From contig CM059449.1 in NCBI GenBank assembly GCA_030390025.1, positions 15,438,001 to 15,502,000 of the forward strand: 64,000 nucleotides of DNA, read 5' to 3'. The position numbers and the translations under genes were made by a program. The number at the start of each line of letters is the position of its first letter. Position 1 is the stretch's first letter. The notes below the pieces were generated by a model. That model saw only the letters and a list, made by a program, of their open reading frames with translations. It was not told the origin of the DNA and did no database searches. Of the stretch, positions 1 through 64,000 are shown one piece after another. Source of the DNA: Squalus acanthias. Lineage: Eukaryota.

Positions 1-1929
1 CACTGGAACAAAAACGCAAAAACAAAGCGCTGCGGATTTTTAGAAATCTGAAATAAAACAGGAAATGGTGTGGAAACGCTCAGCGGGTCAGGCAGCATCT
101 GTGGAGAGAGAGGAGAAACAGAGTTAATGTTTCAGGTCGATGAGCTTTCATTAGAACTGGTTGATTTTCGAGCTGAATAGCATATAAGCAAGTACAGAGC
201 CAGGGAAATTTAAAAAAATGGTGAAATGTCTGTGGTAGGGTGGCGGGCACCCAGTGGAGGGCACGAAGTGTACTAGATTGGGACTTGTGAGATTCATGAC
301 AATATATGACTGACCACGACTTTCAACGCCAGCAACTGCATGACCATTCTTTTCGTTGGAGCCTCATCACGAGACATATTACTGGCTACACCGCCGATGA
401 TGCTATCTGATGGACTGCACTGATACATTTTTGACTGTGCCAAGATGTCTCCTTCATTTTGGTTACATGCTGGAATGAATGAACTGATTTATTCGAAATG
501 CAGCCTTTCGGTTTAGTGTACGTTGCCTGAATTTGAACCTGTAAATATATGCCTTTCCTGGAAGGGACGGAACGCTGCTTTAAAGGCATATCTCCTATTG
601 GAGATGGTAAATAGATTCTGCAAGGAGATTCGAATGACCACCTGGCGTTTCTTAACATGCACACCGAAAAAGACAACAGCAGCGCCGCATAAATAGAATC
701 TACAACAAAAACACCTGAACATTCTGCAAATAGACAGCAGGTCAGTCAGCATCTGTGGAGAGAGAATATGGGTGAACATTTCGAGCGGGAGCGTTCTTCA
801 GAATTGAAAAAAATGAGAGGGGTTGGAAAAATAGTTGCCGATACCTCAATACGCGGAGGCTAATGGGTTGGATGATCTGTTAGCTGCTCCAAACAAGAAT
901 AGGGGATTGTTAAATGCTACAAAGCATTGAAATGTTAGAAGCACGCAAACATTGCCTCAAGGGGAAAAAACACAAAATAGGCCGTCATTAAAGATCCAGT
1001 CCTGTCCCTCCAGAGCTGTGTTCCGACTAGAAGTCAACCCGCCACTTCAGAACTCTCAAAGCAACAGTAGCTTGTATCTGCATAGCACCTTCAATGTAAA
1101 AAAAATCGTCCCAAGGTGCTTCATAATGGTACAAGGAAAGATCCACGCCAAGCCAGAGAAGGAGTTCTTAGAAATGACCAAACGCTTGATGAAAGTGGCG
1201 GGTTTTAAGGAAAGTCTGAAAGGAGAAGATGGTGGAAAGGCGGAGGGGTTTAGGGAAGAGGTTCCAGAGAATGAGGCCTGTAGGGCTGAAAGCACAGCCA
1301 ATGATGGTGATGTAGAGGGGGGGAAACACAAGGTGGGAATCAGAGAAACCGAGGTCTAGGGCTGGGGGGGCTTTGTACGGATGGAGGCGCTTCGAGGCCA
1401 TGCAGGACTAGCATGTGTGTTTTTCCAACATTTCACTTTTCATTTTAGGCCCACATCTGCCGGAAGTCTCTCTTTTTTGTAAGTTCCTCCATTTTCTAAT
1501 TATCTAATGGCCCGTTGGTTTGTTTCTTGCATAACTTCCTGACTGAGATGCTCTTAAACTCGCCTGACAATCTCCTACTTTTCTATTCAGCAGGATTGTC
1601 ATTCCATTAACTTGCTCTGGAGCATCTGTCGTTTCCTCTTCTCCCTTTTGCTGATTCTATTAAGATGATTAGTTATCTTTTATCTCGGTTCTGCAGAAGA
1701 GTCCGGTACGAAATGTTCATCTCTCTTTTTATTTCTACAGATGTTGACTGCCCTGCTGTGCACTTTCAACATTTCCTGTTTATGTTTCGCAATAGCAGCA
1801 CTCCTCTGTAAGGAAGTGTAGCACTTGGATTCAAGTCAAGAATGATCGTCCTGCAGCTCGTTAAAAATCGATGTGCTTGACATAATCAGGACCATCCCTC
1901 CTCCTTCGCAAACATAGGCTTCTTATAAT

Positions 1930-2280
1930 CATAGACGTTTATGGCACAGAAGGAGGCCATTCGGCCCATCGCGTCCGTGCTATCCAGCCTAATCCCACTT
2001 TCCAACTCTTGGTCCGTAGCCTTGTAGGTTACAGCACTTCTAGTGCATATCCAAATACTTTTTAAATGCGATTAAGTTTTCTGCCTCTACCACCCTTTCA
2101 GGCAGCGAGTTCCAGATCCCCACCACCCTCTGGGTGAATACGTTTTCCTGAACTCCCCTCTAATCCTTCTACCAATTACTTTAAATCTATGCCCCCTGGT
2201 TCTTGACCTCTTCGCTAAGGGAAACAGGTCCTTCCTATCAACTCTATCTAGGCCCCTCATAATTTTATGCACCTTGATTA
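1930..2280 (-). mobile_element. CR1 LINE 3' fragment
   Basis: RGLDRVD..TRGHRFK motif and CR1 tail. Confidence 0.85.
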
Positions 2281-2649
2281 AGAGCATGTTAATCAATTAC
2301 TTGGAAAGAATTACTGTCTTGCAGCGATATTACATTAAAAGATGTCATCGATATAGACTTCAATGTAGGGGGCATTATTAAGAAGTTTGCAGATGATACA
2401 AAAATTGGCCGTTTGGTTGATAATGAGGATGAAAGCTGTAGAATGCAGGAATATATCAATCGACTGGTCAGCTGGGCAGAAAAGTGGCAAATGGAATTGG
2501 GGGTACGGTAGCATAGTGGTTATGTTACTGGCCGAGTAATTCAGGGGCCTGGACTAATGATTTGGAGACGATGAGTTCAAATCACCACCACTGCAGCTGG
2601 AGAATTTAAATTCAATTATTTAAATAAATCTGCAATAAAAAGCTAGTAT

Positions 2650-2866
2650 TGTTGTGGCTGCCGTGAAACACAAATTAAGGCCGAGTCCATGTGTGGAACA
2701 CAAAGCTTTTAATTACATCTGCCTGGTAAAATGGCTGCTAACCAACTGATCTGAAAACTCTGAGGCCACGCCCACTCCTTTTCTCCTGCCTTAAAGGCAA
2801 GGTGCCCGATTTATTGTCTACGGATGGAAAAGTGGATTGCGCCCGTTTAGGTGGCGATCCTCCACA
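2650..2866 (-). repeat. 3' LTR
   Basis: Direct repeat of 5442-5674; purine tract GGGGGGAG on the minus strand immediately inside (~2870-2880). Confidence 0.92.
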
Positions 2867-2886
2867 CAGCTCCCCCCAGAATCCAC

Positions 2887-4396
2887 TTAGGAGGTGTGGA
2901 CTAGATGGTGCGGCGGTCTGATGGGCCGGCCGGAGCGGCTGTTGTAGGATGCCGGTGGACGTGGAATGGCCGGGCGTGGAGCAGCCGGGTGAACCGGCTT
3001 GAGGGCAGGTCGGCTGCGTGGCGGTGGATGAGCTACAGGGACCTGCTCACTGGGCTCCGACTGTGCTGGCTTGAGTTGGTCAACCGACACATTTTCGGTC
3101 CTGTCGCCCACTTGCAGGGTGAAACATTTGTCCCCAGCCAGGAACAGCGCGAGGAGCTCACGGTCGAAGGTGCTGTACTTGACCTCCGGGGGGCGTAGTT
3201 GGCGGCTGAAGAAGGCAAGTGGCTGCCTGGCGCCGTCGACCCACTGCTCATACACGGCGCCGAACGCGTGTTCCGGGGCGTCCGTGGTGAGTGCTACCCT
3301 GGCATTGGGCCGTGGGTGCGCGAGCAGGGTGGCGTTGGCGAGCGCGGTCTTGGTGGAGTCGAAGGCGGCTGACGCATCTGCCGTCCATTCGACCACCATC
3401 TTGCCGCTCCTGCCCCGGAGGGCTTCATGCAGGGGCCTCATGAGGGACGCCGCTTTGGGGATGAAGTGGTTGTAGAAATTCACCATCTCGAGGAACTCCT
3501 GGAGGCCTTTGATGGTGGTGCAGCGGGGAAATTGTTGGATGGCCTGCACCTTCGTGGGCAGGGGAATGGCCCCAGCATGGGTGATGTGGTGGCCGAGGAA
3601 GTCAATCTTGTCCAGGCCCAACTGGCATTTGGCTGGGCTGAGGATGAGCCCGTGGTCGCTGAGGCACCCGAACAGGATGCGAAGGTGTTCGAGGTGTTCC
3701 TGCTTGGAGGAACTGGCTACCAGGATGTCATCCAGGTAGACGGACAGGAATTCAGGTCCTGAAGGACTGAGTCCATGAGCCGTTGGAATGCCTGGGCCAC
3801 GTTTTTGAGGCCGAAGGGCATCCGCAGGAACTTGAAAAGGCCGAAGGGGGTGATTAAGGCCGTCTTGGGGACGTCCACGGTGTGGATGGGGAATTGGTGG
3901 TAGCGGCGCACCAGGTCGACCTTGGAAAAGACTGAGCGGCCGGCCAGTCTAGCCAAGAAGTCCTTGATATTCGGCACAGGGTACCGATCAGGGGTGGTGG
4001 CGTCATTGAGGCGGCGGTAATCCCCGCAGGGGCGCCAACCCCCGCTTGGTTTGGGTGCAATGTGGAGTGGGGAGGCCTAGGGACTGTTGGAGCAGCGGAT
4101 GATGCCGAGCTGTTCCATGGTGGCAAACTTGGTCCGCGCGATCTCCAGTTTGGTCGGGTCCAGCCTGCGGGCGTGGGCGTACACTGGGGGGGCCTGTGGT
4201 GGGGATGAAGTGTTCCACTCCGTGTTTGGCGGCCTCCGCGGAGAAGGTCGGTTTAGTAAGGGCTGGGAATTCGGCCAGGAGTGCCGAGCAGTCATCCGTG
4301 GCCTGGGCGTGACACTGTGACGCCATGTCGGTGGGTTGACGGGGGGCCATGGTGGCCTAGGATTGGGGACATGGTGTTCATGTCCACGAGGCGGTG
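2887..4396 (-). pseudogene. pol: Disrupted pol (RT, partial RNase H, integrase C-terminal stub)
   Basis: FSKVDL..TPFGLF..MPFGLKN, VYLDDIL (~3725-3740), FLGH, YSTFDRELLA fused directly to ..VSVDQLKPA; stops and frameshifts. Confidence 0.88.
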
Positions 4397-5401
4397 TCAA
4401 TGGATGTCTACCAGTAGGCCGTGGGCACACAGGAAATCCGCGCCGATGAGAGGGGAGAGCACCTTGGCAGTGATGAACTCCCATCGGTAGCGGTGACCAG
4501 CAAGGTTGAGGGTGACTGTGCGGGTGCCATACGTCTGGATGTCTGAGCCGTTAGCAGCAGCCAGCGCCGGTCCTTGTTTGCCCTTTTGGATGTCGAGGGA
4601 GGAGGCCGGGATGAAGCTGTGCTGAGCTCCAGTGTCGCACAGGAACCGACGGCCGGTTTTGTCATCCATGACATACAGCAGGGAGTCCGCGTGGACCATG
4701 GCCATCGTGGGAGCTGGTACGGGGGCGGACTTGAAAGAGCAGGGAGGTGTGCACTGTTGTGCCCTGGCGCTGAACCGTGCATGGTAGTAAAAGTGGCCCG
4801 GGTTAGTGGGGCGCAAAGGCCCCGTGAGCCCGGTGGCTGGGCCTTGTGGCCGCGTGGTGGCCGGTGAGGGGTGCGCCCAGGCAGTAGCTGCCAGGTCCGG
4901 AGTGACGTCGTGGCTGGAGTGAGCAGACAGCAGCTTGTCGGCCTCATTGGCCAGGGCTTCCAGGTCCGTGAGGCCGGACACCACGATCGCTGGGCAGATG
5001 CTGAGAGGTAGCTGGCGGATGAACAGCGTGTGGAAGAGGGATCTGGGTGGGCTCTTGTCGGTGAGGGTGAGCATGTGGGAGAGGAGGTCTGACGGTGAGG
5101 CATCACCGAGGCCTGGAAGGTCGAGGAGGTGGCAGTTTCCCTGGTAGGTCGAGGCCGTAAATTTTTTAAGGAGCGCAGCCTTTAGATGTGCATACTTGTC
5201 CCCCTCTGGTGGGTTCTGCAGCGCTGTCCAGACCTTCGTAACTGTGGAGCTACTGAGTGATGTGACGAGGTAGTCGTACTTCGTCCCATCTGTGGTGATT
5301 TGTTGCAGCCGGAATCGGGACTCGGCTTGGAGAAACCAGGCTTCAGGCTGGTTTTCCCAAAACTCTGGCAGTTTCACGGAAACTGCATTCATGTCCGCCA
5401 T
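4397..5401 (-). CDS. gag: Gag plus aspartic protease ORF of the LTR element
   Basis: VKLPEFW..PEAWFLQAE N-terminus, degenerate CHCC-type knuckle (FYYHARF..AQQCTPPC), protease LCDTGAQHS. Confidence 0.88.
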   Translation of the reverse strand: MADMNAVSVKLPEFWENQPEAWFLQAESRFRLQQITTDGTKYDYLVTSLSSSTVTKVWTALQNPPEGDKYAHLKAALLKKFTASTYQGNCHLLDLPGLGDASPSDLLSHMLTLTDKSPPRSLFHTLFIRQLPLSICPAIVVSGLTDLEALANEADKLLSAHSSHDVTPDLAATAWAHPSPATTRPQGPATGLTGPLRPTNPGHFYYHARFSARAQQCTPPCSFKSAPVPAPTMAMVHADSLLYVMDDKTGRRFLCDTGAQHSFIPASSLDIQKGKQGPALAAANGSDIQTYGTRTVTLNLAGHRYRWEFITAKVLSPLIGADFLCAHGLLVDIH

Positions 5402-5426
5402 TGCAGTGCTCGGAATACGTTCTGAG

Positions 5427-5440
5427 CGTCGGGGTCACCA
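5427..5440 (-). promoter_or_regulatory. Primer binding site complementary to the tRNA-Trp 3' end
   Basis: TGGTGACCCCGACG one base inside the 5' LTR. Confidence 0.88.
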
Positions 5441-5441
5441 A

Positions 5442-5674
5442 TGTTGTGGCTGCCGCAAAACACGAATTAAGACCGAGTCCATGTGTGGAACACAAAGCTT
5501 TTAATTACATCTGCCTGGTAAAATGGCTGCTAACCAACTGATCTGAAAACTCTGAGGCCACGCCCATTCCTTTTCTCCTGCCTTAAAGGCAGCATGCCTT
5601 AAAGGCAAGGTGCCTGATTTATTGTCCACGGACGGAAAAGTGGATTGCGCCCGTTTAGGTGGCGATCCACCACA
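5442..5674 (-). repeat. 5' LTR
   Basis: Direct repeat of 2650-2866, with an extra short duplication around ccttaaaggca. Confidence 0.92.
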
Positions 5675-8309
5675 GTATCAGTAATGATAACCATGAAACT
5701 ATCAGATTGTCGTAAAAACCCATCTGGTTCACTAATGTCCTTTAGGGAAAGAAATCTGCCGTCCTTGCCTAGTCTGGCCTATATCTGACTCCAGACTCAC
5801 ATAAATGTGGTAGGCTCTTAACTGCCCTCTGAAATGGCCTAGCAAGCCAATTATTCAAAAAGGCAACTCACCACCACCTTCTCAAAGGTAATTGGGGGAT
5901 GGACAACAAATGCTGGCTTTCCCAGCATAGTCCACATCCTGTGAATAAACAAGAAAAAATCTGGAGAAGTGTGACGCAATTGGGGAGGGCTAATAAGGCA
6001 AAGGAATACACATTAAATGGTAGGTTACTGAGAAGCACAGAGGGACCTTGGAGTGTATGCCCACAGACCCCTGAAGGTAGCAGGACAGGTATAAAAGATG
6101 GTTAAGAACGTATGCGGGATGCTTTCCTTTATTACCTGAGGCATAGAATATAAGAGCAGGGAGGTTATGCTTGAACTGTATAAAACGCTAGTTAGGCCGC
6201 AGCTAGAGTACTGCGTGCCGTTCTGGTCACCATATTACAGGAAAGATGTGACTGCAGTAGAGAGCGTACAGAGGAGATTTACTAGGATGTTGCCAGGATT
6301 ACAGAATTTTAGCTATGAGGAAAGATTGGATAGGCTGGGATTGTTTTCTTTGGAACAGAAGAGACTGAGCGGAGACTTGATTGAGGTGCATAAAATTATG
6401 AGGGGCCTAGATAGAGTGGATAGGAAGGGTCTAATTCCCCTAGCAGAGTGGTCAATAACCAGGGGACATAGATTTAAAATAATTGGGAGAAAGATTAGAG
6501 GGGAGTTGAGGAGAACTTTTTTTCACCCAGAGGGTGGTGGAGGTCTGGAACTCAATGCCTGAGAGGGTGGAGGAGGCAGAAACCCTCATCACATTTAAAT
6601 AGTTCTTGGGTATACACTTGAAGTGCTGTAACCTACAAGGCTACGGACCAAGAGCAGGAAAGTGGGATTAGGCTGGTGAGTTCTTTTTAAGCCAGCACAG
6701 ACATAATGGGCCGAATGTCCCCCTTCTGTGCCGTAAAATTCTCTGATTCTAAAAGACTGAAATCCTCGCTCTATATTATCAATTTCTCTTGCTTGTCATT
6801 TTATTGGAGTCCTTGAAGTTTTTTTTAAAGTAAAAAGGTTAACATCTTCCTGAAAAGACATATACAATGGTTGCATGTGAAGGTGGTAAGTTTCCTTATA
6901 TTTTATTTGTAAATTTAAGGCCCAGGCGTAACGTCTGAATTTTAGGCAGTTGCGATGGATTTTGGTCTGTTGGTATCTTTCTTCCACGTTATGATGCTAA
7001 CTAAAAGGAGGACGGAGCTGACCACAGACTGGGATGGAGTTCACTCAGGTTTTCCTTAGCAACGTGCAGTGTCGACTCAAGTTGACGAATGGTTCTCATT
7101 GCTTAAATTAAGTGACTGCAATTAAGAAACAGCACCACACATTTTTGCAACCTAACACTTTTCTAACACATTGGATTCCAGTTATAGGTTTTGAACGAGG
7201 CTCAGTGTCTTTCATAGATTCGGCCTTTGACTCAAGTGCTTTGTTGCAGAGTTTCGTTGTTAGTGTGTATCCGGCTGAACACATGGAGCTACGTGCAGAA
7301 TAGCACACTCGGCATGAACTTTAGTAACCTGCAGATGAGCCACATTCTGCACAGAAAACAAGTCAGTGAAAAAAGAGCAACAATTCTCTCTGTAAATATT
7401 AAACGTCTGGAAAAGCAAACGCGGCCAACAGAAAAAAAGAGCTTGATTTTGGTCATTTCGATTAGATTGATACAGGAAATTTAGGGGGCAAGAGACATCT
7501 CATGAAGCTATTTACATAATTGACCCCCTGCCATCCCGCTGAAGGAGCTGAGTCACGGGTTGCCTATTGTTCCACAGGTGGTAACCCTTAGTGGCCATCT
7601 TCATCTGTGAGCCCGGACAATGATCGACGGAAGCTATTCAACTAAGGAGGGCTTCCCCTGCCGAATATTGTGCATCTGTCAATGTCAGCAGATGACAGGT
7701 TGGGCCCGGTGGTTAATTCTGGCTCAGGTATCCCATTACTTAGGCTGTAACACAGTTACTTTGGTTCTGAACCTTTACTCCCATGAGTCAACATGGAGGC
7801 ATTTTGACTTAGAAGCCCTCACCTTACTTCCCGCACGATGGAGAATGTTCACTGGTTAGTCATTGGTCAACTGGCAAGGCTGGGACCACCCCCCCCCCCG
7901 CGCTTCAAGGATAATGTAACCCATAACGGCCCAACGCCGCCTAGTTTAATATGTATTAGTATCTTTCCGTTTGGGTAGATAGTTCATATCATCAGACCGG
8001 AATTTAGGCTGTTCATCACAAAAAAACTGTTTATACTGTTGTTTGTGTTAATGCAAAGTGAAAATCAACGCATATGTAGTAATATAACTCTGAAGTTTCC
8101 CAGGACATTAACATCCTGATGTGTGAGGCTCCACATAGGAAGCCGTCTCTGACTGCTTGAAGTTCTCAAAGTGCGCATTATAAATGTAACTTCAAGAATG
8201 AAAAGTGGTGCATTTATATAGTGATTTTCAGGATTCCTGAAATGCCCTCGTCTCCTGCTCTTGTCCAAATAGAGCCAGGGCACATTTTACCTCCAGGTGA
8301 GAGGGTAGA

Positions 8310-9120
8310 AGATGTTTTGTATAGCTACAGCAAAATATCCTCCCCTCTATATTCTAGTGCTCTAGATATAAAGGATAACTTTCCATTAGCCTTTTTGATT
8401 ATTTTTTTGTACCTGGTTACTACATTTTAGTGATCTGTGTACATGGACCGCTAAACACTTTGGACCTCCGCTGTTCCTAGCTTTTCACCGTTTTGAAAAC
8501 ATTTGTATCTGTCCTGTATTGAACCAAAATGGATGACCTCACACTTACCTGCGTTGAAATCGAACAGCCACAGCTTTGCCCACTCACTTAATCTATCAAA
8601 GACTCTTTGTAATTTTATGCTCCCATCTACACTACTTACTACACCACCTATCTTTACATCTTTGGAAAATTGGATATATGGCTCTCTGTTGTGCTATCTA
8701 AGTCATTAATAAATATAGTGAATAGAAGAGGCCCCCGCGCAGATCCTTGTGGGACAATACTAGTTAATTCCTTGCAATTCGAGTATATACCCATTATCTC
8801 TACTCTCTGTCTTCCACCGTCTAACCAATCTCGTAACCAGGTCAATAATTTGCCTTCAATTCCATGAGCTATACCTTTAGCCAACAGCTTCTTATGCGTA
8901 ACCTTATCGAATGCTTTCATGAGGTCCATATAAACCACATGCATAGACAATCCCCTGTCGACTACTTTAGTTAATTCCTCAAAAAATTCAATTCGGTTCG
9001 TTAGAGATGACCTACCCTTTACAATTCCATGTTGGCGCTCTCTAATCAACTCAAATTTCTCCCAGTGCTCACTCATGCTGTCCTTATATATAGATTCTAA
9101 TAACTTCCCCACAACAACGT
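8310..9120 (-). mobile_element. CR1 LINE RT fragment
   Basis: YMDLMKAFDKV..VPQGS..LFTIFINDL. Confidence 0.88.
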
Positions 9121-10504
9121 TGCTTGATTTTCCTGCTGGGGGCATCCAAAAACCAGACTGACAATTCTACCAGTCGGTCTTTATTACAGTGGGAGGTCAG
9201 TGCTGTTTCTGATCTATTAATAGTTTGCAGTCATGTTTTATTCAACACCATGGATTTCCTTGGCATATTCAACAGATTGAATAGGGCCCAAATCAATAAT
9301 ATCTTACGATTAATGGGATGCTATCTGTGATAGTAAGACACGGTGTGCAATCTGTGATCAAGATACTATTTTCTAGCAAGAAGATTGATCATATTATGTT
9401 TTATTAATTAATTGAATCATCATTGAAACTTTTAACAAACTGTTATTTACAGATTTAATGCTTAAACAACTTTGCCAGAGACATCTTTGCAAACACCCCG
9501 AAACAGATTTGATGGATTAGATAGTTTGCAGGAGTCATGTGAAATAGCACAATCTTTACACTTTCCTCTTGTGGAGCTGTTTATACCGAATTCCTCATTG
9601 CAGTCCCTTCCAAATGCAGGTCCCATATTTTATGTTGTTTTCTTCTTCACTGTTGCATATGGTTGAAGTGTATTTTCATTCTGTTTATGTAAAAGTAATA
9701 AAACATATTACAAACTTCACCATGGAACGAAATGAAGGAAAATTTGTGAAAAATCAGAAGATCAACGCATCCATTAAAGTTGAATGAAACACAGCTGGCA
9801 AAATTCTTACCAAACATTAGACATGATTACACAAGTGCTTGGAAGTTAATATAAGGGACCGATTCTCCTATGCACTATGCTGAACGAAATTGTATTTATA
9901 CAGAATCGGTTTACTCTTTTGTTACACATAATGCTCCCCAGGTGTTATGTTATAATTCAAATGCTTAAAGCACTTCTATCAAATTTCTGTGCCTGCTACT
10001 TAAGGGAGGCACAGGACCTTTAGCATAAATGGATTAAAAAATCTCTCTTAGAGAGATTTCATACCGAATGGTTTTAAGTGTTGTTACTTCAATAACGACG
10101 TTCAATTTCTAGGCTTATAACTTAGAAATATAGGTAAGGTTTACATTTTCTCTTTATTAAAGCAAAGGAAAGCATAAAGCCAACTATTAATTCAGAAATC
10201 AGAATCCATCCGGAGCAGCACGTGATCTTTTCTGGTCACCCAATCACAGGACAAATATTATTGCCTTTGAGAAAGTTAACAGGGGCAAACAAGAAATATG
10301 GAGGGAGGGATTGAAATTTGACATGGGCAGGGACGGAAAACAGGCGGTTTTGCATGGGTCCCGTGTTATACGCTGCGCCCGATATTCAGCGCCATTGACT
10401 TCAATGGAATTGATTATCAGTCGTATGGTATAACGGCCAGCATATGCGATTCCACCTGTTTTGCGACTTCGCCAATGATCAATTTCCACCCCCCCCCCCC
10501 CCAA

Positions 10505-12735
10505 GGTGACCGAGGTCAGAGTTGAGACAGAAAAAGGAGGCTTATGACAAACGTAAGGTTCATAATACAGTCGAGAAGCAAGATGGATACAGGAAGTACA
10601 GAGCAGATCTATAAAAGTGAATAAGAGGGGCAAAGGGAGAGTATGAGAATACATGAGCGGCAACATAAAGGGAAGCCAAAAGTCTATTATAAACATATAA
10701 ATAGTAAAAGGGTAGTCAAAGGAAGGATGGGACCGATTAGGGACCAAAAAGGCAATATTCGTCATCACTATACGATAGGCACCAAGAAATCCAATAGGGG
10801 ATTTAGAAGAAGTTTCTTTACCCAGAGAATGGTGAGAATGTGGAACTCGCTACCACAGGGAGTAGTTGAAGCGAATAGTACAGATGCATTTAAGGGGAGG
10901 CTGGACAAACATGAGGGAGAGGGGAATAGAGGGTTATGCTGATAGATTTAGATGAGGAAAGACGGGAGGAGGCTCGAGTGGATCATAAACACCGGCATGG
11001 ACTGCTTGGGCCGAAAGCCCTGTTTCTGTGCCTATGTAATCCTATGTAATTCTTGCTCCGACAGAGGCATGGCTCAGGTACTAAATGAGTACTTTGCATC
11101 TGTCTTCACTAGAGAAGAGGATGCTGCCAATGTAACTGTAACGGAGGAGGTAGTGGCGATATATTTAGGATACAAATATTTTAAGAGGAGGTAGGCAGTC
11201 CTCAAAGTAGAAAGCTTACCCTGTCCAGATGGGATGCATCTTAGGTTACAGAGGAAAATATGGGCGGAAATTACAGAGGCTTTGGCCACAATCTTCCAAT
11301 CCTCCTTCGAAATGGGGGTGGTGCCAGAGGACTGGAGGATTGCAAATGTTACACCCTTGTTTAAAAAATGGTAGAGGAATAAACCCGGCAACTACTGGCC
11401 AGTCAGCCGAATGTCGGTTGTGGGGAAACTTTGAGAGACAATAATCCGGGACAAAATTTACTGGCATTTGGAAAAGTGTGGGCTCATAAATGAAGGTCAG
11501 CACGGTATTGTTGAAGAAAAATCGTGATTTGCTAACTGGATTGAATTATTTGATGAAGTAATGGAGAGGGTTGATGAGGGTAGTGCGGTTGATGTTGTGT
11601 ATATGGACTTTCAAAGTCGTTTGACAAAGTCTCACATAATAGATTGTAAGCAAAATTAAAGACCATGGGATTAAAGGGACAGTGGCAATGAAATTGGCTT
11701 AAGGACAGCAAGCAGAGGGTAGTGGTGAACGGTGGTTTTTCAGACTGGAGGGAGGTATACAGTGGTGCTCCCCAGCGGTCAGTATTGGGAACCCTGCTTT
11801 TGATATATTTTCATGACCTGAACTTGGGTATACAGGGCATCATTTCAAAGGTTGCAGATGACACAAAACTCGGAAATGAAGTAAAGAATGAGCAGGAAAC
11901 TTCAGGAGGACATAGACAGAGTGGTGAAATGGGCGGACACAAGGCAGATGAAATTTAACGCAGAGAAGCGTGAAGTGATACATTTTGGTAGGAAGGACGA
12001 GGAGAGGCAATATAAACTAAATGATAACATTTTAAAGGGAGTGCAGGAACAGAAAGACCTGGGGTTGTATGTACATAAATCTTTGAAGGTGGCGGAACAA
12101 GTTGAGAAGGGTGTTAACAAGTCTTATGGAATCGTTGGCTTTATTAAAAGAGGCAAAGATTACAAAAGCAAGGAAGTTATGCTGAACCTTTATAAAACAC
12201 TGGTTATGGCTCAGCTAGAGTGTTGTGTTCAATTCTGGGCACCACACTTTAAGAAGGATGTCAAGACCTGAGAGAGGGTGCAGAAGAGATTTACCAGAAT
12301 GGTACCATTGAGTGACTTCAGTTATGTGGACAGACTGGAGAAGCTGGGCTTGTTCTCTTTAGAGCAGAGAATGTCAAGAGAAGATTTGATAAAGGTGTTT
12401 AAGATCATGAAGGGTTTTGATAGAGTAAATAAGGATAAATTGTTTCCAGTGGCAGAAGGGTCGTTAACCAGAGGACACATATTTTAGTTGATTGGCAAAA
12501 GAACCAGAGGTGACATGAGGAAACTCTTTTTTCACCGCAAGTTGTTGTGCTCTGGAATGCACTGTCTGAAATGCAGTAACCTTCAAAAGAGAATTGGATA
12601 AACACTTGAAGGGGAAAAATACAGGACTATGGGGAACGAGCGGGGCAGTGGCACTAATTGGATAGCTCTATCAAAGAGCCGGCACAGGTACAATGGGTCG
12701 AATGGCTTTCTGTGGTGTGTCATTCTATGATTCGG
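10505..12735 (+). mobile_element. Decayed CR1 LINE (ORF2 to 3' end) with a second CR1 3' end inserted at ~10775-11050
   Basis: CR1 ORF2 motifs across several frames. Confidence 0.85.
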
Positions 12736-12839
12736 TGATTTCTTTTTTTAAGGATAAACGCTCCCCCATGCCTCAAAGGCGTGTGTCCATTGAGTAGAGG
12801 AGCTGCACAGAACAAGCAAGCAACACTTTAGTTGACATA

Positions 12840-13090
12840 AATACAGGAAATGCTGGAAATACTCAGCAGGTCAGGCAGCATCTGTGGAGAGAGAAACAGA
12901 GTTAACGTTTCAGGTCGATGACCCTTCGTCAGAACTGGAAAAAGCTGCTGGAGATCGAACAGGTTTTTAAATAAGTGCAGAGGCAGGGAAAGAGGGTAGG
13001 GGAGGAAAGAACAAAAGGGAAGGTCTGTGATAGGATGGAAGGCAGGAGAGATTAAGAGAGATTAAGAGATGGTGCAAGGCAAAAGGAGAG
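12840..13090 (-). mobile_element. Penelope-like element terminal repeat fragment with a hammerhead core
   Basis: Dispersed repeat also at ~45-200, 22846-23090, 44790-44985, 45083-45430 and 55128-55430; minus strand CTGACGA..GAAACGTT. Confidence 0.7.
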
Positions 13091-14409
13091 TAGTAGAGTT
13101 CGGCAAGTGTTGGGGAGAGGTGGTTCAACGCCACTGGGTTAGGGATGGAGCTTTAGCTAGATTTCGCGTACACATTGGATCTTCATCGACCATGTAATAG
13201 AAATGGCATGCGGGTGCTGATTACAGGATCGGCTTGTTAAATTCACGGTCGATGTTCACATATGTACAATGGCCACTTGGCCGAGTTACTGGAGGTCGGC
13301 CATCACTCATTGAGCGGTATGCAAATCAGAAGAGTCTTCAGGAAAAGGGAAACAGTTCAGGAACAAACTGAATAATATGTTATCAAGGAAAGTTATAGAG
13401 TTTGGCCATGTTTTTCTTAGGAGGAGAGGAGATTTCAAGAGAATGGCGCTCATGTTTGCGAGATTATGAAGCGGATTGGCCATGCTCGTCCCTTTGCTAG
13501 CGGTGGTCTCACACCTGGTTGCCTCAGTACAATTGTATTCTGACTGACAGCTTGGTCCCCAAGCTCCACTACTGCTGTTACATCCAAGGGTACCGCGAAC
13601 TGTTTTGCTTAGGTGAGACTACCGTACTGTAAGACCACTGTTAAATGCGCTTCCAGAGAGATAGTGGATTTAGCGATTGGATGAGAAGGCTTTTAGCTGG
13701 CTGGGTCCTCAGTTCTGTAATTCCCTCCCTAAGCCTCTCTACCTCGCTATTTCTCCTTTAAGACGCTCCTTAAAGCCCACCTCTGTCCTAATATGTGGCT
13801 TGGTGTCAAATTTTGATGGATAATCGCTCCTTTGAAGCGGTTTGGGACGTTTTACTATATTAAAGGCGCTATATAAATGCAAGTAGTTGTTGTTAGGTTG
13901 GATTTGTCTCACAATAGGGGACAGTGGCTCGGTTTGCCTAATGGACTTCCCTTTTTCCAAAAATGTATCAGCTTTTATAGTGCGTTCAAAAGTAGCGTTT
14001 ATCACTCTGAGGAACTTTTCGTTTTTACCTGACATGGGGGTTTGTGCAGAAACAATAAATACATTCTATGTCTGAATTTCAGTAACTGTTAGTTTACATA
14101 CCACACCGTTAAAATCTACGGAGCCAACCATATCTATAATATCTGAAAACAAAGAGAACATTTGGAAGTGAATAATTGGCTGTGGGGCGTGGTTACATGC
14201 CGGTTCTAGGAAGCAACCTTTCAGGAAATCGAAAATATGGCTCGGGACGAAGAGTAAAATTATCGCACAAAATTTAATGGCAGCATGAAAACATTCACTG
14301 TGCATAATGTTTATAGCCACAAGCATGTAGACTGGTTACACAGGAAATCCGACCGTTAATATAGCGAACAGGAAAAGTACCTTATTTTTTCATTCGAAAG
14401 GAGACATAA

Positions 14410-15690
14410 AAACCTGAGAAGATAAGAAATAGGAACAGGAGTGGGCCATTTGGACCTTCGAGCCTGCTCCGCCATTCAATAAGATCATGGCTGATCTTCT
14501 ACCGCATCTCCACTTTCCTGCACTATCCCCATATCCTTTGATTCCCTTAATATTCAAAAATCTATCGATCTCTGCCTTGAATATACTCAACGACTGAGCC
14601 TCCACAGCCCTCTGGGGTAGAGAATTCCAAAGATTCACCACCCTCTGAGTGAAGAAATTTCTCCTCAACTCAGTATTAAATGGCTGACCCCTTATTCTGA
14701 GACTGTGACCACTGGTTCTAGACTCCCCAGCCAGGGGAAACATCCTCCCTGCATCTACCCTGTCAAGCCCCGTAAGAATTTGTATGTTTCGATGAGATCA
14801 CCTCTCATTCTTCTCAACTCTAGAAAATATAGGCCTAGTCTACTCAATCTGTCCTCATAGGGCAATCCCCCCATCCCAGGGACCAGTCTGGTGAACCTTC
14901 GTTGCACTCCCTCTATGGCGAGTATATCCTTGAGTATTGCGTGCAGTTTTGGTCGCCTTATCTGAGGAAGGATGTTCTTGCCGTGGAGGGAGTGCAGCGA
15001 GGATTCACCAGACTGATACCTGGGATGGCAGGAATGACATATGAAGAGAGATTGGGACGATTGGGCTTTTATTCTCGAGAGTTTAGAAGAATGAGAGGGG
15101 ATCTCATTGAAACTTATAAAATTCTAAAAGGGCTAGACAGACTAGATGCAGGAAGGATGTTCCCGATGGCGGGGGAGTCCAGAACCAGGGGTCAGAGTCG
15201 AAGGATAAGGGGTAATCCATTTTGGACTGAGATGAGGAGGAATTTCTTCACCCAGAGAGTGGTGAACCTCTGGAATTCTCTACCACAGAAGGCAGTTGAG
15301 GCCAATTCATTAAATATATTCAGGAAGGAGTTAGATATATTTCTTAAGGCTAAAGGGATCAAGGGATATGGGGAGAAAGCAGGGACAGGGTACTGAATTT
15401 GGATGATCAGCCATGATCGCATTGAATGGCGGAGCAGGCTCGAGGGGCCGAATGGCCTACTCCTGCTCCTATCTTCTATGTTTCTATGTCTATGTTTCTA
15501 TCCTTCCTTAGGTAAGGAGACCAAAACTGTACATAATACTCCAGGTGTGGTCTCACCAGGGCCCAATATAATTGCTGTAAGACGTCTTTACTCTTGTACT
15601 CAAATCCTCTTGTAATAAAGGCCAACCTACCATTTGCTTTCCCAATTGCTTGCTGGACCTGCTAGTTAACTTTCAGTGATTCTCATACCA
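14410..15690. mobile_element. Minus-strand CR1 interrupted by a plus-strand CR1 (14932-15498)
   Basis: Host sequence resumes after the insert; duplicated TATCCTT at 14925-14931 and 15499-15505. Confidence 0.85.
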
Positions 15691-15891
15691 GAGACGGTAC
15701 AAGAATAGAAGTACACTGTAATATATGCGAGTTTTTTTCACATTAATTATAAATATAGGGTTATTGTTACTTATATTAAGGGAATGGCCTTTATCGCGGT
15801 TTAATGCTAGCCGGAGTAATGAATGTCGCATAAATGAAAGGCTAATATAGACAATAGTAGCTTGTAAGTAAGACACTGTAACAATCCTTAC

Positions 15892-18800
15892 CATGCGGGG
15901 GGATGTCGGCATAGACCTCTTCATCACTGAACCACAAAGGGAGGAAGAAGCAAATCGTTACATGTTTAAAACATGCAGTACGTGTCACATGAAAATAAAG
16001 GCAGCAAAATGTCACAGTGATATCTACGCACCATTGCAAAGGTGGAGCGAATTCTGTGGAAAGACAAAGAACAAACAAAGAATATCTGTTATATCTGAGA
16101 ACGTATTTAGCACAACTGCATTCTTAACTACGTCTCGGTTTTTATCATTTGTCAATAATAATTAATAAATGTTTATCTACGGGCAGTGGGAGTGGGAAGG
16201 GTGCACTGCAGTCGGCTCCCATTTCATGGTGCGAGCCAGTCTCATTGCAACGCTAACTGCCGGGTGAGGGTGCCCTTTATCCCTGTCTAGAAGGGCAATG
16301 TGTAAAGATAGTTTAGGACATCCAGCATCTAGCGGGCGTGGTTGACCTGAATATAATGAAGCATTAAACGGATGATGTGTAGCTGCCCCAACAAATCAAA
16401 AGCGCTGTCATACTGATCCAATAAAAGGTATGCTTTAGAGATTTTGGCTAAAGTATAGCGTTAGTACGGTGCTGTACCTGAATGGCACTCCAGCAGTGCT
16501 CGCTGCTGATACGGTGGGTAATTTTAACCTAAGGCCGGGCGGGATCGGGCGGAAGTCCGGTTTTACATATTACCCTCCACTGACTTCACTGGAGAGTAAA
16601 ATCGAGCTGTGTGTAATGCTGGCGTTGCACCCGGTCTCTTCCATTTCCCGACGTCCGTGTTCGGTTAAAATTTCCCCGTGTCCAACAACACAAGGTGAAC
16701 AATATTACATCTCCAACAAGCGAGAATCTAACCACCGCCCCTTGACGTTCAATGGCATTACCAGCGCCGAATCCCCCACCATCAACATCCTGGGGGTTCA
16801 GCATTGACAAGAAACTTAACTGGACCAGCTATATAAATACTGTGGCTACAAGAGCAGGTCAGAGGTTGGGTATTCTGTGACGAGTATCTCATCGCCTGAC
16901 TCCCCAAAGCCTTTCCACTATCTGTAAGGCACAAGTCAGGAGTGTGATGGAATACTCTCCACTTGCCTGGATGAGTGCAGCCCCAGCAACACTCAAGAAG
17001 CTCGACACCATCCAAGACAAATTAGCCTGCTTGATTGGCACCCCATCCCCATCTTAAACATTCACTCCCTCCACCACTGGCGTACCGTGGCTGCAGTGTG
17101 CACCATCTACAAGATGCACTGCAGCAACTCGCCAAGGATTCTTCGGCAACACTTCCCAAACCCGTGACCTTTTCCACCTAGAAGGACAAGGGCAACCGGC
17201 GCATGGGAACACCATCACCTGCAAGTTCCCCTCCAAGTCACACACCATCCTGACTTGGAAATATAACGCCGTTCCTTCATCGTCACTGGGTCAAAATCCA
17301 GGAACTCCCTTCCTAAAGCACTGTGGGAGTAACATTCATGACACGGACTGCAGCGGTTCAAGAAGGCGGCTCGCCACCACCTTCTCAAGGGCAATTAGGG
17401 ATGGGCAATAAATGCTGGCTTTGCCATGTACGCCCACATCCCAATAACAAATATTTTAAAATATTAGCAAAAGGCAAGCTACTGAGTTTATTCCTTGGCA
17501 ATTCGCACAAGTATAATACCGAAGCCTCGTTGAATCTTGTTAAATGATTCTTTAATCGGTGGTGCTCACCATCCACGTTAGGTTCATCATAGATCGGCTC
17601 ATTCCTTCGGGACAACAAACAAAGAAGAGGAAATGAGTGTTACTGCAGAGTTACAGAGCAATTAGCATAAAAGATGTAGGAAACGTTAACTCTGAGATTT
17701 ACCGACCTTCCCATTGGTGGAGGAACATCTGCAAAAGTAAAAGTTCACCATGAAAGCTTTGTAACGTTAATGCAATCCGTCTGAAAACAGTTCGACTACA
17801 AGAAACTGTTTCCACTGGTGGGAGGGTCGGTAACCAGAGGACACAGATTTAAGATAATTGGCAAAAGTGCGAGAGGGGAGTTAAGGAGAATTTTTTATGC
17901 AGTGAGTTGTTATGGTACGGGAAACACTACCTGAAAGGATGGTGGAAGCAGATCCCCCGCCCCCAAGATGTTTTCTCCCTATCGCCCCTTTCCCCCAGGC
18001 TCCCGCCCCGATGTTCTCTCCCTTCTCCCCTGATGCTCCGGTTCCGATATTCTCTCCCTGTCCCCCCGTCCGCATCCCCCCCACCCCCACCCAATGCTCC
18101 TGCCCCGATCTTCTCTCCCTCACCTCCCCGATGCTCCGGCCCCGATGCTTCCCTCCCTCCCTCCTGCCCAATCTTCCTCCGGCCCCCGACAACCCAACCT
18201 CACCTCCGGCCCGCACCTGATTCCCTCCCACCTCACAGCTCCCAACCAGCCTTTCCGCCCTGCACCCAACCAGGCTCCGGATTAAAATTCCGGCCATGGT
18301 AGCACCCAATCACCAGCCCGAGTCAGACCAGTTAGTTCGGCATATCTCACGGATCCAACCATGGGATCTCTCTGGCACTGGTGACTCAGGAGTACACCTG
18401 GCAGTGCATCTAGATTTTGAAGCAACCGGTCCATTGAGGAGCAGGTTAACTGCTCTGCAGGTGCGTCACTCACCAGCTGGATTAATTTCATCATAGGCGG
18501 AACCAGCGATGTCCATCCAGGGTCTGGGAAAGAGAAAAACAAACAATCACATAGCTGAAACAAAAATCCAGCTGATTAAAAAAATGCTTCACCCTCATAA
18601 CCACCAACCAACCTTTGTGCTTGCGGAGCTAACTCTGTGGGAATAAAAGTCGAAAATTAAGGTCTATCCTTTGATGCAAACAAGACATTTGATACTTTGA
18701 AATGAGATTCAAATTATATGTGCCTCTTATGTCCATCCAGCAATAATAATCAGCGAAACTACTGAAGTCCTTTACCAACAATAATTGCTAATTTAAAAAA

Positions 18801-21800
18801 AATTGTTTAAAGGACTATTTAAAAAATCGACCAGTTAAATACATATAACTAATACTTACCATTAGAAAGAATGTTACTGCAAGGCGCAATATTGCTTTGG
18901 GATCAAAACGGAAAAGGGAAAAAGATGTCAGTGGATTGAATATCTAAATGCACATCAATTAAATAGAGATATAAAGAGAAGAGTGATCAGCACTTCAATA
19001 TTCACTGACCGTTGTAACCGTGCAGGTTCGAGACCTGCGGGAATAAAAGGTGATGGAGAAAGTGTTACAACTTTACTACGGGCGGACGGTAGCATCGTGG
19101 TTATAAGAACATAAGAAATAGGAGCAGGAGTAGGCCATTCGGCCCTTCAAGCCTGCTCCGCCATTCAGTAAGATCATGGCTGATCTTCTCCCTCATCTCC
19201 ATCTCCCAGCACTATCCACATATCCCTTGATTCCCTTAGAATCCAAAAATCTATCGATCTCTGTCTTGAATATACTCAATGACTGAGCCTCCACAGCCCT
19301 CTGGGGTAGAGAATTCCAAGATTCACCACCCTCTGAGTGAAGAAATTTCTCCTCACCGCAGGCCTAAATGGCTGACCCCTTATTCTGAGACTGTAACCCT
19401 TAGCTCTAGACTCGCCAGCCAGGGGGAAACATCCCTCAGCATCGACCCTGTTATGTTACTAGACTAGTAATCCAGAGGCCTGGGCTAATGATCCGAATAC
19501 ATGGGCTCAAATCCCAGCACTGGCAGCTGGGGAATTTAAATTCAAATAATTAAATAAATCTGGAATAAAAAGCTATTATCAGTAATGGTGATCATGAAAC
19601 TACCGGATTGTCATAAAAATCCATCTGGTTCACTAATGTCTGGCCTATATGAGCCATAGCAATGTGGTTGACTCTGAAATGGCCTAGCAAGCCACCACCA
19701 AGGTGGCTCACCACCACCTCCTCGAGGGCAATTAGGGATGGGCAATGAATGAATAAAAAATAAATAAACTTTCCTTATTTGAAAGAACAGCATCCCCAAC
19801 CACAATCCGGTCAAGATCAGCTGACGGTTTCAACTGAACGAGACCAGTATCGTTTATGTAATAAACCGACTCAATCCCTAACCATCTGAAAATGTCTGGT
19901 ATTAAATATAATCATTTAATATCATTTTCTGTGCCTGAACTACAAGCAGCCCACGAATGTAAAAATAAGAGCCTAAAAATTGCCATTAATAACTTTTACT
20001 GAGGGACACCTGCCGCATTATGGAACGTGGAATAGTTCGGATTATACTTTAACAATGTAAATTGAACAATTTGTTCATCCATTAGTAATGCGGAAAGATA
20101 AATATCACACTAACCCACCAAAGGTACATTTCCCACTGGCATTTCATAGCCTATTCAAGCAAAACGTGTTCAGAGTGGTAAAACCGAGCGATTTGAACGA
20201 GTCACTTACGATCTAAAGGGATGCCTTCATAAAATCGATTATTCATTCTAAATCTCAAAGAAAAAAGGCGCATTATCGAACAGTACACACATGTTATATA
20301 CGTCAATTTTGGAAAAAAGTTTTTTGTGGGTAGGGGAGATTTACCAACCTCTGAAATTGTAGGCGGCGAACTGTAGAAATGAAAAGTAACAATAAAAGTA
20401 ACAATTTGAATATAAACATTACTAAAAAGAACCAAGATTAACTGGCCATTATCACATTGTTGTTTGTGGGATCTTGCTGTGCGCAAATTGGCTACCGCGT
20501 TTCCTGCATCACAACAGTGACTACACTTCAAAAAAGCACTTCATTGACTGTAAAGCGTTCTGAGGGCGTGAAAGGCGCTGTGTGAATGCAAGACTTTCTT
20601 TACAACAACATCAAAGGCGAACCAAATGTCACTGGCGTTTGAATGCATGCATCTACTTTATGGTTATATTCGGAAGCGCAATATTGCTCTTTCAAATAGT
20701 TACCTTTTGTCAGACCATAACCTGCGGAGAACAGGAGGAAAGCGACTAAAACTCCGGCAGCGGTGTACAACAAGCTGTTGCTTAGCGACGATTGGCTGGT
20801 TGGCTCTGTGGTCGGTTGTACTGGGAGCCGGCCGAGACAGAAGACAAAATAAGAGATTAGTTTCACCCAGAACATCACTTACTGACTCCCGCTCTCCACT
20901 GCTGGTGAATGTACAGCGTGCCCCGACACCAGCCAATAGGTAATGCTATTTCAATGGGTGATGAGAACTACAGGTGCAGCGGTGCTGATTTTTTCCATCT
21001 CCCCCCCATTTGCTAATTGGGCTTGTGATATTTGTTATTTATATTTTTGACTTTAACAGCTAATGTTTTTTTTCAAATTGATACAAAGTCAATTGTTATC
21101 GAAAATATATCGTGACAAAACACTTAACGATTATAATCTCGTCATTGAATTATCTGTTCTCAATATTCTATGGAAGAGGGGTTGGTTGTGTATGTACAGA
21201 GGAACCTGGGTATCCTTGTACACAAGTCACTGAAAGCAAACATGCAGGTGCAGCAAGCAGTTAGGAAGGCAAATGGTATATTGGCCTTCATTGCATGAGG
21301 ATTTGAGTACATGAGCAAGGATGTCTTACTCCAGTTATACAGGGCACTGGTGAGACCACACCTGGAGTACTGTGTGCAGTTTTGATCTCCTTACCTAAGA
21401 AAGGATATACTTGCCATAGAGGGAGTGCAGCGAAGGTTCACCAGACTGATTCCTTGGATGGCAGGACTGTCGTATGAGCAGAGATTGGGTCGACTAGGCC
21501 TGTATTCACTAGAGTTTAGAAGAATGAGAGGGGAGCTCATTGAAACGTATAAAATTCTGACAGGGCTAGACAGACTGGATGCAGGGAGGATGTTTCCCCT
21601 TGCTGGGGGGTCTAGAACGAGGGGTCACAGTCTCAGGATACGGGGTAGCACAATTAGGACTGAGACGAGGAGAAATTTCTTCACTCAGAGGGTGGTGAAC
21701 CTGTGGAATTCTCTACCACAGAAGGCTGTGGAGGCCAAGTCACTGAATATATTTAAGAAGTAGATAGATTTCTAGACACAAAAGCCATCTAGGGGTATGG

Positions 21801-24800
21801 GGAGAGAGCGGCAATATGGTATTGAGATAGAGGATCAGCCATAATCATATTGAATGGCGGAGTAGGCTCAAAGGGCCGAGTGTCCTACTCGTGCTCCTAT
21901 TTTTCTAAGTTTCTATGTTTCTATGTGTCAGAGTGTATGCACATGTGTTAAGGTAGGCGTGTTAGAGAGACAGAGAGAGAGCTGGGAGGTGAGAGAGAGA
22001 GCGAGAGAGAGAGAGAGAGACGAGCGGTAGAACATGGTACAAGTTATGATGGCGAGGTAGCGAGATCAGAGTTGCTTTTTCTTTTCTTTACGCTGGACAA
22101 TATATTTAATTTGAAAGGTCTACCTCTATCTTGTCCTGCACTTCATACACTNNNNNNNNNNNNNNNNNNNNNNNNNNNNNNNNNNNNNNNNNNNNNNNNN
22201 NNNNNNNNNNNNNNNNNNNNNNNNNNNNNNNNNNNNNNNNNNNNNNNNNNNNNNNNNNNNNNNNNNNNNNNNNNNNNNNNNNNNNNNNNNNNNNNNNNNN
22301 NNNNNNNNNNNNNNNNNNNNNNNNNNNNNNNNNNNNNNNNNNNNNNNNNNNNNNNNNNNNNNNNNNNNNNNNNNNNNNNNNNNNNNNNNNNNNNNNNNNN
22401 NNNNNNNNNNNNNNNNNNNNNNNNNNNNNNNNNNNNNNNNNNNNNNNNNNNNNNNNNNNNNNNNNNNNNNNNNNNNNNNNNNNNNNNNNNNNNNNNNNNN
22501 NNNNNNNNNNNNNNNNNNNNNNNNNNNNNNNNNNNNNNNNNNNNNNNNNNNNNNNNNNNNNNNNNNNNNNNNNNNNNNNNNNNNNNNNNNNNNNNNNNNN
22601 NNNNNNNNNNNNNNNNNNNNNNNNNNNNNNNNNNNNNNNNNNNNNNNNNNNNNNNNNNNNNNNNNTGTTTGTGTGTGTTTGTTTGTGTGTGTATTTGTGT
22701 GTGTGTTTGTTTGTTTGTCTGTGTGTGTTTATGTGTGTGGAAACTATCATAACTCCTTAATAAACGTTTTGGTGATCAAATGGGAATAGTTATTAAACAC
22801 ACAGGGGGAATGTTTATAGCCCATGCATCCAGACATAGAAATAGAAATAAAAACAGAAAACGCTGGAAATACTCAGCAGACTAGGCAGCCTCTGTGGAGA
22901 GAGAAACAGAGTTAACGTTTCAGGTCGGTGACCTTTCCTCAGAACTGGAAAAAGTTAGAGATGGAACAGATTTTAAGCAAGTGCAGGGGCAGGGAAAGGG
23001 AGGTGGGGAGGAAAGAACAAAAGTGACGGTCTGTGATAGGGTGGAAGGTCGGAGAAATTAAATGACAAAAGGGATGTTAGTACAAAGCAAAAGTCATAGA
23101 AATAGAATGTTATGCAAATTTTCACTACATTAATCTATTTTCTTTACATGTAAGACCCTCCGTGCTCAGTCCGCCGTTATATAGTAAGGGACCGGCCGAG
23201 CCAGGGATTATCGTGGAACAGTCCGTTAGTAATAATCAGCCAACTCACGCACTACGTCAAGCTTTGTTCCTGGTCCACTTTTTTCCGCCGATCCCAATAG
23301 TTGCACTTTGCAGTAGTAGAGCCCGGAATCGTAATGTCTCACGTCTTTTATAGTAATGGAAGCGTCCCTCCTTTGTGTGAAATCCTCGGCACTTGCCCGC
23401 GATAGCCGTCCGCTGAATTCCCTGCTTTGGGTGGTGACTTCAGGTCCGTCGACAGAGTTTTTGTGCCACTTGATCACAGCGACCCCCCCCGGGGGCCCTT
23501 CATACGTGCAGTTCAGGAGCACCGACTGCCCCTCCGTGGCGTTAATGACGGACGGGACTTGAATTACTGTAATGCTCTCTGCAGCAATTCCTGCTAGGGG
23601 ATGGTTTCTGATTAGCGAGATGCACCAAGTCTTTATTTCACCTTAACCAAACGCTGAAGATGCTGGAGGCCGCTAGTGAAGAACAGACAGGGACCGTGCC
23701 TCTCCAGACAGCCAGCGGTGGAGGGCCATTGTAAATGTAGCAAAGCTCATCCTGTTGGGTGTAATTTTCCCAGACCCCTGCCACAGTTGGGGCCCGAGGA
23801 GCAGCGGAGGGATTATTGGAACACCACGGGTGCACAGACGGACAGACATTTCCCATCAATTAACTTTAGCCGTTTTCCCATAATCTGTCCCGCTGCAGGG
23901 CTGGTGGCGCGGGGCCTCGGAAAATTGAATGGTTTGGCTACAGCCTGGAAGGAGGCCATTCGGCCCGTCGAGCCCGTGCCGGCTCTCTCTGCAAGAGCTC
24001 TTCAGCTAGTCCCACTACCCCGCCCTTTCCCCTGCGATTTTTTCCCCCTTCAAGTACTTATCCAACTCTCCTTTGAAAGCCGAGATTGAATCTGCCTCCA
24101 CCACCCTCTCAGGCAGTGCATTCCAGATCCTAACAACTCGCTGCATAAAAAAGTTTTCCCTTATGTCGCCTTTGGTTCTTCTTCCAATCACCTTAAATCT
24201 GTGTCCTCTGGTTTGCGACCCTTCCGCCAATGGGAACAGTTTCTCTCTATCTACTCTGTCCAGACCCCTCATGATTTTGAACAGCTCTATCAAATCTCCT
24301 CTCAACCTTCTCTGCTCTAAGGAGAACAATCCCAGCTTCTCCAGTCTATCCACATAACTGAAACCCTCATCCCTAGAATCATTCTCGGATTTATTTTCTG
24401 CACCCCCTCCAAAGTGCGATGCCCAGAATTGGACACAGTACTCCAGTTGAGGCAGAACCAGTGTTTTATAAAGACTCATCATAAATTCCTGGCTTTTGTA
24501 CTCTATGCCTCTATTTATGAAAATGAGAAGTCGCACAACACCAGGTTATAGTCCAACAGATTTAATTAAAATTACAAGCTTTCGAAGCTGTCGCCCCTTC
24601 CTCAAGTAAAGTTACAATCTCATTTTTGTCCACCCCAGTCCAACGCCGGCATCTCCGCATCATGACCCCTATTTATGAAGGCCAGGATCCCGTTTGCATT
24701 TCCCCCCCTCACCCCCCTCATGTCGCCTCTGGTTCTTAATCACCTTAAAACTGTGTGCTCTGTTTCTCGAACCTTCCGCCAGCGGGAACAGTTTCTCTCT

Positions 24801-25944
24801 ATCTACTCTTTCCAGACCACTCAATTCCACCCATTGGGGTAGATTTCCGTCTTTACCGCCTGGGCGCTACACGTCTTGTGACGGAAGGAGAAAGGAAAAT
24901 CCTGAGTGAGATTCCCACTCTTCTCATAGAACCCAGCGGATTTCCTTCCAGTGGATTGAATGGGAAGAAAGTCGGGCAAGTGCTGTTAGCGCCAGATTGT
25001 CCTTCCTGCGTTCCGCCCAGGCCATGCCTAAAGCCCACGTGGTAAAGGCAAAGATGTACACCTTAATCACAGCAAGCATGATTGAGCTCTCTCTCAGTAT
25101 CGCAATCAGATAACGAAAGAAAATCATTCATTTTTAAAAAAATATCGCACATTCATGGCCAATTCGTTAACATCCTCGCCTCTGCGTCAAGCTTATGGGT
25201 TGGAGCCTCACTCGAGCATTCCATCATATCATTCTGGCTCATACCCCAGTGCAGCGCTGCATGCTGCAGTTACGGTTCTGTCGATCAGGCATAAAGTTGA
25301 ACATAAGAAGATAAGAAATAGGAGCAGGGATAGGACATCGGCCTTTCGAGCCTGCTCCGCCATTCAATAAGATAATGGCTGATCTTCTACCTCATCTGCA
25401 CTTTCCCACACTATCCCCTTATCCCTTGATGCCCTTCATATTCAAAAATCTATTCATCTGTCTTGAATATACTCAACGACTGAGCCTCCACAGCCCTCTG
25501 GGGTAGAGAATTCCAAAGATTCACCACCCTCTGAGTGAAGATATTTCTCCACATCTCAGTCCTAAATGGCCAACCCCTTATTCTGAAACTGTGACCCCTG
25601 GTTCTAGACTCCCCAGCCAGGGGAAACATCCTCCCTGCATCTACCCTGTCAAGGCCCCTCTCTGTCTGTTCAGTTGATTCAAGTGGCCGTTAAAATTTTC
25701 ATGTTACTAATCTAAGAAGTCCTGGCCAACTGTCCTTTCCAATTAACATCAGCGCCTCGTTTCTGTTCGATCCCTAGCGCCTTGGTTTTCAACTAAGCCC
25801 CGCCACTGTTTGCTTTGTATGCGAGGCGCTATGATATCGTTCCGAGCGAGCGTTGAAGGCGCTGAATTCTCTGACTGAAGTATGGTACAGTCGGTACTTA
25901 CCAGAGACAAGGGTCAGTGCCCACATAACGCATCGGGAATCCAT
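15892..25944 (-). CDS. NCR3: Gene A: NKp30/NCR3-like single V-set Ig receptor with a long Tyr-rich tail (13 well-supported coding exons; possible further exons at 14102-14142 and 9630-9680)
   Basis: Phase-compatible GT-AG exons: leader 25902-25944, V 23249-23590, TM 20704-20820, then microexons 20349-20370, 20210-20247, 19010-19034, 18860-18894, 18613-18634, 18474-18523, 17707-17728, 17570-17604, 16032-16053, 15892-15926, giving one open frame. The symbol denotes family resemblance, not proven orthology. Confidence 0.8.
16690..17450 (+). mobile_element. LINE 3' fragment of a second (L2/Crack/Daphne-like) family
   Basis: MEYSPLAWMSAA..LKKLDTIQ-type C-terminus; other copies at 31940-32610(+), 40465-41015(-), 61215-61755(-), 44020-44340(-) and 54235-54520(-). 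Clade assignment is tentative. Confidence 0.75.
17952..18280. repeat. C-rich low-complexity tract
   Basis: Runs of C3-C7 with degenerate ccccgatgctcc units. Confidence 0.8.
20704..20820 (-). CDS. Gene A stalk and TM exon
   Basis: 117 nt, phase 1-1, cccag acceptor and gtaact donor; QPTTEPTSQSSLSNSLLYTAAGVLVAFLLFSAGYGLTK, with no charged residue in the hydrophobic core. Confidence 0.85.
21190..21925 (+). mobile_element. CR1 LINE 3' fragment
   Basis: QRRFTRLIP..NFFTQRVVNLWNSLP and a (tttctatg)n tail. Confidence 0.88.
21962..22022 (+). repeat. (GA)n microsatellite
   Basis: Directly visible. Confidence 0.9.
22152..22665. other. Assembly gap (N run) followed by a TG-rich microsatellite 22666-22740
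   Basis: N run. Confidence 1.
23249..23590 (-). CDS. Gene A V-set Ig exon
   Basis: 342 nt, phase 1-1; LNC..KW..GPEV...EFSGRL...DASITIKDVRHYDSGLYYCKVQLLG...GPGTKLDV resembles human NKp30 (GKEV..PEFRGRL..AELHIRDVRGHDASIYVCRVEVLGLG..GNGTRLVV). Confidence 0.93.
23945..24800 (-). mobile_element. CR1 LINE 3' fragments
   Basis: FINRGIEYKS..LEYCVQFW. Confidence 0.8.
25300..25655 (-). mobile_element. CR1 LINE 3' end
   Basis: Near-identical to 14410-14770 and 27250-27600. Confidence 0.85.
25902..25944 (-). CDS. Gene A signal-peptide exon (MDSRCVMWALTLVS-G)
   Basis: ATG at 25944, 43 nt, phase-1 donor G|gtaagt; same length and WA motif as the gene C leader. Confidence 0.8.
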
Positions 25945-26044
25945 CTGGTCCTTCACTGCACTGACAGTGAACTCAGAAATAAACGGATGCACCAAGCTGT
26001 CGGGGGACTGGCAGTGCGAGTTGAAAAAAGTAACTCTTTCCGTC

Positions 26045-26069
26045 AAAGTGAAAGTGACGCAATGGAAAA
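26045..26069. promoter_or_regulatory. Putative gene A promoter motifs (IRF/ISRE AAAGTGAAAGTGA, TGACGCAA, TGGAAAA)
   Basis: Consensus matches 100-125 bp upstream of the leader ATG; motif match only. Confidence 0.45.
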
Positions 26070-26659
26070 GGGGAGTGAGAGTAGGGATTGTGTGTGTCCG
26101 CTCTTTGCTCTCTCCCTCCCTCGTGTGCACATGCGTTTGCGCATTTCATAACTAGCTAAATGTTTCCTCTCGTATACTTAGCGTGAATAACTCCGCACCT
26201 CCGGGATTCTGAAATCTAGGAATGAAGGCATTGCAATCTATTTCATATCCTGAAGATTGTTTCACACGAAGCTTGAAAAAGAAGTTGGGTCGCTTCATGA
26301 TTTCCTGTTGCCACTCAGAGCGCTCGCGCTGCTAATTATTGGGTTGACGCCCCGACTCTCAAATATGCAATTCAGCCACTTTTCCCACACATATCACAAA
26401 GGTTTTAGTTTCATTAAGATGTGGATATAACGTTTTCAACTCAATGCATTGTCGGCTGAGGACTCGTGTGACGGTCTGCAAAACCTTAGCGACATCAGTA
26501 GACAAGATGAAACCCATTGCTAGTGGTGTTAAATAGAGAGTGAAGTGAAGGTCAGCAATGTAAAAATTCTGATATATATACAAACATATATATAGACCAA
26601 AATTTACACCCTGCATATTACAGCACACATCGCTGATCATATATATGTGTATGTGTGTG

Positions 26660-28245
26660 TAAAATTATGAAGCGCCTAGATAGAGTGGATAGGAAGGGCC
26701 TATTTCCTTTAATCAGTAACCAGGGAGCATAGTTAGGTCTTAGCTAAAATACTGTGTACCGTTCTGGTCACCACATTACAGGATAAATGTGATTGCACCA
26801 GAGAGGGTACAGAGAAGATTTACGAGGATGTTGCCAGGACTGGAGAATTTTAGCTCTGAGGAAAGATTGGATAGACTGAGGTTGTTTTCTTTGAAACAGA
26901 GGAGGCTGAGGGGAGATTTAATTGAGGTGTATAAAATTATGAGGGGCCAAGATAGAGTGAATATTTCCTTTAGCAGATCGGTCAATAACCAGGGGGCACT
27001 GGTTTAAGGCAATTGATGGAAGGATTACTGGGGAGTTGAGGAGAATGTTTTTCACCCAGAGGGTGGTGGGGGTCTGGAACTCATTGCTTGAAAGGTTGTT
27101 AGATGCATTTAAAAAGTACATTTAAAATCACATCACATTTAAAAAGTACTTGGATATGCACTTGAAGTGCTGTAACTTACAAGGCTACGGACCAACAGCT
27201 GGAACGTGGGGTTAGGCTGGATAGCTCTTTTTCGGTCGGCACGGACATAAGAACGTAAGAAATAGGAGCAGAATTCGGCCATTTGGCCCTTCAAGCCTGC
27301 TCTGCCATTCAATAAGATCTTGGCTGATCTTCTACCTCATCTCCACTTTCCTGAGCTATCCCCATATCCCTTGATCCCCTTAATATTCAAAAATCTATCG
27401 ATCTCTGTCTTGAATATACTCAACGACTGAGCCTCCACAGCCCTCTGGGGTAGAGAATTCCAAAGATTCACCACCCTCTGAGTGAAGAAATTTTTCCTCA
27501 TCTCAGTCCTAAATGGCCGTCCCCTTATTCTGAGACTGTGACCCCTGGTTCTAGACTCCCCAGCCTGGGGAAACATCCTCCCTGCATCTACCCTGTCGAG
27601 CCCTGTAAACATGTATGTTTCAATGAGATCACCTCTCATTCTTCTAAACTCTAGAGAATATAGCCCTAGTCTACTGAATCTCTCCTCATAGGACAATCCC
27701 CCCATCCCAGGAACCAGTCTGGCGAACCTTCGCTGCACTCCCTCTATGGCAAGTAGATCCTTCCTTAGGTAAGGAGACCAAAACTGTACACAATACTCCA
27801 GGTGTGGTCTCACCAGGGCCCGATATAATTGCAGTAAGACGTCTTTACTTTTATACTCAAATCCTCTTGTAATAAAGGCCAACATACCATTTGTTTTCCT
27901 AATTGCTTGCTGTACCTGCATGTTAACTTACAGTGATTCGTGTACAAGGACACCCAGGTCCCTCTGAACACCAACATTTCCCAATCTCTCACCATTTAAA
28001 AAAAACTCTGCTTTTCTATTTTTCCTACCAAAGTGGATACCTTCACATTTCTCCACATTATATTCCATTTGCCCATTCACTTCGCCTGTCTATATCCCCT
28101 TGAAGCCTCATTGCATCCTCCTCAGAACTTACATTCCCACCCAGCTTTGTTTCATCAGCAAACTTGGATATATTTCATTTGGTCCCCTCACGAGGCGTTG
28201 AATGGCCTCCTTCTGTGCCGTAAACCTTTATGATTCTATGATATA
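26660..28245. mobile_element. Plus-strand CR1 interrupted by a minus-strand CR1 (~27247-28190)
   Basis: ORFs 26789-27007(+) and 27337-27921(-); the host tail resumes at ~28190. Confidence 0.82.
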
Positions 28246-30074
28246 CAATCAACATTTTCACTTTATTATGCGGTGGGTCGATTTTGATCTATACTGCCTG
28301 AGCGTTAACTATCGCCGGGGAGGAATGCAGAGAGGAAAGTCGGACTGAGAAAATCCTTCTTGGTAATGGAGCTCGTCCTGCATTCTTTCCATTTAGCGAA
28401 ATGGAATTGGAATGGGTGTGGGGAGGAATGGAGGTGGTGACTGGTGTGCGACCCTCTTACTCCCAAGTACTCCCGTCCCCAGTTTGTCCTTTACACACTG
28501 CCCAGACAGTACTTAACGCTCAGGGGGTCAAGACCAGACACTTCACCCACAGAAGCTACACCACAGTTGTGACAACTCAGAGTAATTGCCTGTTTATAAA
28601 GCGCTTCCAGATGTTTTCGAAGCCCTGATAGGGTTCTACCTAAATTCAAGTAGTTACATTGGTTTTGGTTACACAAGATTGCTTTCGTTGTGGCTGCTGT
28701 TTACATCAGATGAATAATTGCTGTTTCATTAATGACCTGATTGGTATTTGAGTCCAATCCTATTGCACTTTGAATGCAATTTGGAATTGTGCGCACTGGC
28801 ATTAACTTTGCTGAAACTCAGTGGTGAAGACAGGGGAACGGTAGCGTAGTGGTTATGCTACTGGACTAGTAATCCAGAGGCCTGGACTAATAATCCGGAG
28901 ACAGGAGTTCAGAATCCCACCATGGCAGCTGGGGAATTTAAATTCAGTCAATTAAATAAATCTGGCATAAAACGCTAGTATCCATACTGGATAGTTGTAA
29001 AAACCCACCTAGTTCACTAATGTCCTTTAGGTAATCCTTACCTATATGTGACTCCAGACCCACGGCAATGTGGTTGACATCTTCTGAAATGGCAGCGCAA
29101 GCCACTCAGTTGGACCAAACCGCTACAATCCAAGTCACTGTTGGAATGACCTTCACCACATGGGAGGCGGCTCAAGGGCAATGAGGGATGGGCAATAAAT
29201 GCTGGCCTTGCCAGCGACGCCCACATCCCAGGAATGAATAGTAATACCGCTGTGTTCTGGCTCACGATGGCGTGTGACAAAGGACAAACGCCATTCCCGC
29301 GGGGCTTCGAGCGGTCTTCAGACCGGAGATCCAGAGACCGCCCCCCCCTCCCCGTCCCGCGGAATTTGTCTTGTTTGCACCCTGTGCGGTGAACTGCAAA
29401 CTGACGCTGAGACGTGTTTTATTTGGTTGCTGCAATTGAGCAATTGCAACATACCAGAGCCTAGAGTCAACTGTAAATGCGTGCTTACCATTTGACAGTC
29501 TGAATTCCGAGCAGAGTATTTAAAGCACCACGGATGCAGGCTGTCAAAAATACTCAGCGAAGCTAACACGCTCAGCAATTCTGAGAAATTAGAAGCGCTT
29601 TCAACGCTCCAGCTTATTTAAACATACGAGATACGTGCAAAATAGCACCTGTTCTCTGTTCCATGGTTACCGTGGTATTTACAGCTAAAGGAAGCGGAAC
29701 GAAGAAACATTCTGGTGCAAATTAGTAAGGCAGGCGTGCAGTAGTCGAACCCGGATGGAATGCATATTGAGGCCAGTCGAAAGAGAAACACGTGGGTTTC
29801 CATCATTTTACATGGGAGCGAGAAATAAGGAAAGTATTTAACCGGGAAAGACCATGAGGTGTGTCAGGCCCGCTGGTCCCACGGCCCTATCATATTGCGG
29901 ATGCGATCCCACACATTTCATCTCCTGAGAGAGAGAGAGAGAGTTCGTCATAAATAATCCTTATTCCCATTGTAAAAACTGAAGTATAGTTATCCATTCA
30001 CTGCGCACATTGTCCTTATCAGCACCCACTAGCATAGGAACCACGCTGTCCACTCCCAGCTTCCGAACAGTTAT

Positions 30075-30910
30075 TTTTTTTATTCTTTCAAGGGATGTGG
30101 GCATCGCTGGCAAGGCCAGCATTTATTGCCCATCCCTAATTGCCCTTGAGAAGGATGGTGGTGAGCCGCCTTCTTGAACCGCTGCAGTCAAGGTACATCC
30201 ACATTGCTTTTCGTAGCAGTTCCTTACATTTTAGAGGACACTGATAGTCAAACACAATGCTGTGGGTCTGGAGTCACATATAGGCCAGGCCACATAAGGA
30301 CGGCAGATTTCCTTCCCTAAAGGGGCATTCGTGAAGTAGATGGTTTTTTTTCAGGAGAATCCAATAGTTTTGTGTCACCATTACTGATACTAGCTTTTTA
30401 TTCCAGATTTATTTAATTTAATTGAATTCAAATTCCCCAGTTGCCGTGGTGGGGTTTGAGCTCACATCACCAGAGCATTAGTCCAGGTCGCTGGATTACT
30501 AGTCCAGTAGCATAACCACTATGCTACCGTTCCCTAAATATGTTTGTGCATGCACCTGATTATTTGTGTGTGGCTATATGTATTTGCGAGTGTCTGTGTG
30601 AGTGTTTCTTTCTATGTGTGTAGGTGTTTGAATTCTGGGACTGTTAGGTTTCATTTCATGCCTTTCCTGGTTGGCTTTCTGTTGAATTATAACTAATATT
30701 TTAGTCCCAGCTCTATTGAATTTCGATTTTCAACTTGCCGCGCCTGTGTGTAAACCTGGTATTTGGGATGGGCCGCACCTGTGTGTCAAGTTGAGAATCT
30801 ACCGCACATCTTCAAGAAAAAAAGTTGGGCCGTCCAACCTCGTTTCTGCTTTAGATTTTTACATCCAACAGAGCGAACTTTTTACATGATAATCTACCTG
30901 AAAAAGTAAA
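30075..30910 (-). pseudogene. Relic terminal exon and 3' UTR of a gene C paralogue
   Basis: Colinear with 50128-50987 (SINE plus unique sequence); acceptor retained, but TAC of YIIM* reads TAG. Confidence 0.65.
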
Positions 30911-30930
30911 TCAGTCTTCCACTGTTGATG

Positions 30931-31160
30931 CCTCTCTCTATCACAACACTCACTCTCACTATTATCTATCTCCCTCTGCTGGTGTCTCTCTGTATCACAG
31001 CACTCACTCTCACCTTTACCTATCTCCCTCTGCTGGTGTCTCTCTGTATCACAGCAACACTCAGTCAGGCACTAAACTGATGCACAGGTACATTGCTCAG
31101 ACCGGCAGCCAATGAGTACAGCCAGACACTGAACTGATGCACAGGTACATTGCTCAGATC
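30931..31160 (+). repeat. Two adjacent short tandem duplications (unit ~55-60 bp)
   Basis: ctctctgtatcacagcactcactctcac.. x~2.3 and cact.aactgatgcacaggtacattgctcaga x2. Confidence 0.8.
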
Positions 31161-33249
31161 TTCCTTTCATTCAATCACTTGCATTTTCCTATTTCCTAAT
31201 TTCCTTTTAATCTGCCCTTTGTATTTTATGTGACCTCTCTTGTTTATAACCTCTCTTTTGGATGACCAACCCCATCTGTCCTGCCTTTCCTTTTGCTTGT
31301 TTTGCCCCATCTCCCTCATTTCCTTTACAATTATCAGATTGCCCCATTGCCATGTCCTGGCTTAGAGCACCGCGCTCTCTGTGTGTGAGTCCCTGAGCTT
31401 CAGTCAGCCTCAGTCTCTCTGTCCCTGTGTCCCTGTCAGTCCCTCTCCCTTACGCAGGCAGTGTTTAATCGACCCTCACATTCTCCATTTGTGTTACACA
31501 CAACAGTTCCCATCCCTTTACCCAAATGCATGGCTTCAGGGGTGATTCAAATGGGGAAGAGTCAGCACAACCCTTATTAAACTGTTGCCATTCTGTGACT
31601 TTACAAATACACAGCTCTGCCTTTCTCCCTCTGCTGGTCACTTTTGTGGTCACTTCGTGGTCACTTTCACCCAGTGACCACGAAGGAATAGCGATTGAGG
31701 GTAAATTTAACCAACCTCGCTGAGCGGGAATCTCAGGGTGGAATGCCAGTTTTACACCCCGCCCAATATTACACACCATTGACTTCAATGCAGAGTAAAA
31801 GCGGATGCGTTGTAAAAACACATCTGGTTCACTGATGTCATTCAGGGAAGGAAATCTGCCGTCCTTAACCGGTCTGGCCTATAATTGACTCCAGATCCAC
31901 AGCAATGTAGTTGACTCTTCACTGCCCTCTGAAATGGTGGCTCATCAACATCCCGGGGGTTACCATTGAACAGAAACTTAACTGGACCAGCCACATAAAT
32001 ACTGTGGCAACAAGAGCAGGTCGGAGGCTGGGTATTCTGCGGCGGAGTGTTTCATCTCCTGACTCCCCAAAGCCTTTCCACCATCCACAAGGCATAAGTC
32101 AGGAGTGTGATGGAATACTCTCCACTTGCCTCGATGAGTGCAGCTCCAACAACACTCAAGAAGCTCGACACCATCCAAGACAAAGCAGCCCACCCACCAT
32201 CTTAAATATTCACTCCCTCCAGCACCAGCGTACTTTGGCTGCAGTGTGCACCATCTACAAGATGCACTGCAGCAACTCGCCAAGGCTTCTTCGGCAGCAC
32301 CTCCCAAACCCGCAACCTCTACTAACTAGAAAGACAAGGACAGCAGGCGCATGGGAACACCACTACCTCCAAGTTCCCCTCCAAGTCACACACCATCCTG
32401 ACTTGGAAGTATATCGCCGTTCCATCATCGTCACTGGTTCAAAATCCAGGAACTCCCTCCCTAACAGCACTGTGGGAGTACCTCCACCACACGGACTGCA
32501 GCGATTCAAGATGGCGGCTCACCACCACCTTCTCAAGGGCTATTAGGGGTGGGCAATAAATGCTGGTCTTGCCGGCGACGCCCACACCCCAGGAATGAAT
32601 TAAAAAAACAACATTGCACCCGATCCCGTCGATTTCCCGATGGGTGGGTTAGGGTAAAATTGCTGAGTATTATATGTGTCTAAGACAAGGAGGGTGTGTG
32701 ACTTGCAGGAGAACTTGGAGGTGATGGTGTTCCCATGCACCTACTGCCCTTCTAGGTGATGGATGCCATGGGTTTGGGAGGTGCTGCTGAAGAAGCCTTG
32801 CCAGTGCATTCAGGAGATCGGACGCACTGCAGCTGCCCTACGCCTGGGCGATGGAGGGGGTGAATGTTTAGGCAAGTGAATACGGTGTCAATCAAGCAAA
32901 CTTCTTTGTCCTGGGTGGTGTGGAGCTTCCTGAGTTTTACTGCAGCTGCATCCATCAGAGCAAGTGGAGAGTACATCAACACTCCTGAGTTGTTATTCTA
33001 TTTAGATGTCTTCTACTTCATTTCAGCTGCTGCCTGGATTGCGGTGGAATACTCGACTTCCGCAGGGCACAAAAACGGGCGGTGGCATATCGGCATTGAT
33101 ATCAAAAATAAAATTAGGTGGGGTTTATTACAGGCTACCGATCCGCCACTGCCCGTTTTCCGCTCCCAAAGGAAGTTGAGCTTTGACCCTGCTGTTCTTT
33201 TTCCAGGTGCTCTCTCCTATTTGTAACTACAGTGTTGATTTATCCCAGT

Positions 33250-35235
33250 ATAGGCTCCAGAAAAAGCAGCAAATCTGAGGATTGGGAGCAGTTTAGGATT
33301 CAGCAAACGAGGACAAAGGGATTAATTAAGAGGGGGAAAATAGAATATGAGAGTAAGCTTTCAGGGAACATAAAAACTGACTGTAAAAGCTTCTATAGAT
33401 ATGTGAAGAGAAAAAGATGGGTGAAGTCAAGCGCAGGACCCTTGCAGTCAGAATCAGGGGAATTTATAATGGAGAACAAAGAAATTGCAGACCAATTAAA
33501 TACATACTTTGGTTATGCCTTCACAAAAGAGGACACAAATAAACTCCCAGAGATGTCGGGGAACATAGGGTCTAATGAGAGGGAGGAATTGAATGAAATC
33601 AGTATTTGTAGGAAAATGGTGTTAGGGAAATTAACGGGATCGAAGGCCGATAAATCCCCAGGGCCTGATAATCTACATCCTAGGGTACTTAAGGAAGTGG
33701 CCCTAGAAATAGTAGATGCATTGCTGGTCATCTTTCAAAATTCTATAGACTCTGGAACAGTTCCAATGGATTGGAGGGTAGCTAATGTAACCCCACTATT
33801 TAAAAAAGGTGGTAGAGAAAAAACGGGGAATTTTCGACCGGTAAGCCTGACATCGGTAGTGGGCAAAATGCTAGAGTCCATTATAAAAGATGTAATAGCA
33901 GAGCACTTGGAAAACAGTGACAGGATCGGACAAAGTCAACATGGATTTACAATAGGTAAATCATGCCTGACTAATCTACTGGAATTTTTTGAAGGATGTA
34001 ACTGGTAGAATAGATAAGGGAGAACCAGTGGATGTGGTGTATTTGGACTTTCAGAAGGCTTTCGATAAGGTCCCGCATAAGAGATTAGCGTGCAAAGTTA
34101 AAGGACATCGGATTGGGGGTAAGGTACTGATTTGGATAGAGAACTGGTTGGCAGACAGGAAGCAAAGAGTTGGAATAAACGGGTCTTTTTCCGAGTGTCA
34201 GGCAGTGACTAGTGGGGTACCGCAGGGATCAGTGCTAGGACCCCAGCTATTCACAATATATATTAATGATCTAGACGAGGGAACTAGATGTAATATCTCT
34301 AAGTTTGCAGACGACACAAAGCTGGGTGGGCGTGTGTGCTGTGAGGAGGATGCAGAGAAACTCCAGTATGAATTGGACAGGTTGGGTAATTGGGCAGGTG
34401 CATGGCAGATGCAGTATAATGTGGATAAATGCGAGGTTATCCACTTTGGTGGCTAAAACAGGGAGACAGATTATTATCTGTACGGCAATAGATTGGGAAA
34501 AGGGGAAGTGCAACGAGATCTGGGAGTCCTTGTGCACCAGTCGCTGAAAGTAAGCATGCAGGTGCAGCAGGCGGTTAAGAAAGCAAATGGTATGTTGGCC
34601 TTCATAGCGAGAGGATTCGAGTACAGGAGCAAGGATGTCTGGCTGCAGTTGTACAAGGCCTTGGTGAGACCACACCTTGAGTATTGTGTGCAGTTTTGGT
34701 CGCCTTATCTGAGGAAGGATGTTCTTGCCATGGAGGGAGTGCAGCGAAGATTTACCAGGCTGATACCTGGGATGGCAGGAATGACGTATGATGAGAGATT
34801 GGGTCGATTAGGCTTATATTCGCTAGAGTTTAGAAGAATGAGAGTGGATCTCATTGAAACTTATAAAATTCTAACATGACTAGACAGACCAGATGCAGGA
34901 AGGATGTTCCCGATGGCGGGGGAGTCCAGAACCAGAGGTCACAGTCTAAGGATAAGGGGTAAGCCATTTAGGACTGAGATGAGGAGGAATTTCTTCACCC
35001 AGAGAGTGGTGAACCTGTGGAATTCTCTACCACAGAATGCAGGTGAGGCCAATTCATTAAATATATTCAAGAAGGAGATATATTTATTTCTTAAGCCTAA
35101 AGGGATCAAGGGATTTTGAGGGAAAGCAGGGACAGGGTACTGAATTTGGATGATCAGCCATGATCTCATTAAATGGCGGAGCAGGCTCGAGGGGCCGAAT
35201 GGCCTACTCCAGCTCCTATCTTCTATGCTTCTATG
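33250..35235 (+). mobile_element. 5'-truncated CR1 LINE, ~2 kb of ORF2 and 3' UTR
   Basis: KSPGPD..HPRVLKE, YLDFQKAFDKV, GVPQGSVLGP, KFADD; few stops. Confidence 0.93.
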
Positions 35236-35882
35236 GTCGTCCTACCGCAGCATTACAGTCTCTTGGGTCAGATAACTCTTAAAAGTACACGTTGTTTAAA
35301 AAAAGGTTGGGCTAGAATAAGTAGCAAAAAGCTGATCATGTCCATCCGGTCGAAAGCGCTCTGAAAGTGAAAGGCATGCTGTTGCATTTACACAACTGGG
35401 CTCAGCACCAATGGGCCAGAAATTGATCTGGCTCCGTTCCCGCGGGTGTAAGGAGCAGGCGCGGTAATACATACCGCGTCTGCCGTTTCTTCTTTTCCAC
35501 GGAGAAAATTCATCTTTGGCTGATTGAGTGCAGGGCAGCGTATGACGTCACACTGCCCTGCAGCGCAGCGTGCGCGTTGCATCGCGTGCGTTGTGGAGTG
35601 AAGACACGCCCATTAAGGTCTCTTTTCCATAGGCCACGCCCCCGATTTTTTTCTCCAGTGAAACCATTGTACAGCTGCTGAAGACACAGTTTTCTCACTG
35701 TTTCAGGTGGAATTTGCAGTAAGTAGGTTTTAAATGCATGGTTTTGTAAACTTTTAAAGATTTTTAGTATAATTTGAGTAATGTTAAACATTTGCAAAGA
35801 GATTTAAAGTAATTTAAGTAGTTTTAAAAGTACAGAAATCATTTTTTTCAGAGAATTAACTGTTTATAATCAGCAAACGAAA

Positions 35883-37433
35883 ATGGCTGCTATCAGCACT
35901 ATCCAATTTATCAAAAGAACACAGAATTTCAGTGATGATGATCTCCGTACACTTCTTGACGAGGTAGAATCGAAACGTTCACGGATAATTGGAACTCAGA
36001 AGTCCAAGCCGCCGCGAAAAGGCCAAATGGCAGCGTGGAAAGAGGTTGCTCAAAGTGTGAGCGCAACCTCGACCATTCCACGTGCAGCTGAGCAATGTCG
36101 CAAAAAATTCAGCGATTTATATCGAACGCTGAAGGTTTGTATAGTTATAACAAAAGTCAATGTTAAAATGTCTTTACATTTAAAATGAAAAGCCTTGAAA
36201 AAGTGTTTGTTTGCTTAGCTGAGTTAACTGAAGTCACAAGATGCTACCATAAATTTTTATGGCTTTTGTAGCCAGGCAAGTCTCATAAAATGCTAATGTC
36301 ATCTTGATTGAAATGCTTTGAGTTGCTTACTGAGTTAACTGTGTGAGTGCCAATGCAGTTTTGGTGTAAAAACCCTTACATTTCAGATTTTCATTTTCAA
36401 TTTTAGAGTAAAACTGCTCACAACGCCAGAGAACGTTCACTGACAGGCGGTGGTGTTGTCATGTTAAGGGCTTTAACCGAACATGAGGAAAGGCTCGAGC
36501 ATATCTTTGGATATCTTAGCGGATGTCCCTTTGGAAATGAACGATTCGACAAAGGTGATGTGTGCTGAATAGCTTCTGTGATGTGGCACATCATGCTTTA
36601 CCTTTGCTAATCTTTCATGTTTCCTTTACATAGGTTTAGAGCATACTTCTCAGTCACGGGATGAGCAGTGCGTTGAGTCTGCAGCCGAAGAGGTCATTGG
36701 TGAAGGGCATGTTGAGCCAGTGGGAGATGCGAGTGAGGTGTTGGTGGAGGAGCAGCAGGAGGAAGTTTTTGCTGAATTAAACATGGAGATTCTGGAATCT
36801 GGGTTGCAGGAGAGGTCCTCTCAATCTTCCTCTCCAACTCCTGGCCCCTCTGGCTCTGTGCCAAACAGACAGCAGCTTGATACTACAGTGCCTGTGGGAG
36901 ACACAGATATATATGCAGCAGAACAGGAGATGCATGGTGACATCCACCAACTTGTAGGCTTGACTCAATCGATCTCTTCTATTTCAGAGAAAGAAGTTGA
37001 TTGTCTTACCTTGGTCAAGCAGGGAGTTCAAAATGTGGGAATGGAGCTTAAGAATATAAATGAGTCTCTTGAAGGACTGTTGCAGAAACCCGATGTGGGA
37101 GTGCAGCTTAGTAAAATAAATGAGTCTCTTGAAGGAATGTTGCAGAAACCCGATGTGGGAGTGCAGCTTAGTAAAATAAATGATTCTCTTGAAGGAATGT
37201 TGCAGAAACCCGATGTGGGAGTGCAGCTTAGTAAATTAAATGAGTCTCTTGAAGGACTGGTGGGAGTGCAGCTTAGTAAAATAAATGAGTCTCTTGAAGG
37301 ACTCATGTGAATAATTTCTGCTGCAATTACTGTGACTCCATCAGAACCAACCTTACCTGCTCCCAGCGCAGAATCAGTGCAGGTCCAAGAGCCACCAACG
37401 ATGATGCAATCAAGAAAGCGCAAGAGACGTTAG
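35883..37433 (+). pseudogene. Harbinger Myb/SANT-like DNA-binding gene (exons 35883-36134, 36407-36554, 36634-37433) with premature TGA at 37308-37310
   Basis: NFSDDDLRTLLDEV..AWKEVA..RAAEQCRKKFSDL, then HNARERSLTGGG; the frame continues past the TGA to RKRKRR*. Confidence 0.85.
37033..37305 (+). repeat. 60-bp coding tandem repeat (~4.5 units; DVGVQLSKINESLEGMLQKP)
   Basis: Directly visible period-60 repeat; last unit shortened to 42 bp. Confidence 0.95.
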
Positions 37434-37924
37434 GGTGTTGCATGTTCCACAATGCACATCCATTGACCCTCAGGAATAGTTTATTTGTGGTTAAATTTTT
37501 CAAGTGTTTACTTTTTAGTTTTATTTAAAACTTACATGTTTACATTTTTCTTTATTTATATATATATTTGACACTGAAACTGAAAGTTATCTTTTCATTG
37601 AAAAAGTACAGCCTTTAGTCACTTTATAAAAATTCAAATTGTTTATTTTCACAAAAAAATTGAACATTTAAACTTGTTTACATATAGGAAAGAGTTATTT
37701 CCCATCTTGAATGTCTTTACTGCATTAACGAAGCAAAAAAGTTACTGAGAACTGTTAACAAATTTTTGAAAAACCTATTTCTGTTTACGATTGTTTACAA
37801 AGTTGAAAAGTAGCTAGTTTACATTGAAAAGTTATAAACTATGTAAAGCAACAATGAACCTCAGAAGTCTGTAATGCTGCAATAAAAGAGCACTGTTTCA
37901 CTTTAAATTGTGTCTGTACCTTTA

Positions 37925-38086
37925 NNNNNNNNNNNNNNNNNNNNNNNNNNNNNNNNNNNNNNNNNNNNNNNNNNNNNNNNNNNNNNNNNNNNNNNNNNNN
38001 NNNNNNNNNNNNNNNNNNNNNNNNNNNNNNNNNNNNNNNNNNNNNNNNNNNNNNNNNNNNNNNNNNNNNNNNNNNNNNNNNNNNNN
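37925..38086. other. Assembly gap (N run) inside the Harbinger element
   Basis: N run. Confidence 1.
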
Positions 38087-38091
38087 CGACA

Positions 38092-39242
38092 CTACCTCGT
38101 GAAGGTGTTGGCTACCAGCTGCTCCCGAGCAGCCTTACTTTGAGCAGCAGTTGGCTCTTCCCCATCATGCCTTCCCACAGGCACATTGACATTGTCCACG
38201 TCCTCCATTTCTGCAGATAGTTCATCTGCAGCGTTAAGGGTCAGTCCTTCCTGCAGGGCAAAGTTATGCAAAGCACAACAGGCCACCACAATCTTTGCCA
38301 CTTTCTGAGGAGAATACTGCAAGGTCCCCCCTGACCTGTCCAGGCACCGGAAGCGTGATTTCAGAACTCCAATTGTCCTCTCCACCACTTGCCGTGTGGA
38401 CACGTGTGCCTGGTTGTATCTCTCCTGAGCCTCATTATTGGTCTTGCGGTAGGGAGTCATCAGCCATGGTCTTAGCGGGTAGCCCTTGTCGCTCAATATC
38501 CATGCGGATCCTGGAGGCAATGCGTTGAGGACGCCATATAAGTCAGAGTTACGGAGGACGAAGGAGTCATGATTACTTCCACGGTTACCTGCATTCACAT
38601 TTAAGATCCTGAGATGCGCATCACAGACAATCTGGACATTCGGTGAATGAAACCCCTTCCTGTTGATAAATGTCACAGGTGCAACCCCTGGTGCCTTCAA
38701 TGCTACATGGGTTCCATCGACAGCCCCAATCACTTGGGGAATCCAGCAATGTTATGAAATGCAAGCGCCATCTCCTTTTGATGGCGAGCAGACAAGTCAT
38801 ACTTAATGAACTCAGAAGTCCTACGGTAAATGGCTTCTGTGACCTGGTGAATGCAGGCCCTCGCAGCATTCTTGGATATGTTGCAAATGTCACCGGTGCT
38901 TGCCTGAAAAGTCCCACTTGCAAAGAAGTTCAGTGCTGTGGTTACCTTCATGCTCAGTGACAATGCATTGCGGTTCTTCGTGCGTGTTTGAAGGTCCTCC
39001 TGTAATATCTCACAGATTCGGCCAATTGACTCTTTACTGAAGCGCAGCCTCCTCACACACAGCTCCTCCGACAGCATCTCAAATGACAGCCTCTGCCTGT
39101 ACACTCTATTTGGTGGGTAGTAGTTTCTCCTTCTCTGGAGGAGACGGGCTTGGTTCCTCCGTCTGATTAGTTGTCTGTATTCGAAAATTCTCAGATACGC
39201 AATCACACAGAGGAGGAAGAACAATCGATTGCAAAAGGGCAT
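38092..39242 (-). pseudogene. Harbinger (HARBI1-like) DDE transposase with a 1-nt frameshift near 38733
   Basis: GFPK/VIGAVDGTH, NRKGFHS, GSNHDS, DKGYPL, YNQAH..TRQVVERTIGVLKSRFRCL, CCALHN. Confidence 0.92.
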
Positions 39243-40464
39243 CTTTCTCTCACACAGGCTTCCTCCTCAAACTGAAAGTTGTAATGAAAAAATGGAAATA
39301 GTTGTTAAAGTAACTTTAGTTAAGTGAGTGGCTATAAAATCAGGTCAGGCTATGGTGGGACACGTGCGCTATCAGCTTGGGAACACATCTACCCGCCACA
39401 CGGCCCTAGCTGATTTTCCAAAACTGTAACATTTTCATAAATTCATACATACATACATACATACTTACTTACTTACTCATGTTCATCTTTAAAACTTTTT
39501 GAAACGTAAACAGTTCATTTTTAAACTTTCATTTTCACAGATAGATACCTAAATATGCCTTGTACACACCCACAGTTGCTATACTACTCCAAATGGTCAA
39601 AACCCGTTTTAAAAATTTTTTTTTTAAAACTCTTAACTTATATAAGACTTCATTTAAAACTTTTGTGTCTTTCAGATTTAAAAAACTCACCTCAGTAGCC
39701 ACACTCCAAAAGGATTTCTTCCTCCTACTTATCTCGGCAAATGTATAAATGGCTGCTGCTCCTGGTTTTAAAATGTGTAACTGCTCGGAGCTTACACACA
39801 CTACTCTCATTCACAAAATACATGAATTTTCCGACGCACGCGCAGAATCACCAGCCCACGCGATTACTCGCATATCCATGAAACTGACCAGACATGAAGT
39901 GCCGGTTTTCAGCGCATGCGCAGTGCATGCCGAAAACCGGCAATTGCAGAGGGAATACGCGAGTGTACGCAGTGCGTACTCTCGCGCACCAGGATGAATT
40001 TTTGGGCCATTAATGTTTGTCATTTTTTAAACAGGTGCAAGATGAGTTTCAATCCCCCGGGTGCGTAAACACCCACTGAAATTAGTGAAGGATGAAACTG
40101 AACTGTGAGGCGTTATTCCTTTGTTTCAATGTACCGCTTGTGCAATGTTAAAGTAGTGCTTCTTTCTTATATATTCTTAAAATATGACGTTTCCGACTAC
40201 AATTGGAAAACGTGCTTAGTGAACAGAGTTCCTCTGTGCTTTGTTGAACCACCAGAGGGGTTCGTCATATAAGTCTGCGTCTGTTGTGGGATGTTTGTTA
40301 CACTTAACAACACATTGGGACGCTGCCGGTCAGAAGTTAGCTCGTAGTGTCCTGCGGAGCAAGAGTCAAAATGCAAACTATTCACATGTGGCTGTTCTTG
40401 AATTTACTGACAATACTTTTGTATATCGGGGAGCCGCAGTCTTCTGATGTTCACATTTTAATTT

Positions 40465-41015
40465 TTTTAAATTTGCTTCTGGGATCGGGGCGTCGCTGGC
40501 AAGGCCAGCATTTATTGCCCATCCCTAGTTGCCCTTGAGAAGATGTTTGTGAGCCACCTTCTTGAATCGCTGCAGTCCGTGTAGTGAAGGTACTCCCACA
40601 GTGTGCTGTTGGGTAGGGGGTTCCAGGATTTTGACCCAGCGACGATGAAGCATCGGCGATATACTTCCAAGCCAGGATGGTGTGTGACTTGGAGGGGAAC
40701 TTGGAGGTGGTGGTGTTCCCATGTGCCTGCTGCCCTTTTCCTTCTTGGTGGCAGAGGTTGCGGGTTTGGGAGGTGCTGCTGAAGAACACTTGGAGAGTTG
40801 TTGCAGTGCATCTTGTAGACGGTACACACTGCAGCCATGGTACGCTGGTGGTGGAGGGAATTAATGTTTAAGGTGGTGGATGGGGTGCCAATCAAGCGGG
40901 CTGCTTTGTCCTGGATTGTGTCGAGCTTCTTGAGTGTTGTTGAAGCTCCACTCATCCAGGCAAGTGGAAAGTATTCCATCACACTCCTTACTTGTGCCTT
41001 GTAGATGGTGGAAAT
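40465..41015 (-). mobile_element. LINE 3' fragment in gene B intron 1 (shared with gene D 61215-61755)
   Basis: ORFs 40512-40982 and 61257-61727 are near-identical in extent. Confidence 0.85.
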
Positions 41016-42249
41016 TCTACATTTATTAAGGAGTACGATTATTTGGTAGGGCAGGTTGTTTCCTTATGCAGAACTAATATATAACGAAGTTACAGTGTGT
41101 AAAAAAAATGTTTTATTTTATTATGCTGTGTTACTTTGCGTTGAACCCACCATTTCAACGGTATAAGCATTTTATCTTTCGGGGAGCTTTATATATATAT
41201 TATACACATTAACGTTCTCCTCCATGCAGGTGTTGTGAATTTGCATTATAAAATTAACATAATTAATAGAGCCTACAAAAATCTACTTGTGGAAATAAAT
41301 GAATTCACGGGCTCCTAACCGACTGTGTTACACATGGAATTATCTGACATATTATACCTTCTACTCGACAATTCAACGTCGATGCGTTCGACACAATTTA
41401 TTCCATTAGCAAAAAGTTGATCTTCAACACGTTTCCAAAAGTTCCCATACTTACACTTGGCATAATAGAAAGGACAGATTTCCTTCTTAAATGATTAAAG
41501 ATGACAGAAGTGAAATCTGTCCCAAGTAGGATGGTGAAATAGAAATGAGTTGGGAAGTGGTGATTATATAATGTTAATACAGTTTTACAAAGAAAACAAA
41601 CTGCGTGAAAACACAACAGATCCGCCTTTATAAAGTGACAATTGCCTTTAATGTTTGCACTATAAAGGTTCTGAATGTACACAGCTGTTCAATCTGATTA
41701 TGGACTGCAATTTCCCAAAGTTGCGTTGAGAAACTGGAAAAGGACCCAATGTAATGACAGCTGAATACCGGTTTGTAGCTCAATGATTGATGGATCAATC
41801 AGCATTTTAAATTCTTCATAATAGCTTGTAAATTGTGGGACACATGAGATCATTATGTTCAAAAAAAACCCGTAGCTGTTTGACAGATCAATGCTTCTTT
41901 CTCCAGAAACACACATGTTGTATCTTGAATCTATTTGTACTGCCCACTCCCACGGCCGTCTCCAGTAACTTGTTCCACAAATCTCTTACTCTATAGGCGA
42001 ACAGTTTCCGCCTGACTTCCCTTCTTGCAGCTAACTAGTTAACGTCTGAAGTGTGACCCTTGGAAATTAGATCCTTCCCCACAGTGACCGATCTATCTGG
42101 GCTCAATTCATAATAATTGTACAACGTTAATTGACAGGTTGCGGTATTTCATGGACGGATACATTGAGCCTAATTTATTCTAACAATAAAGGACACCCAG
42201 TAACATCAATTAGTGATAGTGGAAGATACTTTAATTTGAGCTTCGCCCC

Positions 42250-43025
42250 TCGTGGCAGATGAAATTTAACGCAGGAAAGTGCGAGGTGTTACATTGAGGG
42301 AGGAAGGACGAGGAGAGGCAAAATAAACTAAAAGGTACGATCCTAAAGTGGGTGCCTGAACAGAGAGACTTGGGGGTATATGTGCACAAATAGTTGAAGG
42401 TTGAGAAACTGGTTAACAAAGCATATGGGATCCTGGGGTTTATAAATAGAGGCATAGAATACAAAATCAAGTTAGTTATGATAAACTTTTATAAAACACT
42501 GGTTCGGCCTCAAATGGAGTATTGTGTCAAATTCTGGGCACCGCATTTTAGGAAGGATGTGAAGGCCTTAGAGAGGATGCAGAAAAGATTTACAAGAATT
42601 GTTCCAGGGATGAGGAACTTCAGTTATGTGAATAGACTGGAGAATCCGGGGTTATTATCCTTAGAGCAGAGAAGATTGACAGGAGTTTTGATAGAGGTGT
42701 TCAAAATCATGAGGGGTCTGGACAGAGTCATTGGCGGAAGGTTCCAGAACAGAGGACACAGATTTAAGGTGACTGGCAAAAGAACCAAAGGCGACGCAGT
42801 GAGTGGTTAGGACCTGGAATGCACTGCCTGAAAGAATGGCGGAGGCAGACTCAATCGTAGTTTTCAAAAGGGAATTGGATAAGTACCTTTGGGAAAAAAA
42901 ATGCAGGGTTAAGCGGAAAGGGCGGGGGAGTGGGACGAGCGGAAGTGCACTTGCAGAGAGCCGGCACTGTCTCGACGGGCCGGATGGCCTCCTTCTGTGC
43001 TCTAACGATTCTATGATTCTATGCT
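42250..43025 (+). mobile_element. CR1 fragment in gene B intron 1 (equivalent copy 62975-63785 in gene D)
   Basis: Same position and boundaries in both duplicates. Confidence 0.85.
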
Positions 43026-43082
43026 GGTCTGTAATTCTGTAGGTCACTATTGACAGATTGCATTGTTCCATTTATACTCTAG

Positions 43083-43420
43083 ACAATGGGTTGATGAGTG
43101 AGATCAGAGTGTTCCAGTCCCCAGATGCCATTAATGTAACAGAAGGAGGATCGGTGCAGCTGAACTGCACTTTTGACGCGAATGGTTCTGTTGGACATGT
43201 TGCTTGGAGGCGGGCCTCACAAAACATGGAAGTGTCGGTTCGGAATCCTTTCTATCAGAGCCGGATAACGAAGTCAGGGACGAAATTATTTGCCAAAAAA
43301 TGGTTTTCCTTGAAATCATCAATTTAATGACAATGGACTCGGATTTTTACTACTGCGAGGTGGAAATTGCGGCGGATGGGAAAGCAAGCGGGAGAGGAAC
43401 ACAACTTATAATAACTGACA
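43083..43420 (+). pseudogene. Gene B V-set Ig exon (frameshifted)
   Basis: VFQSPDAINVTEGGSVQLNC..VAW..FAKK / MVFLEIINLMTMDSDFYYCEVEI..GRGTQLII split over two frames; ctag acceptor, gtgagt donor. Confidence 0.9.
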
Positions 43421-45515
43421 GTGAGTAGAAAAGATCAGAGTTCGTTTTAAGAATTTACCAATATTTTGACATTGGAATGGCTGTACATGTGCTACGCTAA
43501 GAGATTTCAGTTCGGTTGCCGGATTGTGTCCGTGTGTCAGTATCACTTTCAAAGTACATCGGGAACAATTGTTCGATAATTAATATCCTGAAAGTGCCAT
43601 ATATGTGACATGAATCTGGCTATTCAAGGCGCGGTGCTTTAGGAATAGGATTACACGAGCTTCAAGCTACTCCCCCACCACCCCACAACCACCTGAAGGT
43701 GAGTGTTATCTCAAAATAATACTTGGCATTATCGCTTGATTTTCTTGCTTGGCACCTTACAAATCTCTGTTAGGGCAGCTCTGTTCCTCCTTTTTTACAA
43801 AGCTAATGAGGTCGACCTTTTCTGTTTTTTTGTTTCTCTCGTAACCTAGCACTAGAACACGAGGGAACAGGCTAGCGTTCACTCCACCTCTGGGACTTGC
43901 ATGTATCCCTTGAGCCTGAGTGACCAGAAATAAACACAATACTCAAGATGCCATCTGATCAGAGTACTGTACGGTTGGATCCCCACACCATATAAAAGGA
44001 AACATGCCTTCTATATGTTTTATTCCTTTCTGGGATGTGGACGTCGCCCAGCATTTACTGCCCATCCCTAATTGCCCTTGAGAAGGTGGTGGTCAGCCGC
44101 CTTCTTTAATCGCTGCAGTCCGTGCGGTGAAGGTACTCCCACAATGCTGTCAGGGAGGGAGTTCCAGCATTTTGACCTAGCGACGATGAACGTACGGCCG
44201 ATATATTTCCAAGTCAGGATGGTGTGTGACTTGGAGGGCGACTTGGAGGTGGTGGTGTTCCCATGCGCCTGCTGCCATTTTCCTTCTAGGTGGTAGAGGT
44301 CGCTGGTTTAGGAGGTGCTGCCGAAGAAGCCTTGGCAAGTTTAATGAAATAGGCTTTAGTTAGAATTTACTGTTTTCGATATAAGCCTTTATTTTAAACA
44401 GGTTAGCGTCTTGGTTAAAATGAAGGGCATGTGGAATGCTAGTATTGCAACAAATAATTATAGTTTTTTTCACTTTCCACGGGGATGCAGTACCTTAGAT
44501 TACATATACAAATAGGAAACGGCTTTTCTTTAACGGATAGAAAGCCACTGGAATGATATTTGAGTTTTCATAACCTATAACCTATATCCAAATTTAATTA
44601 TTAAATTGCGAACTCGTGACCTTCGTTATGTCTATTTCTGATTTACATTGATGGGGGGTGAAATCGGACATGGGTGGATCGCGGATCACATTGGATCGCC
44701 TGTTATACACTCCGCCCAGTATTAGGTCCAATTGCCTTAATATAAAACTGAATATTGGGCGCACCAAACCGAAATACTGCGGATGCTGGAAATCTGAAAT
44801 AAGAAACAGAAAATGCTGGAAATACTCAGCAGGTCGGGCAGTATCTGTGGAGAGAGAAACAGAGTTAACTTTTCAGGTTTCTGACAGAAGGGCATCGACC
44901 CGAAACGTAAACTCTGTTTCTCTCTCTCCCTGCAGATGCTGCCTGACCTGCTGAGTGTTTCCAGCATTTTCTGCTTTTTATATTGAATATTGGGCATGTT
45001 GTACAACAGTCGGCCAATATGATTCTGTCTGCCTTGCGTGCCTGTCAATGTCAAATTTCACCCCTATAACAACACAAAAGCAAAATAATGCGGAAGCTGG
45101 AAATCTGAATTAAAAACAGAAAATGCTGGAAATACTCAGCAGGTCAGGCAGCATCTGTGGAGAGAGAAACAGAGTTAACGTTTCAGGTCGATGAACCTTC
45201 GTCAGAACTGGAAAAAGTTGGAGATGGAACAGGTTTTTAAGCAAGTGTAGGGGCCTGGAAAGGGGGGAAGGGAGGAAAGAACAAAGGGAAGGTCTGTGAC
45301 AGGACGGAAGGCAGGAGAGATTAAGAGACAAAAGGGATGATGGTGCAAGGCAAAGGGTGATGGTAATGGGACAAGTTAAGAAACAAAAGATGACTCTGGA
45401 TGAAGTGTAAATGGCAATGGCAGAATGATCGATCACCCCACCATTTTCTTGCATTATCTTTCACTTTAACCAAGCACCACCATACTGACTATATTATTGT
45501 TTCTGTTTCTAACAG

Positions 45516-45637
45516 GAGCTGGAGTCGAGCCTATCTGCCATTTCCCCACACTTAGCGTCGGATTACAAATTACAAAAACGGTGCTGCTGATCATTCTCAT
45601 AATCACAGGCCTGACGACGTACCTCTGTCCCACGTAG
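45516..45637 (+). CDS. Gene B stalk/TM/terminal exon with TM lysine
   Basis: Polypyrimidine tract plus aacag acceptor, phase 1, hydrophobic segment containing K, stop TAG 45635-45637. Confidence 0.78.
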
Positions 45638-47021
45638 GGAAAAATAGACTTTGATTTATAACAAGATACATCTGCAAACGCTGTTGGAAAAGATGTCCAA
45701 AGTCGATGTAAATTTTATCAGGAAGTTCTTTAAGATGCCCGTGTTCGAAATCTTTTTGTTACAGCATTGCATGGATGTGGATTAAAGCATGGGCGAGGAT
45801 AGATATAGTTCTTATTCCACAATATTGCAATTAAAGTTACTGCACCGTCAACATAATAACTAGCAGCTGCCATTCTGTTTGAGAGACGTGTTTATTTTTA
45901 TAAAAATGACAAATCCATAGATTTTTCTAACTGTCATGGTCGGGATAAAATGTCCAGTTTGTGCAGGATCTTTCTCGATACTTGCTTGCAATGCCTTTAA
46001 CTGAATGCTGCACACGATCTATTCAAAATGCATGGATGCTTACGATGTGCTTTTTTATTGGCCCCTTTATGCGAGACTTTCTAATATAATGTGACGTATC
46101 TGCACCCTGTATGAAAGGGCTCTTGGAATTTTTTCCCCGATTAAAGCGAACGCTTTCTTTCTCGTGTTTAATCCAAATTGGTCTTTACTTGCTGGGATCA
46201 GTAGAAGACCCATCCTCAGCTTGTCAGCAACAACTTTTATGCACCCCAGTGCGTCCTGTAGGGGATTATAGGACTAGGCGTTATAGTTTAAAAATTAGAG
46301 CCAGACCTTTCGGGAGTGAAATTAGGAAACACTTCTACACACAAAGGGTGGTACAAGGTTGGAACTCTCTTCCACAAACGGCAATTGATGCCAGATCAAT
46401 TGTTAATTTTAAATCCGAGATTGATAGATTTCTGTTAACTAAAGGTACTGAGGGATATTGGGTCAAAGGTTGGGAAAAGCGAGAGTGGCCGGAGAGAGAG
46501 AGCGGGAAAAAGTGAGGCTGTGATTGGAGAATCAGCGAGTACCAGGGGAGGTTGTGTGTGAAACACAACAGCACGTGACAAGAAGGGGCGGAGCCTGGAA
46601 AAGGCCGCAGTGCCCCCGGAAAGACCGGCTTTAGAAAGTTAGAGTGCTGCAAATTCATCAGCCGAGGTTTGGGGAAGGATTTGGGGTGGGGGGCACTCGG
46701 GAAAATCCCCCATTAGCCAGTCGACCTCTGAGGGGAAGCTTGCGGGCCGGATGAAACTGGTGGACAGGGGAATGTGGGACTATAAATATACAGGAATACC
46801 ACCAACAGCAATTTCCAGGCCGAAAGTGACCGTAATGCACCTGATGGCACTGCTTCTGATGTGATGTGCAGCTACATCTGGAGTCAGGTTGAGCAGCTAA
46901 TAGTATCCCATTCATTAAGTTATTCACATATACAGATAGGCACAACCACGATGGGCCGAACGCCCTCCCTCTGTGGTATATCATTGAATAAGCGGAACTA
47001 ATGGAATGATGGACGTGTTGA

Positions 47022-47450
47022 TATAGAAACATAGAATCTAGGAGCAGGAGTAGGCCATTCGGCCCGTCGAGCCTGCTCCGCCATTCAATACGATCATGGC
47101 TGATCATCCAAATCCAGTACCCTGTCCCTGCTTTAATCCCCACAGTACACATATCCCACCCTACCCCCGTAACCCCACGTATTTAATTCCCCCTAACATA
47201 TCCCATCCTATCCCCATAACCCCACATATTTAATCCCCCCTAACACTAAGGGTCAATTTATCATAGCCAAATCAACCTAACCCACACATTTTTGGACTGT
47301 GGGAGGAAACCGGAGCACCCGGAGGAAACCCACGCAGACACGGGGAGAATGTGCAAACTCCACACAGACAGTCACCCGAGGTCAGATTCGAACCCGGGTC
47401 TCTGGCACTGTGAGAGCACCAGTGCTAACCACTATGCCACCGTGTTGCCG
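47022..47450 (-). mobile_element. HE1-like V-SINE with CR1-type tail
   Basis: tRNA-like head (ggcaacacggtggcatagtggttagcac..gggttcgaatc), V-domain (gtggagtttgcacattctccccgtgtctgcgtgggtttcctccgg), CR1-like 3' end. Confidence 0.8.
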
Positions 47451-47629
47451 AGGTGTCCAACTCAGTTCCTGGCAGGCGTTGTGCAGGACAGGGGCAATGA
47501 GAGCATGTGCAGCCTTTGGAATAAAAAGTTGAAATCCGCTCTCATTTCCTTGGCCCAGGGCTGAAACCAGTCACAGATGAAAAACGGCTCTTTCTACTGG
47601 CTTTGAGGGTCCCCTGAAAAATGCTGAAC

Positions 47630-48265
47630 ATAATAAGAAATAGGAGCCGGAGTAGGACATTTGGTCCTTCGAACCTGATCCGCCATTCAATAAGATTATG
47701 GCTGATCTTCCACCTCATCTCCACTTTCCTGCACTATCCGCATATCCCTTGATTCCCTTAATATTCAAAAATCTATCGAACTCTGTCTTGAATATACTCA
47801 ACGATTGAGCCTCCACGGCCCTCTGGGGTAGAGAATTCCAAAGATTCACCACACTCTCTGTGAAGAAATTTCTCCTCATCTCAGTCCTAAATGGCCGACC
47901 CCTTATTCTGAGACTCTTACCCCTGGTTTTAGACTCCCCCGCCAGGGGAAACACCCTCCCTGCATCTAACTGGTCAATTCCTGTAAGAATTTTGTATGTT
48001 TCAATGAGTTCACCTCTCATTTTTCTCAACTCGAGAGAATATCGGTTCAGCCTACTAAATCTGTCCTCATAGGACAATCCCCCCATCCCCGGAACCAGTC
48101 TGGTGAACCTTCGTTGCACTCCCTCTATGGCAAGTATATCCTTCCTTAGGTAAGGAGACCAAAACTGTACACAATACTCCAGGTGTGGTCTCACCAGGGC
48201 CCTATATAATTGCAGTAAGACATCTTTACCCTTATACTCAAATCCTCTTGTAATAAAGGCCTACA
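47630..48265 (-). mobile_element. CR1 LINE 3' fragment
   Basis: ORF 47715-48194. Confidence 0.88.
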
Positions 48266-50958
48266 GTCTATTCCCAGTTACTAACGGATGTGGTTCCACA
48301 GCACAAATCTTCAGCATTTATTGTCACATAAGTGGAAATCTCAACCAATCGGTAAAACCCTTACTTCTGGGGTAGAAGTTTGCGGTTCAAGGGCCACTCC
48401 AGGAGTTGCGCACGTCAACTACGCGAATGTCCACTGCAACACTGATGGAGTCTGGGAGTTAAGCCTGGGAGGAGCAAAAGGGAACGTTTGGCTGGGAAAT
48501 TGGCACTGCAGTAACGCTGGATTCTCCTTTTATCAAAATCCATGACGTGCCCCGGCAATGCTGAACGCCTAGACAGTGAAGAGAAAAAATCTACCCGCAT
48601 CCGTCGGAAATTAGTTTGGTGTGCCAAGCTTTGAGACGTCATGCCAACTAATCATTTCTCGGGGAGGTGGTTCGGCCGAGCTCCTGCCGTGACATCTCTG
48701 GAAGTTCGGCAGAACCCCGCTTTAGCTATTACGCGCTTCTCTGAGTTCCGCCGATCTTCCGCCGACGTTACCGCAGGAGAGCGGGAGAACCCCGCAGAAG
48801 TTATTCACCCCCCTTGAGTTTAACATAAAACATTCATTTTAATAAAAGGTACAACGGAAAATCAACAGAACAACCTGACATGGGTCAACTGAGAAGAACT
48901 TTTATTACGAAAATATGAAATACTTTACAGGATTATGATGAAATGTAAGGAGTTATGTGATGAAACTAGGCTGAGTGAACAGTAACGAGTATGAATGCTC
49001 AACATGTTGGTTTTCATTTTAACAGCGGCATGAACCAGTTTATTTTCTAGGATAGCACGCCCCTAAACATAGGGGACTAATACATGTCATACAAATGTGA
49101 TAAATGTTCACAACTAACACTAAAGAGTCTAATGTTAAAGCATTGGAGATTCCAAGCCCTTGTTACTGAATTATGTGTGGATAAACCTCACTCACTAAGT
49201 TAGAGGTCAAAACATTCGCCTGGAAATTCCCATGGAGGCTTCTCCGATCATCCGCCATTGAAGATCCCACAGAACCCCCGAGCTTCCGCCCAAGTTACGG
49301 CGGGAGATCGGGACAACTCTGCGGAAATTCCAGAACTTGTCCATCGGGGCAGGGGCGTCTCATCATTGGGGTGAAATGTATCGGCTCCTCTTACTTCACC
49401 GAAGCGTACAGCACCGCTTCTCGCTTCACAGGGCGCTCAGTTTGATTGCTGTCCTGAAGATTCAGCGTGGCATATTGCAACTTGTCATCCCCCTCTCTCT
49501 ATTGAGATGAAAGGGTTTCAGTGTTGAATAAAATATTGTAAACTGATTATATCGTAGGGCCTCTAACCCAGCGCACCAGATGTTGTGCAGTTTCAATGGC
49601 ATATAATTCCACCCAGTAAACATTCTACATATAATTAGAATATGACTCCACCTATCAAATATTGTTTCGTTAAATAGGATTGATCGCGTCGTTCCAAATA
49701 TTCCTGACCATTTGAATATATTTCAGCGAGTCAACGATTGCACGATTTAAGTAACAAGCAAGGGAAACATTCGATGTAATTAACACTTCATTATAATGCT
49801 AAATCCATGCATTTAGAACAATTCACACTTAGTGAATTCAGGAGCAGTGGTTCAGTCAGCATTTGGGAAAGACAGAGTAACATTTGGGAATAACTGTTCA
49901 GGAGCACTTTCCGTTCGAAGGCAAAGAGCCAGATCACCGGTTACCCTGTGTTGTCTCCTCCAGGTGCTGACTGACCTACTTTACATATCCAGCACTTTCT
50001 GTTACGGCTTCAGATTTCCTCCTTATCTCGACTTATCAAAGTAGGTGTATTTTTGCCTGTGTGCGTGTGTATGCCTGGGTGCCCCTATTTGGGGTCCATT
50101 TTAATGTTCCTGGGTGTATCTCCCTGCTTTTTTTATTCGTTCATGGGATGTTGGCGTCGCTAGCAAGGCCGGCATTTATTGCCCATCCCCAGTTGCCCTT
50201 GAGAAGGTGGTGGTGAGCCGCCTTCTTGAACCGCAGCAGTCAAGGTACTCCCACATTGTTTTTCGTAGCGGCTTTTTACAACTGAGTGTCCATTTTAGAG
50301 GACAGTTAAATGTCAACCACATTGCTCTGGGTCTGGAGTCACATATAGGCTAGACCAGGTAAGGACGGCAGATTTCCTTCCCTAAGGGATATTAGTGAAC
50401 TGGATGGGTTTTTACAACAATCCGATAGTTTCATGTCACAATTATTGATACTAACTTTTTATTCCAGATTTATTCAATTCAATTTAAATTCCCCAATTGC
50501 TGTGGTGGGGTTTTGAACTCATGTCGACACGGATCATTAGCGCAGTTCTTCGATGGATTACTAGTCCAGCAACATAACCACTTTGCTACCGTTCCCTATA
50601 TATGTTTGTACATGCACCTGCTTATTTGTGTGTGGCTATATGTATTTGCGAGTGTCTGTGTGAGTGTGTCTTTCTGTGTGTGCATTTGATTGAATTCTGG
50701 GACTGTTGTGTTTCATTTCATGCCTTTCCTGGTTGGCTTTCTGTTGAATTATAACTAATACTTTAGTCCCCGTCTCTATTGAATTTCGATTTTCAACTTG
50801 CCGCGCCTGTGCGTAAAACTGGCATTTGGGATGGGCCGCACCTGTGCTTTACGCCTGTGTGGCAAGTTGCGAATCTACCCCACATCTTCAAGAAGAAAAG
50901 TTGAGGCCGTCCAACCTAGTTTCATCTTTAGATTTTTACAACCAACTGAGAGAACATT

Positions 50959-53900
50959 TTACATTATAATGTACCTGGAAAAGTAAACAAGAGGTCAGTA
51001 GGTTTAAAAATAACATAAAATAGCCCAAGTCATTTTGCTACATACCCGATTTGTTCTTCGGCACTTAGAGCTGTCAAAATTCCTCTCTATAAAGCATAGA
51101 AAAAAGAAAAAAGAAAGTCTTGCATTTATATAGCGCCTTTCACCACCTCAGGACGTCTGAAAGCGCTTCACATCCAATCAAGTACTTTTTGAAGTGTAAT
51201 CGCTGTTGTAATGTAGGAAACGCGGCAGCCAATTTGCGCACAGCAAGCTCCCACAAACAGCAATGTGATAATGGCCAGATAATCTGTTTCAGTGATGTTG
51301 GCCAGGACACCGGGGAGAAGCGCCAAGGGATCTTTTACGTCCAGCTGAGAGAGCAGACGGGGCCTCGTTCTGCTGTCTCATCTAAAAGACGGCATCGCTG
51401 ACAGTACTGCGCTGGGAGTGTCAGTCTAGATTTTTGTGCTCAAGTCTCTGGAAAGGGACTTGAAACCCACAACCTTCAATGATTTCAGAGGCGATGGTGC
51501 TATCAACAGAGCCACGGAAAATGACCCTGCATAATTTAATTTACTTGAACAGTGTATACAATACAATACAACATATTGTGCCTTAGAAATAGCGCTGTAA
51601 TGCTCTGTGGTATAATGCTATAGGATACAACATAACATGGTAGGAAACAGGAGAACGCAATGAAATAAAGTATACAGTAGGATGTACTGTATTGCACAAC
51701 AATAAAACGATGCAATTAGTATGGTCCAACATATAATACGCGACCACGCATATATAAAACAGCCTAAGGTTTTTCTGTGCGATATAGACGGTGTTCATAT
51801 CAGATTCCTAGGCCCACTATTTAAACTGTTTACTTTAAACTAATGGGAAAAGCAATTTGATATGAGCGCGCCAATCACTCGTACGAGAATAGGGTGATGT
51901 CCAGTCTAAACTACAATAATATATGATATATAATACAGCATAACATTGAAACGTACTTTCAAATATCATGTAATAATTCATCACAGAAAAAATCAGCATG
52001 TAGTAAGAAATTAAAAAAAAATTATATTAGCCATAAACCTTAACACTTCAAATTGAATTTGTGGCCAAGACGTCTAATATGTGTCACTCAATAGCCGTAC
52101 TGGAAGCAAGAGTTATTGAATCATAGAGTCAAACAGCACAGAAGGAGGCCATTCGGCCCAACCTGCCTGTGCCGGCTCTCTGAAAGAGCTATTAATCAAT
52201 CCCACTCCCCCCTGCTCTTTCCCCATAGCCCTGAAACAGTTCCCTTTTTAAGCATTTATCCAATTCCCTTTTGAAAGGTATTATTGACTCTGTTTCCACC
52301 ACCCTTTCAGGCAGCGCATTCCAGATCACAACAACTCACTGAGTAAATAAAAATTCTCCTAATTTCCCCTTCGCATGTTTTTGCCAGTATCTTAAATCTG
52401 TGCCCTCTGGTTGCCGACAGAATAATCAGACAGATCAATACTGAACTCTTGGTCAACGGATTATACCTGATAGATAAGAAAATTAACCACATTATCAATT
52501 AAAATCGAATTAAATCGAATGATTAAGCGTTCGGAGTTTATTAAAAATGACAGGTTGCTCACGTTTCTTTCTGTCACCCACCTGTTTCATGGATCACTGA
52601 GTAGAGCGGATCTGGACTGAAGCAAAAGAGGACATCAGAAAATGTAGGCATCCAAAACAATAAAATACATTAAAGAACAAGAAAGTGGCTTTCTTTTTAA
52701 AAAGAAGTAGATCTATGTAAACAGTTACCTGGTGGGTTGCTGAAGAGCGACTGTGAGGAGAGAAAGACAAAGACAGAAAAATTAAAGAGCTGAATTTATT
52801 GATTATATCTGCAAGAAGCAAATGAAATAATTGGTATCGAATGAAGTGAATTAAATTTTGGGGGCAATTTTAACCAAACCCGCGGAGAAGCGGACGGGAT
52901 CGGGTGCAACGTTTTGAAGCCAAATGAGAGCAATATTGGGCGGGTCTAAACCCGGCGCTCCTCCCGATTCCGTGCGTTTCCCGCCCGGTGAGTTCGGATA
53001 AAATTACCAGAGAATTTGCCAACCACATGAAATTCAGTAGAGGTATAATTTGTGCTGTTACCTCTCTTACGATGCCGGCTGATAACAACTATGACTATGA
53101 TGATGATGATGATGATGATGATCAGGAGAGGCACCGCTACCGCTGCATAGACGAGTGGTGGGATCATTGGTGCGGAATCGCCGTGGTTGCTTTCTCCACC
53201 ACCTGTGTGTAAATGTAAAGTTTATTTTGTGAGAAATAGTAGTGAAGAACAGGGCAATGGTCACATTGAGATTGAGGATCAGCAAATGGGACACAAATTC
53301 CCAATCCCCTTTGACATGCGGGGCTATTTCACACTGGCATACATCAAACTAGGCCACCGATCAAAACGCAAAATGTCACCAGTGGACAACTGGAGATATT
53401 CCCACCCTGGAAGTAACACTGGGAGAATTTTAATGTAGGGACGCTTAATGGGTTGGGGCCAGTTTCCTTTCTTTGAAATAGCGGAGGGTGAGGGTGGGGT
53501 TCGTGTGAGTTCTGTTAACATAGGAACAGGAGGGGGCCATTTAGCCCCTCCAGCCTGTTCCACCATTCAATGAGATCATGGCTGATTGCGACCTAACTAT
53601 ATATAACCGCCTTTTGCCCCATATCTCTTAATACATTTGTTTAACAAAACTCTATCAATCTCCGATTTAAAATTAAAAATTGATCCAGCATCAGTTGTCG
53701 TTTGCGGAAGAGAGTTCCAAACTTTTACCACCCTTTGTGTGTGTAGAAGTGTTTCCTAATATCACTCCTGAAAGGTTTAGCTCTAATTTTTAGACCCTGG
53801 AGATCCAATAGGTCCAGAGCACGAACGAGAAAATCTTCCCCTCGTATTTACGGGATGCTTAAGACAAATCGAACATCTGGAAATTAGAAGTGCCGAAACT

Positions 53901-56900
53901 GGGTGATCAACGTGGTTCTTCCGCGGACCCATCTTTGCATTTTGTTGGCGTGCAATGTTGTAATTTCTATTTACACACACAACTATATCCGTCACTACCT
54001 CCATTTACAGGATGACAGTGAAATCTAACTTATAATACATGTGTTGTTTGGTTTATTCCCAATATTGGTACGCGGTGATTTCAAGGCTCACATGTTGCTC
54101 TAATTACGGGGCTCCAGTCTTCGCCTCGCACACTGTAACTGGGTTGACTTCTTATCTATAGTCCTACCTAAAATTGTATACAGCAACTGAATGTCATTAA
54201 TATCCCCTCCATTTATTTATTTTAAAAGATAATTCTCGGGATACGGACGACGCTGGCGAGGCGGGCATGTTATTGCCCGACTATGGTTGACCCCTTGAGA
54301 AGGTGCTGGTGGGCCGCCTTCTTCTTGAACTGCTGCAGTCAGGTGTGGTGAAGGTTCTCCCGCCGTGCTGTAAGGGAGGCAGTTCCAGGATTTTGGAAGG
54401 AACAGCGACACAAGTCCAAGTCAGGATGGTGTGTGACTTGGCGGGGGACTTGGAGGTGATTGTGTTCCCCGGCGACTCCTGCCCTTGGCCTTCTTGGTGG
54501 TGCAGTTCGTGGGTTTCGGAGTTCCAATTGATCTGATGGAGAATTTACCTATACGGCCAATATTAACCCGAAGTAAAATCCCATATGACTGCGTGCAATT
54601 TCATTTGAAAGAATATCTCCACCAATCCAAACTTACTGTGTTGACGCCGTTCCACGGTCACTGTTGTCCCGGGTCCGTCTGCTGCAGCGAATCCCACGAG
54701 CTGCACTTTGCAGAAATAAAACCCGGTATCTTCCGGTTTCAGCTGGATTATTCTAATGGACGCGTTTTTCCTCTGGCTGAAATCCTCTGTACTTGCCCCG
54801 AACACCCTGCCTCTGTATTCCGCTGTATTGTTGGAAACTTCATTTCCCTGTTTGGTGCCTCGGTGCCACGTGTAACTGCCGATTCCTGTGGGACCCTCAT
54901 ATCTGCAGAGCAGGTCCGCTGTCTGGCCCGCGGTTTTGGTGAGTGATTGCGGGCTCTGAATTACGGTGATGTTTCCAACAGTAACTGCTGCAAGTGGGTA
55001 AAACAGACCATTTATACATATACAGGGCACTTCTTTGCTTTAAAGCAGGCCGTGGAAGGGCTGGTTTTAAGCAAATATTATTTCGGAAGATTTTTGATAA
55101 GGTATTCCTGATCTTTAACTTGAGGGAATAAAAGCAGAAAACATTGGATACGCTCAGCAGGCCAGGCAGCATCTGTGGAGAGAGAAACAGAGTCAACGTT
55201 TCAGGTCGACGACTTTTCGTCAGAACTGGAAAAAGTTGGAGATTTACCAGGTCTTAAGCAAGTGTCGGGGCAGGAAAAAGGGGGGAGGGGAGGAAAGAAC
55301 AAAAGGGAAGGTCTGTGATAGAGTGGAAGGCAGGAGTGATTAAATGACAAAAGGGATGATGGTACAAGTAAAAAGGAGATGGTAATGGGACAAGTAAAGG
55401 AACAAAAGATGGGTCTAGGAGAGGTTTAAATGTTTAACTTGAGGGATATTGGTGCTGGAGCTGGAGCGCCTTCGGTTTTTCGGCGCACTCCTCGGTCAAG
55501 TATAAAATGGATCTGGTACAAAGTACCTCTGTCCCGTTCCAGATAATAAGCATTCACTTTAATTTCAGTTCTCCCGATATTCTTTCTGTGTTGCCCCCGC
55601 TCTCATTAACACTTTGAGCGAGGGTGTGAAATGGGCAATCTCGAAGCCCGATGTTCTCTTCCATTTGGGGGTCATTTTAACTTTGGGTACTAAATGGGCG
55701 AGGTCGGGTCGGCTGCCTGAAATTACAACGGGCGGATGATCCGATGTCCCCCGTTTCACACGGTCGCAAACATTCAAAATCACCTCCTGGAAGTGAGGAG
55801 AAGTTAAGTCTTATCAGTCTGATCAGATTGGAAGTCAGATAATTGCTAAACCCCAGCGACCTTCACACTATTAATCAGCGGTGACTGGAGAATATGGAAA
55901 ATACAAACAGAATATTAATAGTCAAAATAATGAAACCGGCTAAATGTTACATGTAGCGACATTACAAATTGGATGAATGGTTTCCTACTTTGGGTATATG
56001 TTATACAATCGCAAATACCTCTTTAAAAATTGTTTACCGATAAGAGAAAATAGCCAATTATTTTGCGACCTCGTTGCACGCAGCAAGCAGCGCAACTCTT
56101 GCCCTGTGTTGATAACTAGAGAAAGGTTGTATCCAGTTAAATTACTATAAATAATAGGAATTGAACAAAAAAAATCATGCCTCCTGGAAACGGGTCTTTA
56201 CTGGAACACAGCCAGCACTGCAAATATTCACTGTTGTGGATAGAGAATATTGGCATTTTTGGTAGATGTAATATCATAGAATCATAGAATAGTACAGCAG
56301 AGAAGGAGGCCTTTCGGCCCATCGAGTCTGCGCCGGCTCTTTCCAAGAGCAATCCAGTTAGTCCCACTCCCCCGCTCTTTCCCTCTATCCCTGCAATATT
56401 TTTCATCATCAAGTATTTGTCCAATTCCCTTTTGAAGGCTACTATTGAATCTGTATCCACCACCCTATCAGGCAGAATACTAGGGCAATCTGTACTTCAG
56501 GGAGCAACATACATTGTGCTCTCCTGGACCAGATACAATAAACCTCTTTACCCGAGAGCTGATCCGTCTCTCACGTTTAGCTCTCTCCATCTCTCTCTGT
56601 CTTCCTCAGTCTCTCTTTCTCTCACACACACACACGCACGATTGTAACCCATTTCTCTCTCTCTCTCTTTTCCTATTCCTATCAATCACTTCTTGATTTA
56701 ACCCGTCTACCCTCCCACTATTTCCAACCTTGATGCTGTCATACGCCATGGGCCATGGGCCCTTCACTTAAATGCCTCAATTCAAAATAAGCAACCTCGA
56801 AAGCGTTAGCTTCTCTGTGGCGAGCCCTGGTTAACTGCGAGATTGATTATATTACCAGGACATTAATCATTACCACGGCGCTGAGATATTAAGATGGTTA

Positions 56901-57314
56901 ATCTCGCATCTATGAGAACGTCCGCACGAGCCTGATGTTTTTTAAATTGCAGGCGAGCTGGTCATGAATATAAAATGGTTTAAATCCACAATTTGGTGCT
57001 GTGATCAGCAAATATGGGATATCGGAATAAGATTTAACCAGATACACATATAAGTAAGAAAAAAATAGATGGGAGGACATCGCTATGGGTATCTAATATC
57101 TAATAAAGACATAGAATATTTCATTAAAGTCATAAGAAAATTATGGAAATTAAAATCAGTCCGTTTCAATAACCGGCGGCCGCTCCGCAACGCCAGCTTT
57201 ACGCCCAGGCGGCAAGTTGAAAATCTACCCCATATTCTTGAATGGACCTGATGTGTCAGAAATAAGCTTACCGGAGAACATAGCGAATGCCCAGGCAACT
57301 GCAGCCCAATTCAT
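50959..57314 (-). CDS. NCR3: Gene C: NKp30/NCR3-like receptor with uncharged TM and Tyr-motif tail
   Basis: Exons 57272-57314 (MNWAAVAWAFAMFS), 54637-54987 (V), 53062-53202 (TM), 52729-52750, 52582-52616 (PDPLYSVIHET), and probable 51046-51070 plus 50959-50974 (ALSAEEQIGYIIM*); all phase compatible. Confidence 0.78.
53062..53202 (-). CDS. Gene C stalk and TM exon
   Basis: 141 nt, phase 1-1; LVYAAVAVPLLIIIIIIIIIVIVVI followed by basic SRHRKR. Confidence 0.88.
54637..54987 (-). CDS. Gene C V-set Ig exon
   Basis: 351 nt, phase 1-1; ITVIQSP..LLC..IGSYTW..GNEVSNNTAEYRGRV..NASIRIIQLKPEDTGFYFCKVQLVG..GPGTTVTV. Confidence 0.93.
57272..57314 (-). CDS. Gene C signal-peptide exon
   Basis: 43 nt from ATG to G|gtaagc, hydrophobic, matches the gene A leader in length. 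Confidence 0.78.
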
Positions 57315-57492
57315 TCTCCCTCTCGGCGGCGATATCATTTCAGAAAAGAAATTCAGCTAGTGTACAGACAGGAATATTTAAGTAATGCAGCGGGAGAGTG
57401 AACCTGATTCAGAGTCCGGATGTGAGGGAATGGAAAAAAAATGAATTGCAAGCTGTTTATACAACCGCAGTTATCTCTCTCGCACATGGTTC

Positions 57493-57509
57493 TGTCTCTC
57501 TCTCTCTCG

Positions 57510-57541
<32 letters not shown>

Positions 57542-57560
57542 TACTCGCATTCTCTCTCAA
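57493..57560 (+). repeat. (CT)n(CA)n microsatellite upstream of gene C
   Basis: Directly visible. Confidence 0.9.
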
Positions 57561-57639
57561 GGACAGTTCGCAGCAGATACTCACACGCGGGGTAGATTCT
57601 TGACTTCACCTGTAACCTGGGTACGTAACTGACCACGGG

Positions 57640-58260
57640 ATAGGAGGGAGAGAGTCGTGGATGTTTTGTCACTGGTGAGAAGTATACAATGGGGTTCCCC
57701 AGTGATCGGTATTAGGATCATTGCTTTTCTTGTTACATAGAAAAGCTCTGGACTTGGGATCTGGAATTGAGCACAATTTCGAAATTTGTGGATGATGCAA
57801 TACTTGGTAACATAGTAAATATTAAGAGGGATGGAAGCAGACTTCAGGAGGACAGAGCCTGATGAAATGGGCAGGCACATGGCAGGCGCAATTTAATGTG
57901 GCTAAGTGTGAAGTGATGCACTTTGAGAGGAGCAACATGGAGAGGCACTGTGACCTAAATGGTGATATTTTGAGGGGGTGCAAGTGCAGAGAGACCTGGG
58001 TGTGCATATTCACAAATATCTGAAGGTGGCAGGGCAAGTTGACAAGGCGGGTAAGAATGCGTGTGGGATTCCTGGCTTTTTCAAGGGGCATTGAATGCAA
58101 AAACAAGGAAGTGAAGCTAAGCCTTTACTAATCACTGGTTAGGCCTCAGCTGGTGTATTGTGTACAATTCTAGGCACCAAACTTTAGGAAGAATGTCAAG
58201 GCCCTGGAGAGGCGGCACAGAACAGTTGGGGCGAATGACCTATTTCTGTGCTGTAAATTA
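57640..58260 (+). mobile_element. Decayed CR1 RT fragment
   Basis: Degenerate GVPQ/KFVDD/LVRPQL motifs. Confidence 0.7.
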
Positions 58261-59904
58261 CATCTCATTCTCTGCCCAAACATCGCACCATTAGCCTGCT
58301 CGCCTTGTACTAACAATCTGTAGCAGTTGCCAGATAAGAATTTGCCGTTCGTACCATTAGCTCTCATTATACTATCTGGTCTACACCATTGCCCTCATCA
58401 TTGGTGTCAAGACTGCACATCTGATGGACAAATCTAGGCCCACAGGGCGAGGAGCTCCTGGATTCAATGTACCGTTGACGAGATTGTTGGAGACCAGGAA
58501 AACAAGAGTTTGTAGGAATGCTGTCTTTAAACGTATGTCTCCTTGAGCCTGTTGGCAAAGAGAGCATATATGTGTTTATAGTACCGAGACACCTTGGTGA
58601 AGGACCAAGTCTCATAATGGAGAACATCCGCCAAGGTTCAAAGCAATCGGATGGGAATATTAAGGCCTCCAATGCCTATGATTTCGAAGGAGACTGGCTA
58701 AGTTCATGGAAAGGAAGGTTTTAAAGGCACGGGGCGGGATCGTCAGGAGAATAGGGTAAGAGTAGATAGCTCCTGTGCAAGAGCTATAGTGGGTGCATGC
58801 CCGATGGGGCGAATGACCTCCTATGCTGCAATTTCTATGATTCAGAGATCAAACAGAGCGTCCACATCCTATGAACAAATAAAAAAAAATCAAACAATCT
58901 CTAACATGTGCAGAGGCTGCTTGTTGCTCGGCAGAACCCAGCTCTACAGCTGCAGTAGAACTCGGCGTTCACAATTTCTCACCGTTCCACAAAGGATTGA
59001 GTCTGAAACAAGGTCGTGTGAGAGCATTTAATGGTGAAACTATAGTTAGCCAAAAGACGCTAGGCAGAGTAAACAGTGTGAGAGCGAAGGTCAGACTCCG
59101 GTAAAGGGACAAAGTTGTGTATTATGCTTCCGAAAATGAAATCAATCAACTCAATAATTCTCCATCGTTCAGGCAGCTTTGAATCGGCGATGAATGAAAT
59201 AATCCTCAAGAAGTAAATCTACTTCATCGATTCATCTGTCTATCTACCTATGAATTAGCTAACGAATAAGTGAATAAATCAATCGGCCATTCAATCGAGA
59301 GATTTACATTTAATCAAAAAGTCGAATAATCTATCGATCAGTCCACTGATCAGTAAATCAAGCAATGGCTCCTCAAACAATCGGAGAAACGCCAATCGTC
59401 ATTTGGCCAATCGGCTGATCGATTAACAGTGAATTAATCAATTGGTTTCAGTCAATGAATCAATCTTCCACTTATTCAAAAGATGAACCGTTAATTAATC
59501 CTAAATCAATCAAACAATTTTCAATCAATTCTCAGATGCTCCGACCTTCAGTCTACTAAACAATCCTCAATCGGTCAGTCAATCAATCCACTAATAAGTC
59601 AATTAGTGAATTAGTGAGCCGGCAAATACCTCAGTCAGTGAATGATTGAAACCACTGTTGTGAGCATTAGATCGTGGATCGGGAGGGGCGATGCTGTGCG
59701 TGTCACAGTCTGAGACAAGACAATTAACCACCCAGGAGTTGGTCAGTGTCCCAGTATTAAAACCACCATTACATTGTTGCCAATATTACCCCACAGCATT
59801 ACTACTTTGGAGTATTAACTGTATAGTTTACATGAAAATTCTTGAGAATAATTAATTGAAAACTCCACCACACTGTAGCCTACCCGCGTTTTCTCGTTCA
59901 GGAA

Positions 59905-60357
59905 GAAAAGAAGGAGTTGCATTTATATAGCGCCTTTCATCTCCTCAGGACTTCCCAAAGCGCTTTACGGCCAATGAAGTACTTTTTGGAGTGTAGTCAC
60001 TGTTGTAATGTAGGAAACGCGGCAGCTAAATTTGTGCAGAGCAAGCTCCCACAAACAGCAATGTGATCATCTGTTTTTTAGTGATGTTGATTGAGGGATA
60101 AATTTTGGCTCAGGACATGGAGAGAACTCCCCCTGCTCTTCTTCGAAATAGCGCCATGGGATCTTTTACATCCACCTGAGAGAGCAGACAGGGCCTCGGT
60201 TTAACGTATCATTCGAAAGAAGGCACATCCGACAGTGCAGCGCTCCATCAGTATTGCCACTGGAGTGTCAGCCTAGATTGTTGTGCTCAAGTCTCTGGAG
60301 TGAGACTTGAACCCACGACCTTCAGAGACTCGGGTGTTACCCGCTGAGCCACAGCTG
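59905..60357 (-). mobile_element. Deu-domain SINE (SacSINE1/AmnSINE1-like)
   Basis: ctgtggctcag head, aaagatcccatgg..gaagaagagcaggg core, gaaaggcgctatataaatgcaa tail; other copies at 51115-51515(-) and 20420-20600(+, partial). Confidence 0.8.
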
Positions 60358-61116
60358 AATCCTAAACGGGTCCTGTTCCTTAAATTTACTTCACACGCAC
60401 ATAGTCCGAGTTGCCTTTTCAGTTTAACTAAGTGAGTTTTCCTTTCCCGATCGTTGCTTTCTTTGAAGAATTTTTCACATTGCGTGTACACACATATAGT
60501 TATATACATAACTCTAACTGCAACAGCAGTGCTGGGCTGACTGGGCGTGTATGAGCGCACGTGTGTGAGAGAAAGATCTGTACAGATTGTGTACGTGCGA
60601 ATCAGAAGGATAGTAAGGGCTTTCTGCACAGAGTATCTGACAGCTTGTCAGGGGCTGCAGCGACCTGCGAGCTATTGAGGTTCGTGGCCCTGGTATCAGT
60701 CAACACGTAGACTCGGCTCTGCGGCCAGCTACGTGCCTAGACTGAAGCTGTGCCGGCGCCGAGCGCTTCGCTCCACAGTCCAACCTGTTAACCTCAGCGA
60801 GTATTTTGAAAACTCGCAGGTTAAATTCTACATTTATTCTGGCGAGATAGACAACTGACGGAAATTTGTTCATCGCTGAACGCTACAGATCGTGAGGTGT
60901 GAACTGTGGGTGGGTAACTGCCAAGAATCATCTCGCAAATATTTCCACTGCTTTAGTGTGAGGCCCCTTTTGCCTTAAAGCAAAACTAGAGGCCAATGAT
61001 ATATCAAATAGGGAATGCAGAAGAAACTTCTCATAGAATCCTAGAATGGTTAACTGCACTTTGGGACGCTGCAGGTCAGATGTTAGCTCGTGGTGTCCTG
61101 CGGAGCAAGATTCAAA

Positions 61117-64000
61117 ATGCAAACTATTCACATGTGGATGTTCTTGAATTTACTGACCATACTTTTGCATATCGGTGAGCCGCTGTCTTCTGACGTTCAG
61201 ATTTTAATTTTATTAATTCGCTTATGGGATCTGGGCGTCGCTGGCAAGGCCAGCATTTATTGCCCATTCCTAGTTGCCCTTGCGAAGGTGTTGGTGAGCC
61301 GCCTTCTTGAACCGCTGCAGATCGTGTGGTGAAGGTACTCCCACAGTGTGCTTATAGGGAGTGGGTTCCAGGATTTTGACCTAGCGACGATGAAGGTTAG
61401 GCGATATAGTTCTAAGTCAGGATGGTGCGTGACTTGGAGGGGAACTGGGAGGTGGTGGTGTTCCCATGCACATGCTGCCCTTGACCTTCTAGGTGGAAGA
61501 GGTCGCGGGTTTGGGAGGTGCTGCCGAAGAATCCTTGGCGAGTTGCTGCAGAGCATCTTATAGATGGTACACACTGCAGCCACTGTATGCCGGTGGTGGA
61601 GGGAGTGAATGTTTAAGGTGATGGATGGGGTGCCAATCAAGCGGGCTGCTTTGTCTCGGATGGTGTCAAGCTTCTTGAGTGTTGTTGAAGCTGCACTCAT
61701 CCAGGCAAGTGGGGAGTATTGCATCACACTCCTTACTTATGCCTTGTAGATGGTGAAAATTCTATATTTATTAAGGTGTACGATTATTTGGTTCGGCAGG
61801 TTGTTTCGTTATGCACAACTAATATATAACGAAGTTACATTGTGTAAACAAACTGTTTTATTTTATTATGCTGTGTTACTTTGCGTTCAACGGTCTAAGC
61901 ATTTTATCTTTCGGGGAGCTTTATATATATATTATACACATTAACGTTCTCCTCCATGCAGATGCTGTGAATTTGCATTATACAAATAACATAATTAATA
62001 GGCCTACTAAAATGTACTGATGGAAATAAATTAACTCACGGACTCCTGACCGACTGTGTTACACATGGAATTATCTGACATTATACCTTCTACTCGACAA
62101 TTCAACGTCTTTGCTTTCGACACAATTTATTCCATGAGCAAACGATTCATATTCAAAACATTTCCAACGTTTTCATACTTACACTTGACGTAATATAAAG
62201 GACAGGTTTCCGTCTTAAATGATTAAAGATGACAGAAGTGAAATCTTCCCCCAGTAGGACGGTGAAATACAGCTGCGTTGGGAAGTGGTGATTATATTAT
62301 GTCAATAGTTTTGCAAAGAAAACCAAGTGTGTGAAAATACAGCAGATCCCCCTTTATAAAGTGACAATTGCCTTTAATTTTTGCACCATAAAGTTCTGAA
62401 TGTACACAGCTGTTCAATCTGATTATGGAGTGCAATTTCCCAAAGTTCCGTTGAGAAACTGGAAAAGGACCCAATGTAATGACAGCTGAATACCGGTTTG
62501 TAGCTCAATGATTGATGGATCAATCAGCATTTAAAATTCTTCATAATAGCTTGTAAATTGTGGGACACAAGAGATCATTGTGTCCAAAAAAAACCTGTCC
62601 CTGTTTGACAGATACATGCTTCTTTCTCCAGAAACACACATGTTGTCTCTTGAATCTATTTGTACTGCCCACTCCCACGGCCGTCTCCAGTAACTTGTTC
62701 CACAAATCTCTTACTCTATAGGCGAACAGTTTCCGCCTAACTTCCCTTCTTACAGCTAACTAGTTAACGTCTAAAGTGTGACCCTTGGAAATTAGATCCT
62801 TCCCCACAGTGAGCGATCTATCTGGGCTCAATTCATAATAATTGTACAACGCTAATTGACAGGTTGCGGTATGTCCTGTACGGATACATTGATCCTAATT
62901 TAATCTAACAAAAAAAGACACCCAGTAACATCAATTAGTGATAGTGGAAGATACTTTAATTTGAGCTTCGCCCCTCATGGCAGATGACATTTAACGCAGG
63001 AAAGTGCGAAGTGATACATTTTGGTGGGAAGAACGAGAAGAGGCAATATAAACTGAAGGTTACGATCCTAAAGTGGGTGCCTGAACAGTGAGACCTGGGG
63101 GTATATGTCACAAATCATTGTAGGTGGCAGGGCAGGTTGACAAAGCGGTTAACAAAGAATGCAGGATACTGGGCTTCATAAATAGAGGCATAGAGTACGA
63201 AAGCAAGGCAGTTATGATGAACCTTTATAAAACACTGGTTCGGCCTCAACTGCAGTATTGTGTCCAGTTCTGGGCACCGCACTTTAGGAATGATGTGAAG
63301 GCCTCAGAGAGGGTGAGGAAAAGATTTACGGACTTGGTTCGGGGATGAGGAACTTCAGTTACGTGGATAGACTGGAGAAGTCGGAGTTGTTCTCCTTCGA
63401 ACAGAGAAGGTTGAGAAAAGATCTGATGGAGGTGTTCAAAATCATGAGGGGTCTAAACAGAGTAGATAGAAAGAAACTGTAACCATTGGCGGAAGGGTTG
63501 TGAACTAGTGGACACAGATTGGCAAAAGAGCCAAAGGCGAAATGAGAAAACCCTTTTTTCGCAGCGAGTGGTTAGTACCTGGAATGCACTGCCTGAAAGT
63601 GTGGTGAAGGCATATTCAATCGTGGCTTTCAGAAGGGAGTTGGATAAGTACCTGAAGGAAAAAATGCAGGGCTACGGGGAAAGGGCGGGTGAGTGGGACC
63701 GGCTGAAGTGCTCTTGCAAAGAGCCGGCACAGGCTCGACGGGCCAAATGGCCTCCTTCTGTGCTGTAACCATTCTATGATTCCATACTGGTCCGTAAATC
63801 TGTAGGTCACTATTGACAGATTGTATTGTTCCATTTATACTCTAGACAGTGGGTTGACGAGTGGAATCAGAGTTTTCCAGTCCCCAGATGCCATCAATGT
63901 AACAGAAGGAGGATCGGTGCAGCTGAACTGCACTTTTGAAGCGATTGGTTCTGTTGGACATGTTGTTTGGAGGCGGGCCACAGAAAACATGGTAGTGTCG
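61117..64000 (+). CDS. NCR3: Gene D (partial): paralogue of gene B; leader 61117-61174 and V exon from 63846 running off the window
   Basis: MQTIHMWMFLNLLTILLHI with intact G|gtgagc donor; V exon DSGLTSGIRVFQSPDAINVTEGGSVQLNCTFEAIGSVGHVVWRRATENMVVS. Confidence 0.85.
62975..63785 (+). mobile_element. CR1 fragment in gene D intron 1
   Basis: FINRGIEYES..LQYCVQFWAPHF. Confidence 0.85.

What the first reader, a model, noticed from the sequence alone, without database searches (positions are those of the whole stretch)
15892..64000. Paired-receptor-like cluster of NKp30/NCR3-family genes in a cartilaginous fish
Four related V-domain genes fall into two signalling classes. A and C (minus strand) have uncharged TMs and Tyr tails. 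B and its duplicate D (plus strand) are the other class: B has a TM Lys, a stalk Cys and essentially no tail; D's TM lies outside the window. Established: a basic TM residue is the hallmark of coupling to ITAM adaptors (DAP12, FcRg, CD3z), and mixed activating/inhibitory clusters typify KIR, LILR, NITR and Xenopus XMIV families, whereas human NCR3 is a single activating gene. Inference: a diversified NK-type paired receptor system undergoing birth-and-death evolution. I cannot verify from here whether it has been described.
Basis: partly seen in the sequence, partly recalled or inferred. Interest (0 to 1): 0.85.

Follow-up and report, generated by a model that had tools for sequence, protein, structure and literature searches.

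The report
Shark NKp30-family receptor gene cluster
This stretch of a shark-type genome holds four genes of the NKp30 (NCR3) immune-receptor family with different signalling designs, a multigene family already described in sharks, and the one complete adaptor-coupled copy is broken by a frameshift.

Summary
There are four V-domain genes: A and C on the minus strand, B and D on the plus strand. A and C have uncharged transmembrane (TM) segments and tyrosine tails. B has a stalk Cys, a TM Lys and a 7-residue tail. D is an 88%-identical duplicate of B, cut off by the window end.

A and C are clearly NCR3/NKp30 family. Human NKp30 is their best solved-structure match (E 1e-14 and 4e-13; next family about 1e-7 for A, about 1e-9 for C). 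C is 72% identical to a nurse shark NCR3 protein.

Three corrections:
- **B is probably a pseudogene.** Its V exon is 338 nt where 339 are needed. The frame breaks at an A6 run, and contigs of two other DNA samples show no indel there.
- **Not "paired" in the strict sense.** The B/D V domain is only 28-40% identical to A and C. A and C belong to old lineages shared with horn shark, catshark and nurse shark. C ends in two conserved canonical ITIMs. A's tail is 10 microexons with four tyrosines.
- **Already described.** Deposited nurse shark NCR3 proteins already include both designs, uncharged TM with a Tyr tail and TM Lys with no tail. This is a new member of a known kind.

Earlier notes of this scan report more NKp30-like genes on both sides of the window.

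The parts
25902..25944 (-). Gene A leader exon (MDSRCVMWALTLVS, phase-1 donor)
   Evidence: 10 of 15 residues identical to the N-terminus of horn shark XP_067865368. ATG, hydrophobic core and GT donor found. AG/GT and phase checked.
23249..23593 (-). Gene A V exon (345 nt, VJ-type V-set domain)
   Evidence: Pfam V-set, E 2.3e-13. Best PDB hit is human NKp30, E 7.7e-15, against 1.7e-7 for the next family. 67% identical to the horn shark A-type V. Boundaries read.
22152..22665 (.). Assembly gap inside gene A's V-to-TM intron
   Evidence: The catshark model aligns from the V exon to the TM exon with no residues left over, and the phases fit. The gap was not filled or looked up.
20704..20820 (-). 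Gene A stalk/TM exon with an uncharged TM
   Evidence: Aligns to the catshark XP_038671257 C-terminal part.
15892..20370 (-). Gene A cytoplasmic tail: 10 microexons.
- 20349-20370
- 20210-20247 (FYEGI)
- 19010-19034
- 18860-18894
- 18613-18634
- 18474-18523 (SAYDEI)
- 17707-17728
- 17570-17604 (IYDEP)
- 16032-16053
- 15892-15926 (VYADI)
The model ends in phase 1, so the 3' end was not found.
   Evidence: Collinear tblastn hits to the horn shark XP_067865365 tail. Spacer exons found by an AG/GT and phase scan; their peptides match the horn shark spacers. All exons have AG/GT and consistent phases. Control: 5 hits at E<=0.2 on the gene strand, 0 on the opposite strand, and 0 or 1 in 20 shuffles.
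40371..40428 (+). Gene B leader exon. The donor reads GG in the window at 40429-40430.
   Evidence: Aligned with D's leader, which has a GT donor. Contigs of DNA runs X1 and X5 read T at 40430.
43083..43420 (+). Gene B V exon, 338 nt. The frame shifts at the A6 run 43295-43300.
   Evidence: The two halves lie in different frames. Both halves match V-set. No indel is listed at the run in X1 or X5, although both cover it. The nearest relative is the second V domain of a sawshark protein.
45516..45637 (+). Gene B stalk/TM/tail exon: stalk Cys, TM Lys, 7-residue tail, stop
   Evidence: The only listed differences in X1/X5 contigs, at 45553 and 45559, are synonymous (codons read).
57272..57314 (-). 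Gene C leader exon (MNWAAVAWAFAMFS)
   Evidence: 73% identical to the horn shark C-type N-terminus. ATG and GT donor seen.
54637..54987 (-). Gene C V exon (351 nt)
   Evidence: Pfam V-set, E 1.1e-12. Best PDB hit is human NKp30, E 3.8e-13. 72% identical to nurse shark NCR3 QTT61898.1. Sits in a 100/99 clade with it. Boundaries read.
53062..53202 (-). Gene C stalk/TM exon. The uncharged poly-Ile TM is coded by an (ATC)n run.
52582..52750 (-). Gene C candidate tail microexons: 22-nt spacer 52729-52750 and 35-nt cassette 52582-52616 (PLYSVI)
   Evidence: AG/GT, phase and pyrimidine-tract scan. Weak match to the nurse shark NCR3 tail NPLYADM, E 0.83. Not confirmed by RNA.
49391..49502 (-). Gene C terminal exon with two canonical ITIMs (LQYATL, VLYASV) and a TAA stop
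   Evidence: tblastn against the whole window: 64% identity to the catshark tail (E 4.5e-10) and 66% to the horn shark tail (E 3.5e-9). Against the 7.3-kb tail region: 46% identity to the brownbanded bamboo shark tail (E 2.6e-9). Sequence and stop printed.
61117..61174 (+). Gene D leader exon (MQTIHMWMFLNLLTILLHI) with an intact GT donor
63846..64000 (+). Gene D V exon, first 155 nt, open as far as the window end
37925..38086 (.). Assembly gap at the end of a Harbinger-type transposase ORF, between genes A and B
   Evidence: DDE_Tnp_4, E 1.6e-41, at 38092-38733 (-), and a Myb/SANT ORF at 35883-36188 (+).

Best explanation
The window holds part of a multigene cluster of NCR3 (NKp30)-family single-V receptors of a shark-type cartilaginous fish. 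Each gene has a leader exon, one VJ-type V exon, one stalk/TM exon and, in A and C, tail exons.

- **Gene C** is an inhibitory-type member. It has an uncharged TM and a conserved last exon with two canonical ITIMs 22 residues apart. Once phosphorylated these would recruit SHP-type phosphatases (inferred).
- **Gene A** has an uncharged TM and a long tail built from alternating 35-50-nt tyrosine exons and 22-25-nt spacer exons. It carries three YxxI motifs and one YDEP. One of the YxxI motifs (SAYDEI) fits the ITIM consensus. Which way A signals is not settled.
- **Gene B** has the adaptor-coupled design: TM Lys, stalk Cys and a 7-residue tail. That design would pair with an ITAM adaptor (inferred). 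Its V exon is one base short, so B is most likely a pseudogene or null allele.
- **Gene D** is B's recent duplicate. It is intact as far as the window shows, but its TM is out of view.

A and C are old lineages shared among sharks. Only B/D shows recent duplication and decay. The family and its two designs are already on record for the nurse shark.
For: **Family**
- The A and C V domains hit human NKp30 first in the PDB, at E 7.7e-15 and 3.8e-13. The next families score 1.7e-7 (A) and 7.1e-10 (C).
- A profile of the A and C V domains found 1403 proteins at E<=0.001. Names were looked up for 30 of the 150 listed.
- The nearest named proteins are shark proteins. They include nurse shark NCR3 QTT61898.1 (72% identical to C), horn shark XP_067865368 (67% to A) and catshark XP_038671257.

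**Tree**
- C sits in a 100/99 clade with nurse shark, bamboo shark, catshark and horn shark genes.
- A groups with the horn shark and catshark A-type genes (81/98).
- All three window rows fall inside the NCR3-like group against the SIRP-like outgroup (100/99).

**Gene models**. The control for A's tail is.

**B's lesion**
- The two halves of the V exon are in different frames, and the exon is 338 nt.
- Contigs of runs X1 and X5 cover 43295 at depth 32.8 and 41.5. Neither has an indel row there.

**Both designs already known**
- Nurse shark NCR3 QTT61904.1 has a stalk Cys, a TM Lys and no tail.
- Its whitespotted bamboo shark relative keeps the Lys.
- QTT61898.1 has an uncharged TM and a Tyr tail.

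**B/D duplication**: 87.7% identity over 2.95 kb.
Against: - There is no RNA evidence for any of the four genes. The two runs guessed to be RNA gave zero depth on every non-repeat 184-nt bin of the stretch that holds B, and no V-to-TM joint.
- The splice models rest on predicted proteins of other sharks and on AG/GT and phase logic.
- The contigs laid on B differ from the window by about 1-3%. They could come from another allele or a very close extra copy, so 'frameshift confirmed' has that caveat. The tool itself warns that a missing row does not prove identity.
- The B/D V domain does not hit NKp30 specifically. Both halves of B, and the intact sawshark relative, hit SIRP, TCR and NKp30 at similar E-values.
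- The tree had only SIRP-like rows as outgroup.
- C's exons between the TM exon and the last exon are not established.
- The Kinlein 2021 paper could not be read. What it says about signalling classes is inferred from deposited sequences and from my recollection of its abstract.
Confidence: 0.85

Rival explanations
1. This is a working paired-receptor system. B/D-type activating receptors (TM Lys, adaptor-coupled) and A/C-type tyrosine-tail receptors see related ligands and balance each other. B's defect would be an allele or an error, and D is functional.
For: - B's TM exon is intact, and the only listed differences in other samples are synonymous.
- D's leader, donor and first 51 V codons are open.
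- The leader donor that is broken in the window reads GT in two other DNA samples.
- TM-Lys NCR3 genes are conserved between nurse shark and bamboo shark.
Against: - B's frameshift shows no indel in two other DNA samples.
- The V domains of the two classes are 28-40% identical, so shared ligands are not implied.
- Between B and D, pN 0.077 and pS 0.083 over 51 codons. The V exon is no more conserved than the unique intron, 92.3% against 92.7%, as expected without constraint.
- No expression evidence.
Confidence: 0.2
2. B and D are not NCR3-family genes. They belong to a separate VJ-type IgSF lineage, SIRP-like or a lineage of their own, that merely sits inside the NCR3 cluster.
For: - PDB searches with both halves of B's V, and with the intact sawshark relative, give no NKp30-specific ranking. 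NKp30 scores E about 2e-6, SIRP about 7e-7, DCC/Robo about 2e-9.
- In the tree, B plus the sawshark protein branch at the base of the ingroup on long branches (0.78 and 0.88).
Against: - Within the window, B's best matches are A and C.
- Among the 150 profile hits, its best matches are the A-type horn shark protein (40%) and the sawshark protein.
- The branch separating the NCR3-like rows, B included, from the SIRP-like rows has 100/99 support.
- Exon plan and location are the same as in the neighbouring NCR3 genes.
Confidence: 0.2
3. B's frameshift is an assembly or contig artefact at a homopolymer, and B is intact in the animal.
For: - The break lies in an A6 run, a classic site of length errors.
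- The window differs from other samples at another B site, 40430, which shows the assembly or its haplotype is not identical to them.
Against: Contigs from two different samples and studies cover the run and show only a substitution at 43295, no length change. A six-base run is short for an Illumina-type error (general knowledge).
Confidence: 0.1

Closest known systems
Nurse shark NCR3 family (Kinlein et al. 2021, Immunogenetics 73:333; GenBank MT914154-MT914161)
   Same: - Single VJ-type V exon receptors.
- Several divergent subtypes in one species.
- C is 72% identical in its V domain to QTT61898.1 and shares a 100/99 clade with it.
- Both designs are present in the deposited proteins. QTT61898.1 has an uncharged TM and a Tyr tail. 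QTT61904.1 has a stalk Cys, a TM Lys and no tail.
   Different: - The window is from another species. No protein closer than 72% was found.
- B is not the orthologue of QTT61904.1, at 33-37% V identity.
- I could not read the paper. I do not know whether A-type or B/D-type subtypes, the microexon tails or the ITIM exon are described in it or in its supplements.
Human NKp30 (NCR3)
   Same: Best solved-structure match of the A and C V domains over the whole domain, including the F-G region with the GxGT motif. One V domain, a stalk and one TM.
   Different: - Human NCR3 is a single gene. From recall, it has a TM Arg that couples to CD3-zeta and FcR-gamma.
- A and C have uncharged TMs and their own tyrosine motifs.
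- B has Lys rather than Arg.
Predicted NCR3-like gene sets of horn shark, small-spotted catshark, bamboo sharks and devil ray
   Same: - Orthologous A-type and C-type lineages at 62-72% V identity.
- The same ITIM-bearing last exon in C-type genes.
- The same order of tail cassettes in the A-type gene.
- A catshark gene model fuses a C-type and an A-type gene in the same orientation, which fits the C-then-A order on the minus strand here.
   Different: These are automatic annotations, named SIRP-beta-like, turtle-like and so on.
Classical paired receptor families (KIR, LILR, SIRP alpha/beta, Xenopus XMIV) - features recalled, not tested here
   Same: ITIM-bearing and basic-TM members coexist in one cluster, with gene duplication and a pseudogene.
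   Different: In those families, activating and inhibitory partners usually have very similar ectodomains. Here the two classes share 28-40% V identity, and A and C are ancient lineages.

Membership tests
NCR3 / NKp30 family | Single V-set Ig domain of VJ type (G-x-G-T in the G strand) encoded by one exon | tested here: met
   V-set for A and C at E 2.3e-13 and 1.1e-12, and for both halves of B. One exon each, with GPGTKL, GPGTTV and GRGTQL before the donor.
NCR3 / NKp30 family | The V domain is more similar to NKp30 than to any other IgSF family (genes A and C) | tested here: met
   NKp30 chains take the top four places, at E 7.7e-15 for A and 3.8e-13 for C. The next family scores 1.7e-7 for A and 7.1e-10 for C. 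C clusters with nurse shark NCR3 at 100/99.
NCR3 / NKp30 family | The V domain is more similar to NKp30 than to any other IgSF family (genes B and D) | tested here: inconclusive
   Neither half of B ranks NKp30 first. The intact sawshark relative hits NKp30 at 2e-6, SIRP at 7e-7 and DCC at 2e-9. B falls inside the NCR3-like group against SIRP in the tree, but at its base on a long branch.
NCR3 / NKp30 family | Linkage to the MHC (class III region) | not testable with these tools
The window holds only these genes and transposons.
NCR3 / NKp30 family | Binding to a B7H6-type ligand | not testable with these tools
   Needs protein binding assays.
ITIM-bearing inhibitory receptors | Uncharged TM and cytoplasmic (I/V/L/S)xYxx(I/V/L), usually two copies 20-30 residues apart (consensus recalled) | tested here: met
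   Gene C's last exon has LQYATL and VLYASV 22 residues apart, then a stop. It is conserved in catshark, horn shark and bamboo shark proteins. Whether transcripts include this exon was not tested.
ITIM-bearing inhibitory receptors | The same consensus, applied to gene A | tested here: inconclusive
   Of A's four tyrosines, only SAYDEI fits the consensus. RFYEGI, PIYDEP and EVYADI do not.
Adaptor-coupled activating receptors (DAP12, FcR-gamma or CD3-zeta partners) | A basic residue inside the TM and a short tail without signalling motifs | tested here: met
   B's exon 45516-45637 has Lys inside the hydrophobic stretch and a 7-residue tail. The gene is frameshifted upstream. Adaptor pairing itself was not tested.
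Paired receptors in the strict sense | Activating and inhibitory members with closely similar ectodomains | tested here: not met
   B against A: 34% and 46% over the two halves. B against C: 28% and 33%. B's highest identity to any row in the tree is 38%.

The most novel reading that the evidence does not exclude
The B/D genes, together with the sawshark protein, may be a separate old lineage of VJ-type receptors at the base of the NKp30 family that is not among the published nurse shark subtypes. In the same cluster, the A-type tail, with tyrosine exons alternating with 22-nt spacer exons and conserved between distant sharks, may be an undescribed modular signalling tail. Alternative splicing could dial its exon content, and in C-type genes could switch the ITIM exon in or out of frame.
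Probability: 0.25. Interest if true: 0.5.

Novelty: new member of a known kind. Interest (0 to 1): 0.3.

Why it matters
NKp30 is the one NK-cell receptor traceable across jawed vertebrates, and its non-rearranging VJ domain bears on the origin of antigen receptors. This window gives exon-level models for four more family members in another cartilaginous fish. It shows that the ITIM-bearing C lineage and the microexon-tailed A lineage are conserved among distant sharks. It also corrects the picture of a tidy activating/inhibitory pair, because the adaptor-coupled copy that can be read in full is broken. It extends a described family and does not open a new one.

Tried and rejected
- **Word-indexed protein search, A's V segment.** No hit. 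The cause is the tool's length window of 76-241 residues, which excludes the 276-residue relatives. It does not mean relatives are absent.
- **Same tool, C's V segment.** Four shark proteins, none closer than 70%.
- **blastn of the A region against the C region.** Only repeats and the V exon align, so tail exons could not be found that way. I used proteins of other sharks instead.
- **Regex search for Tyr motifs.** It found only two of A's four tyrosine exons and none in C. It was replaced by tblastn plus the splice and phase scan.
- **PDB searches for the B lineage.** No family-specific answer.
- **Key papers not held.** Kinlein 2021 and Flajnik 2012. I saw only the title of Kinlein 2021 in the reference lists of two papers, and the accession range MT914154-914161 in a methods passage of PMC12227049.
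- **Recalled, not seen.** The 'eight subtypes' and MHC-linkage statements come from my recollection of the Kinlein abstract. Supplements were not requested and are closed, so they and the paper itself may already describe A-type or B/D-type genes and their tails.
- **Paper searches.** 'XMIV'+'NKp30' and 'NKp30'+'nurse shark'+'ITIM' found 0 papers. 'NCR3'+'cartilaginous'+'MHC' found 5, none about shark NCR3 signalling. Passages read in two NCR reviews were irrelevant.
- **Rejected idea: the GG leader donor as a second fixed lesion in B.** Contigs of both DNA samples read T at 40430.
- **Not done.** No structure prediction or fold search, because the sequence evidence for A and C was already clear and B cannot be given unbroken. 
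- Exons were searched and checked one by one, and phases were checked by coordinate arithmetic.

Full report
**What is in the window.** The 64-kb window is about 43-47% G+C and full of transposon remains: LINE reverse-transcriptase tails, an LTR-type element at 2.9-5.4 kb and a Harbinger-type transposon at 35.9-39.2 kb. It has two assembly gaps, 22152-22665 and 37925-38086. A tblastn of the candidate V segments against the window finds exactly four related V exons. These are A at 23.2-23.6 kb (-), B at 43.1-43.4 kb (+), C at 54.6-55.0 kb (-), and D at 63.8 kb (+), which is cut at the window end. All pieces match Pfam V-set.

**The gaps, tested first.**
- Gap 1 lies in gene A's intron between the V exon (ends 23249) and the stalk/TM exon (starts 20820).
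- The small-spotted catshark model XP_038671257 aligns residues 304-419 to the V exon and 419-459 to the TM exon with nothing left over. Both exon edges are phase 1.
- No coding exon therefore seems to be hidden in gap 1. Whether the scaffold join itself is right cannot be tested here.
- Gap 2 cuts the end of a DDE_Tnp_4 transposase ORF between genes A and B and touches no receptor exon.
- I did not fill or look up the unread letters.

**Family of A and C.**
- Against all PDB sequences, the four human NKp30 entries are the best hits for A (E 7.7e-15 to 1.4e-14; next SIRP-alpha at 1.7e-7) and for C (3.8e-13 to 1.7e-12; next 7.1e-10). The alignments run over the whole domain.
- A HMMER profile of the A and C V domains was searched against 1.84 billion representatives. 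It found 1403 proteins at E<=0.001, 305 at <=1e-10 and 26 at <=1e-30.
- I looked up names for 30 of the 150 listed.
- The nearest are shark and ray proteins: nurse shark NCR3 QTT61898.1, horn shark XP_067865368 and XP_067865395, catshark XP_038671257, and bamboo shark, basking shark, white shark, zebra shark and devil ray proteins. Many carry automatic names such as 'SIRP beta-2-like'.
- Elephant shark, frog, lizard and bichir NCR3 entries follow.
- By blastp, A is 67% identical to the horn shark A-type V and 62% to the second V of the catshark model. C is 72% identical to nurse shark NCR3 and 70-71% to the horn shark and catshark C-type.

**Tree.**
- I built a maximum-likelihood tree of 37 V-domain rows. 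The rows were 34 domains from 23 of the 150 proteins plus three window rows.
- The 23 proteins were the 20 named plus three unnamed SIRP-like ones. Together with the lizard protein named SIRP beta-2, those three served as the outgroup.
- Domains covering fewer than 80 profile positions were dropped.
- C falls in a 100/99 clade with the nurse shark, two bamboo shark, catshark and horn shark genes.
- A groups with the horn shark and catshark A-type genes, plus a long-branched lizard NCR3 (81/98).
- All window rows lie inside the NCR3-like group against the SIRP-like rows (100/99).
- The tree has no TCR, Ig, CD300 or NITR rows.

**Gene A.**
- The gene model has 13 exons. All have AG and GT, and their phases chain without a break.
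- Leader: 25902-25944, with 10 of 15 residues identical to the horn shark N-terminus.
- V exon: 23249-23593.
- Stalk/TM exon: 20704-20820, with an uncharged TM.
- Tail: ten microexons.
- tblastn of the horn shark XP_067865365 tail against 15700-20900 gave collinear hits on the gene strand.
- A scan for AG-exon-GT pieces of the right phase then found the intervening 22-25-nt spacers. Their peptides match the horn shark spacers one for one: RRLQFQ with RGLQCQ, EPARLQ with EPVGLQ, ELAPQAQ with DEAPQRQ, DVPPPMG with DVPPPLE, and EFAPPLQ with DFPPPFQ.
- As a control, the gene strand has 5 hits at E<=0.2 and the opposite strand has none. Of 20 shuffles of the region, 18 gave 0 and 2 gave 1.
- The tail holds four tyrosines: FYEGI, SAYDEI, IYDEP and VYADI. 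Only SAYDEI fits the ITIM consensus. The spacing is too wide for an ITAM (consensus recalled).
- The model ends in phase 1 at 15892, which is exactly the finding's start. The gene's 3' end lies further on or is a read-through, and I found no convincing next exon.

**Gene C.**
- Leader: 57272-57314.
- V exon: 54637-54987.
- Stalk/TM exon: 53062-53202, with a poly-Ile TM coded by an ATC repeat.
- The last exon, about 49391-49502, reads REGDDKLQYATLNLQDSNQTERPVKREAVLYASVK and then TAA.
- Against the whole window it matches the ends of the catshark protein (64% identity, E 4.5e-10) and the horn shark protein (66%, E 3.5e-9). Against the 7.3-kb tail region it matches the brownbanded bamboo shark protein at 46% (E 2.6e-9).
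- It carries two canonical ITIMs, LQYATL and VLYASV, 22 residues apart.
- Between the TM exon and the last exon, the homologues have 12-45 variable residues. Here I found only candidates: a 22-nt spacer at 52729-52750 and a 35-nt PLYSVI cassette at 52582-52616.
- The PLYSVI cassette resembles the NPLYADM end of the nurse shark cDNA protein QTT61898.1 (E 0.83).
- A horn shark isoform (XP_067865396) includes such cassettes and then reads what looks like the last exon in another frame. The frame reading is my interpretation, not a test. Alternative splicing may thus decide whether the ITIMs are made.

**Genes B and D.**
- B's stalk/TM exon (45516-45637) follows a good acceptor. It reads, after the split codon, AGVEPICHFPTLSVGLQITKTVLLIILIITGLTTYLCPT and then a stop.
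- B's V exon is 338 nt where phase-1-to-phase-1 needs a multiple of three. Its first 72 codons and last 43 codons are in different frames and meet at the A6 run 43295-43300. The first frame stops at 43325-43327.
- Both halves align to the V of a sawshark protein across the break.
- D 61050-64000 aligns to B 40304-43237 at 87.7% identity. This locates a shared leader exon: D 61117-61174 and B 40371-40428, 95% identical.
- D's leader has a GT donor. In the window, B's reads GG.

**Reads on B.**
- I laid contigs of two DNA samples of the same coded organism (X1 and X5, from different samples and studies) on 40250-45750.
- I also laid two small runs, X21 and X22, that the tool guesses to be RNA.
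- At 40430, all laid depth reads T (X1 30.6 of 30.6; X5 29.8 of 29.8). The donor is therefore intact in those samples.
- At the A run there is no length change in the indel table. Both runs cover the place, with depth 32.8 in X1 and 41.5 in X5 at 43295. Only a substitution A>G is seen there (X5 41.5 of 41.5; X1 7.69 of 32.8).
- The two listed changes in the TM exon, at 45553 and 45559, are synonymous.
- The guessed-RNA runs have zero depth on every non-repeat 184-nt bin of this stretch and show no V-to-TM joint.
- Caveats:
  - The contigs differ from the window by roughly 1-3% and could be another allele or a very close copy.
  - All runs are contigs.
  - 219 substitution rows and 1 indel row were not shown.
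- One X5 contig on the first part of B's V exon (43024-43183) has 4 differences in 160 nt. D differs from B at 12 of 155 positions in the V exon part. That contig is therefore B-like, not D.
- Between B and D, the V exon part has pN 0.077 and pS 0.083 (9 non-synonymous and 3 synonymous differences in 51 codons). It is as diverged as the unique intron, 92.3% against 92.7%. That fits loss of constraint in at least one copy, on small numbers.

**Is B/D really NCR3?**
- Within the window, B's best matches are A and C.
- Among the 150 profile hits, its best are the horn shark A-type (40% over 67 residues) and the sawshark protein (41% over 64).
- In the tree, B pairs with the sawshark V (90/78) at the base of the NCR3-like group.
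- PDB searches with either half of B, and with the intact sawshark V, do not single out NKp30.
- I file B/D as NCR3-like, with membership inconclusive.

**Known or new.**
[quoted passage not shown] 2021) appears in two reference lists.
- A 2025 paper lists nurse shark 'NCR3 genes' MT914154-914161 in its methods.
- The Kinlein paper itself and Flajnik et al. 2012 are not held.
- Two of the deposited nurse shark proteins came up in my search. QTT61898.1 has an uncharged TM and a Tyr tail. QTT61904.1 has a stalk Cys, a TM Lys (LTGLKLAVFSV) and no tail. Its 82%-identical whitespotted bamboo shark relative keeps the Lys.
- The coexistence of the two designs in the shark NCR3 family is therefore on public record.
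- B is not the orthologue of QTT61904.1, at 33-37% identity.
- Earlier unchecked notes of this scan report further NKp30-like genes 23 kb before and 19-25 kb after this window. They also report a similar 'pair' 1.9 Mb away near MHC class III genes. The scan has thus met this family several times on the same piece of DNA.

**Verdict.**
- The family assignment holds for A and C.
- The 'paired receptor' reading is only partly right. The two designs exist. However, the readable adaptor-type gene is broken, the ectodomains of the two classes are far apart, and A and C are ancient stable lineages rather than products of fast birth and death.
- This is a new member of a known kind, of moderate-to-low interest. 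The side points worth follow-up are A's microexon tail, C's ITIM exon choice and the basal B/D lineage.
B's V was read through with an X only inside a script, for the tree.

Noticed in passing
window 53096-53125 (-): Gene C's transmembrane poly-isoleucine run is coded by a perfect ATC trinucleotide repeat (about 8 units). TM length could vary between alleles by repeat slippage.
   Followed up: no
window 35883-39242: A Harbinger/PIF-type transposon. It has a DDE_Tnp_4 transposase ORF at 38092-38733 (-) (E 1.6e-41), a further N-terminal ORF up to 39242, and a Myb/SANT-like partner ORF at 35883-36188 (+) (E 1.4e-13). Assembly gap 2 cuts its end.
   Followed up: partly
window 36720-37310 (+): An ORF with a tandem repeat of about 14 residues (…QKPDVGVQLSKINESLEG…), lying next to the Myb-like ORF. 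It has no Pfam family above threshold.
   Followed up: no
window 2887-5401 (-): Remains of an LTR-type retroelement: an RT RNase H-like domain at 2887-3621 and a DUF7041 gag-like ORF at 4397-5401. The region has high G+C (54-57%).
   Followed up: partly
window 16073-16094 (-): A 22-nt AG/GT-flanked piece reading DITDILC resembles the horn shark A-type spacer DITDMVG. It lies upstream of the last two tail exons, out of order, and may be a relic of a duplicated cassette.
   Followed up: no
P0020 cluster (Polypterus senegalus): A bichir NCR3-like two-V protein shares its 90% cluster with a GenBank entry named 'PRC2A protein, partial'. This suggests the NCR3-like gene lies next to the MHC class III gene PRRC2A in that fish.
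   Followed up: no
window 40250-45750: Contigs of both DNA samples of the same coded organism differ from the window at many unique positions, where every laid contig shows the other letter. The assembled haplotype is therefore not represented in those samples. This may reflect high allelic divergence in this cluster or close extra copies.
   Followed up: partly
window 51045-51077 (-): A piece reading LTALSAEEQIG matches an alternative exon of a horn shark C-type isoform (IIALSAEEQMG, 8 of 11 residues). It is a possible alternative tail exon of gene C.
   Followed up: partly

Follow-up and report, generated by a model that had tools for sequence, protein, structure and literature searches.

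The window analysed here, a 64,000-nt stretch of Squalus acanthias DNA, carries on its minus strand gene A, with 15 coding exons running from about 25944 to 9630, together with a paralogue, gene C, and all V exons in it are NKp30-like. The features discussed below are as follows.

25902-25944, minus strand: exon 1 (43 nt; donor gtaagt), ATG and signal peptide MDSRCVMWALTLVS, running into a split codon
23249-23590, minus strand: exon 2, 342 nt encoding the IgV (VJ-type) domain (phase 1 to 1; borders read)
22152-22665, no strand: run of N in the V-TM intron, left unaltered
20704-20820, minus strand: exon 3, stalk and TM segment LLYTAAGVLVAFLLFSAGYGL (117 nt; phase 1 to 1)
20349-20370, minus strand: cassette 1, a exon, RRLQFQ (22 nt; horn shark RGLQCQ)
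20210-20247, minus strand: cassette 1, b exon, MNNRFYEGIPLD (38 nt; horn shark SNDWIYDDIPLA)
19010-19034, minus strand: cassette 2, a exon, LEPARLQ (25 nt; horn shark PEPVGLQ)
18860-18894, minus strand: cassette 2, b exon, NIAPCSNILSN (35 nt; Cys at the Tyr position of the other copies)
18613-18634, minus strand: cassette 3, a exon, LAPQAQ (22 nt; horn shark EAPQRQ)
18474-18523, minus strand: cassette 3, b exon, PWMDIAGSAYDEINPA (50 nt; includes SAYDEI)
17707-17728, minus strand: cassette 4, a exon, VPPPMG (22 nt; horn shark VPPPLE)
17570-17604, minus strand: cassette 4, b exon, NEPIYDEPNVD (35 nt; horn shark NETIYHDINQD)
16032-16053, minus strand: cassette 5, a exon, FAPPLQ (22 nt; horn shark FPPPFQ)
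15892-15926, minus strand: cassette 5, b exon, DEEVYADIPPH (35 nt; horn shark DEEVHSDIPPN)
14102-14142, minus strand: exon 14, IIDMVGSVDFNGV (41 nt; phase 1 to 0; donor gtatgt)
9630-9680, minus strand: probable last coding exon, NENTLQPYATVKKKTT followed by TAA (AG acceptor in phase 0)
52729-52750, minus strand: gene C, single a exon (22 nt; length and phase as in the a exons of gene A)
52582-52616, minus strand: gene C, single b exon, PDPLYSVIHET (35 nt; Tyr six codons before the donor)

The exon lengths of gene A from ATG to TAA (43+342+117+306+41+51) sum to 900 nt and close the frame, with AG/GT borders and a single reading frame without a stop across 15 of 15 exons, and none of the split codons, checked by eye, forms a stop. 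Translated searches (tblastn) with horn shark proteins place the parts outside the cassettes: exon 1 is identical at 10 of 15 positions to residues 1-15 of protein P0155, exon 3 matches its residues 130-178 (E 1.6e-07), and the gap between the V and TM exons, which holds the run of N, needs no additional exon to account for the horn shark protein. Exon 14 was placed by horn shark residues 276-296 and its borders were then read, while the exon at 9630-9680 is identical at 12 of 18 positions to residues 295-312 of isoform X4 (P0156; E 0.031) and shares its stop position; both sequences are unique in the window. The stretch named in the preliminary description stops at 15892, and these two exons extend the tail further 3', giving a tail of 12 exons, 395 coding nt and about 135 residues with five tyrosines. 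The microexons themselves each occur once and do not overlap the dispersed repeats.

The ectodomain was examined by Pfam and PDB searches, which identify exon 2 as a V-set domain (E 5.6e-09) and rank four NCR3 chains on top (E 7.7e-15 to 1.4e-14), followed by SIRP alpha as the next family (E 1.7e-07). Together with the J-like motif GPGTKLDVV, these matches bear out the NKp30-type ectodomain proposed earlier, with NCR3 as its best solved relative, and the single VJ-type IgV domain is likewise the arrangement of mammalian NKp30. The TM segment, as read from exon 3, contains no Arg and no other charged residue. In the accessible part of PMC6514059, by contrast, mammalian NKp30 is described as pairing through a TM Arg with CD3 zeta or FcR gamma and as having a tail without signalling capacity. 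Relative to that account gene A differs in both respects: its TM is uncharged, and it has a long tail of its own with multiple tyrosines.

Between the TM exon and exon 14 lie the ten microexons, which were found on the minus strand with AG/GT borders and with the sizes, phases and whole-codon peptides previously assigned to them. Each is preceded by a pyrimidine-rich tract and AG and followed by GT; the a exons run from phase 1 to 2 and the b exons from phase 2 to 1, and the introns within cassettes 1 to 5 measure 101, 115, 89, 102 and 105 nt. In five of five b exons the reported six codons, plus a single base, separate the Tyr or, in cassette 2, the Cys from the donor. The architecture by itself is not beyond chance, since a lenient scan of the window (AG, 19-28 nt, GT, 70-140 nt intron, AG, 29-56 nt, GT, with an open frame) returned 913 plus-strand and 910 minus-strand pairs, of which 12 and 32, respectively, had a Tyr at the seventh-last codon. 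What is beyond chance is the closed frame between ATG and stop, the likeness among cassettes and the one-to-one match to horn shark. The likeness was measured by anchoring the copies at their exon ends and comparing them with within-peptide shuffles: the observed score was reached by 17 of 5000 shuffles for the a exon peptides and by 0 of 5000 for the b exon peptides (63 of 5000 once the Tyr column was removed), and by 0 of 5000 for each of the two horn shark sets. At the DNA level, the anchored exons of the window gave 0 of 3000 for a and 0 of 3000 for b, and the flanking intron sequence 5' of the a exons reached a score of 137 against 95.7 +/- 6.5. The peptide and exon-DNA likeness above shuffles thus upholds the view that the five cassettes are copies of one module, and the array probably arose through serial duplication in the genome, predating the split of this species from the horn shark.

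Orthology supports the cassettes as coding exons. In the horn shark, Heterodontus francisci, NCBI models XP_067865360 to XP_067865369, named natural cytotoxicity triggering receptor 3-like (X1-X8) or SIRP-beta-2-like, follow the exon order of gene A (leader, V, TM, five cassettes, acidic exon), and all nine isoforms carry the five cassettes in order and one-to-one with those described here. The expectation that automated annotation would probably miss such a tail accordingly fails for the horn shark. The five-cassette tail is real and conserved and is already present in public gene models, so it is not unprecedented; for gene A itself, we regard the cassettes as very probably real coding exons. 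Across the tail exons 66 of 107 residues are identical (62%), a level of conservation near that of the V domain (65.5% identity with P0155 over 119 aligned positions). Isoform X4 ends in YSTVKKKTT, like the C-terminus of gene A, and in seven of the nine isoforms the final exon has its look-alike in the window inside a dispersed repeat, with a stop.

Conservation of the individual tyrosines is partial. The Tyr is kept in cassettes 1, 3 and 4, and the Cys in cassette 2, whereas cassette 5 has a His at this position in the horn shark. In cassette 1 the Ile at +3 is kept as well, YDEINPA of cassette 3 is the same in both species (the motif in horn shark being SNYDEI), and the C-terminal Tyr is retained as YATV in gene A and YSTV in horn shark. 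The stretch NIAPCSN of cassette 2 is identical at seven of seven positions (tblastn) and is the most conserved of the tail. At shorter distance, a close relative was compared through its DNA contigs (run X8): the four indels listed within cassettes 1 and 4 are all intronic, and among the differences listed for cassette 5 its splice sites and Tyr codon are unchanged. Five substitutions fall in the 57 exon bases of this cassette, four of them changing a residue, against four in its 105-nt intron, so that cassette 5 shows no sign of extra constraint at the short distance of this run.

Further members of the family place gene A in its genomic setting. Gene C has a V domain of the NKp30-like kind, a TM that lacks charged residues and one two-exon module directly after the TM exon, and it is matched by horn shark XP_067865393-96 (V domain 70% identity) and by horn shark P0016, which makes it a neighbouring paralogue common to both sharks; all horn shark matches to genes A and C lie on one 74.5 Mb record. 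Tyr-module tails are found in the cluster paralogues generally (gene C; horn shark P0016 and P0104; white shark P0161; nurse shark P0027), the last of these being the nurse shark NCR3 QTT61898.1, the tail of which resembles the single module by eye. Compared with five modules in gene A, these paralogues have one. Most of them carry a classical pair of ITIMs at the tail end, a feature that gene A does not have; in P0016 the pair is VQYATL and VLYATV, and P0161 has two copies of VQYCTL. By eye, relatives differ in whether the single module has Tyr, Asn or Cys at the Tyr position. Gene A is therefore assigned to a shark NKp30-like (NCR3-like) gene cluster, and the explanation as a whole, covering its identity, the five-copy module and signalling through its own tail, appears likely.

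The tail motifs were compared with published consensus sequences. With the ITIM consensus given in the available portion of PMC4810170 (S/I/V/L-x-Y-x-x-I/V/L), cassette 3 is the sole fit in both species (SAYDEI in gene A, SNYDEI in horn shark); the other four tail tyrosines fall outside it, C-terminal YATV included, and by eye YATV also lies outside the Csk consensus stated there. Gene A shows two features of ITIM-bearing inhibitory IgSF receptors of the SIRP alpha, PECAM-1 and LITR type, at least one ITIM-consensus motif in the tail and an uncharged TM. The Nck-type YDEP noted earlier is present in cassette 4 of this species but is not conserved, the horn shark having YHDI, whereas the YDEI of cassette 3 is. 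By exon lengths, 15 residues separate the YDEI of cassette 3 from the Tyr of cassette 4 in the window, and 15 again separate the motifs of cassettes 4 and 5; the ITAM pattern (Y..[LI], 6-12 residues, Y..[LI]) was looked for in the horn shark tails and does not occur there.

We know of no evidence that the tail exons of PECAM-1 (CD31) are tandem copies of one module. As described in the available text of PMC2132561, the cytoplasmic domain of this IgSF receptor is encoded by short exons 9-16, with tyrosines in 9 and 12-15, and its Tyr-bearing exon 14 spans 19 residues, to which the 19 codons of each of cassettes 4 and 5 may be compared. Within that description the likeness to gene A is one of exon layout, a tail of short exons; the PECAM-1 tail exons undergo alternative splicing, but in the nine horn shark isoforms (NCBI models) no cassette is skipped. 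A second comparison is offered by channel catfish IpLITR 1.1b, an IgSF immunoregulatory receptor for which the accessible part of PMC4810170 describes six tail tyrosines, a membrane-proximal tail without classical motifs but with HIYDEV (a proposed Nck site) and AVYAQV (a Csk site), and a distal tail with ITIMs and an ITSM. On this account its layout is similar to that of gene A, where acidic YDE motifs are followed by a C-terminal YATV, although its ectodomain belongs to another family; the gene A motifs fall, by eye, outside the Csk consensus of that paper, and the Nck-type fit is seen in this species only.

These observations suggest a receptor whose predicted product opens with a signal peptide and a single VJ-type IgV domain, followed by a stalk and uncharged TM and then the cytoplasmic tail. 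Such a receptor would work without ITAM adaptors and signal through its own tail. Ligand binding would lead Src-family kinases to phosphorylate the conserved tyrosines, namely those of cassette 1 (YEGI/YDDI), cassette 3 (S-x-YDEI), cassette 4 and the C-terminal YATV/YSTV, and the resulting phosphotyrosines would then dock SH2 proteins. Phosphotyrosine docking is considered a moderately probable function of the tail. Analogy to SIRP alpha, PECAM-1 and catfish IpLITR 1.1b would favour a regulatory, mainly inhibitory role over an activating one, and a net inhibitory sign is put forward here as a tentative suggestion.

The exons could also be genuinely coding while the tail acts mainly independently of phosphotyrosine, with Yxx-hydrophobic motifs serving as AP-2-type sorting or endocytosis signals and the acidic, proline-rich and Cys stretches binding other partners. 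YEGI, YDEI, YADI and YATV all match Yxx[ILVMF], the key residue is Tyr, Cys, His or Asn depending on copy and species, and the best-kept stretch is the Cys cassette, which is a poor fit to a purely phosphotyrosine reading. We nevertheless consider this account unlikely, for three cassette tyrosines and the C-terminal one are kept even though the V domains are just 65.5% identical, the full ITIM consensus is retained in cassette 3, and the family stands among phosphotyrosine-signalling receptors because its cluster paralogues end in classical ITIM pairs. Within phosphotyrosine signalling, the tail might instead be activating, its acidic Tyr motifs (DEEVYADI, or the pair formed by cassettes 3 and 4) acting as a hemITAM or stretched ITAM that recruits Syk-family kinases. 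An acidic run does precede the cassette 5 Tyr, and the two together presumably resemble the hemITAM of C-type lectin receptors. Binding of Syk to tandem ITIMs has also been proposed for IpLITR 1.1b and PECAM-1, as stated in the available portion of PMC4810170. Against this stand the absence of the ITAM pattern from the horn shark tail, the 15-residue spacing of the motifs in the window and the replacement of the cassette 5 Tyr by His in the horn shark, and an activating tail thus seems a poor prospect.

Least probable of all, and in our view very improbable, is that the microexons are unused here, as relics or parts of a decaying gene, with the protein ending soon after the TM. A catshark model (P0002) does stop shortly after a gene-A-like TM; three runs marked "RNA?" cover repeats alone and no gene A exon, with none of the ten listed runs recorded as RNA; a search of the protein collection at 152-483 aa and at 76-241 aa found no protein of this gene; and cassette 5 lacks extra constraint relative to the close relative. 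All of this would fit disuse. Coding use of the cassettes is favoured, however, by the intact borders and stop-free frame of all 15 exons, by a tail about as conserved towards the horn shark as the V domain, and by the confinement of the close relative's listed indels to introns.

The exon structure of gene A, the NKp30-like (NCR3-like) receptor gene, was examined by reading 13000-21500 and locating the peptides in the three minus-strand frames, and the ten tail microexons claimed in the preliminary description were found at the places, sizes and phases it had assigned to them. They pair into five cassettes, each of an a exon and a b exon, and the gene as a whole reads as follows:

25902-25944, minus strand, leader exon, 43 nt
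23249-23590, minus strand, V exon, 342 nt
20704-20820, minus strand, TM exon, 117 nt
20349-20370 (1a) and 20210-20247 (1b), minus strand, cassette 1, 22+38 nt, inner intron 101 nt
19010-19034 (2a) and 18860-18894 (2b), minus strand, cassette 2, 25+35 nt, inner intron 115 nt
18613-18634 (3a) and 18474-18523 (3b), minus strand, cassette 3, 22+50 nt, inner intron 89 nt
17707-17728 (4a) and 17570-17604 (4b), minus strand, cassette 4, 22+35 nt, inner intron 102 nt
16032-16053 (5a) and 15892-15926 (5b), minus strand, cassette 5, 22+35 nt, inner intron 105 nt
14102-14142, minus strand, acidic exon after cassette 5, 41 nt
9630-9680, minus strand, last exon, 48 nt plus TAA

All ten microexon acceptors show a pyrimidine-rich tract with AG at its end and all donors are GT (gtaagt, gtgagt or gtaagg at the b exons; gttggt, gtcagt, gtcggt or gtgcgt at the a exons). 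In every b exon six codons, as had been proposed, and one further base separate the Tyr (Cys in 2b) from the exon end. The microexons total 306 nt, the exon lengths of the gene add up to 900 nt (300 codons) and the frame closes, with no stop among the 13 split codons when these were read by eye. A run of N (22152-22665) lies inside the intron that separates the V exon from the TM exon, and a second run occupies 37925-38086.

The strongest argument that these microexons code for protein is that tail and V domain show much the same degree of conservation between the window and the horn shark (Heterodontus francisci). Searching the V-exon ORF against 1.84 billion representatives returned 349 proteins at E <= 0.001 and seven at E <= 1e-30, the closest single-V match being a horn shark protein of 276 aa at 65% identity (P0007, XP_067865368.1, titled 'signal-regulatory protein beta-2-like isoform X8'); its cluster mates and the cluster of a second horn shark protein (P0153) belong to a single gene as its isoforms X1-X8, most of them titled 'natural cytotoxicity triggering receptor 3-like'. 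Exon-by-exon mapping of the horn shark proteins on the window with tblastn gave 10/15 identical residues in the leader, 65.5% identity over 119 positions in the V domain and an E of 1.6e-07 for the TM exon; NIAPCSN, YDEINPA, DVPPP and DEEV..DIPP are tail stretches common to both species, and the acidic exon at 14102-14142 was matched as well. Counted exon by exon, 66 of 107 tail positions are identical. Moreover, an alignment of nine horn shark proteins places all five cassettes in 9/9 isoforms, with cassette skipping in none of the nine, and the block R173-N276 is invariant except for two single-residue gaps of the NAGNAG kind; a 43-residue stalk/TM block is absent from three of the nine (X5, X7 and X8). 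NCBI is not known to issue several isoforms of a gene where transcripts do not support them.

At the C-terminus, seven of the nine isoforms end in ...LKYFLSVMPGTEHNIPAQPQQMFYKG, isoform X4 ends in DKPNEKILELYSTVKKKTT, and isoform X6 stops directly after cassette 5. The last exon of X4 was matched by tblastn to 9633-9686 of the window (12/18 identical, E 0.031) with the same stop position. The X1-type last exon was considered as the conserved gene end and rejected: its look-alike in the window, 12186-12248 with a stop, lies in a dispersed repeat, and the last exon of the seven isoforms is probably derived from a mobile element. The repeat, in which the look-alike of the horn shark ending ...SVMPGTEHNIPAQPQQMFYKG carries its stop in frame, falls within 12000-12500 and has five further matches (63036-63520, 42311-42781, 24184-24521, 17803-17866 and 34619-34767).

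Tail motifs of gene A in the window and in the horn shark
Cassette 1: FYEGI in the window, IYDDI in the horn shark; Tyr and Ile at +3 kept
Cassette 2: NIAPCSN in both; Cys kept, 7/7 identical, the best conserved tail stretch
Cassette 3: SAYDEINPA in the window, SNYDEINPA in the horn shark; the ITIM consensus fits both species
Cassette 4: IYDEP in the window, TIYHDI in the horn shark; Tyr kept, the horn shark fitting the ITSM pattern
Cassette 5: DEEVYADIPP in the window, DEEVHSDIPP in the horn shark, without Tyr
C-terminus: PYATVKKKTT in the window, LYSTVKKKTT in the horn shark; Tyr kept

The expectation that the Tyr codons would be conserved in an orthologue was borne out for cassettes 1, 3 and 4, with the Cys kept in cassette 2, but not for cassette 5, in which the horn shark has His; the Nck-type YDEP reading of cassette 4 was likewise not kept (YHDI). 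The Cys cassette (18860-18894, minus strand) is not a decayed copy, and it may have a function of its own. No ITAM pattern was found in the horn shark tails, and an ITAM reading was rejected on spacing: calculated from exon lengths, 15 residues lie between one motif and the next in the window.

Ten sequencing runs were listed, none on record as RNA, and four of them (runs X1, X5, X7 and X8, distinct from the isoforms of like number) were aligned to the window. Runs X1, X5 and X7 covered dispersed repeats only (bins 16655-17509, 17681-18022, 19049-19903 and 20417-20587) and no exons; run X8 is DNA of a close relative and covers the unique parts about 17-fold. In the list of differences for this run, cassette 5 shows five substitutions in 57 exon bases (four residue-changing and one silent by our own reading) and four in its 105-nt intron, its Tyr codon and splice sites being unchanged (contigs over 15800-16567), and four single-contig indels in cassettes 1 and 4 are all intronic. 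This pattern fits a fast-evolving or weakly constrained cassette 5, and run X8 says little on the other cassettes.

A lenient scan of the window for exon pairs returned 913 plus-strand and 910 minus-strand pairs, and because about 900 such pairs turn up per strand, the architecture alone was discarded as proof that the cassettes are real. Tyr at the seventh-last codon occurred in 12 plus-strand and 32 minus-strand rows; five of the latter represent gene A's four Tyr cassettes (cassette 1 twice, through an alternative acceptor) and one is the cassette of gene C, a neighbouring NKp30-like gene. The gene A tail goes beyond chance on three lines, namely the closed frame, the homologous copies and the orthologue. 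When each cassette with 40-nt flanks was compared with the window by blastn, nothing but the five self hits was returned, the duplication being too old for a plain DNA search, so that anchored comparisons were required. Peptides were aligned at exon ends and scored against within-peptide shuffles, and the observed score was reached by 17 of 5000 shuffles for the window a-exon peptides, by 0/5000 for the b-exon peptides and by 63/5000 for the latter with the Tyr column removed; the corresponding counts for the horn shark were 0/5000 (register corrected), 0/5000 and 2/5000. Anchored DNA gave 103 identities in the a exons (shuffled, 55.9 +/- 6.4), 158 in the b exons (87.7 +/- 8.0) and 137 in the 26 bases of intron preceding the a acceptors (95.7 +/- 6.5), each reached by 0 of 3000 shuffles, with the caveat that pyrimidine tracts have a positional composition which within-sequence shuffling fails to preserve. 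The b-exon flanks showed no excess likeness (402/3000 and 2134/3000 shuffles reached the observed score), and the donor flanks of 1a (gttggtaaatctc) and 4a (gtcggtaaatctc) are alike at 12 of 13 positions. By these anchored peptide and DNA tests the cassettes are homologous, which upholds the proposed serial duplication of one two-exon module.

The NKp30-type ectodomain suggested for gene A was also confirmed, its best solved relatives being four NCR3 chains (E 7.7e-15 to 1.4e-14), followed by SIRP alpha as the next solved family (E 1.7e-07), and its Pfam assignment is V-set. The available part of PMC6514059 describes mammalian NKp30 as wholly dependent on ITAM adaptors, with an Arg in the TM that serves pairing with CD3 zeta or FcR gamma, and with a tail that lacks signalling capacity; the gene A TM, in contrast, has no charged residues, and its tail is long. 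On these grounds gene A is classed here as a member of the shark NKp30-like cluster and not as NKp30 in the mammalian functional sense. NKp30 is cited, in the accessible text of PMC10751288, as an old, MHC-linked, non-rearranging receptor gene of VJ type.

Further NKp30-like V exons in the window are the following:

about 43094-43416, plus strand, V exon of gene B
54647-54988, minus strand, V exon of gene C
63833-63988, plus strand, fourth V exon, close to that of gene B and cut by the window end

The gene B exon matches NKp30-like proteins in two pieces (43094-43300 and 43309-43416), and their lying in different reading frames suggests a frameshift, that is, a possible pseudogene or assembly error. 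Gene C has one copy of the module directly after its TM exon (22 nt, a 112-nt intron, 35 nt), with a b exon reading PDPLYSVIHET in which Tyr is followed by six codons to the donor. The tail of nurse shark NCR3 (QTT61898.1, P0027), ...MSNPLYADMHDRGE, reads like a single module, and by eye the key position is Asn in the horn shark gene C orthologue (P0016) and Cys in a catshark model (P0002). Given these copies in gene C, nurse shark, horn shark and catshark, the module is old and its key residue variable; it is single-copy in the paralogues examined and five-fold in gene A. Since the last 32 residues of P0016 match 49394-49498 (minus strand; 66% identity, E 2.6e-09), gene C probably ends there, and this stretch reads ...LQYATLNLQ...AVLYASVK, two ITIM-type motifs. 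In the catshark model (Scyliorhinus canicula LOC119975537) a gene-C-like receptor is joined to a V domain and TM of gene A type. There is an Arg in the gene-A-like TM (LYTSARILGVF), and 17 residues past it the model stops, with no cassette at all; either this is an activating counterpart or the microexons were missed in the model.

The gene A product is a type I membrane protein: its V domain is of NKp30 type, its TM is uncharged and followed by basic residues, and its tail is made of five homologous modules and a conserved YxTV end. The conserved tyrosines of cassettes 1, 3 and 4 and of the C-terminus would be phosphorylated to give a signal, and the phosphotyrosines would serve in SH2 docking. 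Because cassette 3 retains an ITIM consensus and classical ITIM pairs close the tails of the paralogues, we lean, on sequence grounds, towards a regulatory or inhibitory role. A tail acting through sorting motifs or other non-phosphotyrosine functions is considered unlikely. A hemITAM-like activating tail appears somewhat less probable again. That the microexons are unused relics is highly improbable for a tail conserved to this degree.

For the reading as a signalling tail, the two nearest functional parallels documented are PECAM-1 and catfish IpLITR 1.1b. In the available text of PMC2132561, exons 9-16 encode the PECAM-1 tail, exons 9 and 12-15 carry tyrosines, and exon 14 is a 19-residue Tyr exon; in that of PMC4810170, the IpLITR 1.1b tail holds six tyrosines, HIYDEV (the proposed Nck site) and AVYAQV (Csk) lying proximally and ITIMs and an ITSM distally. 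IgSF receptors whose multi-tyrosine tails are built from short exons are a well-known kind; new is the five-fold tandem exon-pair module within the NKp30 lineage, a variant of that known kind. The literature searched, to which Flajnik et al. 2012 and Ohta and Flajnik 2015 with their possible accounts of shark or frog NKp30 tails did not belong, contained no description of an NKp30-like shark gene with several tyrosines in its tail, and nothing relevant on ITIM together with exon duplication.

Taken jointly, a tentative and rather doubtful reading is that sharks keep a self-signalling receptor of the NKp30 lineage whose tail is an amplifiable, frame-keeping two-exon module, that its key codon toggles among Tyr, Cys, His and Asn by single-base changes across copies, paralogues and species, that the Cys cassette represents a new non-phosphotyrosine function drawn from a Tyr module, and that mammalian NKp30 is derived. 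On this view, exon-pair duplication and point change would tune how many docking sites there are and of which kind, and mammalian NKp30, adaptor-dependent and tail-less, would be a derived form in a family whose first members were self-contained and for the most part inhibitory. That a shark relative conserves an uncharged TM together with a five-module tyrosine tail of its own would mean that the NKp30 lineage also has self-signalling members. Gene A is a concrete case of the growth of a signalling tail through tandem duplication of an exon pair, and three conserved Tyr, one conserved Cys and the C-terminal YxTV are mutable residues for chimeric-receptor assays.

The prediction that automated annotation would miss the tail fails for the horn shark, where the tail is already in public NCBI models. 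A tail-only search with residues 173-320 of a horn shark protein (P0155) gave two matches among 24 candidates, horn shark only and from no other species, and phmmer and blastp of the tail against 162 fetched proteins returned the nine horn shark isoforms only. The V-exon ORF had no match among 32 candidates at E 1e-10 in proteins of 76-241 aa, and searches of the collection at 152-483 aa and 76-241 aa yielded no protein of the window's gene A. Since no gene A protein was found, the tail-only search reached no other species and the catshark model stops past its TM, annotation may miss the tail elsewhere. Coding exons of 22 nt are recoverable, as in the horn shark, and are apparently also lost, as in the catshark model.

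Follow-up and report, generated by a model that had tools for sequence, protein, structure and literature searches.

Gene C, read from the minus strand of the 64,000-nt stretch of Squalus acanthias DNA analysed here (the window), is with high probability a seven-exon inhibitory receptor of the NCR3 family whose terminal exon encodes two ITIMs, with the YIIM word at which an earlier note had ended the gene likely lying in an intron. The joined model leaves 246 residues open, with AG/GT at every junction, and consists of the following exons (P numbers denote related proteins, and X1 is a sequencing run described below).

57272-57314, minus strand: leader exon, ATG to donor, 43 nt coding, phase 1; tblastn with P0001 and P0002, GT donor, open frame
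54637-54987, minus strand: Ig exon, single VJ-type, 351 nt, NKp30-like; an X1 contig piece ends at 54637
53062-53202, minus strand: stalk and transmembrane (TM) exon, 141 nt; X1 contig piece 53062-53186
52729-52750, minus strand: 22-nt microexon, phase 1-2; AG/GT kept in 16 complete copies; X1 depth
52582-52616, minus strand: 35-nt microexon, phase 2-1; Tyr at codon 6; X1 depth
51046-51086, minus strand: 41-nt exon, phase 1-0; tblastn with P0004 and P0008, acceptor quality, X1 gap of 98 nt equal to 22+35+41
49391-49498, minus strand: terminal coding exon, 108 nt, two ITIMs; tblastn with six orthologous proteins, X1 contig piece 49375-49498

Tail comparisons draw on P0001-P0008, eight tail-bearing orthologues that represent five shark species, and P0009 (166 aa, no tail) is left out of the tail counts.

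Identity of gene C

Judged by its sequence features, gene C is a single-V member of the shark NCR3 (NKp30) family with an uncharged transmembrane segment. Its 351-nt Ig exon contains both cysteines, the tryptophan and GxG, and forms a non-rearranging VJ-type domain within a single exon, which is a feature of the shark NCR3 family according to PMC12227049. Human NKp30/NCR3 is the best solved-structure match of this exon (E 2e-12; the top four PDB rows are all NCR3), and the top-ranked protein relatives of gene C all come from cartilaginous fish, the V domain being 65-72% identical to five shark proteins and 72% identical to nurse shark NCR3 (P0003). The membrane span of the present copy is a hydrophobic run in which no charged residue was found; TM exons were read in 16 copies, and a single one of these has a Glu at its start.

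Three further observations concern the same exons. An ATC-repeat occupies window positions 53082-53133 in the TM exon and exceeds that of most copies by 9 nt, so that the exon measures 141 nt here as against 132 nt in 13/16 copies and 126 nt in two; the Ig exon acceptor (54984-54987) is a tandem CAGCAG, a place where a one-residue difference separates orthologue isoform X1 from X2; and upstream, positions 58305-58367 match the extended N terminus of the Heterodontus models and may mark an upstream first exon.

A terminal exon with two ITIMs

Exon 49498-49391 encodes LQYATL and VLYASV, with tyrosines 22 residues apart, and both words match the ITIM consensus (S/I/V/L)xYxx(I/V/L), which PMC12151841 gives alongside an ITSM consensus. 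Neither word matches the ITSM pattern TxYxx(V/I), and position -2 of the second motif is Val in each of the 15 copies that keep it in frame. This exon is present in six of the eight orthologous proteins (five shark species) and was found 19 times in the stretches examined, where the first tyrosine is in frame in 17/19 copies and the second ITIM in 15/19, four of the 19 copies carrying a 1-nt deletion in the exon. The residue at -2 of the first tyrosine is Leu in 14 of the 17 in-frame copies and Phe in three. Outside the sharks, NCR3-like proteins of bichir (Polypterus, P0050) and lungfish (Protopterus, P0051) combine a juxtamembrane tyrosine with two ITIM-type motifs in the gene C layout, and such three-tyrosine tails hint that the ITIM tail may be old.

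Transcript-like evidence

The transcript-like evidence consists of one contig from one run (X1) whose RNA nature is predicted only, and the splice joints are drawn from contig pieces and bin depths, the rows of the joint table being repeat-derived. In this 344-nt contig, letters 7-122 align to the TM exon and letters 221-344 to 49498-49375, which leaves 98 letters in the middle. Bin depths of 0.54, 0.86 and 0.65 correspond to 15, 24 and 18 nt at the contig depth of 4.9, which sum to the 22- and 35-nt exons, so that both microexons are covered to the base; with good AG/GT sites as well, we regard these two exons of the earlier note as real. The remaining 41 of the 98 middle letters fit the 41-nt exon, although the joint into that exon is itself unlisted. 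The 25-nt and 16-nt stretches that the earlier note placed at the end of the gene also total 41 nt, yet no GT follows position 50959, and on that path a stop would precede the ITIM exon.

The contig differs from gene C by 6 letters in the ITIM piece, and its TM piece, which fits the 132-nt TM type, shows 7 differing letters and a further 11 in gaps, so it comes from a sister copy or a related species. A different contig, with a piece of 56 nt, explains the X1 depth in bins 50696-50967 and leaves none for the 16-nt site, a reading limited by the fact that so short a contig piece may escape placement. Zero depth on the microexons in runs X2-X4 carries no weight on expression.

The proposed YIIM ending

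The earlier note had built the tail from four stretches (52750-52729, 52616-52582, 51070-51046 and 50974-50959), whose coordinates, minus strand and translation are all confirmed, with an AG before each and a GT after the first three. It had further proposed that the tail closes on a YxxM that would make gene C co-stimulatory or dual-function, with a GIIR stop as an alternative ending. The two sites concerned are as follows.

50959-50974, minus strand: acceptor-like site and YIIM-stop, most likely intronic; Tyr in 2/23 copies, stop in 19/23, Leu in 2/23; AG lost in 5/23
52453-52466, minus strand: alternative GIIR-stop exon of the earlier note; AG present, lost in 2/18 copies; no orthologue ends in this way; an unsupported candidate

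The acceptor at 52466 and its GIIR stop thus exist in the DNA, and no transcript or orthologue support for their use was found. The third stretch is better read as the 3' part of the 41-nt exon that starts at 51086, taken in another frame. The acceptor at 51086 has a pyrimidine fraction of 0.82, as compared with 0.29 at 51070, which sits 16 nt behind it and has three AGs <=25 nt upstream. The Chiloscyllium proteins align with the 41-nt exon in the frame that is compatible with the ITIMs, and the AG upstream of this exon is kept in 18/18 complete copies (2 partial rows dropped), with the donor lost in two. That frame contains a stop in 3/18 copies, as against 0/18 for the frame of the earlier note, and the three stop-bearing copies look broken elsewhere: in one the ITIM exon is frameshifted, in another no ITIM-exon match lies alongside, and the third lacks Ig, TM and 22-nt exons. 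Neither type of count discriminates further, as codon-position counts select no frame for the 41-nt exon and divergence among copies (16-nt site 0.053, flanking intron 0.081, 41-nt exon 0.077) separates no exon from intron, although the slightly lower value of the 16-nt site is a point against an intronic reading of it.

The 16-nt stretch does not hold as the gene end, given that the ITIM exon was found beyond it and that the X1 contig skips the site. It is highly improbable that an isoform joins 52582 to 51070 and 51046 to 50974 and ends on a YIIM that recruits p85 PI3K. Such an isoform does have an open frame with AG/GT at each step, and the acceptor at 50974 is strong, its pyrimidine fraction of 0.88 exceeding the 0.65 at 49498, which is the best point for this reading. 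Its ALSAEEQ frame, stop-free in the 18 copies as noted, is also used in one Heterodontus isoform model (P0006), after an extra segment, and continues there without YxxM. It requires, however, the pyrimidine-poor acceptor at 51070 in preference to the good site just ahead of it; splicing the 41-nt exon to 50974 instead gives a frame without YxxM, and the X1 contig runs to 49498. Conservation of YIIM, the check set beforehand, came out against the proposal as well, with the tyrosine confined to the two genome copies listed above and a YxxM C-terminus in 0/8 orthologous proteins. The co-stimulatory role proposed for gene C on the strength of YIIM is not supported either.

An 18-copy tree places the two YIIM-bearing copies as sisters, so that a single recent stop-to-Tyr change explains the word; that a minor YIIM isoform has newly arisen in this pair has, in our estimate, a very slim chance. 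A YxxM occurs within 20 codons, in some frame, after 3 of the 211 acceptor-like sites in the window (the YIIM site included), and YIIM is likely a chance sequence in the intron.

Tandem copies of gene C

Copies were sought by comparing stretch 50700-51100 with the 3.7-Gb genome, which gave 29 matches. Of these, 23 are long, and every long match is on contig C26; the regions examined hold all 23 long matches and only part of the cluster. Gene C-type copies form a tandem array of about 20 at C26:15.00-15.78 Mb and 17.05-17.15 Mb, interspersed with gene A- and B-types, and in several of the copies a stop, a frameshift or the absence of an exon breaks the gene. The 35-nt exon retains its tyrosine in 17/19 copies, with Ile at +3 in all 19 and Met there in 0/19. 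The window itself contains a stray copy of the intron.

30075-30910, minus strand: orphan copy of gene C intron DNA, 85% identical, including the YIIM site with a stop for Tyr

Three gene C-type copies contain two tandem open 351-nt Ig exons (C26:15034422-15035338, 15191944-15192860 and 15527208-15528123). Gene B is a third Ig type on the plus strand (window 43043-43425 and 63866-64000), and its copy at 43 kb looks broken, being divided between two frames and containing a stop. Also within the window are minus-strand ORFs at 38095-39266 and 2890-5181, which we take to resemble a Harbinger-type transposase and an LTR-retrotransposon pol.

A microexon module shared with gene A

The earlier note had held that gene C reuses the microexon module of gene A, with Tyr at the same position, and that this module predates the split between the two genes. 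The gene A region used for comparison is as follows.

14102-20820, minus strand: gene A comparison module with TM exon, five microexon pairs and 41-nt exon; Heterodontus orthologue P0011

Gene A has five exon pairs of phase 1-2-1 (22/38, 25/35, 22/50, 22/35 and 22/35 nt) followed by a 41-nt phase 1-0 exon, and gene C has one 22/35-nt pair followed by a 41-nt phase 1-0 exon, the inner introns of the pairs measuring 89-115 nt in gene A and 112 nt in gene C. Lengths and phases therefore bear out a common module, and the tyrosine position does so in part, with Tyr at codon 6 in two of the three 35-nt exons of gene A and Cys in the third. Matching module peptides occur in the Heterodontus orthologue of gene A (P0011), and likewise in the gene C type of Heterodontus. 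The sole match to a terminal exon of gene A (12248-12186) has a stop and sits in a repeated stretch.

Identity of the module exons at the DNA level is weak, with p<0.05, uncorrected, in 1/8 shuffle tests, so that shared ancestry, including the proposed age of the module relative to the A/C split, draws its support from architecture. That the 22+35-nt module arose separately in the two genes, or moved between them later, is improbable: exon identity near chance in the other seven comparisons speaks for it, and the agreement in lengths, phases, Tyr codon, inner-intron size and the subsequent 41-nt phase 1-0 exon, together with the matching peptides in both Heterodontus gene types, speaks against it. 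A shared ancestral tail is the simplest and the likely source of the module, the 22+35-nt unit having been repeated five times in gene A and kept once in gene C.

Proposed function and a possible short isoform

Following established ITIM biology, ligand binding by gene C would lead to phosphorylation of both ITIM tyrosines by a Src-family kinase, and the phosphorylated motifs would recruit the tandem-SH2 phosphatase SHP-1 or SHP-2 and thereby damp activation. The ligand may, by family analogy, be B7-H6-like. The tyrosine of the 35-nt exon stands in the context PLYSVI, which is neither ITIM nor YxxM, and may dock an adaptor.

An ITIM-less form of gene C, produced by read-through of the 35-nt donor and serving as a decoy or weakly signalling form, is possible, although we consider it somewhat doubtful.

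52537-52542, minus strand: AATAAA of the candidate short isoform, 40 nt into the intron after the 35-nt exon; in-frame stop two codons past the donor

With 3 partial rows dropped, the stop and the AATAAA are each found in 16/17 aligned copies. P0003 of the nurse shark finishes at the corresponding position without an ITIM, and the tail of human NKp30 is varied through splicing according to PMC6514059. Against this, no transcript of the kind was seen here, the copies are 90-97% identical over the intron, which makes conservation of a 6-mer weak evidence, and an origin of P0003 by read-through is read from the protein alone.

YxxM motifs elsewhere in the NCR3 family

YxxM binds p85, as stated in PMC11599192, and true YxxM candidates are located at other sites of the NCR3 family. 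The motif stands at the 35-nt exon tyrosine in three of the eight orthologues (nurse shark and C. plagiosum). A wider protein search gave 346 matches at E<=0.001, of which 13 among the best 150 were read, and among the matches listed a further NCR3-like subfamily, represented in Scyliorhinus, Mobula and Heterodontus (P0021, P0025, P0043), has YxPM followed by an ITIM-type motif, with Asp replacing the YxPM tyrosine in Heterodontus P0020.

The counterpart of this multi-V subfamily in the present genome has four Ig exons at C26:14.770-14.778 Mb, about 0.7 Mb from gene C, and a 44-nt AG/GT-bounded stretch at C26:14794366-14794409 encodes LYTPM and is a candidate exon of that gene; it was located by protein search, a degenerate pattern search having given nothing. 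The YxPM of the subfamily is conserved in four species, beside an ITIM-type motif, and on these motifs the multi-V gene appears the better candidate for dual signalling than gene C. Two further motifs belong to the same locus (C26:14770363-14804130), namely IQYAMI, which comes after LYTPM, and YDEL.

One speculative and, in our view, rather unlikely reading is that the NCR3 cluster as a whole is a sign-switching system, in which an earlier 3' end drops the ITIMs, the multi-V gene keeps YxPM together with an ITIM, and the ITIM tail is ancestral. Were it true, gene C-types would turn from brake to non-brake, leaving the microexon tyrosine (a YxxM in nurse and bamboo shark), the multi-V subfamily would retain both YxPM and an ITIM in sharks as well as in a ray, and the ITIM tail common to bichir and lungfish would be the ancestral state of NKp30-like receptors.

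Comparison with known systems

A PI3K-recruiting relative of NKp30 would have tied NK receptors to co-stimulation of the CD28 type, and such an ending is very likely not made. The corrected model is instead an inhibitory NKp30-family gene, amplified about 20-fold, with an ITIM tail that recurs in sharks, bichir and lungfish, and it bears on whether NKp30-like receptors started as paired activating and inhibitory genes.

The closest known systems are the shark NCR3 proteins of nurse shark (QTT61898.1), Heterodontus (XP_067865393/5/6), Chiloscyllium (XP_043533716/8) and Scyliorhinus (XP_038671257), with which gene C shares, beside the V-domain identity given above, the leader, an uncharged TM, the tail exons and the ITIM exon. 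It differs from them in the roughly 20 tandem copies found here, and also at +3 of the microexon tyrosine, where gene C has Ile and the sequences of nurse shark and C. plagiosum have Met; unlike gene C, the nurse shark protein stops before the ITIMs. In the literature covered, no published account of shark NCR3 tail motifs was found, the likeliest place for one being Kinlein et al. 2021 with its supplements, which reportedly deals with shark NCR3 genes and lies outside that literature.

With human NKp30 (NCR3), its best structure match, gene C shares a single VJ-type domain, but it differs in its two ITIMs and in its TM without a charged residue. Human NKp30 signals via CD3-zeta through a charge interaction in the membrane, as described in PMC12272517, and the charged TM residue for CD3-zeta/FcR-gamma that goes with human-type activating NKp30 is absent from gene C.

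Gene C resembles CD28, ICOS and CD28X in its single V domain with a GxG strand, and is unlike them in that its supported tail has no YxxM. PMC11599192 gives PPP or EIP as the CDR3 motif of the CD28 family, and neither occurs in the translation of the gene C Ig exon. PD-1, CD28HL3 and SIRP-alpha share with gene C a V domain and two tandem tyrosine motifs in the tail, and differ from it in that gene C has no ITSM (Val rather than Thr at -2) and a V domain closest to NKp30. By analogy with these receptors, gene C likely works as an inhibitor of the PD-1/CD28HL3/SIRP-alpha type, yet belongs outside that group.
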